Shown: positions 1 through 44,889 of the stretch, piece after piece
Layout of the letters: every line of letters starts with the position of its first letter
How positions within the stretch are numbered: the stretch's first letter is position 1
Assembly (NCBI GenBank): GCA_038153405.1
Contig: JAYOYH010000018.1
Coordinates: 45,980 to 90,868, forward strand
Direction: 5' to 3'
Source of the DNA: Gemmatimonadota bacterium
GTDB taxonomy: Bacteria; Latescibacterota; UBA2968; UBA8231
Length of the DNA stretch: 44,889 nt
Notes under the pieces: model-generated
Seen by the model: the letters and a program-made list of their open reading frames with translations, nothing else
Database searches by the model: none
What the model was told of the DNA's origin: nothing
Position numbers and translations under genes: made by a program

Positions 1-108
1 CCGCCTGGGCGCGGGGTTGGTGTGTGGTGGGCGGGCGGCTGGGTGGGGCCCCCGGGGGGGGGGGGGGGCCGGGGGGGGGGGGGGGGGGCGGCCCCCCCCC
101 CCCCCCCA

Positions 109-494
109 CGGCTCTCGTCGAGGAGGCGTTGCCCATCGGGCTTACCAATCCCGATAATGTGTCCGGCGATCGCGTCCAGATCGTCGAGCACAACCCTCCG
201 GCTGGGCGCATTCGCCTGCAGACGCACAGCGAAGAAGCGCGCCTATTGGTGCTGAGCGAAAACTACCAGTCCAACTGGTCGGTATGGGTCGATGGCAATC
301 CGGCGGAACTGCTGAGGGCAAACTACGTCTGGAAAGGCGTGGCACTGCCGGCCGGCGACCATCAGGTGGAGTTTCGCTACTACTCGGCGACCCTGTTCTG
401 GTCCCGCACGGTGACTCTGCTATGCGGCGCACTGGCCGCGGGCATGGTCGCCAGCGCGTGGTTTGCCCGTCGGAAGCGGGCGCCGCTCCCCTAA
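109..494 (+). CDS. YfhO-family (GT-C fold) membrane protein, C-terminal part, 5'-truncated
   Basis: Translation LLVLSENYQSNWSVWVDGNPAELLRANYVWKGVALPAGDHQVEFRY plus a terminal TM helix and basic tail matches the conserved YfhO C-terminus. Sequence before ~109 is G/C homopolymer, so the start is unreliable. Confidence 0.75.
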
Positions 495-768
495 GCATGC
501 GATGGGTCGCGGTGCTGTCATTTGTATATCGCGCGATGTTATTCATATAAAGGGTTATCAAATAACCACTTATGCTGACTTTTCATTGATGAGAACAGCG
601 TTTGCAGGTTAAGAAATCACATATATTTACGATATCATTTGATACCTACCCGCTTTTTTAGTAGATTGTATGGGTGGGTATTATGTTTGTTTTTCGCATC
701 TGTCTTTGCGCAGATCGCGCAGGTGTTTTTGGTTTCGCATGCGTCTTGGGGAGCGCATTAAAAAATGC

Positions 769-797
769 TTGACACTACAAATCTTTGTTTCTATTAT
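769..797 (+). promoter_or_regulatory. sigma70-type promoter for the surface-protein operon
   Basis: TTGACA (769-774), 17-bp spacer, TATTAT (792-797); A-tract just upstream. Confidence 0.75.
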
Positions 798-1046
798 TAG
801 GCTCCGCTCTCTGCACGGGTGCGGAGAAGCTGTACCTATTTATGTCTATTAGCGAGGATCTAAATTTTGATTTTGCAATTGAATAGAGAAGAGAGAGAAA
901 GGAGGGTTGCGGCGCAGAGGATTAATTCTGTATCTGTGTGTGTGAGTGAAAAATTAGAGGCCCATCTCCTGCGGTGTGCAGGGTTGGGCAAGAAATATTC
1001 ATCGTTTTGTCATTCTTAATGCAGGGAATGTATCCCTGAGGAGGAA

Positions 1047-4000
1047 ATGATGAAGGGTAGCAAATGCTTACTACTTCTCGCCGCTTTTTTGGTGGGATTG
1101 GGCCTGTCGGCGCCTTCAGGTGCCCAGAACACTATTCATAGTGTTGAGGTCGCTTCCCCAGACAACGGCGCTTTTAAGGGTATCGGTCAAACCTTTCAGG
1201 TGAAGGCCAAGATGCTCCAAGTATCGCCCGCAGACAGTCTTGAAGTTATTATGTATCTCGTTGCGGGTAACGACTCAACGGTTGTTGCTGATACGCTCAA
1301 TCAGAGCGTAAACTGGGGCTCGCTGAATCAGTCCACAGTGATTCGTATTGCCAACAACACCCTGAACGATGGGACTGCCACTGGTGGCGCCAGAAGGCTC
1401 ATTGATGGTCAGACCAAAAAGCCAGTCACGAGTTTGGTCGCCGTTCAGCAGAAGTACGGTCGCGCTCGTGCCAGCAACGGCTTAGGTCGTGCAAACAAAT
1501 TGGGCGATGGCGACTCGGTTTCGGTATCGATCGTGAAGGGTCCTTCGGTTGATACCACTATGTTCACGTGGTGGGGTCGGATTGATGCCTCATCTGGTAC
1601 TGTCGCGGGTGTTCACGCCGCCGCTTTCTCAATTTCGGGCACCGATACATCAGCCGTCCAGTTGTCTACACACGCCAACACGGGGGCTCGCAAGGATGTC
1701 AAGTTTACGCTTGATGCAGACCGCCCGGCTGCTCCGGATTCGCTGTTGAAGCGTGCTGTTGTACCGTACAACGCCAACCCTTATACCATGTCCACTGACG
1801 TTCTCACGGGTTGCGTTACCGGGGACAGGATATACAAAAGTGTTACGGTGCAGGGTGACGCCCGTGATGTACTGGGTATTGGCGATTCAATTGTTGTCAG
1901 GACCAAACTGGGCGATGCCAAAGCGAACGGTGTGCTGGTATCTGACACGTTGAACGTTATTTTGGACGTCTTCGGTAAAGAGTTTACTTTCGACAAGGCG
2001 AATCGCCAAGTTGACACGTTGAAAGTAAAGGTCGCGCTGACAGAGGGGCTGTTTGGTGACTTATCAGCTCATGATTATGGCACTAGCAACACAGACACCA
2101 TCGGCGTGTTCTTTGTCGATAAGGCTGGGAACCGTTCGGGCGATCGCGCCACGGCTAGGTTGTCCGCTGATGGTTCAGCTTCGGGCGGCGTCTATCTCGA
2201 CGGTCCTGCGACTGGTATAACGGCTGGCGTAAACTTCCTGATTGATACCAAGGTGCCAGTGTTGGATTCGACGGGTAATGATACACTGCTCCCGACGTCC
2301 AACGATACCATCACGGACGGCTCCATTAACGACACCAAGACGCCGCTTGCATACGTCAACGATATAAATACGTTGGCGTTCAAACTGGAAGAGTCACTGG
2401 ATACGTTGACTGTGGGAATCGGTAATGCTTCGATTCGCGTTGTTAACGCTCCGGCTGGCACGCCCAATCAGCAGAGTGCTATCTTGCCTAGACAAGGCGC
2501 GACTAATCAAATCGACTTCACTCAGTTGGGTGACGCGAGCTCAACCACTAACAGCTTTCAGGTTGCCACTACGGCCGGTGTAACTACCGGTATTGGTGTT
2601 CAGAGCACCGTCTTTTGGCCATCCAGTGACAATGTCAAGAAAATAGCGACGGGGACGTACAGCGTTACTTTTCAAGGAAGAGATCTCGCTGGCAATCAAG
2701 GTCCTGTAGTGACGCGGACCAACGTATATGTTGACGTTGCAGACATTCAGCTGTCGCGTCTGTTCCCGACGAAAGCTGCGTTTGGTTCGGTTACAGCTGC
2801 TCGTGTGGATACGATAGAAGAAGAGACCTCTAAGCTCGTCTTCAGACTTTCTGAAGCGGCCGATAGTGTGCTGATCTCATATTTGGGTCTGGCAGGACCG
2901 GATGCGAATAAGACGCGCACTCGTAAGCTTTCGGGCACGCAGTTGACCAATACGGCGACTGAGCAACTTATCCCTGTGGATAGCTTGAAGACCGGCACAC
3001 AATACCGGTTGACAGTGCTCGCACGTGACTTGGCTGGTAACTTTACCCAAACTGCTCCGGACACCTTCCTCTATGACACGTCGTTCGTCGTGCCTGTGAT
3101 TAAGGCGTTCAGGGTTACTGCGGTGGCTAATCCCGCGTCAGCTTTTGGTACTCTGAAGGCGAATAGAGTAATTGCCGGTTCAGAAGTTACGCTCTCTATT
3201 ACGGCAAAAGCGAGCACCGACCTTGCAAATGGTCGTGACGCTGTTACCTACAAGAAAGCGGCTATCGTCAAGGTGAACGGTGGTTCGGGTGTCCAGCTTC
3301 TGACAAAGAACGCCGCTGGTGCTGCTGTCAGCACTGGTGTGACGGATATGGGCAACGGCCGTTTCCAACTCAATGACCTCGAATGGGTGACGGGAACGCG
3401 CACACTAACCTTCCGTGATACCTCTGCACTTGACACGTTGACTGTCACGATCGTCGACTCGGTGAGTGCTGGTGGTCCGTATGCAGGCAAGTTGGACTCG
3501 TCGATTCTAGTGACGCCTGAAGCATTCCATCACGTTATGCTCACCGCGCCAGACACGGTTGATGCGGGTGTGGAATTCTGGGTGGCCGTCAAGTTGAGCG
3601 ACAAGTTCCACAACACGCGCGTTTTCGACAACCGCTACGTGACGATCTCGGCTAATAAGCTGGGTGTCGAAGTGCCGACGGGTGATCAGTTGATCTCCAA
3701 AGGCATGGGCGGTTTCTGGGCGAGAGCGAACACGCCGGATAGCGGCCTGATGTTCACGGTTAAGGATGCTATCACGACTCAGGCTAACGGGTCGCTAAGC
3801 GGTCAGACGGAAGCCAATGAGGGCAATAACGCCATCCAAGGCATGTCGAAGGCTATTGTAGTCCGTGCTGCCGCCGTTGCGACGCCAGCTAAGCTGGATG
3901 GTCCCAATACGGTGGTTGCTGAAGACTACATGGGTGCCGACGGTAAGGGTGATCAGGGCGGTTTCGTCATGATGACCTGGGATCTGTCGACCGATCATGG

Positions 4001-5777
4001 CCAGGTGGACTCGTATCGCATCTACCGCGAGATCCAAGTTAAGCAGCGTCTGGCAACGGCCGCTGACTCGACGACCGCCGCCGTAGTGGCTTTGGCTACG
4101 CCGGAAGCGGCTATGGTGCCGTGGGCGAGAATCGATGCGGTGCCTGGCCAGACGATTGGTCGCGCTATCGTAGCGACCTTGGACAACGTAGCAACCAAGT
4201 GGGCTGTTGCTGCCGAGCGTGGCAACGAGTCGGCTGGTGCCAAGGCGGTCAACGCTGACGCCATGGATGCCTACGCGATGATGGCACAGACGATGCAGCA
4301 GAGCAAGCAGTTGGCCGCTCAGGCCGACCAGCCGGTCTTTGCCGCGCTGACGCCGGAAGCGCTCTCATTCGCTCAGCAGGGTATCGCTCCGCGTCTGAAG
4401 AGTGTGGATGAAGGCGTCGTGCTTTCGCTGCTGACGGAAACCGCAGACGCAGTGCGTGCTATCGACAACATCGCGCCGGCCGCCGTGCCCTACTTGCGCG
4501 CTCTGGATACTCCGGGCGATGCGGGTAGCAGCATTACGCTGACGTGGACGAAGTCGGGTGATGATCGCCTGCTGCCGCGCAGCGCCTCTAACGCGGTATC
4601 GTTGGGCTCGGTGTCGGATATGGTTGCCGGCGTCAAGGGCTACAACGTCTATCGCAAGGTCGGTGCTACGGGCGAGTTCACGCTGATCGGTAAGGCTGCC
4701 TCCGGCGAAACGTCGTTTGTTGATCAGACGGCTTTCAACGGTGTGCGCTACACCTACTCGGTGGCCCCGTATGACGAAGACAACGTAACGGAATCGGATG
4801 TGGAGCGGACGGCCATGGCCATTCGCAACGCAGTGGTCGACAAAAACGGCAAGGCGGTCTACGGTCTGTTTGGCGCAGACGCTCAGGTCGGTTTTGACGA
4901 CTTCTTTATCTTCGCTGACAACTTCGGCCTGACGGCAGCCGACGAGGCTTTCGAGCCGGCCTTCGACCTGGCGACTGGCGCCGGTGTTCCGAGGGTTGAC
5001 TTCGATGACTTCTTCGTCTTCGCCGACAACTTTGGCCGCGGTATCAATGCCGCCGGTAAAGTGGTTCCGATGTTGGCGGGTCTCAACGCCGATGCGCGTC
5101 TCTACCTCGAGACCGCCGCTGATCTGCCCCGCGTGGGTGAGGAAGTGGTCATCGACGTTGATCTGGCCGACTACGTTGAGTTGAAGGGTTATGGTCTGTC
5201 GGTTGTTTACGACGCCGAAAAGCTGGAGTATGTCCGCACGGTTACCGCGAACGCGCTGCTGGGTGAGGGCGAGTTGGCCACGCCGCGGGCTATTACGCAG
5301 ACAGAAGGTCAGATCGACATCGCTGCCTATGGCGAGACGGTCTCGGAAGGTGCTCTCGGTATGAGCGTAGTCTTCCGCACCAAGACGGAGATTGAGAACT
5401 CCTTCATCGAGGTGACCGATAGCCAGGTGCGCGATGGCAACTTTGCCGTCAACGCCGTGGCTCTGCCGGCTCCGGTGCAGATCCAGACGCGTCCGGAAGC
5501 GTTCGCCTTGGCGAACAACTATCCGAACCCGTTCAACCCGGCCACCACCATCAAGTATGCCTTGCCGGAAGCATCTCAGGTGCGCCTGGAGGTCTTCAAC
5601 GTAGTGGGTCAGGTTGTTCGGACCCTGGTTGATAACCACCAGAACGCGGGCCGCTATGTGGTCCAGTGGGATGCGACCAACGATCAGGGGCACAGCTTGT
5701 CCTCGGGTATTTACTTCTATCGCCTGCAGGCGGGAGGTGAGTTCCTCGAAGTCAAGAAGATGCTCTTGCTCAAATAA
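1047..5777 (+). CDS. Large secreted surface (S-layer-like) protein: signal peptide, Ig-like repeats, two FN3, dockerin-like paired EF-hand, cohesin-like domain, T9SS/FlgD-type C-terminal domain
   Basis: RBS GAGGAGG; signal peptide ending APSGA; DxAGN motifs (DKAGN, DLAGN x2); FDDFFxFADNFG x2; YPNPFNP...SGIYFYRL...KKMLLLK. Confidence 0.8.
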   Translation: MMKGSKCLLLLAAFLVGLGLSAPSGAQNTIHSVEVASPDNGAFKGIGQTFQVKAKMLQVSPADSLEVIMYLVAGNDSTVVADTLNQSVNWGSLNQSTVIRIANNTLNDGTATGGARRLIDGQTKKPVTSLVAVQQKYGRARASNGLGRANKLGDGDSVSVSIVKGPSVDTTMFTWWGRIDASSGTVAGVHAAAFSISGTDTSAVQLSTHANTGARKDVKFTLDADRPAAPDSLLKRAVVPYNANPYTMSTDVLTGCVTGDRIYKSVTVQGDARDVLGIGDSIVVRTKLGDAKANGVLVSDTLNVILDVFGKEFTFDKANRQVDTLKVKVALTEGLFGDLSAHDYGTSNTDTIGVFFVDKAGNRSGDRATARLSADGSASGGVYLDGPATGITAGVNFLIDTKVPVLDSTGNDTLLPTSNDTITDGSINDTKTPLAYVNDINTLAFKLEESLDTLTVGIGNASIRVVNAPAGTPNQQSAILPRQGATNQIDFTQLGDASSTTNSFQVATTAGVTTGIGVQSTVFWPSSDNVKKIATGTYSVTFQGRDLAGNQGPVVTRTNVYVDVADIQLSRLFPTKAAFGSVTAARVDTIEEETSKLVFRLSEAADSVLISYLGLAGPDANKTRTRKLSGTQLTNTATEQLIPVDSLKTGTQYRLTVLARDLAGNFTQTAPDTFLYDTSFVVPVIKAFRVTAVANPASAFGTLKANRVIAGSEVTLSITAKASTDLANGRDAVTYKKAAIVKVNGGSGVQLLTKNAAGAAVSTGVTDMGNGRFQLNDLEWVTGTRTLTFRDTSALDTLTVTIVDSVSAGGPYAGKLDSSILVTPEAFHHVMLTAPDTVDAGVEFWVAVKLSDKFHNTRVFDNRYVTISANKLGVEVPTGDQLISKGMGGFWARANTPDSGLMFTVKDAITTQANGSLSGQTEANEGNNAIQGMSKAIVVRAAAVATPAKLDGPNTVVAEDYMGADGKGDQGGFVMMTWDLSTDHGQVDSYRIYREIQVKQRLATAADSTTAAVVALATPEAAMVPWARIDAVPGQTIGRAIVATLDNVATKWAVAAERGNESAGAKAVNADAMDAYAMMAQTMQQSKQLAAQADQPVFAALTPEALSFAQQGIAPRLKSVDEGVVLSLLTETADAVRAIDNIAPAAVPYLRALDTPGDAGSSITLTWTKSGDDRLLPRSASNAVSLGSVSDMVAGVKGYNVYRKVGATGEFTLIGKAASGETSFVDQTAFNGVRYTYSVAPYDEDNVTESDVERTAMAIRNAVVDKNGKAVYGLFGADAQVGFDDFFIFADNFGLTAADEAFEPAFDLATGAGVPRVDFDDFFVFADNFGRGINAAGKVVPMLAGLNADARLYLETAADLPRVGEEVVIDVDLADYVELKGYGLSVVYDAEKLEYVRTVTANALLGEGELATPRAITQTEGQIDIAAYGETVSEGALGMSVVFRTKTEIENSFIEVTDSQVRDGNFAVNAVALPAPVQIQTRPEAFALANNYPNPFNPATTIKYALPEASQVRLEVFNVVGQVVRTLVDNHQNAGRYVVQWDATNDQGHSLSSGIYFYRLQAGGEFLEVKKMLLLK

Positions 5778-5799
5778 GCAAGACTGCAGCTAAGGGAAG

Positions 5800-5831
5800 T
5801 GGGATGGGATCTCTTAGGGGATCCCATCCCA
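5800..5831 (+). other. Intergenic 12-bp perfect stem-loop without an adjacent U-tract (stabiliser or partial terminator)
   Basis: TGGGATGGGATC (5800-5811) pairs with GATCCCATCCCA (5820-5831). Confidence 0.65.
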
Positions 5832-5889
5832 TATACCTTTGATGGTTTGCGTGTACATGGTGAATACTAACGAAATAGGAGAACCAAAC

Positions 5890-7443
5890 ATGCAGAACAG
5901 CGTGCGCAAGATTCTGACTCTTGCCATCGCCTCCCTGCTCGCGCTTAGTGGCGCTGCCATTGCCGGCAATAACGCAGGCGTCGTTGTCTCTTTGGATAGC
6001 GATGCCGTGGTGTCTGGAGCCGGTGCTGGTACCGCGATTGAAGTTGCTCTTTCGGCTTCGGGAATGGTCGGTGTAAAGCAGTTTGATGTCACCATCACCG
6101 TCTCACCTGCCGGTGCATTTGATTTGTCTGCTACCACGTTTGCACAGAATTCGGCCTTCACGATTTCACCGGGCGTTGAGTTTCCTGCAGACGGACAGGT
6201 CAAGAGCGGAGCGGCGAGCTTTGGCGCTGCTGTAGAGGGCGATGGAGGATTGGGGACCTTTACCCTCAAGACGTCGGACAGCTTTAGTGCAGATACGGAA
6301 GCCACCATCACGGTTACGCGCGTGTCTCTTGGTCCGTCTTCTACGGATCGCGACGTTTTTGAGAGCGATGCGTTGGGCTTGAGCGTTACGGTAAATCCAC
6401 CGGCTCCTCCAGTCATTGAGCCGGCTCTGACGGCCACATCCGATACGGATGTCAGCTTAGATTATTCGGAAGTGGGCTCGGGTGATGTCGATGACGACAG
6501 CGATGGCGAAATTGTTTTTGCCGTCAACTTCGTCGATGGCACGGGTGCTGCTGGTGCTGACCAGACAATCACTTGGGACATTACGAATAACGGTTCTGAG
6601 TCCGTCTTCCTCATCGCCGGTGATGGTGCCATTGAAATCAGTGCGGGTGAGAGCATTACGGTCGAAAGCGCTACGGATGCCGACGGTGATGCAGAGGCTC
6701 TGTTTGATGCAGAGGGCGATCGTGAAGCTGGTACGACGAGCTTGAGCATCATGGTTAGCACCTCGTCGACGAATTCGGACGGCGTCGCTCGCGACCTCTC
6801 TGCCGATTTCAGCGCGACGTGGGATGTGCCGGTTGCAGCCGAATTGGCCAGCTTCACTTCGCAAGTTACGGTTGATGACGATATCCTCCTGCAGTGGGGC
6901 GTTGCTTCGCAGTCCAATAATTTGGGCTGGGAAGTGTTTCGCAGCACGGATAGCCGCATCTTTACCAAGGTTAGCGAATTGGTGCTGGGCGACGGCAACA
7001 GCGACGAGTATAAGTCCTATAGTTTTGTGGACAGCAACTTGCCGCAGACCGACGTGCTCTACTACTATCTGAACCAGATTGATCTGGACGGAACGACCTC
7101 TCGCTCGCAGGTTATCGAGGTATTGCTCTCGCCGACGGCTGTCGCTGAGTTAGCACTGCCGATGGTGAATGCGCTGCGTCAGAACTTTCCCAATCCGTTC
7201 AATCCCGAGACCATGATCAGCTTTGATCTGAGCGGTGATCAGGTCGTCAGCCTGGCGATTTACGATATGACCGGACAGGTCATTCGCACGCTGGTTGACG
7301 CACAGCCGATGACTGCTGGAAATTTCAAGCAGCTGTGGGATGGTCGCAACGATAGCGGAGCTAAGGTTGGTAGCGGAGTGTATTTCTACCAGCTGCGTGC
7401 TGGCGATTTCATCGCTAAGAAGAAGATGACGTTGCTCCAGTAG
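5890..7443 (+). CDS. Secreted acidic protein: N-terminal cohesin-like domain, Pro linker, Ig-like domain, PVEL-type domain, T9SS/FlgD-type CTD
   Basis: Start moved to ATG 5890 (RBS AGGAGA; signal peptide MQNSVRKILTLAIASLLALSGAAIA); VPVAAELASF...LQWGVASQSNNLGWEVFRS; FPNPFNP...SGVYFYQL...KKMTLLQ. Confidence 0.8.
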   Translation: MQNSVRKILTLAIASLLALSGAAIAGNNAGVVVSLDSDAVVSGAGAGTAIEVALSASGMVGVKQFDVTITVSPAGAFDLSATTFAQNSAFTISPGVEFPADGQVKSGAASFGAAVEGDGGLGTFTLKTSDSFSADTEATITVTRVSLGPSSTDRDVFESDALGLSVTVNPPAPPVIEPALTATSDTDVSLDYSEVGSGDVDDDSDGEIVFAVNFVDGTGAAGADQTITWDITNNGSESVFLIAGDGAIEISAGESITVESATDADGDAEALFDAEGDREAGTTSLSIMVSTSSTNSDGVARDLSADFSATWDVPVAAELASFTSQVTVDDDILLQWGVASQSNNLGWEVFRSTDSRIFTKVSELVLGDGNSDEYKSYSFVDSNLPQTDVLYYYLNQIDLDGTTSRSQVIEVLLSPTAVAELALPMVNALRQNFPNPFNPETMISFDLSGDQVVSLAIYDMTGQVIRTLVDAQPMTAGNFKQLWDGRNDSGAKVGSGVYFYQLRAGDFIAKKKMTLLQ

Positions 7444-7466
7444 CATCTGTGAGAAACAGTGTTATT

Positions 7467-7502
7467 AGCCGCTGGATTCTTCGGAATCCAGCGGCTTTTT
7501 TT
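7467..7502 (+). terminator. Intrinsic terminator
   Basis: AGCCGCTGGATTC-TTCG-GAATCCAGCGGCT followed by a T run. Confidence 0.9.
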
Positions 7503-7593
7503 ATGCGCCTTTAGAAGCTGTAGTGGATCGGCTATCGCTTGTTCCCTCTTCAGTGGCCAATTATATTCGTTCTTAGTTAAGGAGACGAAAGGG

Positions 7594-7839
7594 TTGAAAG
7601 TAAAACTGCTTTTCTTTGCCTCGTGTCGCGATATAGTTGGTGAAAAAGAAATGGATTTTGAGGTGTCATCAAATGCGAACTTGGGCGAGCTTAAGCGGAT
7701 ATTAGGTGGGAGCTACCCCCGTTTGGGTGCGATGGGAGGGATCCTGTCTTTAGCGGTGAACGCGGAATATGCAAACGATGCAACCATATTGCAAGACGGG
7801 GATGAGATCGCCTTTATTCCCCCGGTAAGTGGGGGGTAA
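7594..7839 (+). CDS. moaD: Molybdopterin synthase sulfur carrier subunit
   Basis: TTG start at 7594 downstream of AAGGAG; KVKLLFFA...LAVNAEY...GDEIAFIPPVSGG with C-terminal GG; adjacent to moaE. Confidence 0.9.
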   Translation: MKVKLLFFASCRDIVGEKEMDFEVSSNANLGELKRILGGSYPRLGAMGGILSLAVNAEYANDATILQDGDEIAFIPPVSGG

Positions 7840-7842
7840 AAC

Positions 7843-8265
7843 GTGTTTAAAATAACGCAAGATGAAATTCGCGTGGACGATCTCCACCGGGAAGTATTGA
7901 GAGATGCTCACGGCGCAGTAGTGACTTTTGCCGGTGTCGTGCGCGATCATTCCGACGATAAGAAAACTCAGTACTTGGAATACGAGGCCTATACTGAGAT
8001 GGCCGAAAAGAAAATGGCGCAGATTGGCCGCGAAGTCTGCGATAAATGGGGCATTGAAAATATCGCTATTTTACACAGGACGGGCCGCCTTGAGATTGGC
8101 GAGATCAGCGTTTTGATTGCCGTAGCCAGCGGCCATCGACTCGAGGCTATTAGCGCCTGTCACTATGCCATTGATCGCCTAAAGGAGATCGTTCCCATTT
8201 GGAAAAAGGAAGTGGGAGAAGACGGCGAATACTGGGTCGAAGGGCCCGTAGCAGCAAACCCATAA
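7843..8265 (+). CDS. moaE: Molybdopterin synthase catalytic subunit
   Basis: GAVVTFAGVVR, LEYEAY, HRTGRLEIGE, HR, IDRLKEIVPIWKKE motifs. Confidence 0.95.
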   Translation: MFKITQDEIRVDDLHREVLRDAHGAVVTFAGVVRDHSDDKKTQYLEYEAYTEMAEKKMAQIGREVCDKWGIENIAILHRTGRLEIGEISVLIAVASGHRLEAISACHYAIDRLKEIVPIWKKEVGEDGEYWVEGPVAANP

Positions 8266-8272
8266 GCGCGGT

Positions 8273-8746
8273 ATGATACTCAACTTTAGCTGGCTACTGC
8301 CCGACGAAATCGCCGGATCTGGGCAAATTGGCGGATGGGGCAGCTACAGCGATGAAATATTGGGTGAGGATCTGCGCAGCCTGAAGGAATGCGGTATAGG
8401 CGCTGTTGTCTCGCTTACGGAAGAGCCCTTGGATAAGAGGGCCGTCGAAAGCCACCAATTGCACTACCTACACCTTCCCATTCGCGATATGGCGCCACCG
8501 TCTCTGGAAGAAGTCGGTGAGTTCCTGTCGTTTTCTTGCGACTGGATAGATCGGGGGGTTCCGGTCTTAGTGCACTGCAGTGCGGGATTGGGGCGCACGG
8601 GAACGATGTTGGGTTGTTTTTTGGTGCACAGGGGGTACGAGCCGTTGAAGGCGATAATGAAAGTCCGCGGCGAGCGCCCCGGGTCGATAGAGACAGAGGC
8701 ACAGGAAATAACAATATTTGAATACGCAGCTCATTTTAGTGGTTAG
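8273..8746 (+). CDS. Dual-specificity (CX5R) protein phosphatase, DUSP23-like
   Basis: NFSW N-terminus, general-acid loop PIRDMAPP, P-loop VHCSAGLGRTG, RPGSIETEAQ. Confidence 0.9.
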   Translation: MILNFSWLLPDEIAGSGQIGGWGSYSDEILGEDLRSLKECGIGAVVSLTEEPLDKRAVESHQLHYLHLPIRDMAPPSLEEVGEFLSFSCDWIDRGVPVLVHCSAGLGRTGTMLGCFLVHRGYEPLKAIMKVRGERPGSIETEAQEITIFEYAAHFSG

Positions 8747-8753
8747 AGATTGG

Positions 8754-8782
8754 TTGACAGAGGGCTATTGGCATTCTACATT
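8754..8782 (+). promoter_or_regulatory. sigma70-type promoter for the Zn-ribbon microprotein gene
   Basis: TTGACA (8754-8759), 17 bp, TACATT (8777-8782). Confidence 0.7.
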
Positions 8783-8874
8783 CTTGTTTAAAGATAGCAC
8801 AATTGTAAGTCTCGCTGGTACTTGCGTGGACCCGTCCACATTACCTGAACCATTTAAAGGGAGGGGAGGAAAGG

Positions 8875-9069
8875 ATGGATATTAGCAACTTTCCGTCATG
8901 CCTGAAGTGTTCAGAGGGGGTTTTAGTGCCCTTGTCGGACTATGGAAGAGATGGTGCAGCCATTCACTATAAAGCATGGGCGTGCACCAACCCGCAGTGC
9001 GGTTACCACTTGAGAATCGATAACGGAGAGCTGAGTATCGGCAAAGAGCTTAAAGAGTCGTATAAATAG
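8875..9069 (+). CDS. Small Zn-ribbon-like hypothetical protein (64 aa)
   Basis: CLKC...CTNPQC cysteine pairs; purine-rich RBS (GGAGGAAAGG); own promoter and terminator. Confidence 0.75.
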   Translation: MDISNFPSCLKCSEGVLVPLSDYGRDGAAIHYKAWACTNPQCGYHLRIDNGELSIGKELKESYK

Positions 9070-9145
9070 TCTATTTTTCGAACGGGCCAACGGGATAAAA
9101 AAGCGCCAGCCATTCCGATTGCCTTAGGACGACATACCGCGTTAT

Positions 9146-9176
9146 AGAAGAGGCTCCTCCGGGAGCCTTTTCTTCT
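9146..9176 (+). terminator. Intrinsic terminator
   Basis: AGAAGAGGCTCC-TCCG-GGAGCCTTTTCT with a pyrimidine tail. Confidence 0.7.
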
Positions 9177-9196
9177 CTACAAGGTCTATAGCAGGG

Positions 9197-10126
9197 ATGA
9201 ATATTGGTGATTGGGGCATAAAGTTGGGTGCCGTTTTGTTGGCATGCTTTTTATGGTTCCACGCCGTTACGGAGCATTCCTACACAGAGGAAGTTTCCAT
9301 TCGTCTCATTGTCGAAGACCCTCCCCTTGTAGATAATGTGCTCCAGCAGGCGCTGATTGCCAACGAAGTGCCCGATCAGGTCCGCGTTCTCATTTCCGGT
9401 CGCGGCAAAGATTTGCTGCAACGGCAAGAAGAAGACTTCGTGTTGCGGTTGCGCACCGAAGGCGAGATCGCCACCCGCCGCACGTACAGGCTGCAGCTGG
9501 CCCAGATAGAACAGCGAACGCCCGATACCGGTATACAGGTCGAAGAAATCGTAGCGCCCACGGAATTGGAAATCGAGTTCGACCGGCGCGTCGAGAGGGA
9601 ACTGCCGGTTCGCGCCGCCGTCGATTTGCGCATTGCCCCCGCTCACGTGCTGGTTGGATCGCTCTTTGTCGCACCGCGCGTCGTGCGCGTGGTAGGGCCA
9701 AAGAGCGTTCTCGATACAATGCTCTTTATAGCGACCGATACGCTTCACCTTACCGATGTGAGAGAAGATATTGACCACGTCGTCGACTTGCACAGTGTGC
9801 AGGGAGAACGCCTGACTATGGGACAGCGCACCGTGCGCGTGCGGGCCGATATACAGATTCTTGCCGAGAACGACATTGCGAACGTACCGGTTGAAATTGT
9901 GAACGCGGAAGGCCGCATCCTACGCGCAGATCCAGAGCGCGTAACGGTGAAGGTGCGCGGCGGCGTCGATGTCGTTTCGAGCATTGATCCGCAAAGTGAT
10001 ATAAGCGTTTACATCGACTTTAACCAATTCCAAAATGGCAACTTCGCGCTGCAAAAAGGCGATGCCAAGGCCCATTTTGAAATTCTCGAAATCATTCCTG
10101 CCCAAGTAAACGTAGTCTCTCGCTAG
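9197..10126 (+). CDS. YbbR/CdaR-like membrane-anchored protein
   Basis: N-terminal TM (KLGAVLLACFLWFHAV); three YbbR-like repeats (PDQVRVLISG, PRVVRVVGP, PERVTVKVRG). Confidence 0.8.
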   Translation: MNIGDWGIKLGAVLLACFLWFHAVTEHSYTEEVSIRLIVEDPPLVDNVLQQALIANEVPDQVRVLISGRGKDLLQRQEEDFVLRLRTEGEIATRRTYRLQLAQIEQRTPDTGIQVEEIVAPTELEIEFDRRVERELPVRAAVDLRIAPAHVLVGSLFVAPRVVRVVGPKSVLDTMLFIATDTLHLTDVREDIDHVVDLHSVQGERLTMGQRTVRVRADIQILAENDIANVPVEIVNAEGRILRADPERVTVKVRGGVDVVSSIDPQSDISVYIDFNQFQNGNFALQKGDAKAHFEILEIIPAQVNVVSR

Positions 10127-10132
10127 GAGCAT

Positions 10133-11146
10133 ATGTTAGTTCTCAGCATCGAATCTTCGTGTGACGAAACATCGGCGGCTATCGTAGGCGACAACTTTGC
10201 CGTGAAGTCCAATATTGTGTTTTCACAGCAGGATCATGCGCCCTATGGCGGCGTCGTGCCCGAACTGGCTTCGCGCGCGCATATGCGTGCAATGACAGCT
10301 ACCGTTCGCCACGCCTTGCGCCACGCAGAAGTCGATTGGACCGATCTCGACGGCATTGCCGTCACGCGCGGCCCCGGCCTGGTCGGCTCGCTGATTGTTG
10401 GCGTCTCGGTTGCCAAGGGCATTGCCCTTGCATGCAACAAGCCACTTGTCGGCGTGCATCATTTGGAAGGCCATATATTTTCCAACCTCATCGAGCACGA
10501 CATCGCGCCGCCCTTTCTGACGCTCTTGGTATCCGGCGGACATACCGAACTGATCCTCGTAAAGGAGCTCGGCATCTACGAGTTGGTTGGGCGCACGCGC
10601 GACGATGCGGCAGGTGAAGCGTTTGACAAAGTGGCTAAGCTGCTGGGCCTATTGCCCAAAGAAGGCTCTATTGCCGGTGGCCGCATTGTCTCCGACTTGG
10701 CAAAGGGGGGCGATCCGCAGGCGATCCATTTTCCGCGCGCTTTAGAGGGCGAATGTGACTTTAGCTTCAGCGGTTTGAAAACCTCCGTCTTAAACCATGT
10801 GCGCAAGCTGAGCGATGACGAAAGGGCGGCATCAATGGCCGATATTGCCGCCAGTTTTCAGGCGGCCGTGGTCGATGCTTTGATCGGTAAGACCGTTGGC
10901 GTAATCGAGAGCGGAGCCATCGACATCAATGCCGTCTGTTTGGCCGGAGGGGTCGCGGCCAACCAGTGCTTGCGCGAGGGACTCAAGGCGAGCGTGGAGG
11001 GCCTCGGCCTGCCGTTTCACTGTCCTTCCATACAATACTGCACGGACAACGCCGCGATGATCGGAGCGGTTGGAGTACATCGTCTGGGACGGGGCGAGGT
11101 TGACGACTTCGCGCTAGATGCCGTTCCGCGAATGAGTTTGTGTTGA
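10133..11146 (+). CDS. tsaD: tRNA threonylcarbamoyladenosine transferase TsaD
   Basis: IESSCDET, GGVVPELASRAH, HHLEGH, LVSGGHT, DDAAGEAFDK, FSFSGLK, GGVAAN, TDNAAMI. Confidence 0.97.
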   Translation: MLVLSIESSCDETSAAIVGDNFAVKSNIVFSQQDHAPYGGVVPELASRAHMRAMTATVRHALRHAEVDWTDLDGIAVTRGPGLVGSLIVGVSVAKGIALACNKPLVGVHHLEGHIFSNLIEHDIAPPFLTLLVSGGHTELILVKELGIYELVGRTRDDAAGEAFDKVAKLLGLLPKEGSIAGGRIVSDLAKGGDPQAIHFPRALEGECDFSFSGLKTSVLNHVRKLSDDERAASMADIAASFQAAVVDALIGKTVGVIESGAIDINAVCLAGGVAANQCLREGLKASVEGLGLPFHCPSIQYCTDNAAMIGAVGVHRLGRGEVDDFALDAVPRMSLC

Positions 11147-13287
11147 GCGAACCCCATTCAGGGCTTGAACCCAGCCTCTATTTTGCAGGTAGCGGCCTCT
11201 TTCTTCTCGTGCTCCCGCCGCTATGTGTATTTGTATATCACACGTACAAGCGCACGCATCCAGAAGTTGCCAACGCGTGGTTTTGGTCGCTGGTCGCGTT
11301 GCGCAGCACGGCTTTTGCGCTGCTGGTTGCCCTGTTGGCAGAGCCAATCGTCGAGTTCTGGAACAAGCGCGTTGAGAATCCCCGCCTGCTCGTACTCGTC
11401 GATACCAGTCATAGCATGGGCGTATTGGATGGCGACAGCACGCGCTTTGCCCAGGTGCAGTCCTTTCTCAGCCAGAGCGTCTGGGTCGAGGGCACGGAAA
11501 ACGTCGACGTGCAGTACTGGGCCTTTGCCCACAGCGCGTACTCGTTTGCTGCAGAGGCGATCGGCACGCTGCAGCCGGGCGGGCTTTCTACTAATATCGG
11601 CGGCGCTATTGAGGAAATTGCCCAGCATATAGGAGGGTTGGGCAGCGTACAGGGTTTGCTGTTGCTCAGCGACGGTGCGCACAATCTGGGCCTGGATCCC
11701 ATAAAAGTGGTGGAGGAGCAAAAGGTTCCGATCTATTCTCTGGTTGTGGGAGGCGAGGAGCAGCCCGCAGATGTGCAAATCGTGGATGCGCGCGTGGAGG
11801 GCAACGGCTATGTAGGTAAAGCGCTGACCATTAGAGCGAAACTGAGTAACCAGGGATACGCCAGTGCCCGCGCGATGCTCTATCTATACGATGGCCAGCG
11901 AGAGTTGGAGCGCAGGGAAATTGACCTGAAGCTCGGGGCGCAGATGGTGCAGCTGTCTGCGGTGCCACAAACCCCCGGTCCCCATATATACCGGCTGCGC
12001 GTCGATCCACTGCCTGGTGAACTGACGCGCGATAACAACGAGACGTTGGTCTTTACCCGCGTTTTAGAGGAGCGCGTGCGCGTCGTCGTCGTCGCCAATA
12101 GGCCGAGCAGTGAACTGGGATTTTTATACCGCAATTTGGCGGCTGATTCCACCCTTAGCGTGGCCGTCGTTACCAGGAAAGACGACGATGCGACCTACTC
12201 GGGGGCGTGGAACTATACGGCGATAGAACAGGCCGATGTGCTGGTGCTGCTGGGATACGACGATGCCATGTGGCAGGGAAGCGCCGGTGCCAAACTGCGC
12301 CAGCAGGTGAGCGACGGTATGGGGCTGCTGTTGGTTGGGGAACCCGCGATGGGCGACCGCTGGTCGCGCGCCTATGCCCTTGACGTGCTGTTACCCATCG
12401 CCCTGCAAGCGGCGCCCTTTACCGAGCGTGCCACCCGCTTGCGCATAGGCATGCGCGGCGCCAATCATCCGATTGTGCGTTTGGCGGTTGAACAGGAGAT
12501 CGACCCGTGGACGCAGCTACCGCCGCTGACGGGTTTTTTCCCCGTTGAGGGGCTACGGCAGGGCGCGCTTGCGCTGGTTGAGAGCAGCGAGGGACGGCCC
12601 ATTGTCGCGTCGGGCGTATACGGCAGGGGCAAGACGCTCGCTGCGCTATCGCACTCCTTTTGGCGCTTGGACCTGCTGAGCAGCGGTGTTTCGGGCAATC
12701 CACAGACCATTCGCCAGTTTTGGCGCCATGCCGTGCGCTGGCTGGCAACGCGCAGTCCCGTAGGACGCGTGCGGGCGTCGACCGAGCGCTACGTTTACCG
12801 CGCTGGGTATCCCGTCCTATTTACCTGCCAGGTATTTGACGAACTGCTACAACCGCAGGAAGGCTGCGCGGTCAATATCGAGTTGAGCAACGGCGATGCC
12901 GTAGCGATGCAGGATCAGGGAGGCGGTTTTTACGGAGGTGAGTTTAGCGGCCTATCTGCCGGAGACTACAGCTATGTCGTAGGGGCCGAATGCGAAGGAG
13001 CGTCGGTCGGAAGCGATAGGGGCGACTTTATCGTTGACAAGCACAGCGTGGAGTGGGCCGACGTGCGTGCCAATAGAGCCCTGTTGGAACAGCTTGCCCA
13101 CGCGAGTGGCGGCATGGTGCTGGGTATCAAAGACGGGACAGAACTGCTGCGCAATTGGCCGCTAAAGCAAACGCTCGTAGAGGATAAGCAAGCCGTGCAC
13201 TTTTGGGGCGGCCTGACACCGCTGGTCCTAGTCGCTCTCGCCCTCGCCGCCGAGTGGATTCTGCGCAAGCGCTTGGGGATGCTATAA
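11140..13287 (+). CDS. vWA-domain membrane protein with Ig-like and glutamine-amidotransferase-like domains
   Basis: Two N-terminal TMs; MIDAS DTSHS...T...SDG; DNN-ending Ig domain; C-terminal TM ending AEWILRKRLGML. Confidence 0.75.
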   Translation: MLSEPHSGLEPSLYFAGSGLFLLVLPPLCVFVYHTYKRTHPEVANAWFWSLVALRSTAFALLVALLAEPIVEFWNKRVENPRLLVLVDTSHSMGVLDGDSTRFAQVQSFLSQSVWVEGTENVDVQYWAFAHSAYSFAAEAIGTLQPGGLSTNIGGAIEEIAQHIGGLGSVQGLLLLSDGAHNLGLDPIKVVEEQKVPIYSLVVGGEEQPADVQIVDARVEGNGYVGKALTIRAKLSNQGYASARAMLYLYDGQRELERREIDLKLGAQMVQLSAVPQTPGPHIYRLRVDPLPGELTRDNNETLVFTRVLEERVRVVVVANRPSSELGFLYRNLAADSTLSVAVVTRKDDDATYSGAWNYTAIEQADVLVLLGYDDAMWQGSAGAKLRQQVSDGMGLLLVGEPAMGDRWSRAYALDVLLPIALQAAPFTERATRLRIGMRGANHPIVRLAVEQEIDPWTQLPPLTGFFPVEGLRQGALALVESSEGRPIVASGVYGRGKTLAALSHSFWRLDLLSSGVSGNPQTIRQFWRHAVRWLATRSPVGRVRASTERYVYRAGYPVLFTCQVFDELLQPQEGCAVNIELSNGDAVAMQDQGGGFYGGEFSGLSAGDYSYVVGAECEGASVGSDRGDFIVDKHSVEWADVRANRALLEQLAHASGGMVLGIKDGTELLRNWPLKQTLVEDKQAVHFWGGLTPLVLVALALAAEWILRKRLGML

Positions 13288-13437
13288 GCGGTAACGGCTC
13301 CGAGTAACCGCGTGCAAAAAGCGTTAATATTGCTTACTATATATGGGTAACTCTCCTATCTAGCTTCTCACAGTTTGACCCCACATCTCCTGAGTTAACT
13401 CCCCGTTTTTTTTACGCTAGCGTGGAGCAAGCGGCAC

Positions 13438-15783
13438 ATGTCCGAACTGTTCGGTCGTTATATCAATGGACACAGGCTTGTACAAGCTGTCGGGATCTTG
13501 TTGATCGGTGTAGGTCTGTTTTTAGTCATCAGCTTTGTGTCCCACTCTTCACTGGACTATCCCAACTCGAGTCGCGCAGCGAACAGCGATTTTAACTGGG
13601 GCGGGCGCATTGGTGCCTACGTCTCATATATAGCGCTGTTGGCGATGGGAATTGCCGCCTATATATGGCCTGTCCTCCTGCTGTTCTGGGGGGTCAACGC
13701 GCTGCGCAACGAGCCGCTTGTTCACGTAGTTGCTCGCAGCATAGGCCTGTTGGGCATGGCGCTGCTGTTCAGCATTGGAGCGGGTCTGCCCTCCTACTCA
13801 TCGTATGTGGCCTTTAAACTGGGGGGTATGCTGGGTACCCAGTTGAGCAGCCTGCTGTTAATACCCTATATGGGGCGAGTCGGTGCGGCGGTGGTGCTCT
13901 GCGCGCTCTTTCTGGCGGCCCTCGTGCTGACGACAGATCTCAATTTGCGGCCTCTGGCACGGGCGGCTTCTGCCGGGGGACGCGCTGGTCTCCAACTGGC
14001 GGGTGCGCTGAGCGCGCTGCCGGGGCATGGTCTGCACAGGTGGCGTCGCTGGCGCATCGTGCGCGCCGAAAAGAGGGCGCTGCGCGGCCAAGAAGACCGC
14101 GAGGAGGAAGAAGAAGATCGCGAAGAAGAAGTGGAAGAGGCGATGGAACCGGCCATTGAACGCGCGGTGGACCAGCCAGCAGTTGAAGACGTCGCTCCGG
14201 TCGTGATTAAAGAAAAAGTCGCTGATGTGGAACGCTCGGTTCCGGTGGATGCGGACGTCGTCCGCGAGGAGGCCAAGCGCCCCGTCGAGCCGCCTGCTGC
14301 CGTCAGCGTTGCCCCTGCGGTCAAAAAGGCGAGAGGACGCTACAAAGCGCCCAAAATTTCTCTGCTCGACGAGGTGCCGTCGGGCAGCCACAGCGTCGAT
14401 CGAGATCTGCTGTTGGACAATGCGCGCAAGCTGGAAGAAGCGCTGGCCAACTTCGACGTGGCTGGCAAGGTCGTAGAAGTTAGCCCCGGTCCCGTGGTCA
14501 CGCGCTACGAAGTCGAGCCGGCCGCCGGCGTAAAAGTAAATCGCATCGTTACGCTATCCGACGATTTGGCGCGCATTATGAGCGCAAAGGGCATTCGCAT
14601 CCAGGCGCCCGTGCCTGGAAAATCGGTGGTCGGCGTTGAGATTGCCAACCAGGACCGCGAGACGGTATACCTGCGCGAAATATTGGAGGCAAAGGAGTTC
14701 CGCCGCGCAGAGTCGACGCTGACTATGGCGCTGGGAAAGACAATTGCCGGAGAGCCCTACGTAGCAGACCTAGCCAAAATGCCCCACCTATTGGTAGCTG
14801 GAGCAACGGGTGCCGGTAAGAGCGTATGTATAAACTGCTTGATATGCAGCATTTTGTTCAAGGCCACGCCCGAAGAAGTCCGCTTTCTAATGGTCGATCC
14901 CAAAGTGGTAGAATTGACCATCTACAACGATATCCCCCACCTGCTCGTTCCGGTAATAACCGAACCCAAAAAAGCATCGGAAGCGCTCAAGTGGGCGGTC
15001 GCCGAGATGGAGGTGCGCTACCAGAAGTTGGCCAAGCTCGGCGTGCGCAATTTGGCCGACTACAATCGCAAGTTGGAACGCGTCAACGCCGAGGCGGAGG
15101 AAGATGGTGTTGTAGCGGAGAAGTCGATGCCGTACATCGTCGTCGTCATCGACGAGTTTGCCGATCTAATGCTTACGGCCCCGGCCGACGTAGAAACGTC
15201 GCTGATGAGCTTGGCGCAGAAATCGCGCGCCGTGGGTATACATATCATACTGGCGACGCAGCGCCCGTCGGTCAACGTGATCACCGGAGTGATCAAAGCT
15301 AATTTTCCTTCGCGCATTGCATTCCAAGTCGCTTCCAAGACCGATTCGCGAACGATATTGGATCTCAACGGTGCCGAAGCGCTGCTGGGGCGCGGCGATA
15401 TGCTCTTTCTACCCGGCGGACAGGGGGAACCCATCCGCGTGCATGGAGCGTTCTTATCAGGGGAGGAAACGGAGCGCATGGTCGAGTCGATCAAGGCGGC
15501 CGACTATCAGCCCGAAGAAGTCGCGATATTTTCAGAGCATGCCGATATTAACGTGCCTACAAATGACCGCGACGAATTATTTGACGAGGCGGTTCAGATC
15601 GTCCTTGGCGCGCAGCAGGCCTCGACCTCTTTTCTGCAGCGCCGCATGAAAGTGGGCTATTCGCGTGCTGCTCGCCTTATGGACGAGTTGGAAAATGCGG
15701 GGGTTGTCGGTCCTGCAGAAGGGGCAAAACCGCGCCAAATTTTGCTTGAAAATGTAGAAGAATCGACCGGAGAAGGGATATAG
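13438..15783 (+). CDS. ftsK: DNA translocase FtsK
   Basis: N-terminal TMs; GPVVTRYE; PHLLVAGATGAGKS; DEFADLM; ATQRPSV; gamma domain LQRRMKVGYSRAARLMD. Confidence 0.97.
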   Translation: MSELFGRYINGHRLVQAVGILLIGVGLFLVISFVSHSSLDYPNSSRAANSDFNWGGRIGAYVSYIALLAMGIAAYIWPVLLLFWGVNALRNEPLVHVVARSIGLLGMALLFSIGAGLPSYSSYVAFKLGGMLGTQLSSLLLIPYMGRVGAAVVLCALFLAALVLTTDLNLRPLARAASAGGRAGLQLAGALSALPGHGLHRWRRWRIVRAEKRALRGQEDREEEEEDREEEVEEAMEPAIERAVDQPAVEDVAPVVIKEKVADVERSVPVDADVVREEAKRPVEPPAAVSVAPAVKKARGRYKAPKISLLDEVPSGSHSVDRDLLLDNARKLEEALANFDVAGKVVEVSPGPVVTRYEVEPAAGVKVNRIVTLSDDLARIMSAKGIRIQAPVPGKSVVGVEIANQDRETVYLREILEAKEFRRAESTLTMALGKTIAGEPYVADLAKMPHLLVAGATGAGKSVCINCLICSILFKATPEEVRFLMVDPKVVELTIYNDIPHLLVPVITEPKKASEALKWAVAEMEVRYQKLAKLGVRNLADYNRKLERVNAEAEEDGVVAEKSMPYIVVVIDEFADLMLTAPADVETSLMSLAQKSRAVGIHIILATQRPSVNVITGVIKANFPSRIAFQVASKTDSRTILDLNGAEALLGRGDMLFLPGGQGEPIRVHGAFLSGEETERMVESIKAADYQPEEVAIFSEHADINVPTNDRDELFDEAVQIVLGAQQASTSFLQRRMKVGYSRAARLMDELENAGVVGPAEGAKPRQILLENVEESTGEGI

Positions 15784-15787
15784 TACA

Positions 15788-16450
15788 ATGCCAAGATGCC
15801 ATGTGCTCGTAGCCGCGTTTATCGCTGTGTGCTACGCGTCGGCGGCAGCGGCGATCACCGGCGGCGAGATCGTCGAAAAGGTGCAGGAAAAGCTCGAGGA
15901 GTACAAGTCCTTTTCCGCCGAGTTCGAAAAACAGTTTTACTGGGCGGCCTTGGACAAGAGTCGCAGCCGGTCTGGCAAGCTGTACATGCGCAGTCCCAAC
16001 CGCTTTCGCGTAGAACTGGACAACGGCGATGCCGTAGTGGCCAACGGCGAGACGATGTGGTCGTATGCAGCGCGAAACAAGCAGGTGGTGATCAGCCCCT
16101 ACGAAGGTGAGTTGCGCACGCCCTGGCAGGTTTTTGTCGATTACTCTGCCAACTACGTTCCACTCGCAGTGGAAGAGACCAAGCTAAACGGACGCTCGTG
16201 CTATATGCTGGTTCTCAAGCCGACTGGCGAAGCCTATGCCGGTTCAAAAAAACAGATGAAGGTCTGGGTGGATAGAAAGAAGTGGTGGTTGCTACAGGTA
16301 GAGACGCTAGAGGATAACCAAGACGTAACGACATACATACTCAAAGACCACAAAGAGAACAAGAAAATTGACGACGAGGTATTTGCTTTCCAACTGCCCA
16401 AGGGCGTAGACGTCGTCGACCGTCGACAGCCGGCTCGCGATGGCCATTAG
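15788..16450 (+). CDS. lolA: Outer-membrane lipoprotein carrier LolA
   Basis: Signal peptide; AEFEKQ, GKLYMRSPNRFR, VANGETMWSY, FAFQLPKGVDVVD; ftsK-lolA gene order. Confidence 0.85.
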   Translation: MPRCHVLVAAFIAVCYASAAAAITGGEIVEKVQEKLEEYKSFSAEFEKQFYWAALDKSRSRSGKLYMRSPNRFRVELDNGDAVVANGETMWSYAARNKQVVISPYEGELRTPWQVFVDYSANYVPLAVEETKLNGRSCYMLVLKPTGEAYAGSKKQMKVWVDRKKWWLLQVETLEDNQDVTTYILKDHKENKKIDDEVFAFQLPKGVDVVDRRQPARDGH

Positions 16451-18136
16451 ATGAGTGGCGGGGCAATGCCGTGGGTTGGGTGGATATGGATAGCGACGGC
16501 CGTAATCGGCATTGAACAGGCCGCCGGGTCTGCGCGCGGCGACGTATGGGTTTTTCTGCGCGACAAAAAGGACGAACACGGTCGAGTTATCGCGTGGAAC
16601 GATAGCGGCAAAGAGCTGTCGGCCACGGAGTGGGACTTGCCCATTCGAGATGACTACGTGCGGCGCGTGCGCGCTACGGGAGCCCAACTGCGCACCCGTT
16701 CACTCTGGCTCAATGCGATAAGCGTTCGCGCTACGCCGGACCAGCAGCGGCGTCTGCGCGCGCTGGACTTTGTCGAGTCGCTGCGACGCGTGCGCACATT
16801 GGCCAAACCCGTACCCGCTGCGGAGTCGGCATTGCCTTCTGCGCGCCGGGCTCAGCAAGATGACTACGGGGTGGCTTTTGAACAATTCGCACAGGCCGAG
16901 GTGATCCCGCTGCACCAGATGGGATACAGGGGAGCCGGCGTTCGCATTGCCGTTCTTGACAACGGGTTTCACTATACCCATCACAGGGCATTCGCGCGGC
17001 TCAATATCGTTGCTCAGCGCGACTTTATCAACGAAGACGAGGTCGTCAGCGACGAGATCGGTCAGCCGCGCACCGGCGACGAAACCCGCACCGCCCAGAA
17101 CCTGCACGGCGCACAGGTGCTGTCTATTATGGCGGCCAACGATCCTGGCCGCTTTATCGGCGTCGCGCCCGATGCAGAATACATACTAGCTAAAACAGAA
17201 GAAAATGCGACGGAACTTCCCGTCGAAGAGGATCGCTGGATTGCCGGCTTAGAATGGTCGGTCGGTCAGGGAGCCGATGTCGTCAATAGCTCTCTGGGTT
17301 ACAACATATGGGATACCGGCGATAGCTATGAATATGCCGACCTCGATGGGCGCACGGCGCTGACGTCGGTTGCCGCGGCGATGGCTGCGCAGCGCGGCGT
17401 CGTCGTAGTCGTTGCTGCGGGTAACGAAGCCGACACGCCCTGGCACTATATAACGGCTCCTGCTGATGCAGATGGCGTCATCGCCGTCGGATCGGTCGAC
17501 GTGGCGATGGTAGATGGTCGAACGCCAACGATTGCCAGCACGAGTTCGCGTGGACCGACCGCGGATGGGCGCATCAAACCCGACGTCGTCGCACCGGGAC
17601 AGGGCGTGGTCGTTGCCGATGTGCGCGGCGGCGACTACCGGCGCTCGAGCGGAACGTCGTTTGCCGCACCCGTAGTGAGCGGCATTTGCGCGCTGCTCTT
17701 ACAGATCCATCCAGATTGGCAGCCAAAAGACGTGCTGGCTGCACTGCAGGCGACCGCATTGGATCTCGGTGAGGCCGGAGCGGATACAGTATACGGTTGG
17801 GGGCATGTCCAGGCGCTGGCCGCTAGCGGTTTGCGCCTAGCTCCACCCGAGCAGGCGGCGGCGCTTGCTCCATTTCCCAATCCCGCCCGGGGCGAGAGGG
17901 TGTACTTTCCTCTGCTGGTCGATCGGCGCGAAGAAGTCCAGTTGAGCGTTTTTGACGCGGCGGGCAACGTGGTATTTAGCCGCGTGTGGGATATGCTTTC
18001 GGGCACCTATACGGAAAAGAGCAATGCGCCCCGATGGAATATCGCTGCCGATGTGGCCAATGGGATGTATTTTTACCGGCTGTATTCTACCAGCGTCGAT
18101 AAGTCTGGTTCGCTGGCTATTGTCAGGAGTCGATAG
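16451..18136 (+). CDS. Secreted subtilisin-family (S8) serine protease with C-terminal sorting-like domain
   Basis: Triad VLDNG / HGAQV / GTSFAAP; oxyanion AAGNE; SSRGPTADGRIKPDV; C-terminal PFPNP...ANGMYFYRL. Confidence 0.9.
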   Translation: MSGGAMPWVGWIWIATAVIGIEQAAGSARGDVWVFLRDKKDEHGRVIAWNDSGKELSATEWDLPIRDDYVRRVRATGAQLRTRSLWLNAISVRATPDQQRRLRALDFVESLRRVRTLAKPVPAAESALPSARRAQQDDYGVAFEQFAQAEVIPLHQMGYRGAGVRIAVLDNGFHYTHHRAFARLNIVAQRDFINEDEVVSDEIGQPRTGDETRTAQNLHGAQVLSIMAANDPGRFIGVAPDAEYILAKTEENATELPVEEDRWIAGLEWSVGQGADVVNSSLGYNIWDTGDSYEYADLDGRTALTSVAAAMAAQRGVVVVVAAGNEADTPWHYITAPADADGVIAVGSVDVAMVDGRTPTIASTSSRGPTADGRIKPDVVAPGQGVVVADVRGGDYRRSSGTSFAAPVVSGICALLLQIHPDWQPKDVLAALQATALDLGEAGADTVYGWGHVQALAASGLRLAPPEQAAALAPFPNPARGERVYFPLLVDRREEVQLSVFDAAGNVVFSRVWDMLSGTYTEKSNAPRWNIAADVANGMYFYRLYSTSVDKSGSLAIVRSR

Positions 18137-18146
18137 TTGAATACAT

Positions 18147-18647
18147 ATGAACAGGCAACACCCAGATAAAAAAAAGCGTCTCGACGCCAATGTACGCATG
18201 CTCAACCGCCTCGTTCTGGGCGGTGTAGCCGTGTTTATACCAGTGTATTTTGCCCTGCGCTTCACGGGTGGAGAAGCTAAGAAATTAGAGAATATAAGCG
18301 AGATCGTTGGCCGCATTAAGAACCCCATCCTCTGGAGCGTTCCGCCCGATGGGGTGCGCTACGTCAACTATTTTCAGGGCGTTCCAGATGAGGGCAATAA
18401 ATTTGTTTTAGTTGACGTCAATATGAAGGCGCGCATGCGCATCGGTTTTCCCGTTGTGCCGCGCTGTTTTCGCCTAGTCGACGATCTTGATATACGGCAC
18501 TACCCGCGTTCGCATTCGCCCTTTTTCATTGCCTACGGCGATTCGTTTTACATGGGTCAGGACGAGGAGTATATCGGTAAACTGCTTTTTGAAATCCCCG
18601 CTAATAGAAAGGCGGAGAACCTGTTGTTCGACCGCTTTCAAGAATAG
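18147..18647 (+). CDS. Single-TM hypothetical protein with a DUF4352-like Ig domain
   Basis: TM aa ~20-37; PDEGNKFVLVDV...FRLVD...GKLLFEIP pattern. Confidence 0.6.
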   Translation: MNRQHPDKKKRLDANVRMLNRLVLGGVAVFIPVYFALRFTGGEAKKLENISEIVGRIKNPILWSVPPDGVRYVNYFQGVPDEGNKFVLVDVNMKARMRIGFPVVPRCFRLVDDLDIRHYPRSHSPFFIAYGDSFYMGQDEEYIGKLLFEIPANRKAENLLFDRFQE

Positions 18648-18659
18648 GAGAATATCACC

Positions 18660-19749
18660 ATGGCCACGGTAGAAGAAACGTTAGAAGTATGTGCGCAGCG
18701 ACTGCAGCGGTTGGGAGGCTATCTTTGACATCGATAGCAAGAAAACTCAGCTAACTGCTCTCGAAGGAGAAATGGCTGGCGCGAACTTTTGGAACGATCG
18801 GAAAAAAGCCGAACAGACATCGCGTCAGGCGCGCGTGCTCAAGGATTCGATCGAGTCATGGGAGAGGCTGCAGAAGCAGCTACAGGACCTTTGCGAACTG
18901 CAGGAGATCGCCGATGAAGAGGGCGATGCCGAAACGTTGGGAGAAATCGAAGCCGACTCACAGGCGTTGTCCAATGCCGTGGATGATCTTGAGTTTCGCA
19001 CGATGCTCGACGGCGATGACGACGACAAGAACGCCATCCTGGTCATTCACTCGGGTGCCGGCGGCACGGAAGCAGCCGACTGGGCCGAGATGCTGATGCG
19101 CATGTATACGCGATGGACTGAGCGCAACGACATGGAGAGCAGTATCATGGATATCCAGCCGGGAGATGAAGCCGGCGTGAAAGGCGTCACGATCGAGGTA
19201 AAGGGCGACTTTGCCTACGGCTATTTAAAAGCAGAGGCTGGCGTGCATCGCCTGGTGCGCATTTCTCCCTTTGACTCCAGCAGCCGGCGGCATACGTCTT
19301 TTGCCTCTGTCTTTGTCTATCCAGAAGTAGATGACGATATCGAAGTCGACCTCAAGGATGAAGACCTTAAAATCGAAGTATATCGCGCCGGCGGTGCCGG
19401 TGGCCAGCACGTCAATAAAACGTCCTCAGCTGTGCGCATAACGCACCTGCCGACCAATATCGTCGTGCAGTGCCAAAACGAGCGCTCGCAGCTAAAGAAC
19501 AAGGCGACTGCACTCAAAGTATTGGCGGCTCGCGTATACCAGTATTTCAAGGACGAAGAAGACAAGAAGCTGCAGGAGGTTGAAAGCTCGAAGAAGAGCA
19601 TTGACTTCGGCAGCCAGATTCGCTCGTACGTCTTTCATCCATACAACTTAGTCAAAGACCATCGCACCAGCTGTGAGACGGGCAATGTCCAAGCCGTTAT
19701 GGATGGCGATATCGACGCCTTTATAAAGGCGTTTCTCACCCAGGAATAG
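18660..19749 (+). CDS. prfB: Peptide chain release factor 2 (programmed +1 frameshift)
   Basis: ATG 18660 after AGGAG; 22 codons to CTT-TGA-C (18723-18729); the +1 frame carries SPF and GGQ motifs; ends TAG. Confidence 0.97.
18713..18729 (+). promoter_or_regulatory. RF2 autoregulatory +1 frameshift site
   Basis: Internal SD GGGAGG (18713-18718) followed by CTAT-CTT-TGA-C. Confidence 0.95.
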
Positions 19750-19753
19750 CCGG

Positions 19754-21016
19754 TTGAGCGTCTCTCTATTTATCGCCCGCCGCTATCTGCGTTCCAAGCA
19801 GACGAGCGGCTTTGTCTCCGTCATTGCCTACATGGCCGTTGGCGGCGTCGTACTCGGCGTGGCGGCGCTCGTCATCATTCTTTCGGTGACCAACGGCTTT
19901 TCCGGCGAGATAAAAAATCGACTGGTCGGCATGAATGCGCATATCAATATTCGCCGTTTTGATGGAGGTGCGATTCGCGAGTACCGCGAGCTGATCAACA
20001 AAGTCGAACAGTGGCCCGAAGTCGTAGGTGCTGCACCGGTTGTCGACAGCAAAGTAATTATCGTATCCAAGCGAGACTTTAGCCGCATCGACGGCATTCC
20101 AATCTGGGGTATCGACCCGCAAACGTTTCCGGCCGTTTCCGATTTGCCGCGCCATTTGCAATATGATGAACGCGGAGAAATCTTGCTGGGCGATGTGCCG
20201 GACATGGGCAAGAAGGGAATTATTCTCGGCGAGCATTTGGCGCGTCGCCTGCAGGTGGGGCCGGGATTTGACGTGCTGCTATTTACCATACGCAATCTCG
20301 ACGTGGAAGAGGCGGTAATGGATGGGCTGACGCCCAAGACCTGGCCCTTTCTCGTTACCGACCATTTTGAAAGCGGCATGTATCAGTACGACGATAACTA
20401 CGCCTTTATTCACATCGAAGACGCCCAGCGCATACTCGGGTTGGGCGATGCGGTGACGGATATTCATCTGCACGTGACCGACATATACCGCGCACCTGCT
20501 ATTCGCGCGGCGCTGGCAGAAGAGTTTGACTACCCGTACAGCGTCAGCGACTGGACGCAGTTATTCCCCGAGTTCTTTCGCTGGATCGAGTTGGAGAAGT
20601 GGGCGATTTTCATCGCGCTCAGTCTGATCGTTCTCGTTGCAGCCTTCAACATCATGTCCATTCTCGTCATGTCTGTACTCATCAAAACACCCGAGATCGG
20701 CATCCTACGGGCAATGGGCTGTACGGTGGGCGAAGTGTATCGCGCCTTTGTCTATCAGGGACTGATCATCGGCGGAGTCGGCACTGCCCTCGGTTGTATC
20801 ATTGGTTTTGCCGCGTGCTATGCCCAGCAGCGCTTTGATCTTATATCGATTCCCGGCGATGTCTATTTAATCAATTCGCTGCCTGTCGATATGAATGTGG
20901 CCGACTTTGCGCTGGTCATCCTCGTGAGCATGGTCATTTGCCTGTTGACCTCCATCTATCCAGCGCGCAAAGCCGCCTCGCTGATGCCGGTGCAGGCGAT
21001 TCGCTATATCATGTGA
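19754..21016 (+). CDS. lolC: Lipoprotein-releasing ABC transporter permease (LolC/E type)
   Basis: IARRYLR, LGVAALVIILSVTNGF, VAAFNI, EIGILRAMG, YPARKAA; adjacent to lolD. Confidence 0.85.
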   Translation: MSVSLFIARRYLRSKQTSGFVSVIAYMAVGGVVLGVAALVIILSVTNGFSGEIKNRLVGMNAHINIRRFDGGAIREYRELINKVEQWPEVVGAAPVVDSKVIIVSKRDFSRIDGIPIWGIDPQTFPAVSDLPRHLQYDERGEILLGDVPDMGKKGIILGEHLARRLQVGPGFDVLLFTIRNLDVEEAVMDGLTPKTWPFLVTDHFESGMYQYDDNYAFIHIEDAQRILGLGDAVTDIHLHVTDIYRAPAIRAALAEEFDYPYSVSDWTQLFPEFFRWIELEKWAIFIALSLIVLVAAFNIMSILVMSVLIKTPEIGILRAMGCTVGEVYRAFVYQGLIIGGVGTALGCIIGFAACYAQQRFDLISIPGDVYLINSLPVDMNVADFALVILVSMVICLLTSIYPARKAASLMPVQAIRYIM

Positions 21017-21023
21017 GTTGGGC

Positions 21024-21713
21024 ATGACCACTGCCGATACCATCGTGTTGGAAGCGCGCGATATCCGCAAGGGATACCGCTCGGGCGAGGGAGAACTGCG
21101 CGTTCTAAACGGCGTAGATTTGCAGGTGCGGCGCGGCGAACTCGTCGCGATTATGGGTGCATCGGGAGCTGGCAAAAGCACGTTGCTGCATATTTTGGGC
21201 ACGTTAGAAACGCCAACTTCGGGTCAGTTGTCCATTGCTAGCACGGACGTTGCCGCCCTAGATGAAGCGTCGCTTTCGCGCTTTCGCAATCGCCATATTG
21301 GCTTTGTTTTTCAGCACCATCGTCTGTTGCCCGAGTTTACTGCACTGGAAAACGTCCTCATGCCTGCGCTCATCGCACGGCAGGGAGCGGCTCAGCGCGA
21401 GATGGCAATCGAACTGTTAGAGGCCGTTGGTCTACAAGAGCGCATGAGCCATCGCCCGAGCGAGCTTTCCGGCGGTGAGTGCCAGCGCGTGGCGATGGTG
21501 CGCGCGTTGATCATGCAGCCCCAAGTCGTGCTGGCCGACGAGCCTTCGGGCAATTTGGACGAAGCGACCAGTGCCGTGCTGCATCAGCTGCTGCGCGACC
21601 TAGCTCAGCGCAACCAGCAGGCCTTTGTCGTGATGACGCACGACGAGCACTTGGCGGCCAATATGGATCGCATAGGATATCTGGAAGCGGGCGTCCTGCG
21701 CCTAGAGGACTGA
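21024..21713 (+). CDS. lolD: Lipoprotein-releasing ABC transporter ATPase
   Basis: GASGAGKST, IGFVFQHHRLLPEFTALENV, LSGGE, ADEPSGNLD. Confidence 0.9.
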   Translation: MTTADTIVLEARDIRKGYRSGEGELRVLNGVDLQVRRGELVAIMGASGAGKSTLLHILGTLETPTSGQLSIASTDVAALDEASLSRFRNRHIGFVFQHHRLLPEFTALENVLMPALIARQGAAQREMAIELLEAVGLQERMSHRPSELSGGECQRVAMVRALIMQPQVVLADEPSGNLDEATSAVLHQLLRDLAQRNQQAFVVMTHDEHLAANMDRIGYLEAGVLRLED

Positions 21714-21717
21714 GTCT

Positions 21718-22260
21718 ATGAAGTGCGAGATTTGCCACAGCAACGATGCGACGACGGCGTATACGCATATAGTTGACGACGCGAAGAAAACGCTTCTGCT
21801 CTGTGCCAACTGCGTTCCTAAAAGCGAGCGGAGCGAGCGGGCGGAGCCGTCCGAGGCACAGGCTCAGCAACACGTGCCGGTGCTCGTCAAAAAGGTGAAA
21901 GTGGAGTTTGGTACGGCACCGTCTCCGGAGACCTCCGCGGCGGGGCCCTGTGATGGATGTGGGATGACCTACGAGCAGTTTAAAAAGGTGGGGCGACTCG
22001 GGTGCCATCGCTGTTATGCGGTATTTGGAGCACAGCTAGAGCGCCTGTTAAAGCGCATACACGGCGCCGATGCGCACTGTGGCAAGGGGCGCATTGACGA
22101 ACGTGCGGCACCGCGTCCTGCAGAGGCGTTGGATGAGTTGCGCAGCGAACTGAGCAAGGCGGTCGAACGCGAAGATTTTGAGCGCGCAGCGCAAATCCGC
22201 GATCGCATCCGCACGATCGAGGCAGAGGGGCAACGCCCCGTTGGTGAGGCCGAGCGTTGA
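21718..22260 (+). CDS. mcsA: Protein-arginine kinase activator McsA
   Basis: Four CXXC motifs (CEIC, CANC, CDGC, CHRC), GRLGC, RIHG, C-terminal UVR domain EDFERAAQIRDRI. Confidence 0.93.
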   Translation: MKCEICHSNDATTAYTHIVDDAKKTLLLCANCVPKSERSERAEPSEAQAQQHVPVLVKKVKVEFGTAPSPETSAAGPCDGCGMTYEQFKKVGRLGCHRCYAVFGAQLERLLKRIHGADAHCGKGRIDERAAPRPAEALDELRSELSKAVEREDFERAAQIRDRIRTIEAEGQRPVGEAER

Positions 22261-23333
22261 ATATCGGCGAACTCGTTGGCAATCGCGCCCAGTGGCTCAG
22301 CGGCGAAGCGGACGGCGATGGAATTGTTGTCAGCTGTCGCGCACGTTTAGCGCGGAATATATCGACCGCACCGTTCGCGCCCAAGGCGACCGTAGACGAT
22401 CAGGAGCGGATTATCGAGCGCGTCTTGAATGCCGCCCAGCATAGCCGTCACATGTGCAGTGCTTCGTTTTTCAAAATGAATGCGCTGCAGGAGAGCGAGC
22501 GGCTTCTGCTGGTCGAGCGCCATTTGGTCAGTCCGGCACTGGCCGAGAGCAAGGGGCAGCGCGGGGTGCTCTTTAACCGAGACGAGGCGCTGAGCATTAT
22601 GATTAACGAAGAGGACCACTTGCGCCTGCAGGCGATTCTGCCTGGTCTACAGGCGCAGGGCGCGTGGAACGCCGTGGATGCGCTCGACGACGATCTGGGT
22701 TCTTCGCTGCCGTATGCCCACACCGATCGATGGGGTTTTCTGACGGCGTGTCCGACCAATGTGGGAACGGGTTTACGCGTCTCCGTGCTGATTCACCTGC
22801 CGGCGCTGGTGCTGACAGAAGATATGGAACGCGTAACGCGCGGCTTGATGAAGATGGCGTTTACCGTGCGCGGTTTTTACGGCGAGGGAACGAATCCGGT
22901 AGGCAATTTATTTCAAATATCAAACCAGTCGACGCTCGGGGTTGAAGAGGGCAAAATCGTCGAAATGCTCACGACGATTACACAGCAAATCATAGCGTGT
23001 GAAAAAGACGCGCAGGACGCGCTCTTAAAAGAGGCGCGCTCGCAGGTCGAAGACAAGATTTGGCGCGCGTACGGGCTGCTCTCGCACGCGCGCGTCTTGA
23101 GCAGTCAGGAATTTATGAACCTGCTTTCCGCCGTGCGCTTGGGGCGCAGTTTGGGTTTGGTAAAGACGGTGGATTCCAGCTTTATGAACCACCTGATGAT
23201 CATAACCCAGCCGTCGCATTTGCAGATGGAGCGCGGGGGCGAACTGGCTCCGGAAGAGCGCGATATTTACCGCGCCGAACGGGTGCGCTCGCGCTTTGCG
23301 ACCCGGCCGGCAGACGGGGCTGGGTTACCTTGA
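22257..23333 (+). CDS. mcsB: Protein-arginine kinase McsB
   Basis: RARLARN, LVERHLVS, NEEDHLR, CPTNVGTG, RGFYGEG, QISNQ; TTG start overlaps the mcsA stop. Confidence 0.95.
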   Translation: MNIGELVGNRAQWLSGEADGDGIVVSCRARLARNISTAPFAPKATVDDQERIIERVLNAAQHSRHMCSASFFKMNALQESERLLLVERHLVSPALAESKGQRGVLFNRDEALSIMINEEDHLRLQAILPGLQAQGAWNAVDALDDDLGSSLPYAHTDRWGFLTACPTNVGTGLRVSVLIHLPALVLTEDMERVTRGLMKMAFTVRGFYGEGTNPVGNLFQISNQSTLGVEEGKIVEMLTTITQQIIACEKDAQDALLKEARSQVEDKIWRAYGLLSHARVLSSQEFMNLLSAVRLGRSLGLVKTVDSSFMNHLMIITQPSHLQMERGGELAPEERDIYRAERVRSRFATRPADGAGLP

Positions 23334-23358
23334 CAACGCTACGCCCTTTTGGTAGTTT
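23330..23358 (+). promoter_or_regulatory. Internal sigma70-type promoter for clpC
   Basis: TTGACA (23330-23335), 17 bp, TAGTTT (23353-23358) with extended -10 TG. Confidence 0.6.
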
Positions 23359-23398
23359 CAGAAAAGGCCCACCGGGGGCTAAATCATTCCTAACACAT

Positions 23399-23413
23399 TG
23401 ATAATTATTATAA
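23399..23413. promoter_or_regulatory. Fur/PerR-like 7-1-7 operator
   Basis: TGATAATTATTATAA: one mismatch to the Fur box TGATAATnATTATCA and one to the Per box TTATAATnATTATAA. Confidence 0.55.
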
Positions 23414-23463
23414 ATAAAGCATACGCGGTAGTCGGTTAAAGATGAGCCGCGGAGGTCTATTTC

Positions 23464-25929
23464 ATGAATAATATGTTTACCGATGGCGTCAAACGCGTCA
23501 TGCAGTTGGCCCGAGAAGAATCCGCGCGCTTGGGGCATAACTACATTGGCACTGAACACCTGTTATTGGGCATCATAAAGGACGGCAAAGGCAAGGCCGT
23601 TACGGTGCTGACCAACCTGGGGTTAAGCCTAGAGACGGTCAAGCAATCGGTCGAGGATTACGTGGCCACTTCGGGGGGTACGATGACCATTGGCGAGGTG
23701 CCGTTCACGCCGCGCGCCAAACAGATCTTAGAGGTCGCGGCCAACGAAGCCAAAGAAATGAAGACGCAGTTCGTCGACGTCGAGCACCTGCTGCTCGCCT
23801 TGTTGAAGGACAAGGAAGGCGTCGCAGCGCAAATTCTCGCCGCATTTGGCGTCGACTATAAGACCGCGATGGAAGAGACGTTAGCCGTGTTGGAGGGCAA
23901 AACGACGGGCCGCAAGGAAAAGGGCAAGAAGAGCAAGACGCCGTTTCTCGATCACTTTGGTCGCGACCTGACGCAGCTGGCGCGCGAGGGCAAGCTCGAT
24001 CCGGTCATCGGTCGGCAGAAGGAAATCGAGCGCGTTACGCAGATCCTCAGCCGCCGCAAGAAAAACAACCCCATCCTCATCGGCGACCCCGGCGTCGGCA
24101 AGACGGCCATCGTCGAAGGGCTCGCTCAGCGCATTATAGAGAAGCGCGTTCCGCAAATCTTGCTCGACAAGCGCTTGGTGACGCTCGATATGGGAGGCGT
24201 TGTCGCCGGCACCAAATACCGCGGTCAGTTTGAAGAGCGCATCAAGGCGGTGATGAACGAGCTACAGCAAAATACCGAGGTCATCATCTTTATCGACGAG
24301 CTGCACACGATTGTCGGTGCGGGCAGTGCCGAGGGCACGCTCGATGCATCCAATATGTTTAAGCCGGCGCTGGCACGCGGCGAATTGCAGTGCATTGGCG
24401 CCACTACGCTCGATGAATACCGCAAGCACATCGAGAAGGACGGTGCGCTGGAGCGCCGCTTTCAAAACATTATGGTCGACCCGCCGTCAGTCGAGGATAC
24501 CATTGAAATTCTCAAGGGGTTGCGCACCAGCTACGAGGCCCATCACCACGTCGAATTTCCCGACCATGTGATTTCCTACGTCGTGCGTCAGTCGGATCGC
24601 TATATCAGCGACCGCTACTTACCCGACAAGGCCATCGATGTCCTCGATGAGACGGGTTCGCGCGTGCATTTGGCGCGCCTTAGTCCTCCCGAACAAATCA
24701 GCAAATTGGAGGGCGAAATCCAGGAGATAAATCGCCAAAAGAACGAAGCAGCGGAGCGGCAGGATTTTGAAGAGGCCGTCATTCTGCGCGACAAGGCACT
24801 GCAGCTGGGCGAAGAGCTGCAGCGCAGCCGTCAGGAGTGGGAAGAGAAGGTCCGCGACGAGGTCGTGCAGGTCAGCGAAGACAATATCGCCGAAGTCATA
24901 GCTAGCATGACGGGTATTCCCATAACGCGACTGGCCAAGAGCGAGAGCGATCGGCTGCTGGCCATGGAGAGCGAGCTCAAAAAGAAGATCATTGGTCAAG
25001 AGCAGGCGGTCACGGCCATATCGCGTGCCATTCGCCGCAGCAGGGCCGGCCTGCAGGATCCGCGCCGTCCCATCGGTTCGTTTATCTTTCTCGGGCCGAC
25101 CGGCGTTGGTAAGACGGAACTGGCCAAGCGTCTGGCAGAGTTTCTCTTTGACGATGAAGAGGCGCTGATCTCCGTCGACATGTCCGAATACATGGAGAAG
25201 TTCGCCGTTTCGCGCCTGATTGGCGCGCCTCCGGGCTACGTCGGCTTTGACGAGGGAGGCCAGCTAACGGAAAAGGTGCGCCGCCGTCCCTATTCGGTCA
25301 TATTGCTCGACGAGATCGAAAAGGCCCATCCAGACGTATTCAATATTCTGCTGCAAATCCTCGACGAAGGGCGGCTGACTGACAGCACTGGACGCAAGGT
25401 TGACTTTAGCAACACCGTCATGATCATGACCTCTAATATCGGCAGCCGCGACGTCGGTACGGGCGGTGTGCTCGGCTTCCAAAAATCCGATGCCGATACG
25501 CTGCACGAGCTGATGGAGGGCAAGATAAACGATGCGCTGAAAAAGACCTTCAATCCGGAATTTATCAACCGCGTCGACGATGCGATTATCTTTCATGCGC
25601 TGACCAAAGAGCATATTAACGAGATCATCGACATCACGCTCAACGAGTTTAAAAAGCGCCTAGAAAACCAGGACATCGGTCTGCGCATCACGCCGGGAGC
25701 CAAGAACCTAATGGCCGATAAGGGTTTTGATATGGCGTTCGGCGCGCGCTATCTCAAGCGCACGGTGCAGAAGATGTTGGAAGATCCGCTGGCAGAAGAA
25801 ATTCTCAACGGTCACTTTGCTGCCGGTAGTCGAATCCGCGTTACCAAGAAGGGCGAAGAGCTCGTTTTTGACGAAGAGCGCGGCGATTCCGAAGAAAAAG
25901 TAGAAGAAAAGAAGGAAACTGCCGGTTAA
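23464..25929 (+). CDS. clpC: ATP-dependent Clp protease ATPase ClpC
   Basis: Double Clp-N repeat; GDPGVGKT and GPTGVGKT Walker A motifs; UVR middle domain; LGF ClpP-docking loop; follows mcsAB. Confidence 0.97.
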
Positions 25930-25960
25930 GTTCGGTCGTTTAACGCATAGACTATTTTTT

Positions 25961-25998
25961 ATAGAGCCGCTCTATCAAAGCCGATAGAGCGGCTCTAC
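25961..25998. repeat. 15-bp perfect inverted repeat built from two tandem 13-bp palindromes
   Basis: TAGAGCCGCTCTATC (25962-25976) / GATAGAGCGGCTCTA (25983-25997); each arm contains TAGAGC-S-GCTCTA. Confidence 0.8.
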
Positions 25999-26025
25999 AC
26001 TTGTAGCAACGGGGATAATCAATAG

Positions 26026-28398
26026 ATGGTTTGCATATCGCGCGCATTGATTGCGCTGGCTCTTGCCCTGCTGATATCGACGAGTGGCGATGCACAGAAG
26101 GTCGTCGATATCGAGGTGCGCGGCGAACTGCGCAAAGTCGCCCAATCACTGATCCTTACCACGGTGGGCTTGGAGCCAGGCGTGGAATTATCCCAGGAAA
26201 ACGTGCAGCAGGCCGTGCGCGACCTGCAGGGCCTCAACGTTTTTGAGGATATACAAATCTGGGGCGATCCCGTTCCGGGTGGTATGAAACTCATCGTTGT
26301 CGTGTCGGAGTACCCGGCGTTAGACGGGCTGCGCTTTAAGGGATACGACAATGTAAAAGAGAAGGACATGCAAGAGGCGCTCGGCTTGGTGGTCGGTCAG
26401 GTCGTCGCTCCCAAAGATTTGGTGCGCGGCGAGCAGAAAATTCTCGACTTGTACAAAGAAAAAGGATATCTACGCGCCGAAGTGAAGGGGCAGATGTTCG
26501 ATTCGGAGCAAGAAGGTCGCGTATATATCCAATACGATATAAACGAGGGCGATAAGGTGCGGATCCGCGGCATACGCCTGGTGCAGCACCGGCTCGATGG
26601 CACGTCCGTAGACAGCGACTCGCTGGCGCCGCGCAACCCGCGCCGACCCAAGCGCTGGGAAGCGGATAGCCCGATGCCCCAGCAGCTGCGTGCGCTTATG
26701 GAGACCAAGACCAAGCACTGGTGGCGCAAAGGCGAGTTTAACGGCGATACGTATGCTCAGGACAAGGACAAACTACTGGCCTACTACCGGAGTCTCGGTT
26801 TCCAGCAGGCCGGCGTTCTGCGCGACAGCGTCTACTACGACTCGACGCGCAAAGATCTGTTTATCGAACTGGAATTGGACGAGGGGTTGCAGTATCGCCT
26901 AGGGTCGATGTCCTTTGCCGGCAATACGATTCTCTCAGAGGACAAGCTGGCGGAAAAGTTGCGCCTCGGCGAGGGCGATACCTATGGCCTATCCGGCGCC
27001 GAACTGGCCGATATGGCCCGCTTTGCCTATTACGAAGAGGGTTATCTGGACACGCGCGTGGTGCCGTCGGAGACGGTGCGCGGCGACACGGTCGACGTGG
27101 CGTTCCAAATTTTTGAAGGACAGCCGTGGACGATTCGTCGCATCGACATTGCCGGCAATACGAAAACGCGCGAGAAGGTGATCCGCCGCGAGGTCGAGTT
27201 GCGTCCCGGCGACATTTACCAGCAGGATTTGGTGCAGGAAAGCCAGCGGCGCATCTACATGCTCAACTATTTCAAAGACGTGCAGATCCAACCGGAGTAC
27301 AGCCCCATTGAGGGCGAGCGTCTGGTCGATCTAAAGTTCAACGTCGAAGAGCAGCCGACCGGTCAGGCTTCAATGGGGGCCGGCTACAGCGACCGCGATA
27401 AACTGGTCGGTCAAATAGGTCTGCGCGTTCCCAACTTCCGCGGCAAAGGGCAAAACGTCGACTTTAGCTGGGAATTTGGCACGCGTCGCGAGCAGTTCCT
27501 CGTCGGTTTTACCGAGCCGTGGCTCTTTGATTCGCCGACGAGTCTTTCGCTGCGCGTTTATACCCTCAATAACCAGTACTACGATTTATACGATTTCCGC
27601 CGCAATTCGATCAGCCTACGCGTTGGGCGCCGCCTGAAGAAACCGGCCTATTCTAGCGTGTCAGTCGGTTATCGTTTGGAGAGCGAACGCTATACCGATT
27701 TCGGTGAAGATTTTGATGAATCGCTATTGACCAGCAGCGTGTATGGAAATCGCTATGAGCCGATAACGACCAGCAGCTTTGAACTGGTATTCTCGCGCGA
27801 TACGCGCGACCAGGCGCAGTTTCCCACCAAGGGCACGCAGATTTCCTATCGCCCTGAACTGGCGTCTTCGCTGGTGGCCGGTGACGTCGATTTCCACAAA
27901 CACGAAATTACTGCCAACTACTACCAGCCCAGTTGGTGGAAGTTCGTCTTTAGTCTTGAATCCAAGGTTGCCGTAGTCGATGGTTTCTCCGATTGGGACG
28001 ATCGCAATCTATCGGTGTGGGAGCGTTTTTCACCGGGCGGTGTCGATATGTGGGATGGTCAAGTGCGCGGCTATCCCGACCGTTCGTTGGGACCGCGCAT
28101 CTCGGGCGTGCCGCTGGGCGGGCGTTCGATGATCGTGATCAATCTCGAATACCGCTTTCCGATCGCCGAGCAGCAGGTCTACGGCGTCCTTTTCGCCGAT
28201 GCCGGAAACGCGTGGGAAAAGATTCCCGATCTCAGCCCACTCGACCTGCGTCGCTCGCTGGGTTTTGGCTTTCGCGTGATGACGCCCATGCTCGGTCTGA
28301 TCGGCTTTGATTTTGGCTATGGTTTTGACCGCAAAGAAGTGGACGGTTCGGCGGCCGGTTGGCATACCCACTTTCAATTTGGCCCGCAATTCTTTTAG
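26026..28398 (+). CDS. bamA: Outer membrane protein assembly factor BamA
   Basis: Signal peptide, POTRA repeats (GNTKTREKVIRRE), FTEPWLFD, VRGY, C-terminal FQFGPQFF. Confidence 0.95.
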   Translation: MVCISRALIALALALLISTSGDAQKVVDIEVRGELRKVAQSLILTTVGLEPGVELSQENVQQAVRDLQGLNVFEDIQIWGDPVPGGMKLIVVVSEYPALDGLRFKGYDNVKEKDMQEALGLVVGQVVAPKDLVRGEQKILDLYKEKGYLRAEVKGQMFDSEQEGRVYIQYDINEGDKVRIRGIRLVQHRLDGTSVDSDSLAPRNPRRPKRWEADSPMPQQLRALMETKTKHWWRKGEFNGDTYAQDKDKLLAYYRSLGFQQAGVLRDSVYYDSTRKDLFIELELDEGLQYRLGSMSFAGNTILSEDKLAEKLRLGEGDTYGLSGAELADMARFAYYEEGYLDTRVVPSETVRGDTVDVAFQIFEGQPWTIRRIDIAGNTKTREKVIRREVELRPGDIYQQDLVQESQRRIYMLNYFKDVQIQPEYSPIEGERLVDLKFNVEEQPTGQASMGAGYSDRDKLVGQIGLRVPNFRGKGQNVDFSWEFGTRREQFLVGFTEPWLFDSPTSLSLRVYTLNNQYYDLYDFRRNSISLRVGRRLKKPAYSSVSVGYRLESERYTDFGEDFDESLLTSSVYGNRYEPITTSSFELVFSRDTRDQAQFPTKGTQISYRPELASSLVAGDVDFHKHEITANYYQPSWWKFVFSLESKVAVVDGFSDWDDRNLSVWERFSPGGVDMWDGQVRGYPDRSLGPRISGVPLGGRSMIVINLEYRFPIAEQQVYGVLFADAGNAWEKIPDLSPLDLRRSLGFGFRVMTPMLGLIGFDFGYGFDRKEVDGSAAGWHTHFQFGPQFF

Positions 28399-28511
28399 CG
28401 TGTGGTGCATCGCGTTGCTGTGCCAGTAAAACGCTGTATTTCTAAATGGCCGCCTGCGCCTTATATTATCCACGCACGTATAGATTGGCGATTTATATAA
28501 GAGGAGTCCGT

Positions 28512-29054
28512 ATGAAACGCGTCGTTTTTTCTGCTGTGCTATTGGCCTTCATGTCTCTGTCTAATGCTGCATTGGCCGATGTGAAGATTGGTTATATCGA
28601 TTCAGAAGTGCTAAAAGAGCGCCTGCCCGAGTTTCGCGAGGCCCAGCGCAAATTGGACCAGCTGCGCCAAGATTATGAAAATCAGGCCAAAGACCGCGAA
28701 GCCAAGCTGATGAAGCTGCAGGACGATTTCCGCAAGCAGGAACTGCTGATGAGCGAGGCGCGCAAGGCGGAGCTACAGGCTGATTTTGAAGAGAAGGTGC
28801 GTCAGCTTCAGGCCTTCACGCAGGAAAAATTTGGTCCGGAGGGCGAGCTGATGCGCAAGAATATCGAGCTTTCCGAACCCATTTTTAAGAAGATTAACGA
28901 CGCCATTAAGGTGCTCGCAGACGAAGATAGCTACGACTATATCTTCGACGCGGCGGCGCCCAGCAGCGGGCTGGTTTTTGCCCAAGAAAAGTACGATCTA
29001 ACGGAGACAGTTTTGGAAGCGTTGGAAAAGCAGCGGACGGAAGAGGGCCAGTAA
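28512..29054 (+). CDS. skp: Periplasmic chaperone Skp/OmpH
   Basis: Start moved to ATG 28512 (RBS GAGGAG); signal peptide; KIGYID, YDYIFD, DLTETVL; downstream of bamA. Confidence 0.9.
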   Translation: MKRVVFSAVLLAFMSLSNAALADVKIGYIDSEVLKERLPEFREAQRKLDQLRQDYENQAKDREAKLMKLQDDFRKQELLMSEARKAELQADFEEKVRQLQAFTQEKFGPEGELMRKNIELSEPIFKKINDAIKVLADEDSYDYIFDAAAPSSGLVFAQEKYDLTETVLEALEKQRTEEGQ

Positions 29055-29513
29055 ATGGCTGATACCGAGGAGTTTGTGCCCCTCGATTTGGCGCAGATCC
29101 AGCAGATTTTACCGCATCGCTATCCCTTTCTTCTCGTCGATCGCATTATTGAAATGGTGCCGGGTGAGCGCGTAGTCGCCATCAAAAACGTGACGGCTAA
29201 CGAACCCTTTTTTCAGGGCCATTTTCCTGGCTATCCTGTAATGCCCGGCGTTCTCATCATAGAAGCATTGGCCCAGGCTGGCTGCGTTATGATGCTACAC
29301 GGGATGGAAGACCGGGCGAATAAAGTGCCGTTTTTTGCCGGTATAGACGGGTGTCGCTTCCGCCGTCCGGTCGTGCCCGGCGACCAGCTACGCCTCGAAC
29401 TAACTGTTTTGCGCCAGCGCGGCATTTCTTGTAAAATGATAGCCAAGGCGTTTGTAGGCGAAGAGCTTGCGGCCGAGGCCGAAATACTGGCCGTCGTCGG
29501 CGAGCGCACATAG
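29055..29513 (+). CDS. fabZ: 3-hydroxyacyl-ACP dehydratase (stand-alone, not LpxC-fused)
   Basis: [51 protein letters not shown]. Confidence 0.97.
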
Positions 29514-29706
29514 GCGGTTTTAGCTCTCCATATAGATCGCATTTACATCCAACGGATGCTTTATGCATCGTGTTCCCGATTTTTTTTTGGGGCGCACGGC
29601 TGCATAAAACAGCCTATCTCAATGACTTGCACAACGTCGATGCAATCGTTTGTAGCAGTCTACGATTTGCATTGTTCAGTTCAAGTTTTCCACAGGATAG
29701 GATCGG

Positions 29707-31587
29707 ATGACTTCAATGGAAAACCCCCATATCCGCACGTTGTTTGCCCAATCACCGCTCCCAATGTGGCTGTGCGACGCCGATTCGCAACAAGTCGTCG
29801 ACGTCAACAACGCCATGCTGCAGTTACTCGACTGTAGTCGAGAAGAGTTCTTTGCTCTTCCTTCAGATCAAATAGAGCGCTTGACCAACATGTCTGGAAT
29901 AGAAGATATGGATGAAGTCTGGCTCGAGTTAGAAGAGAAAGGATCTGTAGTCCGCTTGGTTAACTGTCTGACTCGCCAGGATCAAGAGGCGCGGTTCAGA
30001 ATTACGAGTACGCTGGTTGAAGACCCTCCTGGTCTCCGCCTAGTGTGGTGCCAAGCCGAACGGCTATTGAGCAATTTATCCGAGCGTTTTTCCCATTGGT
30101 TTGAAGATCTAGAAACCAATGTGTTCTTCTATCGCCACACGGTTGCTGATGGTCGGCTGATGGATCTGAGCGATTCGTTTGAAAAGATACTTGGCGTACC
30201 TTGCGAAGAGGCGATCGGTCAACCGTGGGCTACTCTTGTTGAGTGGGATTTACAAACCATGGCCATTGCCGCCGAGAAACTAGCCGCTTTGCGTCCCGGT
30301 CTGAGCGATCAGATGGATATGGACTTTATTCATCCGAATGGTACGCAGCGCACTATCAAGGTTGTCGCGCATATGTTTGTCGATGAGGAAGGGCGCACGT
30401 GCATAGATGGTTTGGCAGAAGATATTACGGCGCGCAAAGAAATGGAAAAAGAATTGCGTGAGGCGCATGCAGAGGCCGAGCGCGCCAACCGCGCCAAATC
30501 GGCCTTTATCGCGCAGGTTAGCCATGAACTGCGCACGCCGCTCAATGCGATTATGAGTTTTAGCCAGCTCTTACAGATTGAAAACCTTGCCCCCGAACAC
30601 AGCGCCCTATTGCAGGATATCCGCTATTCGAGCGACCACCTGATGCAGCTAATCAATGATCTCCTCGATATACAGCAAATCGAATTGGGTAAAGTCGAGC
30701 TTGAAATAGAGCCTGTAGAACTGGTTGGATTGGTAGGCGGAGCCCTGCGTATGGTCGCACCTGCAACTTCGAAAAACAATGTGAAGATTGAGAATTTCGC
30801 ACTTGAAAGCCTTTGGGTCCAGGGCGATCGCCGGCGCGTCCAGCAGGTGCTGATCAACCTATTGTCCAACGCAGTCAAATACAATCGAGAAAATGGGCGC
30901 GTGCAGGTTGCAGCAGAAAAAATGCAAGGCGATATGCTGCGCATATCTGTATCGGACACGGGTTTGGGTATCTCCGAAGCCAATCAGACGCGACTTTTCG
31001 AGCCGTTTGAGCGTCTAGGCGCCGACAAGACACCTATTGAAGGAATGGGATTGGGTCTGGCAATTACAAAGCAACTCGTCGAGCTGATGCATGGAAAAAT
31101 AGGTGTGATCAGCAAGGAGGGCGAGGGGTCGACATTTTGGTTTGAGCTACCCGTATTGGAAGAGGGAGGCGATGTGAAGGTCTCAGGGCAAAGCGCTTCC
31201 GCTATAAACCTGAGTAACGCGCGCGTCGTCTACATAGAAGACAACCAAATCAATGCGAAAATTGTCGAGCATATATTGATGCGCTACTTTGCCATACGAG
31301 CGAAGATCGCCTCCTCGGCGCACGAAGGTTTAGAACAAATTCGGATAGAGCGTCCGAATCTGGTGGTGGTCGACATTGATTTGCCCGATATGAGTGGCTA
31401 TGATGTGCTAGCGGAAATCGCCAATGAGCCGTCGCTAAAAGGCGTGCCTGTCATAGCACTGACCGGCCATTTTGCAGCCAGCGATAGAGAGCGTGGGCTT
31501 CAGGCGGGTTTTGTGGAATACCTAGAGAAGCCGTTGGACATAGAGCTATTCGTAGAGGCGGTGAGCTGCAACCTAATCGACGGGTAG
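29707..31587 (+). CDS. Cytoplasmic hybrid histidine kinase (PAS-PAS-HisKA-HATPase-REC)
   Basis: EDITARKE; SHELRTPL; NLLSNAVKY, DTGLGI, GMGLGL, GEGSTF; receiver IEDN...VDIDLP...KP; no TM segment. Confidence 0.92.
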   Translation: MTSMENPHIRTLFAQSPLPMWLCDADSQQVVDVNNAMLQLLDCSREEFFALPSDQIERLTNMSGIEDMDEVWLELEEKGSVVRLVNCLTRQDQEARFRITSTLVEDPPGLRLVWCQAERLLSNLSERFSHWFEDLETNVFFYRHTVADGRLMDLSDSFEKILGVPCEEAIGQPWATLVEWDLQTMAIAAEKLAALRPGLSDQMDMDFIHPNGTQRTIKVVAHMFVDEEGRTCIDGLAEDITARKEMEKELREAHAEAERANRAKSAFIAQVSHELRTPLNAIMSFSQLLQIENLAPEHSALLQDIRYSSDHLMQLINDLLDIQQIELGKVELEIEPVELVGLVGGALRMVAPATSKNNVKIENFALESLWVQGDRRRVQQVLINLLSNAVKYNRENGRVQVAAEKMQGDMLRISVSDTGLGISEANQTRLFEPFERLGADKTPIEGMGLGLAITKQLVELMHGKIGVISKEGEGSTFWFELPVLEEGGDVKVSGQSASAINLSNARVVYIEDNQINAKIVEHILMRYFAIRAKIASSAHEGLEQIRIERPNLVVVDIDLPDMSGYDVLAEIANEPSLKGVPVIALTGHFAASDRERGLQAGFVEYLEKPLDIELFVEAVSCNLIDG

Positions 31588-31634
31588 GGCTGTGGGCTTG
31601 CCGATATGTTAATGATCGCACGCGTGTCCGGTGG

Positions 31635-31672
31635 CAAACGAGGGGTTCGGCCTTAGCCGAACCCCTCGTTTG
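31635..31672. terminator. Bidirectional terminator between convergent genes
   Basis: 17-bp perfect stem CAAACGAGGGGTTCGGC-CTTA-GCCGAACCCCTCGTTTG. Confidence 0.85.
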
Positions 31673-31692
31673 TTGCGGAACGCTCCCCCGAG

Positions 31693-34600
31693 CTATTTGA
31701 TTAGGGTCATTTTGCGCGTATGGGTGAAGCTGGGCGTAACGAGTCGGTAAAAGTAGATACCGCTGGCGACGCCGATTCCATGCGCATCTAAGCCATCCCA
31801 GGCGATTCGGTAGAATCCCGCCGCCTGTAGCGGATGAGAGACCAGTTTGCGCACTTGTTGCCCCAGAATATCATATACTACGAGCTGGACGGGTGCGTCC
31901 TCGGGCAGCGCGTATTCAATGCTCGTCGATGGGTTGAATGGGTTGGGATAGTTGGTGTGCAGGGCATAAGTTTCGGGGCGCAGCGCGGTGGAATGCAACT
32001 GCACGGCCGAACGCACGCCCAGAGTCGGCGATGCGGTGTAGGCCTCGCGCAAGTCGAGCCCTACGGCGTTTGCGTCGCCTAAGCGCGTGAAGCGCAGTTG
32101 GGCCAATAGGCCCTGTCCCGATACGGTAGATCCATCTGTCAGGCCGTTGCCGACGACGACTTGTCCGGGCTTTTCCCAGAATACGGAAAAGAGGGGCGCA
32201 TTACCGCCCTTGCTGCCCAGCAAATGACCGGGGCCGGGAAGAGCTTCCTCAAAGCGCAGAAGGGTTGGATCGTATTCGATTACCGCGCCAAATGCGCTGA
32301 GGTCTTCCACCTGCTTGCCCCAAAGGCGCACCGTCAGCTGGTTGCTTTCTGAGCGGGTGCCACCGCGCGCCTCGAGAGAAAAAACCGATTTTTCATCGTT
32401 GGCCTGCGGAACTGCCCAGCGCTTGCCGCTCAGGGTCTTGCCGAAGTTGTCGACGAAGATAAAGAAATCGTTGAAGTCTACGCTGCCGCCGCCGTCCAGA
32501 TCGTAGGCTGCCGCCGCGCCCGTCGCGCTCTGGCCAAAAAAGTCGACGAAGAGAAAAAAGTCGTCGAATGTGACGCCGCCGTCGCCGTTAAAGTCGCCAG
32601 CCAGTGCCGATGGGTCGGCGACGACAAACGCTTCCGCTTGGGCAAACTCGCTGGCCAAATCGCCTTCGACCGCGCGCACTCTCCAATAATAGGTCGTGCC
32701 CTCTTCCAGATCGCGATCGATGGTCCATCCCGTTTGGCCGGTCCCTATATCGCCGGATCCATCTACCAAGTCCGATACGGAAGCTGCAGCGGTGGAAAAG
32801 TCCGGTGCCGCGGAGATCTGTATCTCGTAGGTCAGCGTGCCGCCGGCGTTAAATGGGCTCGCGTTGGTAAAGAAGAACGTGGGCCTCAGATAGTCGCCGC
32901 TGCGCCCCAATTCGCTTGGAGCAGATGGTGCCGACGAAGAATTGGGCGTGGCCGATACGGTGTTGGAAGGAGCGCTTTCGTTTGGCGGGTTCTCCGTGTC
33001 GACAGAAGTCACGTAGTACTGATAGGTGGTGTCATTGCCGACATTGGGGTCGGTATAGGTTGTCTTTTGCACGCCGGAGTTGAGCAGGGCAAATGCGCTG
33101 CCCGCCGCGCTGCGATAGACGTTGAAGCCGTTGAGATCGAGGGCGACCTCAGCTTGCCAGGACAGTACGACCTGTCGCGTGCCCTCTGTAGCGCTGAGGC
33201 TTGTAGGTATAGCTGGTGCCGTAGTATCGGCCGTGCTCAGCGTAGTAAACTCGAGGGTATCGCTCTCGGTAGAGGGGTTGCCCGCGCGGTCGGTTGAGCC
33301 AACGATGTAATAGTAGGTCTGGCCCGGCGTCAGGTTGGTCAGCGTGATGGTGTGGTCCGTGACGTCTTCTGTAGCGCCAATATTGAAATTAAAAGCTAGA
33401 CGGTCGGTGCCAAATTCGACGAAGCTATCGGACAATTCGTCGGTAGTCCAGCCGATAATGGCCAGCGAGTCGGAGACGGAAGACTGGATGGAGGATATAA
33501 CGGGCGAACTCAGGTCCGGTGTCGCATCGGTAGTGAACGATAGCGTATCGCTTTTGGTCGGGCCGTTATTGCTCAAGTCAGACGAAGCGACCACATAGTA
33601 ATACGTCTGGTTAGCGCTGAGGTTTGTAAGTGTTACCTCGTGCGTAGTGGCCGATGTGGACAGCGTGCGCACCGTGCCGAGGTTGTTCGTCGTGCCGAAT
33701 TCGACTTCGGCCGTGGACTCCTCGTCGGTGGTCCAGCGCAGGGTTGCACTAGTGTCATTTTTATAGGCGATAGAGGGTGCCGCCGTGATTTCCGGTGCGG
33801 TAATGTCCACCTCTGGATTTGTCGTAAAGGTCGCCGTAGCGCTCTGTGTCGCGCCGTTGCCCGCCGCGTCCGTAGACCCAACCACGTAGCTATAGGTAGA
33901 GCCCGGCTCTAAGTCGCTGAGAACGATTTTGTGCGACGTCTGGTTGTCTCCAGATGTCTCGCTATTGTCGAGACTCGCAGAGCCAAATTGCACGTCGCTA
34001 TCGGCGGGTTCGTCTGTCGTCCATTCGATAACGGCCGAGTCGTGTGTTTGCGAGGTGACAGAGGGGCCGGATAGGATAACGGGAAACTGCGTATCGGCCG
34101 TGGCATCCGTGGTAAAACTACCCGACCCACCGGGCGGCTGTAGCACTTTGGCGCGCTTGAGTGCCGATGAGTTGTTGGGGTCGAATGCGACTTTCTTGCC
34201 GTTGGGACCGGTTGCTTCGATTCGGTAGCCGTAGGTCGTGCTGAGATCCAAGCCGCTGACTGTGATGATGTGCTCGCGCGTAAAGCGCGCGCTGCCGTTG
34301 GGGTTGAGGTTGGCGAACTCAAACTCATCGGATGAGCCCAGCGTGGCGTTTGTTCCTACGGAACCGGTGAAGACGCTGCCCGAGGTTGGAATATCCGTCG
34401 ACCAGCGCACGATAGCCACTTTGCCGCGCACGACGACCTGCGGTCCGGAAACGATGACCGGCGCAAGCGTGTCGCTCGATGCAGAAGTGCGGAAGTGGAA
34501 GTCGCGGTTCCATTGCCGGTTGCCGCGCGGGTCGGTGTTGAGCGTATCTACCTCGTTAAAAGCGGTGATGCGGAAGCGGTAACGCGTTGCCGAAGACAGT

Positions 34601-36108
34601 TCGCTAAGGGCAATATCGTGCACCGTCAACAGCTCTCCAGACGAGGAGGTGTCCGTGTAGGCGATGGGGATTTCGCGCAGCGGCGTATCGTCATCTAACG
34701 CGGCGTATTCGAGGCGAATCGACGCTGGCTGGTTGAGCTGTATGCGCAGGCGCGCGCCGTCGGATCCGACCACGTGGAAAGGTGGTCTTGTGAAGCGCAG
34801 GCGCCGGTCTATGGAGCGCGTGTGCAGGAAATCCGGACGCGTTGTCTGCACCTCCTGTTCGGTCATGCCCTCGGCCAAAAAGCTTTCTGCGTTAGTCAGG
34901 CGAGAGCCCACGCTGAAGTTGTAGCGCGTATTGGGCTGCAGGTCGCGAATCTCGACGATATGCACCTGGGTGCCGTCTTCGTCATTGATTATTTCAGCCG
35001 CTGTTCCTTCGCCGCCAGTATTAAAGGTGTAGCGCGTATCGGCCGGTCGGTTGGTAAACCAGCGAATCACTGCAGAAAACGGCGTCGACTGCACTTCGAA
35101 ACGCTCTAAGAAGAGCGGGCGTTTGTCGACGCCCAAGCGCGTTCTGAAAAAACCTTTAAACGGCGGGCTAGGGCGACCGTTGAGGTCATACGAGCGCGCC
35201 GTGAACTCGTACTCCGTTTTGGGCTTGAGATTGCTTGCAATTACCGTGTGGCGGCGGTTGCCTAACGCATCGTCGAGTTTGCGAACGGCATTAATGAAGT
35301 CAGTTGTGATGACAAAGTCCTCAAACCGAGGTAAGGACTGCAGAGCCATCCGTATGCGCTCGTCATCGAGCGTTTCCCGCGGTATGATGCCGCGCTCGAG
35401 TAGGGCCTTGAGTCCGTCGAGCATACGCGGCGTCACGCGCTCGGCCAGTGGGTTGGTAAAGGTGCGCCAAAGCGTGTCGCCGACGGCGCGAACTCGCACG
35501 GTATCCGTAAGGCCCGGGTCTTTGGTGCGCCAGTTTAGGGTGACGACGTCGCGTCCGCTAATGTGTTCTAAATCGAAGATGGCATTGGAGAAAAACTTTA
35601 CCAACTTGATGCCAAATTGGTTGATGCCAAAACGCCGCTCGTCAAAGTCGCTCGAACTGGCACCGACGCGCACCTTGGTTATGGAGAGCATGGCACCCTG
35701 TTCGGAAATGGGGCCTACGATATCGAAATTGATGGTATAGAGTACGCCCGTCCCCGTAGAGGCAGCAGCGGAATTATTTCCGGACACGGCAAATCCCTCG
35801 ATGACGAACCCGTCGTCTCGCGTGACGGGTGCCTTGGGCAAAGCCAGTTGTGGCGGGATAAATGGGCCGGGTGCGATTTGTACGTTGCCTATAATGCGCG
35901 GATCGTAGGCGATCTCAATTTCACTCTGGCGTCCGGCCTCGACAAACTCAACGCCGATGGCCGCTTTTATGCGCTGTCCGACGGAAGGATCGCGAATGTC
36001 GCGCGGATTGAATTGCACCCTGAAGGCTTCATTTGTGCCTGCCCACAGCGGCGAAGCGCTCAGCGCTAGCAGGGTGCAGACGAGCAAACAGCGGCCGTTG
36101 ATGCCCAT
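31693..36108 (-). CDS. Secreted scaffoldin-like protein: signal peptide, N-terminal cohesin-like domain, ~9 FN3 repeats, dockerin-like paired EF-hand, cohesin-like domain, T9SS/FlgD-type CTD
   Basis: Repeated WxTDE...H...L..L...TY.Y; GDFNGDGGVTFDDFF and DLDGGGSVDFNDFF; YDPTLLRF...GQGLLAQLRF; YPNPFNP...SGIYFYRL...RKMTLIK. Confidence 0.82.
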   Translation of the reverse strand: MGINGRCLLVCTLLALSASPLWAGTNEAFRVQFNPRDIRDPSVGQRIKAAIGVEFVEAGRQSEIEIAYDPRIIGNVQIAPGPFIPPQLALPKAPVTRDDGFVIEGFAVSGNNSAAASTGTGVLYTINFDIVGPISEQGAMLSITKVRVGASSSDFDERRFGINQFGIKLVKFFSNAIFDLEHISGRDVVTLNWRTKDPGLTDTVRVRAVGDTLWRTFTNPLAERVTPRMLDGLKALLERGIIPRETLDDERIRMALQSLPRFEDFVITTDFINAVRKLDDALGNRRHTVIASNLKPKTEYEFTARSYDLNGRPSPPFKGFFRTRLGVDKRPLFLERFEVQSTPFSAVIRWFTNRPADTRYTFNTGGEGTAAEIINDEDGTQVHIVEIRDLQPNTRYNFSVGSRLTNAESFLAEGMTEQEVQTTRPDFLHTRSIDRRLRFTRPPFHVVGSDGARLRIQLNQPASIRLEYAALDDDTPLREIPIAYTDTSSSGELLTVHDIALSELSSATRYRFRITAFNEVDTLNTDPRGNRQWNRDFHFRTSASSDTLAPVIVSGPQVVVRGKVAIVRWSTDIPTSGSVFTGSVGTNATLGSSDEFEFANLNPNGSARFTREHIITVSGLDLSTTYGYRIEATGPNGKKVAFDPNNSSALKRAKVLQPPGGSGSFTTDATADTQFPVILSGPSVTSQTHDSAVIEWTTDEPADSDVQFGSASLDNSETSGDNQTSHKIVLSDLEPGSTYSYVVGSTDAAGNGATQSATATFTTNPEVDITAPEITAAPSIAYKNDTSATLRWTTDEESTAEVEFGTTNNLGTVRTLSTSATTHEVTLTNLSANQTYYYVVASSDLSNNGPTKSDTLSFTTDATPDLSSPVISSIQSSVSDSLAIIGWTTDELSDSFVEFGTDRLAFNFNIGATEDVTDHTITLTNLTPGQTYYYIVGSTDRAGNPSTESDTLEFTTLSTADTTAPAIPTSLSATEGTRQVVLSWQAEVALDLNGFNVYRSAAGSAFALLNSGVQKTTYTDPNVGNDTTYQYYVTSVDTENPPNESAPSNTVSATPNSSSAPSAPSELGRSGDYLRPTFFFTNASPFNAGGTLTYEIQISAAPDFSTAAASVSDLVDGSGDIGTGQTGWTIDRDLEEGTTYYWRVRAVEGDLASEFAQAEAFVVADPSALAGDFNGDGGVTFDDFFLFVDFFGQSATGAAAAYDLDGGGSVDFNDFFIFVDNFGKTLSGKRWAVPQANDEKSVFSLEARGGTRSESNQLTVRLWGKQVEDLSAFGAVIEYDPTLLRFEEALPGPGHLLGSKGGNAPLFSVFWEKPGQVVVGNGLTDGSTVSGQGLLAQLRFTRLGDANAVGLDLREAYTASPTLGVRSAVQLHSTALRPETYALHTNYPNPFNPSTSIEYALPEDAPVQLVVYDILGQQVRKLVSHPLQAAGFYRIAWDGLDAHGIGVASGIYFYRLVTPSFTHTRKMTLIK

Positions 36109-36299
36109 GGATCAGCCCTTTCGAAAAGCGTGCGTTATACGCGTCAATTGGAGTTTGCTGTTAAACGGAAAGTGAAGGTTTCACAAATATATAAAAAAAC
36201 TGCGGGCACGTTTTGTGATGCAGATCATATATGGGCAAGTTTTTACTTGCTCAGCCCCATAGAGGCAGTACATTTACCAGCGGAGAAGAGGTAGAGCGA

Positions 36300-36326
36300 A
36301 TGGAATCCGAAAGAACACGCAATTAA
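36300..36326 (+). CDS. Putative pyrB leader peptide MESERTRN
   Basis: ATG 36300 downstream of AGAGG; stop TAA ends 1 nt before the leader hairpin. Confidence 0.3.
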   Translation: MESERTRN

Positions 36327-36327
36327 T

Positions 36328-36355
36328 AGCAGCCCCCTGCGAGGGCTGTTTTTTT
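36328..36355 (+). terminator. Attenuator-like intrinsic terminator in the pyrB leader
   Basis: AGCAGCCC-CCTGCGA-GGGCTGTT followed by a T run, 33 nt before the pyrB ATG; no + strand gene upstream that it could terminate. Confidence 0.7.
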
Positions 36356-36388
36356 ATGTCGACTATCGATGGAGCGGGGGAGTATTAG

Positions 36389-37315
36389 ATGAGCGCGTTG
36401 AGCCATGTAATAGAGGCCCAGCAATTTGATGTGGAGTCGCTGCAGGCCATTTTTGCCACGGCGCGAGAAATGGAGCAGGTCGTGCAGCACTACGGCTCAA
36501 ATATTCTCAACCGGCGCGTTATGGCCACCCTATTTTACGAGCCGAGCACGCGCACGCGACTCTCGTTTGAATCGGCGATGGCTCGTTTGGGCGGAGCGGT
36601 GCTGACCACGGAGAGTGCGCAGGAATTTTCTTCGGCGGCCAAGGGAGAGACGTTGGAGGATACCATACGCGTCGTCGCAGGATATGCTGACGTCATCGTT
36701 CTGCGCCATTTTGAGAGCGGTGCGAGTCGCCGCGCCGCCGATGTGGCCGGCATTCCCGTTATAAACGCCGGCGATGGGGCGGGGCAGCACCCCACGCAGT
36801 CACTGTTGGACATGTATACGATTGACCGCGAAATCGGCCATATCGACACTATTTCCATCGCATTGGTTGGAGACCTTGCCAACGGGCGCACCGTGCGTTC
36901 ATTATGTTACCTATTGGCAAAGTATAAGGATCCCAAAATCTACTTTGTTGCGCCTCCTGTGGTCCGCATGAAAGAGGATATAAAGGAGTACCTGCGCCGC
37001 CACAGCACGCATTTTGAAGAGGTGGAGGATCTGCACGCCGTCGCCCGCGAGGTCGATGTGATATATCAGACGCGCATTCAGCGCGAGCGTTTCGGCGATC
37101 GCATACATGAGTACGAGCAGGCCCGCGGCCGCTATATCATCGATCAGTCGGTGCTCGACTGCATGCGCAAAGACGCCATTGTCATGCATCCGCTGCCGCG
37201 AGTAGACGAGATCGACCCGGCGGTAGATGGCGATCCGCGTGCGGCCTATTTTCGCCAAGCACACAACGGACTCTACGTGCGCATGGCTCTGCTGCGCATG
37301 TTGCTGGCGCCCTGA
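36389..37315 (+). CDS. pyrB: Aspartate carbamoyltransferase catalytic subunit (plant-like type)
   Basis: FYEPSTRTRLSF, KGETLEDT, NAGDG..HPTQ, RIQRER, HPLP. Confidence 0.97.
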   Translation: MSALSHVIEAQQFDVESLQAIFATAREMEQVVQHYGSNILNRRVMATLFYEPSTRTRLSFESAMARLGGAVLTTESAQEFSSAAKGETLEDTIRVVAGYADVIVLRHFESGASRRAADVAGIPVINAGDGAGQHPTQSLLDMYTIDREIGHIDTISIALVGDLANGRTVRSLCYLLAKYKDPKIYFVAPPVVRMKEDIKEYLRRHSTHFEEVEDLHAVAREVDVIYQTRIQRERFGDRIHEYEQARGRYIIDQSVLDCMRKDAIVMHPLPRVDEIDPAVDGDPRAAYFRQAHNGLYVRMALLRMLLAP

Positions 37316-37321
37316 GCATTC

Positions 37322-37350
37322 TTGACGGGACATCGGCAATTGAATATATT
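37322..37350 (+). promoter_or_regulatory. sigma70-type promoter for the small basic protein gene
   Basis: TTGACG (37322-37327), 17 bp, TATATT (37345-37350). Confidence 0.7.
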
Positions 37351-37391
37351 TCGCCGACACGTTGTCGTTCATGAGGATAGAGAGGTCGTGC

Positions 37392-37514
37392 ATGGGTTCC
37401 AGCAAAGGCAGAATTCGGGAGCGCGAGTTGCGCCAGCGTCGCAAGCGACGCAAAGAGCAGTTAAAGCAGCGCATCAAAGAGGCTAAGATGGCGCCGCGCA
37501 AGCGGTCGAAATAG
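37392..37514 (+). CDS. 40-aa highly basic small protein (not in the ORF track)
   Basis: MGSSKGRIRERELRQRRKRRKEQLKQRIKEAKMAPRKRSK; RBS AGAGG 6 nt upstream; own promoter and terminator; alternative in-frame ATG at 37371. Confidence 0.7.
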   Translation: MGSSKGRIRERELRQRRKRRKEQLKQRIKEAKMAPRKRSK

Positions 37515-37560
37515 CGCGATAGCGCGGGCGTTATCTGCGCCAATCAAGCAACTAGATCGC

Positions 37561-37594
37561 AAGAGAGCGGACAGTTTTCTGTCGGCTCTCTTTT
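37561..37594 (+). terminator. Stem-loop terminator after the small basic gene
   Basis: AAGAGAGC-G-GACAG-TTTT-CTGTC-G-GCTCTCTT-TT. Confidence 0.65.
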
Positions 37595-37621
37595 GCGTTG
37601 AGAAGACGTAGCGGAGGAAAA

Positions 37622-38572
37622 ATGCGCGTAGCAGTTGCCGGAGTGAACGGCATTGGTAAACACCACGCCAAGTGGCACTATCTGGCTGGGGCCGAAGTCG
37701 TTGCGTTTCTGGGCAGTAGCGAAGATACCTGTGCCAAAGGCACCCAAGCCCTGTGCGATATCTTTCCCTTCTCCGGGCGGAGCTACAGCGATTTCGACGA
37801 GTTGTTGGAGCGAGAGCAGCCCGATGTCGTCGATATATGCCTGCCCAATGAACTGCACTATGCTCACGCTTTAAAGGCGCTCGAAAATGGCTGCCACGTG
37901 CTGTGCGAAAAACCGCTGGTGTGGGATGGCCAAGAGCCAGCGCATATGCTATTTCAGGCGCAGGAACTCGTCGAATATGCGCGCGGTAAAGGGCTGCGTC
38001 TAGGCGTGTGCAGCCAGTATGCTGCGGCCCTACCTCACTACGCCCGACTGCACCAAGCGCGCCACGGCCACGTGCAGCGACCGCACGCATTCTACGCCGA
38101 GATGGATACTCTGGCGCGGGGCCGCACGCGCAGCGCCGAGGAAATTTGGATCGATATGGGGCCGCACCCGCTCAGCCTGCTGCTGGCTTGGATGCCGCAA
38201 GGGGTCGTGCACACGGATTCATTAGATGTCGCTTTTAGCGCCGGTGAGGCGCGCGCGCGCTTTGATTTTTCCAATGCAGAACATGTGTGTCAATGCGAAG
38301 TCATCGTGCGCGATTTGGCCGCGGGGAAGCCGGTGCGCCGCTTTGGCATAAACGACGTTGTCGTCGACTGCGAGGGGCGGGCCGATGAAACGGGTGCCTA
38401 CCGCTGCGTGCTCAGCGAAGGTTCCATGGAAGAGATAGGTGACGATTTTATGTCGCTGCACATCGCCCAGTTCCTAGCGTGCGTAGAAGATCCGGCGCTG
38501 GCCCTGCTGGCTTCGGGCGAAATGGGCCTGCGCAATCTAGAACTGCAACTACAGGTTCTACAGCGCGCGTAG
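37622..38572 (+). CDS. Gfo/Idh/MocA-family NAD(P)-dependent oxidoreductase
   Basis: Start moved to ATG 37622 (RBS GGAGGA); GVNGIG Rossmann motif, HVLCEKP, DMGPHP. Confidence 0.88.
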   Translation: MRVAVAGVNGIGKHHAKWHYLAGAEVVAFLGSSEDTCAKGTQALCDIFPFSGRSYSDFDELLEREQPDVVDICLPNELHYAHALKALENGCHVLCEKPLVWDGQEPAHMLFQAQELVEYARGKGLRLGVCSQYAAALPHYARLHQARHGHVQRPHAFYAEMDTLARGRTRSAEEIWIDMGPHPLSLLLAWMPQGVVHTDSLDVAFSAGEARARFDFSNAEHVCQCEVIVRDLAAGKPVRRFGINDVVVDCEGRADETGAYRCVLSEGSMEEIGDDFMSLHIAQFLACVEDPALALLASGEMGLRNLELQLQVLQRA

Positions 38573-38577
38573 GCGAT

Positions 38578-39665
38578 TGTGAGTTCAACTTCTAAGTGCA
38601 CTTTTCGTGGCATGTGAAAAACAAAGGCCAACTGGTATATTTCCTTTGTCAAATCACATGCCCCACGAAGAGGAGCTTATGAAGGGATATAGCCAGTTGA
38701 CCTTACCCCAAAGATACGAAATATCAGCGCTGGACAAAGCCGGTCATGGCCCCAGCGCGATAGCGACCGTGGTGGGCGTCCACCGGACGACGATCTCGCG
38801 GGAGTTGAAACGAAATAAGAGCCCCAATGGCTACTTTCCCCAAGCGGCTGATCGTCGCGCTCAACAGCGTCGGCAGGATCGGTGTCGACCGCTTAAATGG
38901 ACGGGCCGTTGCCGTCAGTTGGTTGAGGGAAAACTGCGACACCAGTGGAGTCCGGAGCAGATCGCCAACTGGTTGGGACGCAGCGAAGGGATTTCTATTT
39001 CCCACGAGCGCATTTATCAGCATATTCGCTCCGATCAAGCACAGGGTGGCACACTGTATAGGCATCTACGTCAGCGTCTCCGCCCTAAACGAGTTACAGC
39101 CCAGACGGCCTATAAAGGCTCGATCCCAGATCGCGTTTCGATTGATGAGCGTCCACTCATCGTCGAAGAGAAGCAGCGTATCGGCGATTGGGAAGTCGAT
39201 CTGATGATGGGTGGCCAAGGCGGCGGTGCACTCTTAACGTTGGTCGAGCGAAAAAGTCGATTTACCCGGATCGAACCGGTCGATTCTAAACACGCCGATC
39301 ACGTCGCCCAGGTGCTCATTAATGCGCTGCGAGATCACAGGCAACAGGTCCATACCTTGACCATGGATAACGGCAACGAGTTTGCTCAGCATCAAAAAGT
39401 CAAGAAATCACTACGAGCCGATGTCTACTTTGCCCATCCTTATTGCGCCTGGCAGAGAGGGCTCAACGAGAATACCAACGGCCTCTTACGGCAATACTTT
39501 CCTAAAGGAATTAACTTTAAAACGGTGAGTCGTGCTAAAATCCAGCAAGTCGAGCAGCGGCTCAATAATCGACCTAGAAAAGGCCTGGAATTTCAAACGC
39601 CAAACGAGATTTTCCATGCTAAAAAAACATAATCACAATATGTGCACTTCAGAGTTGAAACCACC
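38578..39665 (+). mobile_element. IS30-family insertion sequence
   Basis: Imperfect 24-bp terminal inverted repeats 38578-38601 and 39642-39665 (18/24 matches) flank a transposase. The left end could extend to 38572; no clear target duplication. Confidence 0.85.
38679..39632 (+). CDS. IS30-family DDE transposase
   Basis: ATG 38679 after AGGAG; HTH TISRELKRN, WSPEQI, GDWEVD, DNGNEF, WQRGLNENTNGLLRQYFPK, LNNRPRK; frame intact. Confidence 0.95.
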   Translation: MKGYSQLTLPQRYEISALDKAGHGPSAIATVVGVHRTTISRELKRNKSPNGYFPQAADRRAQQRRQDRCRPLKWTGRCRQLVEGKLRHQWSPEQIANWLGRSEGISISHERIYQHIRSDQAQGGTLYRHLRQRLRPKRVTAQTAYKGSIPDRVSIDERPLIVEEKQRIGDWEVDLMMGGQGGGALLTLVERKSRFTRIEPVDSKHADHVAQVLINALRDHRQQVHTLTMDNGNEFAQHQKVKKSLRADVYFAHPYCAWQRGLNENTNGLLRQYFPKGINFKTVSRAKIQQVEQRLNNRPRKGLEFQTPNEIFHAKKT

Positions 39666-39777
39666 CTCTATATACTTCAATACGAATTAGATTTGTGTTG
39701 AAAGTCTAATTTTAACGGACCGCCTCAATCGCTCACCTGGACAGGCGGGACAGTGGCCAAAAAAAGAAAGACAAATT

Positions 39778-40503
39778 GTGGACGACCTAAAAGATCATCA
39801 AGTAGCCATTTTATGCGGTGGTAGGGGGACGCGTCTTAGGCCGACTACAGACACTATCCCGAAAGCGCTCGTAGAGTTAAACGGGCGCCCTATTCTCGAC
39901 TATATAGTTGATTTTTACTCTTCCAAAGGCTTAAATAAATTTATTATGTGTACTGGTTATAAGGGAGAATTGGTCGAGTCGCATTGTCGCAGTTATTCAG
40001 CCAATCTAAATTTTTATTTTTCAGATGCTGGAGAGAATGCCAGCATGCTACAGCGGATTTGGCATATGCGTGAAATGATCGAAGAGCGGATGTTTGTCTC
40101 TTATTGTGACACGTTTATAGATTTGGATATTGGCCAGATGTTAGAGGAACACCGCAGAAAAGGGGCTGTTGCGACTATGGTAACAGCGAGGATAAAAAGC
40201 CCGTTTGGCCTATTGACCTATGGTGCAAATAGATGGGTGGATTCTTTTGTTGAAAAGCCAGTGCTCAACTACTACATCGGCAGCTTTATACTCGAGCGTT
40301 CCGCATTGGAGAATGTGACCCCGGAAATGCTCGCTAAGCCAGATGGTGAAGGGATCGTAGAATTCTTCAACGTTCTTGTCGATAGAAATCAATTGGCTGC
40401 ACACGAACATGCGGGTGCCCAAATCACCTTTAATACAGAAAACGAGCGCCAGAAGGCAGAAGAAACTCTGGGGCATTTTTATTCGGTTTCGGAGGATTTA
40501 TGA
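39778..40503 (+). CDS. Sugar-1-phosphate nucleotidyltransferase
   Basis: AILCGGRGTRL...PKALVELNGRPIL, GYKGE, FVEKP. Confidence 0.88.
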   Translation: MDDLKDHQVAILCGGRGTRLRPTTDTIPKALVELNGRPILDYIVDFYSSKGLNKFIMCTGYKGELVESHCRSYSANLNFYFSDAGENASMLQRIWHMREMIEERMFVSYCDTFIDLDIGQMLEEHRRKGAVATMVTARIKSPFGLLTYGANRWVDSFVEKPVLNYYIGSFILERSALENVTPEMLAKPDGEGIVEFFNVLVDRNQLAAHEHAGAQITFNTENERQKAEETLGHFYSVSEDL

Positions 40504-41498
40504 ATTGTTTGAAGGACAAAAAGGTTCTAGTCACGGGTGGTAGCGGTTTTATCGGTTCGCACCTGACTCGGCGATTGCACAGGGAAGGAGCTGATGTCGC
40601 AATACTTTGCAAATACAATAGCGTTATGGACAATATACGACTGGTCGATTTGTGGCCGGATATTACAGTACTGGAGGCGGATATTCGCAACAAGGATTCG
40701 CTGCGGCAGATCGGAGAGTTCAAGCCGGATATCGTTTATCACTTAGCTGCTTACAATCACGTCGGTGATAGTTTTCTGCATGTTTCTGAGGCGATGGAAT
40801 CCAATGCGCAGGGGACGGCAAATGTGATAGAGGCTTATGATGACTATGATCGTTTTGTTTATATCGCAACATCCGAAGTCTATGGTCGGCAAGACAGTGT
40901 CCCTTTTCACGAGGAAATGACTCCAAATCCGATATCCCCTTATGCCGTCGGTAAATATAGCGGCGAATTATACTGTAAGATGAAGATGGAACGCTCTGAT
41001 CGACGCATAGCGGTTATCAGACCTTTTAACGCATTCGGACCCTATCAAAGTCCGAGAGCCATTATTGCGGAAATGATTTTGACTTGCCTATCTGGCCAGC
41101 CAGTTTACTCCACAGAAGGGAAGCAGACGCGCGACTTTAATTTTGTCGGCAACTTAGTGGATGGCATGCTACTCGCCGGAGAGCGAGACGAGGCGGTTGG
41201 CGAGACGATAAATGTGGGATCGGGGGGAGAGATTGCTATTTGTGACCTCATTCGCTTGATTCACTCGCTTACCGATAGTGAGTCCGAACTTCATATAGGA
41301 GCACTCGAGTTGCGGCCGACGGAAATCTGGCGAATGTTCGCAGCAAATGACAGGGCGCGAGAACTGTTGGGGTGGGCGCCGAAAGTCAGTTTTGAAGAGG
41401 GTCTTCGCATTACGATCGAATGGTATCGGGAGTTTATCGATCAATTTTCTAGTGCTAACTCGAGACTTAGTGGTCTGAGCACGTACCCCTTGCCATAA
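40500..41498 (+). CDS. NAD-dependent nucleotide-sugar epimerase/dehydratase (extended SDR)
   Basis: TGGSGFIG, HLAA, TSEVYG, YAVGK (YxxxK), RPFNAFGP, RDF. Confidence 0.92.
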   Translation: MNCLKDKKVLVTGGSGFIGSHLTRRLHREGADVAILCKYNSVMDNIRLVDLWPDITVLEADIRNKDSLRQIGEFKPDIVYHLAAYNHVGDSFLHVSEAMESNAQGTANVIEAYDDYDRFVYIATSEVYGRQDSVPFHEEMTPNPISPYAVGKYSGELYCKMKMERSDRRIAVIRPFNAFGPYQSPRAIIAEMILTCLSGQPVYSTEGKQTRDFNFVGNLVDGMLLAGERDEAVGETINVGSGGEIAICDLIRLIHSLTDSESELHIGALELRPTEIWRMFAANDRARELLGWAPKVSFEEGLRITIEWYREFIDQFSSANSRLSGLSTYPLP

Positions 41499-41503
41499 CA
41501 CAG

Positions 41504-42616
41504 ATGCTCGCCAGTCACAAAACAAAAAACATACTTTGTATCGTCGACGAATTGACTACCGGGGGGGCACAGACCGCCCTCTTTAACGTAGTTGACAACC
41601 TCGATCGCAACCTCTACACGCCCTATGTCGTGGCCCTATTTAAAGACGGTCGGGTGGGGGAGACATTGCGAGATCGCGGCATTTATGTTGAGTGCCTACA
41701 TGTGGTGCAGCCATTTTCTTTTAGCACCTTTATCAAGCTCTATCCTCGTCTATGCGCTATCGCGCGAGATCACAACGTCGTACTCGTACACTCTTTTTTG
41801 ACTGCTTCGGCTATATATGGTGGAATTATCGCCCGTCGTTTGAGGCTCCCCTCTATTCTAAACGTACATACGGTTTTGGCAAAAGCCCATATCGTCGGTA
41901 AGCGCACTACGCTATATTTAGAGCTTTTGGCTCGGGGGCTCAACCATTTTCTAATCGCGGGGAATCAAATGACTAAAGCCGAGTTGTTGCGCCTGCGTTT
42001 GTGGCGAGATGTCGGTCGAATCCGGATGATTTATAATGGAATCGCACCAGTTGGAAATCCAAGTGACGTTACATGGAGTGGTGATGCGATAAAAATAACG
42101 ATGGTGGCAAATTTCTTTCCAGAAAAAGACCATATCACTTTGATAAAAGCCTATGAATTACTGCGCGATCGCTTTCCACTGCAACTCCTCATAATTGCCG
42201 AGGGAGAAGGATCTTATCGCGAATTGGTTATGAATTATGTCCAAGAGAGAGACCTGAAGCAGATTGTATTTCAAAACAACAAAGACGCCGCTACCTATAG
42301 CCAGCAGACGGATATCTTTGTCTTGACTACCCACTCGGAAGGGGATCCGATTGTGCTTAAGGAAGCTATGTCGGTTGGTATTCCCTGTGTGGCATCCAAT
42401 GTCGGCGCCGTTGGGGAAGTAATCGAAGACGGAGTTGATGGTGTACTGATTGCGGATGGAGATCTGGACGGTTTAGTGAGAGCCTTAATTCGCCTTATTG
42501 AAGATCGGCCATTTCGCCAGCGGCTTGCTAAGTGCGCGATAAAAAAATACCGGGACAAGTTTTCGCTCGATAAAATGACGTACGAATACAAAGAGTTATA
42601 TGCGCAGGTTATTTAA
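41504..42616 (+). CDS. Glycosyltransferase family 4
   Basis: GGAQ, IYNGI, EKDH, EGDPIVLKEAM (EX7E), EVIEDGVDG. Confidence 0.9.
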   Translation: MLASHKTKNILCIVDELTTGGAQTALFNVVDNLDRNLYTPYVVALFKDGRVGETLRDRGIYVECLHVVQPFSFSTFIKLYPRLCAIARDHNVVLVHSFLTASAIYGGIIARRLRLPSILNVHTVLAKAHIVGKRTTLYLELLARGLNHFLIAGNQMTKAELLRLRLWRDVGRIRMIYNGIAPVGNPSDVTWSGDAIKITMVANFFPEKDHITLIKAYELLRDRFPLQLLIIAEGEGSYRELVMNYVQERDLKQIVFQNNKDAATYSQQTDIFVLTTHSEGDPIVLKEAMSVGIPCVASNVGAVGEVIEDGVDGVLIADGDLDGLVRALIRLIEDRPFRQRLAKCAIKKYRDKFSLDKMTYEYKELYAQVI

Positions 42617-42700
42617 TAGCTACTATTTCTATAACAGTAGCGCCTTGTCTGCGCTGATTATTACTACGTGTTGTCAGCTATGTGTTTGGGTGAAAGCACA

Positions 42701-44377
42701 ATGACATTCTTGCATAAACATATTACCAGCGCGTATATACTCATCGTAGTAGTGACGGCTGCTGTGTATTGGGGGATACTCGACAACTATTTTCTCAACG
42801 ACGATTTTGGCCGCCTTGCCGCTTTGTGGCCACTGCAAGAAGAAACGCTCGCGCGGGCTTTTGGGTCGATGGTTGAAAATAGCTATCACTGGGCATATTA
42901 TCGGCCATTGACCAACATGTCCTTTTATATTTTGGGCAAGATGGCTGACTTGAATGCCACTTGGTACTATGCCTCTTCTATTGCTCTACACTGCATCACA
43001 TCCCTCGTTGTATTTGCGCTTATTCGCCTCTTGTTTGTCGGCCGTGCTTCATCTATCTGGCCCGCTCTAACCGCTGCACTTTTTTTTGCTATACATCCAA
43101 GGCAAGTCGAGTCTGTTTCATATATTCACGATAATGAAAATATTTTTTGTGGTTTATTCTTTTTTTTGGGATTGTATTTTTTTATCAAGTTTTACAATGG
43201 TGGGCGATATTCCCATCTGGGTGCAGCTAGTCTGAGCTATTTTTTAAGTCTACTCGGCAAGGAGATGGGTGTTACTTTGCCGTTTATTTGTTTGGGGTAT
43301 GCGCTATTGTTGGGCGTGCGCACAGAGGGTCAAATACGCGAAAAGCGGCGCATGATTTTGAGCAGTATAGCTGCCGTGGCATTTGTCCTAGTAATTTACT
43401 TTGCCCTGCGATTTTATGGACTTGGGGAGTTTATAGGAGGGGCTGGTGAGACGAGTCGTTTAGAATTTAGTCCGCTGCGCATGGTGCGCACCCTTCTGCA
43501 AATAATTTTGGCCATGATATTGCCCAATGATATACCGGGGCTCGATTTGCTCGTATCCACTATTCGAGAAAGTTCCGTCCTATTTCTTGTGGGGCTTATA
43601 GGTGCCATTATAGCCTGTGCTCTGTTCGTGCATTTTTCATTTATTGGCAACTCCCATCTGTTCGGCTTTGCTGCGGTTTTTATAATTGTCAGTTCTCTGC
43701 CCGTTTTAAATAATGGGATTTCAGTCCATCAACTGACGGGGGCTAGATACCTCTATATACCGTTGTTGGGAGCTTCCATAGTTCTCGCCGAACTGCTGAC
43801 GAAATATGCTGTAAAGCGGGCGGTATTCGCCGTTAGTTTCCTACTACTTGTCGGGTATGGAATATCTGCGGTGCGCAATAATGCTATGGTTTCTACAGCT
43901 GCTGATATGAGTGAGGGTTTCTTGTTGGGCATGGGAGGTGTCGTCGGCGAAAATGAGGACAAGCAATACGCAATAGTCCTGCCGAGCTTTTACAGGGGCA
44001 TGTATATGCTACAAAGCAGTTTGTCCCCTGCATTGACGTTGCTTTACGGTCAGAAGGGGGTAGATTTTACCGATAGGGCCCCGCTTATAATCAGCATCGT
44101 GATAGACCCAGTTGATGCGGGAGATATTTCAGCAACGCGTGAGGGCGACTGGTTAGTAATCACGTGTAAAGACAATACGGGTATTTTATGGAAAGAAGAA
44201 TTCTATGATAATGAAACAAGTAGATCATATGATTTTGAATTTGATCGCAGTCGGGTAATAAATTCGCGCGGTGATTTTATTTCTTCTGTGATGCGCATCC
44301 GTCCCGCTCCTGAGCGTTTGATTGTTCCTAGCTTCAATATTAATGACGGTTATAGGTCACGTGTTATAAAATGGTAA
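42701..44377 (+). CDS. Polytopic GT-C fold membrane glycosyltransferase, TMTC-like, without TPRs
   Basis: FLNDDF, YYRPL, HPRQVESV, LLGKE, RYLYIP motifs; about 10-12 TM helices; start uncertain (42668/42680/42701). Confidence 0.7.
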   Translation: MTFLHKHITSAYILIVVVTAAVYWGILDNYFLNDDFGRLAALWPLQEETLARAFGSMVENSYHWAYYRPLTNMSFYILGKMADLNATWYYASSIALHCITSLVVFALIRLLFVGRASSIWPALTAALFFAIHPRQVESVSYIHDNENIFCGLFFFLGLYFFIKFYNGGRYSHLGAASLSYFLSLLGKEMGVTLPFICLGYALLLGVRTEGQIREKRRMILSSIAAVAFVLVIYFALRFYGLGEFIGGAGETSRLEFSPLRMVRTLLQIILAMILPNDIPGLDLLVSTIRESSVLFLVGLIGAIIACALFVHFSFIGNSHLFGFAAVFIIVSSLPVLNNGISVHQLTGARYLYIPLLGASIVLAELLTKYAVKRAVFAVSFLLLVGYGISAVRNNAMVSTAADMSEGFLLGMGGVVGENEDKQYAIVLPSFYRGMYMLQSSLSPALTLLYGQKGVDFTDRAPLIISIVIDPVDAGDISATREGDWLVITCKDNTGILWKEEFYDNETSRSYDFEFDRSRVINSRGDFISSVMRIRPAPERLIVPSFNINDGYRSRVIKW

Positions 44378-44889
44378 AAGAGAGTAAATGGGAAAAACTT
44401 TCAATCGGTAAGCTCAGCAAAACCTGTCTGATTGTACCGTGCTATAACGAGGCAAATCGGATAGATATAGATGCTTTTCGCAAAGGAGGCGCCGACCTTT
44501 TTCAACTCGTTTTTGTCAATGATGGATCTAGCGATGATACCTACGAATTGTTATGTAAGCATCGCGAAAAAAACTGGACGATAGTAGACCTAAAGGAAAA
44601 TGTTGGCAAAGCGGAAGCGGTGAGAAGAGGTGTGCTTCACCTGAGTGAGCAGGTTTTTTTTAGCGAAGTAGAGTGGGTTGGTTTTTGGGATGCAGACCTG
44701 GCTACACCACTGAGTGAAGTCGAAAGGTTTATTACGTATTCTGATACTTTTTTTCAAGAGACTAACGTCATTATCGGTAGTAGGATTAATAGACTTGGTG
44801 GTAATATTAAAAGATCGAGAACTAGGCACTATTTGGGAAGAATTTTTATAACGGTGGTCGATACGTTTTTCAAACTTGGTTGCTATGAT
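44371..44889 (+). CDS. GT2 polyprenyl-phosphate glycosyltransferase (ALG5/DPM-like), 3'-truncated by the window end, not in the ORF track
   Basis: ATG 44371 overlaps the previous stop; IVPCYNEANR, VNDGSSD, NVGKAEAVRRG, FWDADLATP, GSR, RHYLGR. Confidence 0.88.
   Translation, partial: MVKESKWEKLSIGKLSKTCLIVPCYNEANRIDIDAFRKGGADLFQLVFVNDGSSDDTYELLCKHREKNWTIVDLKENVGKAEAVRRGVLHLSEQVFFSEVEWVGFWDADLATPLSEVERFITYSDTFFQETNVIIGSRINRLGGNIKRSRTRHYLGRIFITVVDTFFKLGCYD

Follow-up and report, generated by a model that had tools for sequence, protein, structure and literature searches.

The window analyzed here, a 44,889-nt stretch from an uncultured aquatic Latescibacterota bacterium, contains three genes for secreted cohesin/dockerin proteins with outer-membrane export tags. 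Two of them, the adjacent T9SS-tagged pair P1-P2, likely build the principal protein coat in this class of Latescibacterota. In the reading that we tentatively prefer, and to which we assign a nearly even chance, the cohesin of P1 covers the dockerin of the same protein during export, a putative cut at a conserved lysine motif frees that dockerin, and the latter docks on P2 through the N-terminal cohesin, P2 in turn being likely anchored to a glycolipid.

Gene Organization and Conservation

P1 (1047..5777, forward strand, 1576 aa) comprises a signal peptide, a variable Ig-like body, two FN3 domains, a dockerin, a lysine-containing linker, a cohesin, and a T9SS C-terminal sorting domain (CTD), and is a candidate major surface-coat glycoprotein. 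P2 (5890..7443, forward strand, 517 aa), a candidate anchor, is formed by a signal peptide, an N-terminal cohesin, an Ig domain, an FN3 domain, a PT/AV linker, and a CTD; it has 517 aa when read from ATG and 534 aa from an upstream TTG, and the database protein P0121 (517 aa) is 100% identical. P3 (31693..36108, reverse strand, 1471 aa), a candidate extender or adaptor, combines a signal peptide, an N-terminal cohesin, FN3 repeats, and the same succession of dockerin, lysine linker, cohesin, and CTD as P1, hereafter the cassette. The first-pass annotation had described the three as secreted proteins devoid of a catalytic domain, and this holds, as the ORFs are as described and the domain scan found no catalytic family in P1, P2, or P3. 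Its treatment of 1047..36108 as one network locus is abandoned: P3 lies 24 kb away from the P1-P2 pair, and the 35-kb span is not a single locus, since P2 and P3 are separated by housekeeping genes including tsaD, ftsK, lolA, prfB, clpC, bamA, and fabZ. No tRNA or Rfam match was obtained within the window.

The pair is flanked by a sigma-70-like promoter (TTGACA-17-TATTAT, 769..797, forward strand, 11/12 consensus matches) about 250 nt upstream of P1 and by an intrinsic terminator after P2 (7467..7496, forward strand, 13-pair stem plus T-run). A stable hairpin without a T-run (5800..5831, forward strand, z -5.5) between the two genes is a possible mRNA-stability or attenuation element. As sequence elements, the three may be counted as operon signals for P1-P2. 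A P2 homologue directly follows P1 in 18 of 20 relative loci, and further checks of the remaining two brought the count of adjacent pairs to 20/20; the adjacency is kept over four families although the flanks change. P2 homologues were found in 57 of 60 relatives, and P3, with the query used, in 32 of 60, a narrower distribution than that of P1-P2.

Expression and Possible Glycosylation

Near-identical metatranscriptome contigs cover P1-P2 end to end in four studies. In the same four runs the depth of the P1-P2 contigs (25-47, 72-120, 60-88, and 7-68) exceeds that of the EF-Tu/ribosomal cluster (4-8, 7-15, 5-10, and 4-11), an excess that is a hint only, since genes cannot be ranked from the depth of contigs and this very stretch served to select the runs; seven RNA runs with shares under 0.2 were left out. 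Contig cover starts at position 892 in run X1 and ends at 7459 in runs X2 and X6. The part of the window between 8 and 20 kb has no RNA cover, an absence that is no evidence of silence. Codon bias is modest, with P1 ranking 276 and P2 ranking 337 of 3371 against a rough reference set.

The motif D(S/T)(AILVMT) is the glycosylation sequon of Bacteroidota. P1 contains 21 such sequons versus 8.5 expected (rank 6 of 1313), a hint at possible glycosylation, and P2 has no enrichment. P1 and P2 appear to behave like major surface proteins, in line with the first-pass annotation.

A different use of the same modules would be the display of adhesins or a capsule. The pair and its partners would then form extended adhesive filaments without crystalline order, or a loosely built matrix, in which cohesin-dockerin links present binding domains. 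The Ig, cadherin-like, NHL, FG-GAP, and ASH domains on the other cassette or dockerin proteins of the genome are in line with such display, as is the model of P2, a chain of beta domains. However, P1-P2 are near-universal, mostly single-copy, and apparently very highly transcribed, which a structural coat fits better, and we regard adhesin display as improbable.

Cohesin and Dockerin Domains

By profiles and models, each of the four cohesins and each of the two dockerins has a counterpart among solved structures, which bears out the folds initially proposed, including the N-terminal cohesin-like domains of P2 (by model) and P3 (by profile). Single-sequence Pfam matches for cohesin and dockerin fell below the cut-off (E 0.003, 0.009, and 0.0008), and the folds were settled by profiles and models. 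The profile was iterated with CTDs masked, as an unmasked profile drifts into CTDs; the resulting dockerin-plus-cohesin profile matched the Clostridium perfringens NagJ cohesin (E 4e-11) and the type II dockerin 2y3n_B (E 1e-10).

The cohesins have the expected beta-sandwich fold of about 140 residues (P1 and P2 by model, P3 by profile). The C-terminal cohesin of P1 (5088..5489, forward strand; profile and model) joins the CTD with no PorU-type linker in between, and its model superimposes on 2vo8 with Z 16.4 and an rmsd of 2.1 Å over 130 aligned residues. For the N-terminal cohesin of P2 (5965..6402, forward strand) the corresponding values are Z 12.5, 3.0 Å, and 131 residues; among P2 orthologues this domain matched the cohesin profile in 15 of 18 cases and was missed in 3, most of the 15 being in the training set of the profile. 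The N-terminal cohesin of P3 (35584..36039, reverse strand) is homologous to that of P2 (hhalign 97.7%), its profile matches type II cohesins (E 3e-11), and 12 of its 19 members match Pfam Cohesin. The C-terminal cohesin of P3 (31981..32391, reverse strand) was assigned by profile.

The P1 dockerin (4848..5045, forward strand, residues 1268-1333) directly follows an FN3 domain (4461..4826, forward strand, residues 1139-1260, FN3 matches at Z 13) and is a duplicated loop-helix repeat whose helices span residues 152-160 and 188-196 of the model. The pair of FDDFFxFxDxFG motifs formerly ascribed to both dockerins is present in P1 (FDDFFIFADNFG and FDDFFVFADNFG) and in P3 (FDDFFLFVDFFG and FNDFFIFVDNFG), except that the second P3 copy is one letter off the quoted pattern. 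The calcium loops of P1 are degenerate: Asp1285 and Asp1307 are kept in 120/120 and Asp1321 in 117/120 aligned rows, nothing else of the canonical ligands is kept, loop 1 has no first ligands, and several acidic ligands are absent. Judged by these loops, calcium dependence of the P1 dockerin is doubtful; the P3 dockerin (32428..32613, reverse strand) has canonical DxNxDG-type loops by sequence and domain profiles.

Within the family the body of P1 is variable (30-42% identity) and its cassette conserved (55-77%). For the fold of the P1 body, ESM Atlas gave just Ig-like leads under 0.9; P3 consists mostly of FN3 repeats, a feature that the first-pass annotation had not mentioned. When complete multi-domain models served as Foldseek queries, the matches were generic Ig/FN3 chains, and no dockerin chain was listed in either cassette fold search.

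Absence of Cellulosome Features

A cellulosome-like enzyme complex degrading polymers would have precedents, as passages in the literature describe cellulosome-affiliated enzymes in Latescibacteria (PMC7081726, citing Farag 2017) and propose a CTD-tailed scaffoldin for Cloacimonadota (PMC8542988). For this genome the idea is already largely refuted, and we consider it very improbable. The 93%-complete genome encodes no multi-cohesin scaffoldin, the maximum being two cohesins per protein, and no GH catalytic family was found in 19 proteins, namely the three of the window and 16 other module-bearing or neighbouring ones; among the 19, an FGE-sulfatase-like domain occurs in one protein and a weak CBM96 in another. 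The system is non-cellulosomal, as the first-pass annotation had it. The main text of Youssef et al. (2015) does not mention cohesin, dockerin, or type IX, and no published link of Latescibacter or Latescibacterota to cohesin plus dockerin, S-layer, or T9SS was found in a search of openly accessible main texts, in which cohesin alone brought up one seemingly unrelated paper on Latescibacter.

Export Signals and Candidate Cleavage Motifs

All three C-terminal tails match the sorting domain TIGR04183 (35.1, 34.8, and 36.8 bits versus a cut-off of 23), with the CTDs of P1 and P3 located at 5496..5774 (forward strand, type A) and 31696..31971 (reverse strand), respectively; in a model comparison, the CTD of P2 can be aligned with that of PorU at Z 10. 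SprA and PorV are encoded in the genome, the PorU gene adjoins PorV (665 bits versus a cut-off of 420), and a second PorU-like protein is also encoded; the suspected T9SS-like character of the export machinery is supported. Models of GldM and GldN matched nothing in the genome, and control searches were equally silent.

The cleavage consensus of PorU is X/(GSA)(VLI). The T/AV site of P2 (7135..7143, forward strand), in a low-confidence flexible linker, fits this consensus. In the cassettes, a PorU-type site after the last cohesin strand occurs in just 4 of 120, and a lysine motif is found upstream of the cohesin instead. In P1 it is AAGK with Lys1338 (5058..5060, forward strand), a candidate cleavage motif from the 120-row alignment with K in 112 and R in 5 rows (background 3%), and in P3 it is SGKR with Lys1229 (32422..32424, reverse strand), identified in the sequence. 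The broad PorU pattern often arises by chance (41-77/120 in 30-residue control windows and 34/120 in the dockerin-cohesin linker), so that weight was given solely to its depletion where cohesin and CTD meet.

Homologues of P2 carry either the T/AV-type site (37 short forms, 17 residues before PNPF) or the lysine motif (81 long forms, 16 residues before it), the two being mutually exclusive; as the 81 long forms are one clade, the exclusivity may reflect a single event. Among the 38 CTD proteins of this genome without a cohesin, which include a few spurious ORFs, 21 have T/AV and 6 the lysine motif, never both. In sequence, the small-small-Lys motif between dockerin and cohesin looks like a processing site; its lysine, second after the putative cut, does not conform to the established PorU consensus. 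With a pLDDT of 81 even in its weakest block, the modelled linker has a fair degree of order, and hence the lysine may be structural. Internal lysine motifs lie in FN3 loops of P1 (small-small-Lys with Lys1066, 4242..4244, forward strand, a candidate processing site from orthologue stretches compared by eye) and P3 (KRAK, 34147..34158, reverse strand, Lys in 25/25 loci including the window's own). CTD patterns dominated the scan of genome contigs, and its use was limited to the taxonomy of the best matches and to linker classes.

Possible Cis and Trans Partners of the Dockerin

The four modules FN3-dockerin-cohesin-CTD fold as a compact unit (AlphaFold2 pTM 0.85, versus 0.52 for P2), and the linker of 17-29 residues between dockerin and cohesin is long enough for cis binding. 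The model suggests that the P1 dockerin probably sits on its own cohesin, with the caveat that a single-chain model forces any such contact in cis. The cassette was detected in 53 of 56 genomes of the class and in 6 of 24 from elsewhere in the phylum; it occurs on many unrelated cargo proteins. Proteins ending right after a dockerin, with neither cohesin nor CTD, are conserved in the family, and cohesin-only lipoproteins occur in relatives; because dockerin-only proteins and cohesin-only anchors are conserved, partners must also exist in trans. Complex prediction for the P2 cohesin with the P1 FN3-dockerin gave 0.22 and 0.21 against a mark of 0.32 and weighs neither way, as the controls were unfolded.

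According to the first-pass annotation, the terminal dockerin and cohesin could link subunits head-to-tail, so that proteins with both modules would form a calcium-dependent lattice or sheath in trans. The two modules do exist, P1 has the look of an abundant coat protein, P3 has a real head-to-tail layout, with N-terminal cohesin and dockerin about 1000 residues apart, and domain swapping is compatible with the single-chain model; yet the compact prediction, the short linker, the lysine motif between the modules, and the occurrence of the same cassette on many unrelated cargoes all argue against this role. One plug and one socket per subunit would give chains rather than a two-dimensional sheet, the calcium loops of P1 are degenerate, and P3, the only one of the three with such a layout, was found with the query used in about half of the relatives. 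We therefore hold such a lattice to be unlikely.

Somewhat less unlikely, though still doubtful, is a self-supplied anchor. Here the CTD is removed and the cassette protein's own cohesin becomes anchored, the lysine-cut cargo being held non-covalently or the clasp serving as a rigid stalk element; P1 and P2 would be abundant and P1-P2 cross-links minor. The compact cis model agrees with this, as do the position of dockerin-cohesin directly before the CTD in 122 of the best 150 representatives and a covariation of dockerin Phe1286/Phe1322 with cohesin Ala1426, which is weak and noisy (mean-field; 120 rows, effective 86, mostly noise). However, the cohesin-CTD junction has neither a PorU-type site nor a flexible linker, and the conserved P2 cohesin, the dockerin-only proteins, and the cohesin lipoproteins are left unexplained.

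Proposed Assembly of the Coat

In the preferred reading, docking of P1 on P2, the proteins would be exported by Sec, to judge from their signal peptides, and fold in the periplasm, where the cassette is predicted by AlphaFold2 to fold as one unit, blocking premature partner binding. After passage through SprA/PorV, whose genes are present and whose activity is presumed, PorU would cut P2 at PT/AV and anchor it, by analogy with Porphyromonas gingivalis. P1, P3, and other cassette proteins may be cut at the small-small-Lys motif, speculatively by the second PorU-like enzyme, so that cohesin and CTD together would serve as a lengthened sorting unit that can be removed. Dockerins released in this way, together with the conserved dockerin-only proteins, would then plug into the N-terminal cohesins of P2, a P2 paralogue, and P3, and in relatives a cohesin lipoprotein may be an additional docking site. 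The outcome would be an anchor-and-cargo coat, which P3 could extend in chains.

A bolder generalization, possible but appreciably less probable, is that the envelope of the whole class is a plug-and-socket coat: within the periplasm, a cohesin fused to the CTD caps the dockerin of its own protein, cohesin plus CTD are removed by a second sortase-like C25 protease that acts at small-small-Lys, and the armed subunits, with carried-along CTD-less dockerin proteins, assemble on anchored cohesins into an S-layer. Such a self-capping export trick is not known to have been described. If confirmed, the proposed coat would offer a first concrete picture of the envelope in a widespread class that is uncultured, would carry cohesin-dockerin pairs beyond enzyme scaffolds into structural coats, and would give T9SS biology both self-capping and another cleavage motif, in a lineage without a detected PorM/PorN motor (motor-search controls being silent). 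As the modules are small and expressible, whether the dockerin binds in cis or in trans and whether the lysine site is cut are questions approachable without culture.

Comparison with Known Systems

Genome-inferred cohesin-dockerin systems outside clostridia include the cellulosome-like complex with a CTD-tailed scaffoldin proposed for the Cloacimonadota 'Ca. Stygibacter' (PMC8542988) and the dockerin/cohesin proteins and S-layer-dockerin fusions of ANME archaea (PMC9012536). The passages concerned interpret both as multi-cohesin scaffolds that display enzymes or transporters, and those descriptions contain neither a dockerin-Lys-cohesin-CTD cassette nor a conserved two-gene coat. The best cohesin matches in sequence and fold are to C. 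perfringens glycoside hydrolases (NagJ, 2ozn/2o4e/2w1n; sialidase, 2vo8), which likewise have single cohesins beside FN3 domains; those are Gram-positive enzyme complexes, whereas the proteins studied here lack catalytic domains, are T9SS cargo, and carry dockerin and cohesin side by side in one chain.

The best dockerin matches are to clostridial type II anchoring (CipA X-DocII on SdbA/OlpB; B. cellulosolvens Doc48A), which also places a beta module directly before the dockerin and a large subunit on a smaller cell-anchored cohesin protein, as proposed for P1-P2. In contrast, multi-cohesin scaffoldin, CBM3, and enzymes are absent here, a cohesin of the same protein comes after the dockerin, and the anchor would be of the CTD/PorU type or a lipoprotein rather than SLH. 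In Tannerella forsythia, the adjacent genes Tanf_03370/03375 encode the S-layer proteins TfsA and TfsB, described in the relevant part of PMC5445135 as CTD-bearing, glycosylated T9SS cargo. P1 and P2, for which a lattice is conjectural, differ from them in their cohesin and dockerin modules and in their unequal sizes, and resemble them in being an adjacent pair of T9SS-cargo genes.

Domain Architecture of P1, P2, and P3

The three open reading frames singled out by the first-pass annotation are genuine and carry the modules ascribed to them. P1 (1047-5777, + strand) ends in a dockerin, a cohesin, and a T9SS sorting domain (CTD), P2 (5890-7443, + strand) starts with a cohesin, and P3 (31693-36108, - strand) has both the initial cohesin and the terminal dockerin, cohesin, and CTD. 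The Pfam scores of single sequences are under the cut-offs; profiles and structure models are clear and bear out the cohesin and dockerin folds. The profile of the terminal dockerin and cohesin matched, at E 4e-11, the NagJ cohesin of Clostridium perfringens and, at E 1e-10, type II dockerins; that of the P3 N-terminal domain matched type II cohesins (E 3e-11) and the P2 family (97.7%). Compared with structure 2vo8, the models of the P1 cohesin and the P2 N-terminal domain gave Z 16.4 and 12.5, respectively. The proposed T9SS-like export tags are likewise real, all three CTDs exceeding the TIGR04183 cut-off. As anticipated, no catalytic family was found in P1, P2, or P3, and a cellulosome is very improbable.

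FN3 repeats make up most of P3, and the P1 body is Ig-like, through weak matches only. P1 is acidic and almost devoid of cysteine, has a variable body and a conserved tail, and is enriched in what we take to be the Bacteroidota O-glycosylation sequon (21 vs. 8.5 expected). Named close homologs are mostly labeled Latescibacterota, with some Gemmatimonadetes and Handelsmanbacteria. The 35-kb span does not form one locus: P2 and P3 are separated by 24 kb of housekeeping genes. At 21718-25929 (+), this diderm bacterium carries an McsA-McsB (arginine kinase)-ClpC-like operon and, after it, bamA-skp-fabZ. A transposase with HTH_38 and an integrase core, presumably IS30-like, lies at 38607-39632 (+), immediately ahead of a glycosyltransferase cluster of lower GC content (39778-44889).

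The Dockerin-Cohesin-CTD Cassette

The dockerin-cohesin-CTD cassette terminates at least eight host-genome proteins, with two dockerin classes, and is C-terminal in 122 of the 150 best representatives. It was matched in 53 of 56 genomes of the class and in 6 of 24 other genomes of the phylum, and it is fused to unrelated Ig, cadherin-like, and propeller cargoes. A loose display of adhesins is rather improbable. The second dockerin class (GD...DN.I...D, then P.[YF]K) is also found upstream of a cohesin(-CTD) (L045:5370-16810, L050:1410-7632, L046:8195-12280, L047:813-4916), and the two classes may have separate specificities. In the relative G096, 21 listed cassette matches, many in frames of 1880-1945 aa and about 1430 aa, are scattered on one chromosome, which suggests an expanded, possibly variable surface-protein family.

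AlphaFold2 modeled P1 residues 1132-1576 with pLDDT 93.5 and pTM 0.85 (pTM 0.52 for the four-domain model of P2). The simplest reading of this single-chain model, which is compatible with domain swapping, is that the dockerin packs against the cohesin of the same chain, which in turn packs against the CTD, giving a predicted cis-packed cassette. For this reason the head-to-tail lattice envisaged at first, although possible, is not favored. The layout that it presupposes is indeed present in P3, but only there, and P3 was matched in just 32 of 60 relatives and has average codon bias; we regard the lattice as unlikely.

T9SS Machinery and Candidate Processing Sites

The host genome encodes SprA, three PorV-like matches, and, immediately upstream of PorV, a PorU that passes its cut-off; about 107 of the encoded proteins bear a CTD-like domain. 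The GldM and GldN models had no match in this genome, where control searches were equally silent. A subtilase of family S8, whose tail is weakly CTD-like, adjoins lolA and ftsK (16451-18136, +) and is possibly another maturation protease. Of the 104 host-genome proteins with a terminal CTD, many have a TPNGDG-type tail, presumably CHU_C-like, and form tandem clusters, e.g., on contigs C3, C5, C10, and C35.

Porphyromonas gingivalis PorU is reported to cleave at X/(GSA)(VLI), e.g., PT/ATE in HBP35, and to attach anionic LPS (PMC4560394, PMC5445135). PT/AV of P2 falls within the sole low-confidence linker of its model. In the cassette, a PorU-type site follows the last cohesin strand in only 4 of 120 alignment rows, and the dockerin-cohesin linker (17-29 residues) has the lysine of a small-small-Lys motif (Lys1338 in P1, AAGK) in 112 of 120. 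The motif is also found without dockerin or cohesin. It precedes the CTD, 16 residues before PNPF, in 81 long P2 homologs, which form a single clade, and in register with it 37 short homologs have a T/AV-type site 17 residues before PNPF. Among 38 cohesin-free host-genome ORFs, the Lys motif precedes the CTD in 6, T/AV in 21, and both in none. The motif further occurs inside FN3 loops of P1 and P3 (25/25 loci for P3). These patterns suggest that processing occurs at the Lys motif and that the cohesin and CTD form an extended removable signal; Lys1338 could be structural instead. P2 orthologs of other families (L038-L040, L033-L036) have GAR/GGR before the CTD instead of T/AV, the Arg version of a small-small-basic motif. 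Another C25 protein, PorU-like and 1858 aa long (L188:701-6277, host contig C48; NF033707, 294 bits, and NF052324, 256 bits, both below cut-off), is a candidate for the enzyme acting on the Lys motif.

Potential Partners in Trans

Dockerins without a cohesin or CTD are encoded in the host genome, e.g., by two adjacent genes on C72 and genes on C50, C1, and C13, as are cohesins without a dockerin (P2 and a paralog on C5). Such orphans call for binding between separate proteins, with the N-terminal cohesins as the natural sockets. The C72 family combines FN3, often a GSVIV-type domain, and a dockerin followed by the stop codon (23 proteins in 25 loci examined); one family gene is present in RNA contigs of two runs. 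The C72 pair itself (L042:2309-4192 and 4404-5459) shares the FN3 domain of P1, lacks a CTD, and carries a GSVIV/GSIII motif, which we take to resemble a SEA-domain autocleavage site. By eye, it lies between genes resembling dnaG and rho.

Relatives have a lipoprotein of 200 residues whose only cohesin is of the N type (the kind that starts P2 and P3); this lipoprotein was not found in the host genome. Two such proteins of about 200 aa with lipoprotein-type signals, L182:446-1045 (-), divergent beside a P3 paralog, and L183:1406-2020 (+), are candidate lipid anchors. A self-supplied anchor is a credible, if doubtful, alternative.

Conservation and Expression of the P1-P2 Pair

The N-terminal part of P1 was matched in 36 of 60 relatives and P2 in 57. 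In 20 loci from the 36 P1-positive genomes, picked to favor long contigs and to span several families, a P2 homolog lies 3' of P1 in 18 by the first comparison and in the other two by further searches; the flanks change between families while the pair stays. At 3-494 (+) lies the C-terminal portion of a membrane protein of the YfhO family, which could glycosylate surface proteins; 7 of 20 loci have a homolog upstream of P1.

The pair has a promoter with 11 of 12 consensus matches and a long leader, a hairpin between the genes (z -5.5), and a closing terminator. The stretch is present in 20 of 22 listed runs, 19 of them recorded as RNA, from 14 studies. Near-identical contigs over about 900-7460 have depths of 25-47, 72-120, 60-88, and 7-68 in four runs from four studies, and those of the EF-Tu/ribosomal cluster 4-8, 7-15, 5-10, and 4-11 in the same runs. 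These depths are only a hint of very high P1-P2 expression, because contigs cannot rank genes and the runs were selected by this stretch. A contig spans the P1-P2 junction in three runs, which is no proof of a single transcript. Codon bias of the pair is only in the top 10%.

Proposed Mechanism and Comparison with Known Systems

Our leading reading, held tentatively and at somewhat below an even chance, is the anchor-and-cargo model. P2 would be anchored, cleavage at the lysine would free the capped P1 dockerin, P1 would dock on the P2 N-terminal cohesin, and the pair would serve as a coat. A role of P1 and P2 as major surface proteins is common to this model, the self-supplied anchor, and the lattice, and is likelier than any one of them. 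The cohesin-dockerin system is conserved, non-cellulosomal, and carried on T9SS cargo, and it most probably forms the surface coat of the class.

Cohesins and dockerins are already known outside cellulosomes. Such systems have been proposed from genomes for Cloacimonadota and ANME archaea (PMC8542988, PMC9012536), and Latescibacteria are reported to possess cellulosome-affiliated enzymes (PMC7081726, citing Farag, 2017). A term search of the main text of PMC11557425 gave no mention of Latescibacterota, and searches of the openly accessible literature found no report of the system in this phylum. Self-capping and the lysine site are the new and testable points. By analogy, the acidity, variable body, conserved tail, and sequons of P1 are marks of a major coat protein like TfsA/TfsB, and the P1-P2 pair may be likened to that Tannerella forsythia pair as major coat proteins.

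Follow-up and report, generated by a model that had tools for sequence, protein, structure and literature searches.

The window analysed here, a stretch of 44,889 nucleotides, encodes a 1576-aa protein that is dense in the tripeptide D-[S/T]-[AILVMT], the sequon of the general O-glycosylation system of Bacteroidota. The question that this locus raises is whether the protein is a heavily glycosylated surface protein, in which case a system shown to operate, to date, in Bacteroidota alone would be extended to another FCB phylum. Most of the 61 related loci are labelled as Ca. Latescibacterota or Gemmatimonadetes MAGs, and the host lineage is taken as Latescibacterota. The available text of a review (PMC12871550) describes the Bacteroidota system as the sole bacterial O-glycosylation with a sequence motif, treats its OTase, core pathway and origin as still open, gives mannose as the sugar with which the core begins, and reports motif enrichment mainly in Bacteroidota, with a similar enrichment in Fibrobacterota. 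We found no literature that ties Latescibacterota to this type of O-glycosylation: the available parts of PMC4454575 deal with glycoprotein degradation only, those of PMC11205867 leave Latescibacterota unnamed, and subscription papers or Fig. 2A of PMC12871550, which covers all GTDB genera, could hold such a report.

A motif count over the whole protein gives exactly 21 strict sequons, at residues 63, 76, 82, 156, 169, 231, 280, 300, 323, 350, 407, 412, 420, 452, 588, 606, 645, 796, 804, 836 and 1007, and none past residue 1007. This agrees exactly with the original prediction, which had placed 20 in the first ~840 aa and one near residue 1010. Shuffling of residues 1-840, the enrichment check proposed there, yields a mean of 5.74 sequons (sd 2.23), in line with the rough expectation of about 5 that accompanied the count, and 0 of 20,000 shuffles reach the 20 observed, an excess over chance of more than threefold. 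For the full-length protein, 21 sequons compare with 8.47 by shuffling (0 of 5,000). Within residues 1-840, motifs that begin with Glu or Asn occur at chance (E[ST]h, 1 vs 1.3; N[ST]h, 4 vs 3.9), and neither the Gly version (G[ST]h, 7 vs 7.1) nor the reversed motif (h[ST]D, 3 vs 5.8) is raised. The counts given earlier for other proteins of the window are also right as numbers, and none is an enrichment, since all three lie within chance: 10 vs 7.8 in the 1471-aa protein (p=0.25), 4 vs 2.1 in BamA (p=0.17) and 3 vs 2.1 in ClpC (p=0.34). BamA orthologues from across the phylum were considered as further evidence and set aside, their motifs being too sparse to inform.

Table 1. Features of the sequon-rich gene and its neighbour, in coordinates of the window.
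Feature	Coordinates	Strand	Evidence
1576-aa secreted surface protein of T9SS-cargo type	1047..5777	+	ORF; Pfam/NCBIfam CTD; 69 homologues
Predicted Sec signal peptide, aa 1-26, cleavage likely before Gln27	1047..1124	+	Sequence inspection
N-terminal region, aa 27-950, modelled as consecutive Ig-like beta-sandwich domains	1125..3896	+	AlphaFold2 model
21st sequon (DST, aa 1007), where the C-terminal module begins	4065..4073	+	Motif count
Conserved, sequon-depleted C-terminal module, aa ~951-1491	3897..5519	+	Homologue counts
T9SS type A C-terminal sorting domain (CTD)	5520..5774	+	PF18962, TIGR04183
517-aa partner, secreted, CTD-bearing, kept beside the large gene	5890..7443	+	Pfam/NCBIfam CTD; homologues

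Both marks of T9SS type A cargo are present in the protein: a predicted Sec signal peptide at its start and, at its end, a type A CTD (PF18962, 31.4 bits against a cut-off of 27; TIGR04183, 35.1 against 23). Our home-made localisation heuristic places it in class SP1, with the cleavage site misplaced. The genome also encodes T9SS machinery, namely SprA, PorV and a PorU-like C25 peptidase adjoining PorV, together with 68 CTD proteins as detected by our own profile; SprA occurs in all 21 genomes searched and in none of 14 controls. From an alignment of 67 sequences, AlphaFold2 gives a model of aa 27-950 in which beta-sandwich domains follow one another in a chain (mean pLDDT of 79). This region holds 20 strict sequons, of which the first lies at 1233-1241 and the last at 3552-3560, as well as six extended-motif sites. 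Assignment of this region to a family by Foldseek was abandoned, the matches being merely generic multi-Ig structures (TM ~0.13). For the C-terminal module, single-sequence folding (pLDDT 34) gives no usable model. As leads only, the module contains a dockerin-like FDDFF repeat pair at 4893 and 5001 (an Atlas dockerin lead of 0.94) and, at ~5130-5345, a weak cohesin-like domain whose Pfam cohesin match (E=0.0028) falls under the cut-off.

The 517-aa partner has the opposite motif content: as had been noted, its eight D-S/T dipeptides include no strict sequon, where 4.1 are expected. Among 30 partner homologues, taken from ORFs of related loci, the strict motif occurs 26 times against 97.5 expected and is avoided, and the Glu version (71 vs 66) and the Asn version (54 vs 55) are flat. 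Avoidance of sites in abundant surface proteins has been described for P. gingivalis (PMC8729774, available text). Ranked by ribosomal-type codon bias among 2154 genes, the 1576-aa gene stands first and the partner about third, with genes that by inspection are flagellin-like and ATP-synthase-like likewise near the top, and high expression of the 1576-aa protein is predicted from this bias. In RNA libraries of four studies, near-identical contigs cover both genes, which is neither proof of transcription nor an expression ranking; the neighbouring genes have no such cover, and since the runs were chosen by this stretch, this is no measure of expression level.

We then compared homologues of the 1576-aa protein. 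In the 66 of 69 homologues with a located module boundary, which as kin are not independent of one another, the N-terminal region holds 1424 motifs against 495 expected, and the C-terminal module of the same 66 is depleted, with 72 against 161; homologues also carry sequons in alignment columns near DST 1007. Most sites are fixed in position, and DTL412, DTI588 and DSV606 are strict in all 66. Such near-invariance is compatible with a structural role too. Conservation of the sequon S/T is 0.83, compared with 0.54 for other S/T (p=3e-5), and that of the sequon D is 0.87, compared with 0.63 for other D (p=0.035). At seven sites the S/T is mostly gone where the D is gone (retained in 3/9, 2/13, 2/18, 2/15, 1/5, 1/5 and 0/3); sites 796 and 836 are exceptions to this joint loss, and site 231 shows no conservation across homologues. 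Several of the distant homologues of full length show no enrichment (among them P0081, 6 vs 6.2; P0084, 9 vs 11.1; P0092, 4 vs 8.5), and in some relatives the N-terminal region is replaced by an unrelated one with 1-12 motifs against about 10-14 expected. Among near-identical strains, differences cluster in the N-terminal region: of the differences listed for one run (X1), at least 25 lie in 1035-3191 and none in 3473-5513. Among the variable codons listed, 34 of 36 are nonsynonymous, compared with 74% expected (p=0.002), and 0 of 36 hits a sequon (chance 0.06).

Does the bias extend to the other exported proteins of the genome? The original prediction had suggested a comparison of secreted with cytoplasmic proteins, and we made it on 3920 called genes, of which home-made localisation heuristics, with visible misclassifications, labelled 607 exported and 2491 cytoplasmic. 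Exported proteins carry the strict motif at 1.14 times expectation and cytoplasmic proteins at 0.95, a ratio of 1.20 (1.09-1.33). When all 8000 tripeptides are ranked by exported over cytoplasmic use, DSL is 6th, DST 8th and DTL 20th, and the tripeptides above them come from DxD/DG repeats. Among the real sites of T. forsythia, too, DSL and DTL are the most frequent (PMC8550257, available text). For D[ST][LT], a subset picked after this tripeptide scan, exported proteins hold 536 motifs against 325 expected (1.65-fold) and cytoplasmic proteins 0.95 of expectation; the ratio is 1.74 (bootstrap 1.51-2.00), and each half of the contigs by itself gives a similar value (1.62, 1.67). The suggested comparison thus came out as anticipated within these heuristic classes, at a level like that of a Prevotella control put through the same pipeline (44/28 = 1.56, dispersion 1.71). 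After removal of the top 20 proteins the D[ST][LT] ratio is 1.31, and the strict motif in exported proteins stands at 0.97 times expectation; with I, V or A in the third position there is no enrichment genome-wide.

Replacement of the Asp removes the excess in exported proteins (E[ST][LT], 0.89; N[ST][LT], 1.07), which indicates that Asp is needed, statistically. The dispersion of the D motif is 1.60 in exported and 0.90 in cytoplasmic proteins (0 of 5,000 Poisson simulations), and 0.87-1.11 for other first residues. Such Asp-specific over-dispersion in exported proteins is the pattern expected from selection for and against a recognised site. A Chondrinema plasmid, used as a positive control, has a weak mean of 1.17 and a dispersion of 2.46. 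The Pseudomonadota controls give 0.69 (Cupriavidus), 0.72 (Catenovulum) and 1.29 (E. coli; 20/16, interval 0.79-1.99), and pooled 64/77 = 0.83 with a dispersion of 0.94. Depletion of D[ST][AIVM] in exported proteins (0.82) was discarded as an avoidance signal, the negative controls being no different at 0.79.

Among relatives the picture is mixed. In 400-kb samples, neither a genome of the same family (G009; strict 0.56, [LT] 0.80) nor one of another family (G013; strict 0.71, [LT] 0.81) is enriched, and SprA of the former holds 12 motifs against 5.2 expected. Strict observed-to-expected ratios for SprA are 1.81 in family f1 and 1.09 in f2, with 1.09-1.26 over f2-f4, and the [LT] ratios are 1.27-2.30. 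The flanks of loci L001-L050 were rejected as a control for relatives, with repeated orthologues and misclassified genes among them. For this genome and its family the motif signal is clear; across the class it is uncertain.

We weighed three other explanations of these data. According to the first, the Asp-Ser/Thr pairs are caps or Ca2+-binding residues that start the beta-strands of an Ig-like fold, and no glycosylation takes place. The placement of the sites agrees with this in part, and so does one of the outcomes that had been named in advance as counting against glycosylation, since 13 of the 20 sites are located from -2 to +1 relative to the predicted start of a strand. Positional conservation is very high, and the sequence contains D-x-A-G-N and D-T motifs of the kind usual in Big_3-type repeats, where we take their role to be Ca2+ binding. 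Shuffling within AlphaFold-predicted secondary-structure position classes nevertheless yields just 6.25 ± 2.31 motifs, with a maximum of 17 in 20,000 shuffles, against the 20 observed, and at predicted strand starts the first residue of X-[ST]-h is D in 13 cases against N in 2, G in 1 and E in 1. Big_3_3-repeat proteins that match the N-terminal region include some with 0 motifs vs 29.2 expected, 1 vs 12.6 and 0 vs 11.5, and also some that are rich in the motif (33 vs 15.5). Of ten clusters of such proteins looked up, two are labelled Fidelibacterota. Because same-fold repeats elsewhere can hold none of 29 expected motifs, the fold does not require the motif.

The distribution of the bias among proteins of other folds also speaks against a structural origin. 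The D[ST][LT] bias is 2.42 in the helix-like third of exported proteins and 1.38 in the beta-like third, and a TPR protein of this genome holds 10 motifs against 2.4 expected. TamB sequences from 28 loci of the family hold 320 against 133 (132.9 before rounding, a total that includes the wrong-frame locus L245, with 0/1.7, and the gene of this genome, G000), but E. coli TamB is flat at 4 against 4.0. A wider TamB control was sought in the plasmid collection and by DNA search of E. coli genomes, with no match in either. Given that the bias peaks in helix-rich proteins and that same-fold repeats can be motif-free, a structural cause alone is unlikely.

According to the second alternative, the sites owe their modification to another chemistry or to an enzyme that is dedicated to them and restricted to the lineage, for example one of GT-C type that adds single mannoses, with no homology to the Bacteroidota pathway. 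The candidate machinery bears on this. PF11028, the domain of TMEM260-like proteins, is found in 60 of 61 genomes of the class and in 1 of 14 controls, B. thetaiotaomicron; a Prevotella record has none, and since that record is one replicon, it is uninformative. The long-type homologue aligns with human TMEM260 at D52, H67 and D441, residues whose roles are described in PMC10214176 and in a preprint (10.64898/2026.03.17.711096), as far as their available text goes. This gene is followed by a GT2 gene at 9 of 14 loci, including all 8 of family f1, and by both a GT2 and a flippase-like gene at 5 of 14. In the host genome the sole PF11028 domain match (contig C3) is without the D52-type residue, and the canonical copy is a fragment on another contig (C89), cut by the contig end and unlinked to the 1576-aa gene. 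The review proposes O-mannosyltransferase homologues as the place to look (PMC12871550, available text), and the operon of TMEM260-like, GT2 and flippase-like genes may, as a lead only, be the candidate enzyme set for a mannose-deoxyhexose(-HexA) core of the Bacteroidota type.

Several of these results would suit an independent chemistry. The genome has 26 PMT_2 matches, so that the TMEM260-like enzyme is not a unique candidate. The third position is narrower, being L or T; the class-wide signal is patchy, as the SprA ratios of f1 and f2 illustrate; and metG has no LFG-like locus beside it, the genes that follow at C8:48411-50348 being not wzx/GT-like by their start sequences and hydrophobicity class. 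This last absence is a weak criterion because the available text of PMC12871550 describes the locus as unconserved even among Bacteroidota. Against such a chemistry, the specificity for D, the excess of S over T and the preference for L equal those that the same text gives for Bacteroidota, and all five matches of the long TMEM260-like protein in the plasmid collection are Bacteroidota records. We regard an unrelated chemistry or enzyme as improbable.

It is very improbable that the bias is an inherited relic, or was transferred horizontally from Bacteroidota, and is now unused: a lower GC3 in the N-terminal region of the gene (0.58 vs about 0.7) and the absence of a genome-wide bias from some relatives would fit this, but the homologues are labelled Latescibacterota rather than Bacteroidota, the core genes TamB and SprA carry the bias, the listed variable codons spare the sequons, and codon bias is like that of ribosomal genes.

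Given the more than threefold motif excess and the similar bias in the genome's other exported proteins, the 1576-aa protein is likely sugar-coated. Our preferred reading is that it is a T9SS surface protein, probably heavily O-glycosylated by a Bacteroidota-type general system that its family likely shares. The glycoprotein interpretation offered originally has therefore held in its statistical half, in that the motif exceeds shuffled sequence, is Asp-specific and conserved, and is biased to exported proteins only; the extension beyond Bacteroidota that it proposed has a precedent in Fibrobacterota.

Under a Bacteroidota-type system, the protein would enter the export route marked by its signal peptide and type A CTD, for which the sequences of SprA, PorV and the PorU-like peptidase speak. 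After Sec, a membrane transferase may place a lipid-linked glycan on Ser/Thr following Asp in the still extended periplasmic chain, as the Bacteroidota model suggests, and this would account for sites at strand starts. The T9SS would then export the protein and anchor it at the cell surface. Selection would retain sequons on the exposed N-terminal domains and purge them from the C-terminal module, the CTD and the partner, presumably because a glycan there would block contacts. More speculatively, the large protein and its partner could form an S-layer-like coat by analogy with TfsA/TfsB of Tannerella, and the TMEM260-like GT-C encoded beside the GT2 and flippase-like genes could transfer the first sugar; we infer both the S-layer role and the identity of the enzyme. 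A wider account is, taken jointly, doubtful and offered tentatively: D-S/T O-glycosylation may be ancestral to the FCB superphylum and active in Latescibacterota and in the Fidelibacterota-labelled repeat proteins, with a TMEM260-like GT-C that has GT2 and flippase-like neighbours initiating it, and the pair may be a glycan-coated, cohesin/dockerin-linked S-layer in which predators or phages drive the exposed domains to diversify and the sugar sites are left unchanged.

Were a second, distant phylum to share this signature, the origin of the system could be placed in an FCB ancestor, and the missing transferase could be sought by phylogenetic profiling. The 1576-aa protein offers about 20 defined, conserved test sites, with the partner as a built-in negative control, and the gene pair is a pointer to what is likely the outer coat of an uncultured aquatic lineage of wide distribution.

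Four known systems invite comparison. Human TMEM260 (GT117, PF11028; PDB 9rql) mannosylates extended peptides at beta-strand Thr according to the available sources, and the long Latescibacterota homologue matches its D52, H67 and D441; what the human enzyme recognises, however, is a long Pro/Gly IPT signature and not D-S/T. The Fibrobacterota reported with Fig. 2A of PMC12871550 are likewise an FCB phylum outside Bacteroidota in which the motif is enriched, and there too the evidence comes from sequence; the main text available does not name Latescibacterota. In Tannerella forsythia, TfsA and TfsB are two abundant proteins; the present pair shares their T9SS CTD and may, as predicted from codon bias, share their abundance. 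The larger protein has about 20 sequons in both cases, and 19 of 20 are occupied in TfsB (PMC8550257, available text). TfsA, however, has 11 sites (PMC8729774, available text), whereas the partner here avoids the motif, and dockerin/cohesin-like modules are present here. Pfam, NCBIfam and Foldseek searches of the Latescibacterota protein gave no match with an S-layer name. The general O-glycosylation of Bacteroidota is the closest parallel, at the level of sequence. In both, the motif is D-[S/T]-hydrophobic with no Glu substitute, S is favoured over T, L is commonest, the bias is confined to non-cytoplasmic proteins, and enrichment and avoidance occur side by side among exported proteins; the phylum differs, the third position is genome-wide only L or T, and no metG-wzx-GT locus is seen. 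By every sequence test run, the Latescibacterota protein appears to behave like a target of Bacteroidota O-glycosylation.

Among near-identical strains, variation in the large gene is grouped in the N region, and the C-terminal module is almost unchanged over the codons listed. Within window:1047-3600, 34 of the 36 variable codons among those listed are non-synonymous. Clustering of non-synonymous changes in the N region, next to a nearly invariant C-terminal module, suggests that diversifying selection acts on a part of the protein exposed at the surface. Among relatives, several loci (L011, L012, L018, L019, L021, L022 and others) retain the C-terminal module and have the N region swapped for an unrelated, sequon-poor one, and one genome (G059) carries this module in approximately 11 copies.

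Four other large CTD proteins of the genome are equally rich in the strict sequon, D-[S/T]-[AILVMT] (D[ST]h). Three giant Big_3_3-type repeat proteins are nearly devoid of it, with 0 observed vs 29 expected for P0108, 1 vs 12.6 for P0174, and 0 vs 11.5 for P0183. Such near-total avoidance may in itself be a mark of an active system.

Features of the window and of the genome to which it belongs (G000; C, contig of G000)
Feature	Location	D[ST]h observed vs expected, or basis
Large CTD protein, equally motif-rich	G000:C1:3438-29965	24 vs 6.2
Large CTD protein, equally motif-rich	G000:C23:55674-60569	29 vs 8.8
Large CTD protein, equally motif-rich	G000:C46:817-5097	19 vs 6.6
Large CTD protein, equally motif-rich	G000:C19:28577-31981	13 vs 3.9
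Strong inverted repeat between large gene and partner gene	window:5796-5830	by inspection
mcsA-mcsB-clpC (UVR protein, ATP:guanido phosphotransferase, ClpC)	window:21718-25929	
1471-aa FN3-repeat CTD protein, also with dockerin-like repeat pair	window:31693-36108 (-)	
Integrase (rve) gene, then lower-GC sugar-nucleotide, epimerase and GT4 cluster	window:38607-44377	
TMEM260-like GT-C, GT2 and flippase-like genes in tight operon, then NamZ	L318:2-3299 (G000:C89)	

The inverted repeat is possibly a terminator or an mRNA-stabilising hairpin. A pattern similar to the dockerin-like pair is matched by 7 proteins in the genome. The mcsA-mcsB-clpC arrangement occurs here in a diderm, with bamA-skp-fabZ coming directly after it. 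The cluster that follows the integrase gene includes a PMT_2-like membrane gene; the genome's PMT_2 (GT-C) set is unusually big, with 26 matches.

The residue that follows the predicted signal cleavage site of the large protein (window:1116-1127) is Gln. By a rough count, the AxA-Q pattern is present in 174 of 481 proteins of the genome assigned to signal-peptide class SP1 by a home-made heuristic, vs 20 of 50 for Prevotella and 26 of 123 for the Pseudomonadota negatives. This Gln and the AxA-Q pattern are reminiscent of the Bacteroidetes Q-rule (see PMC10653852).
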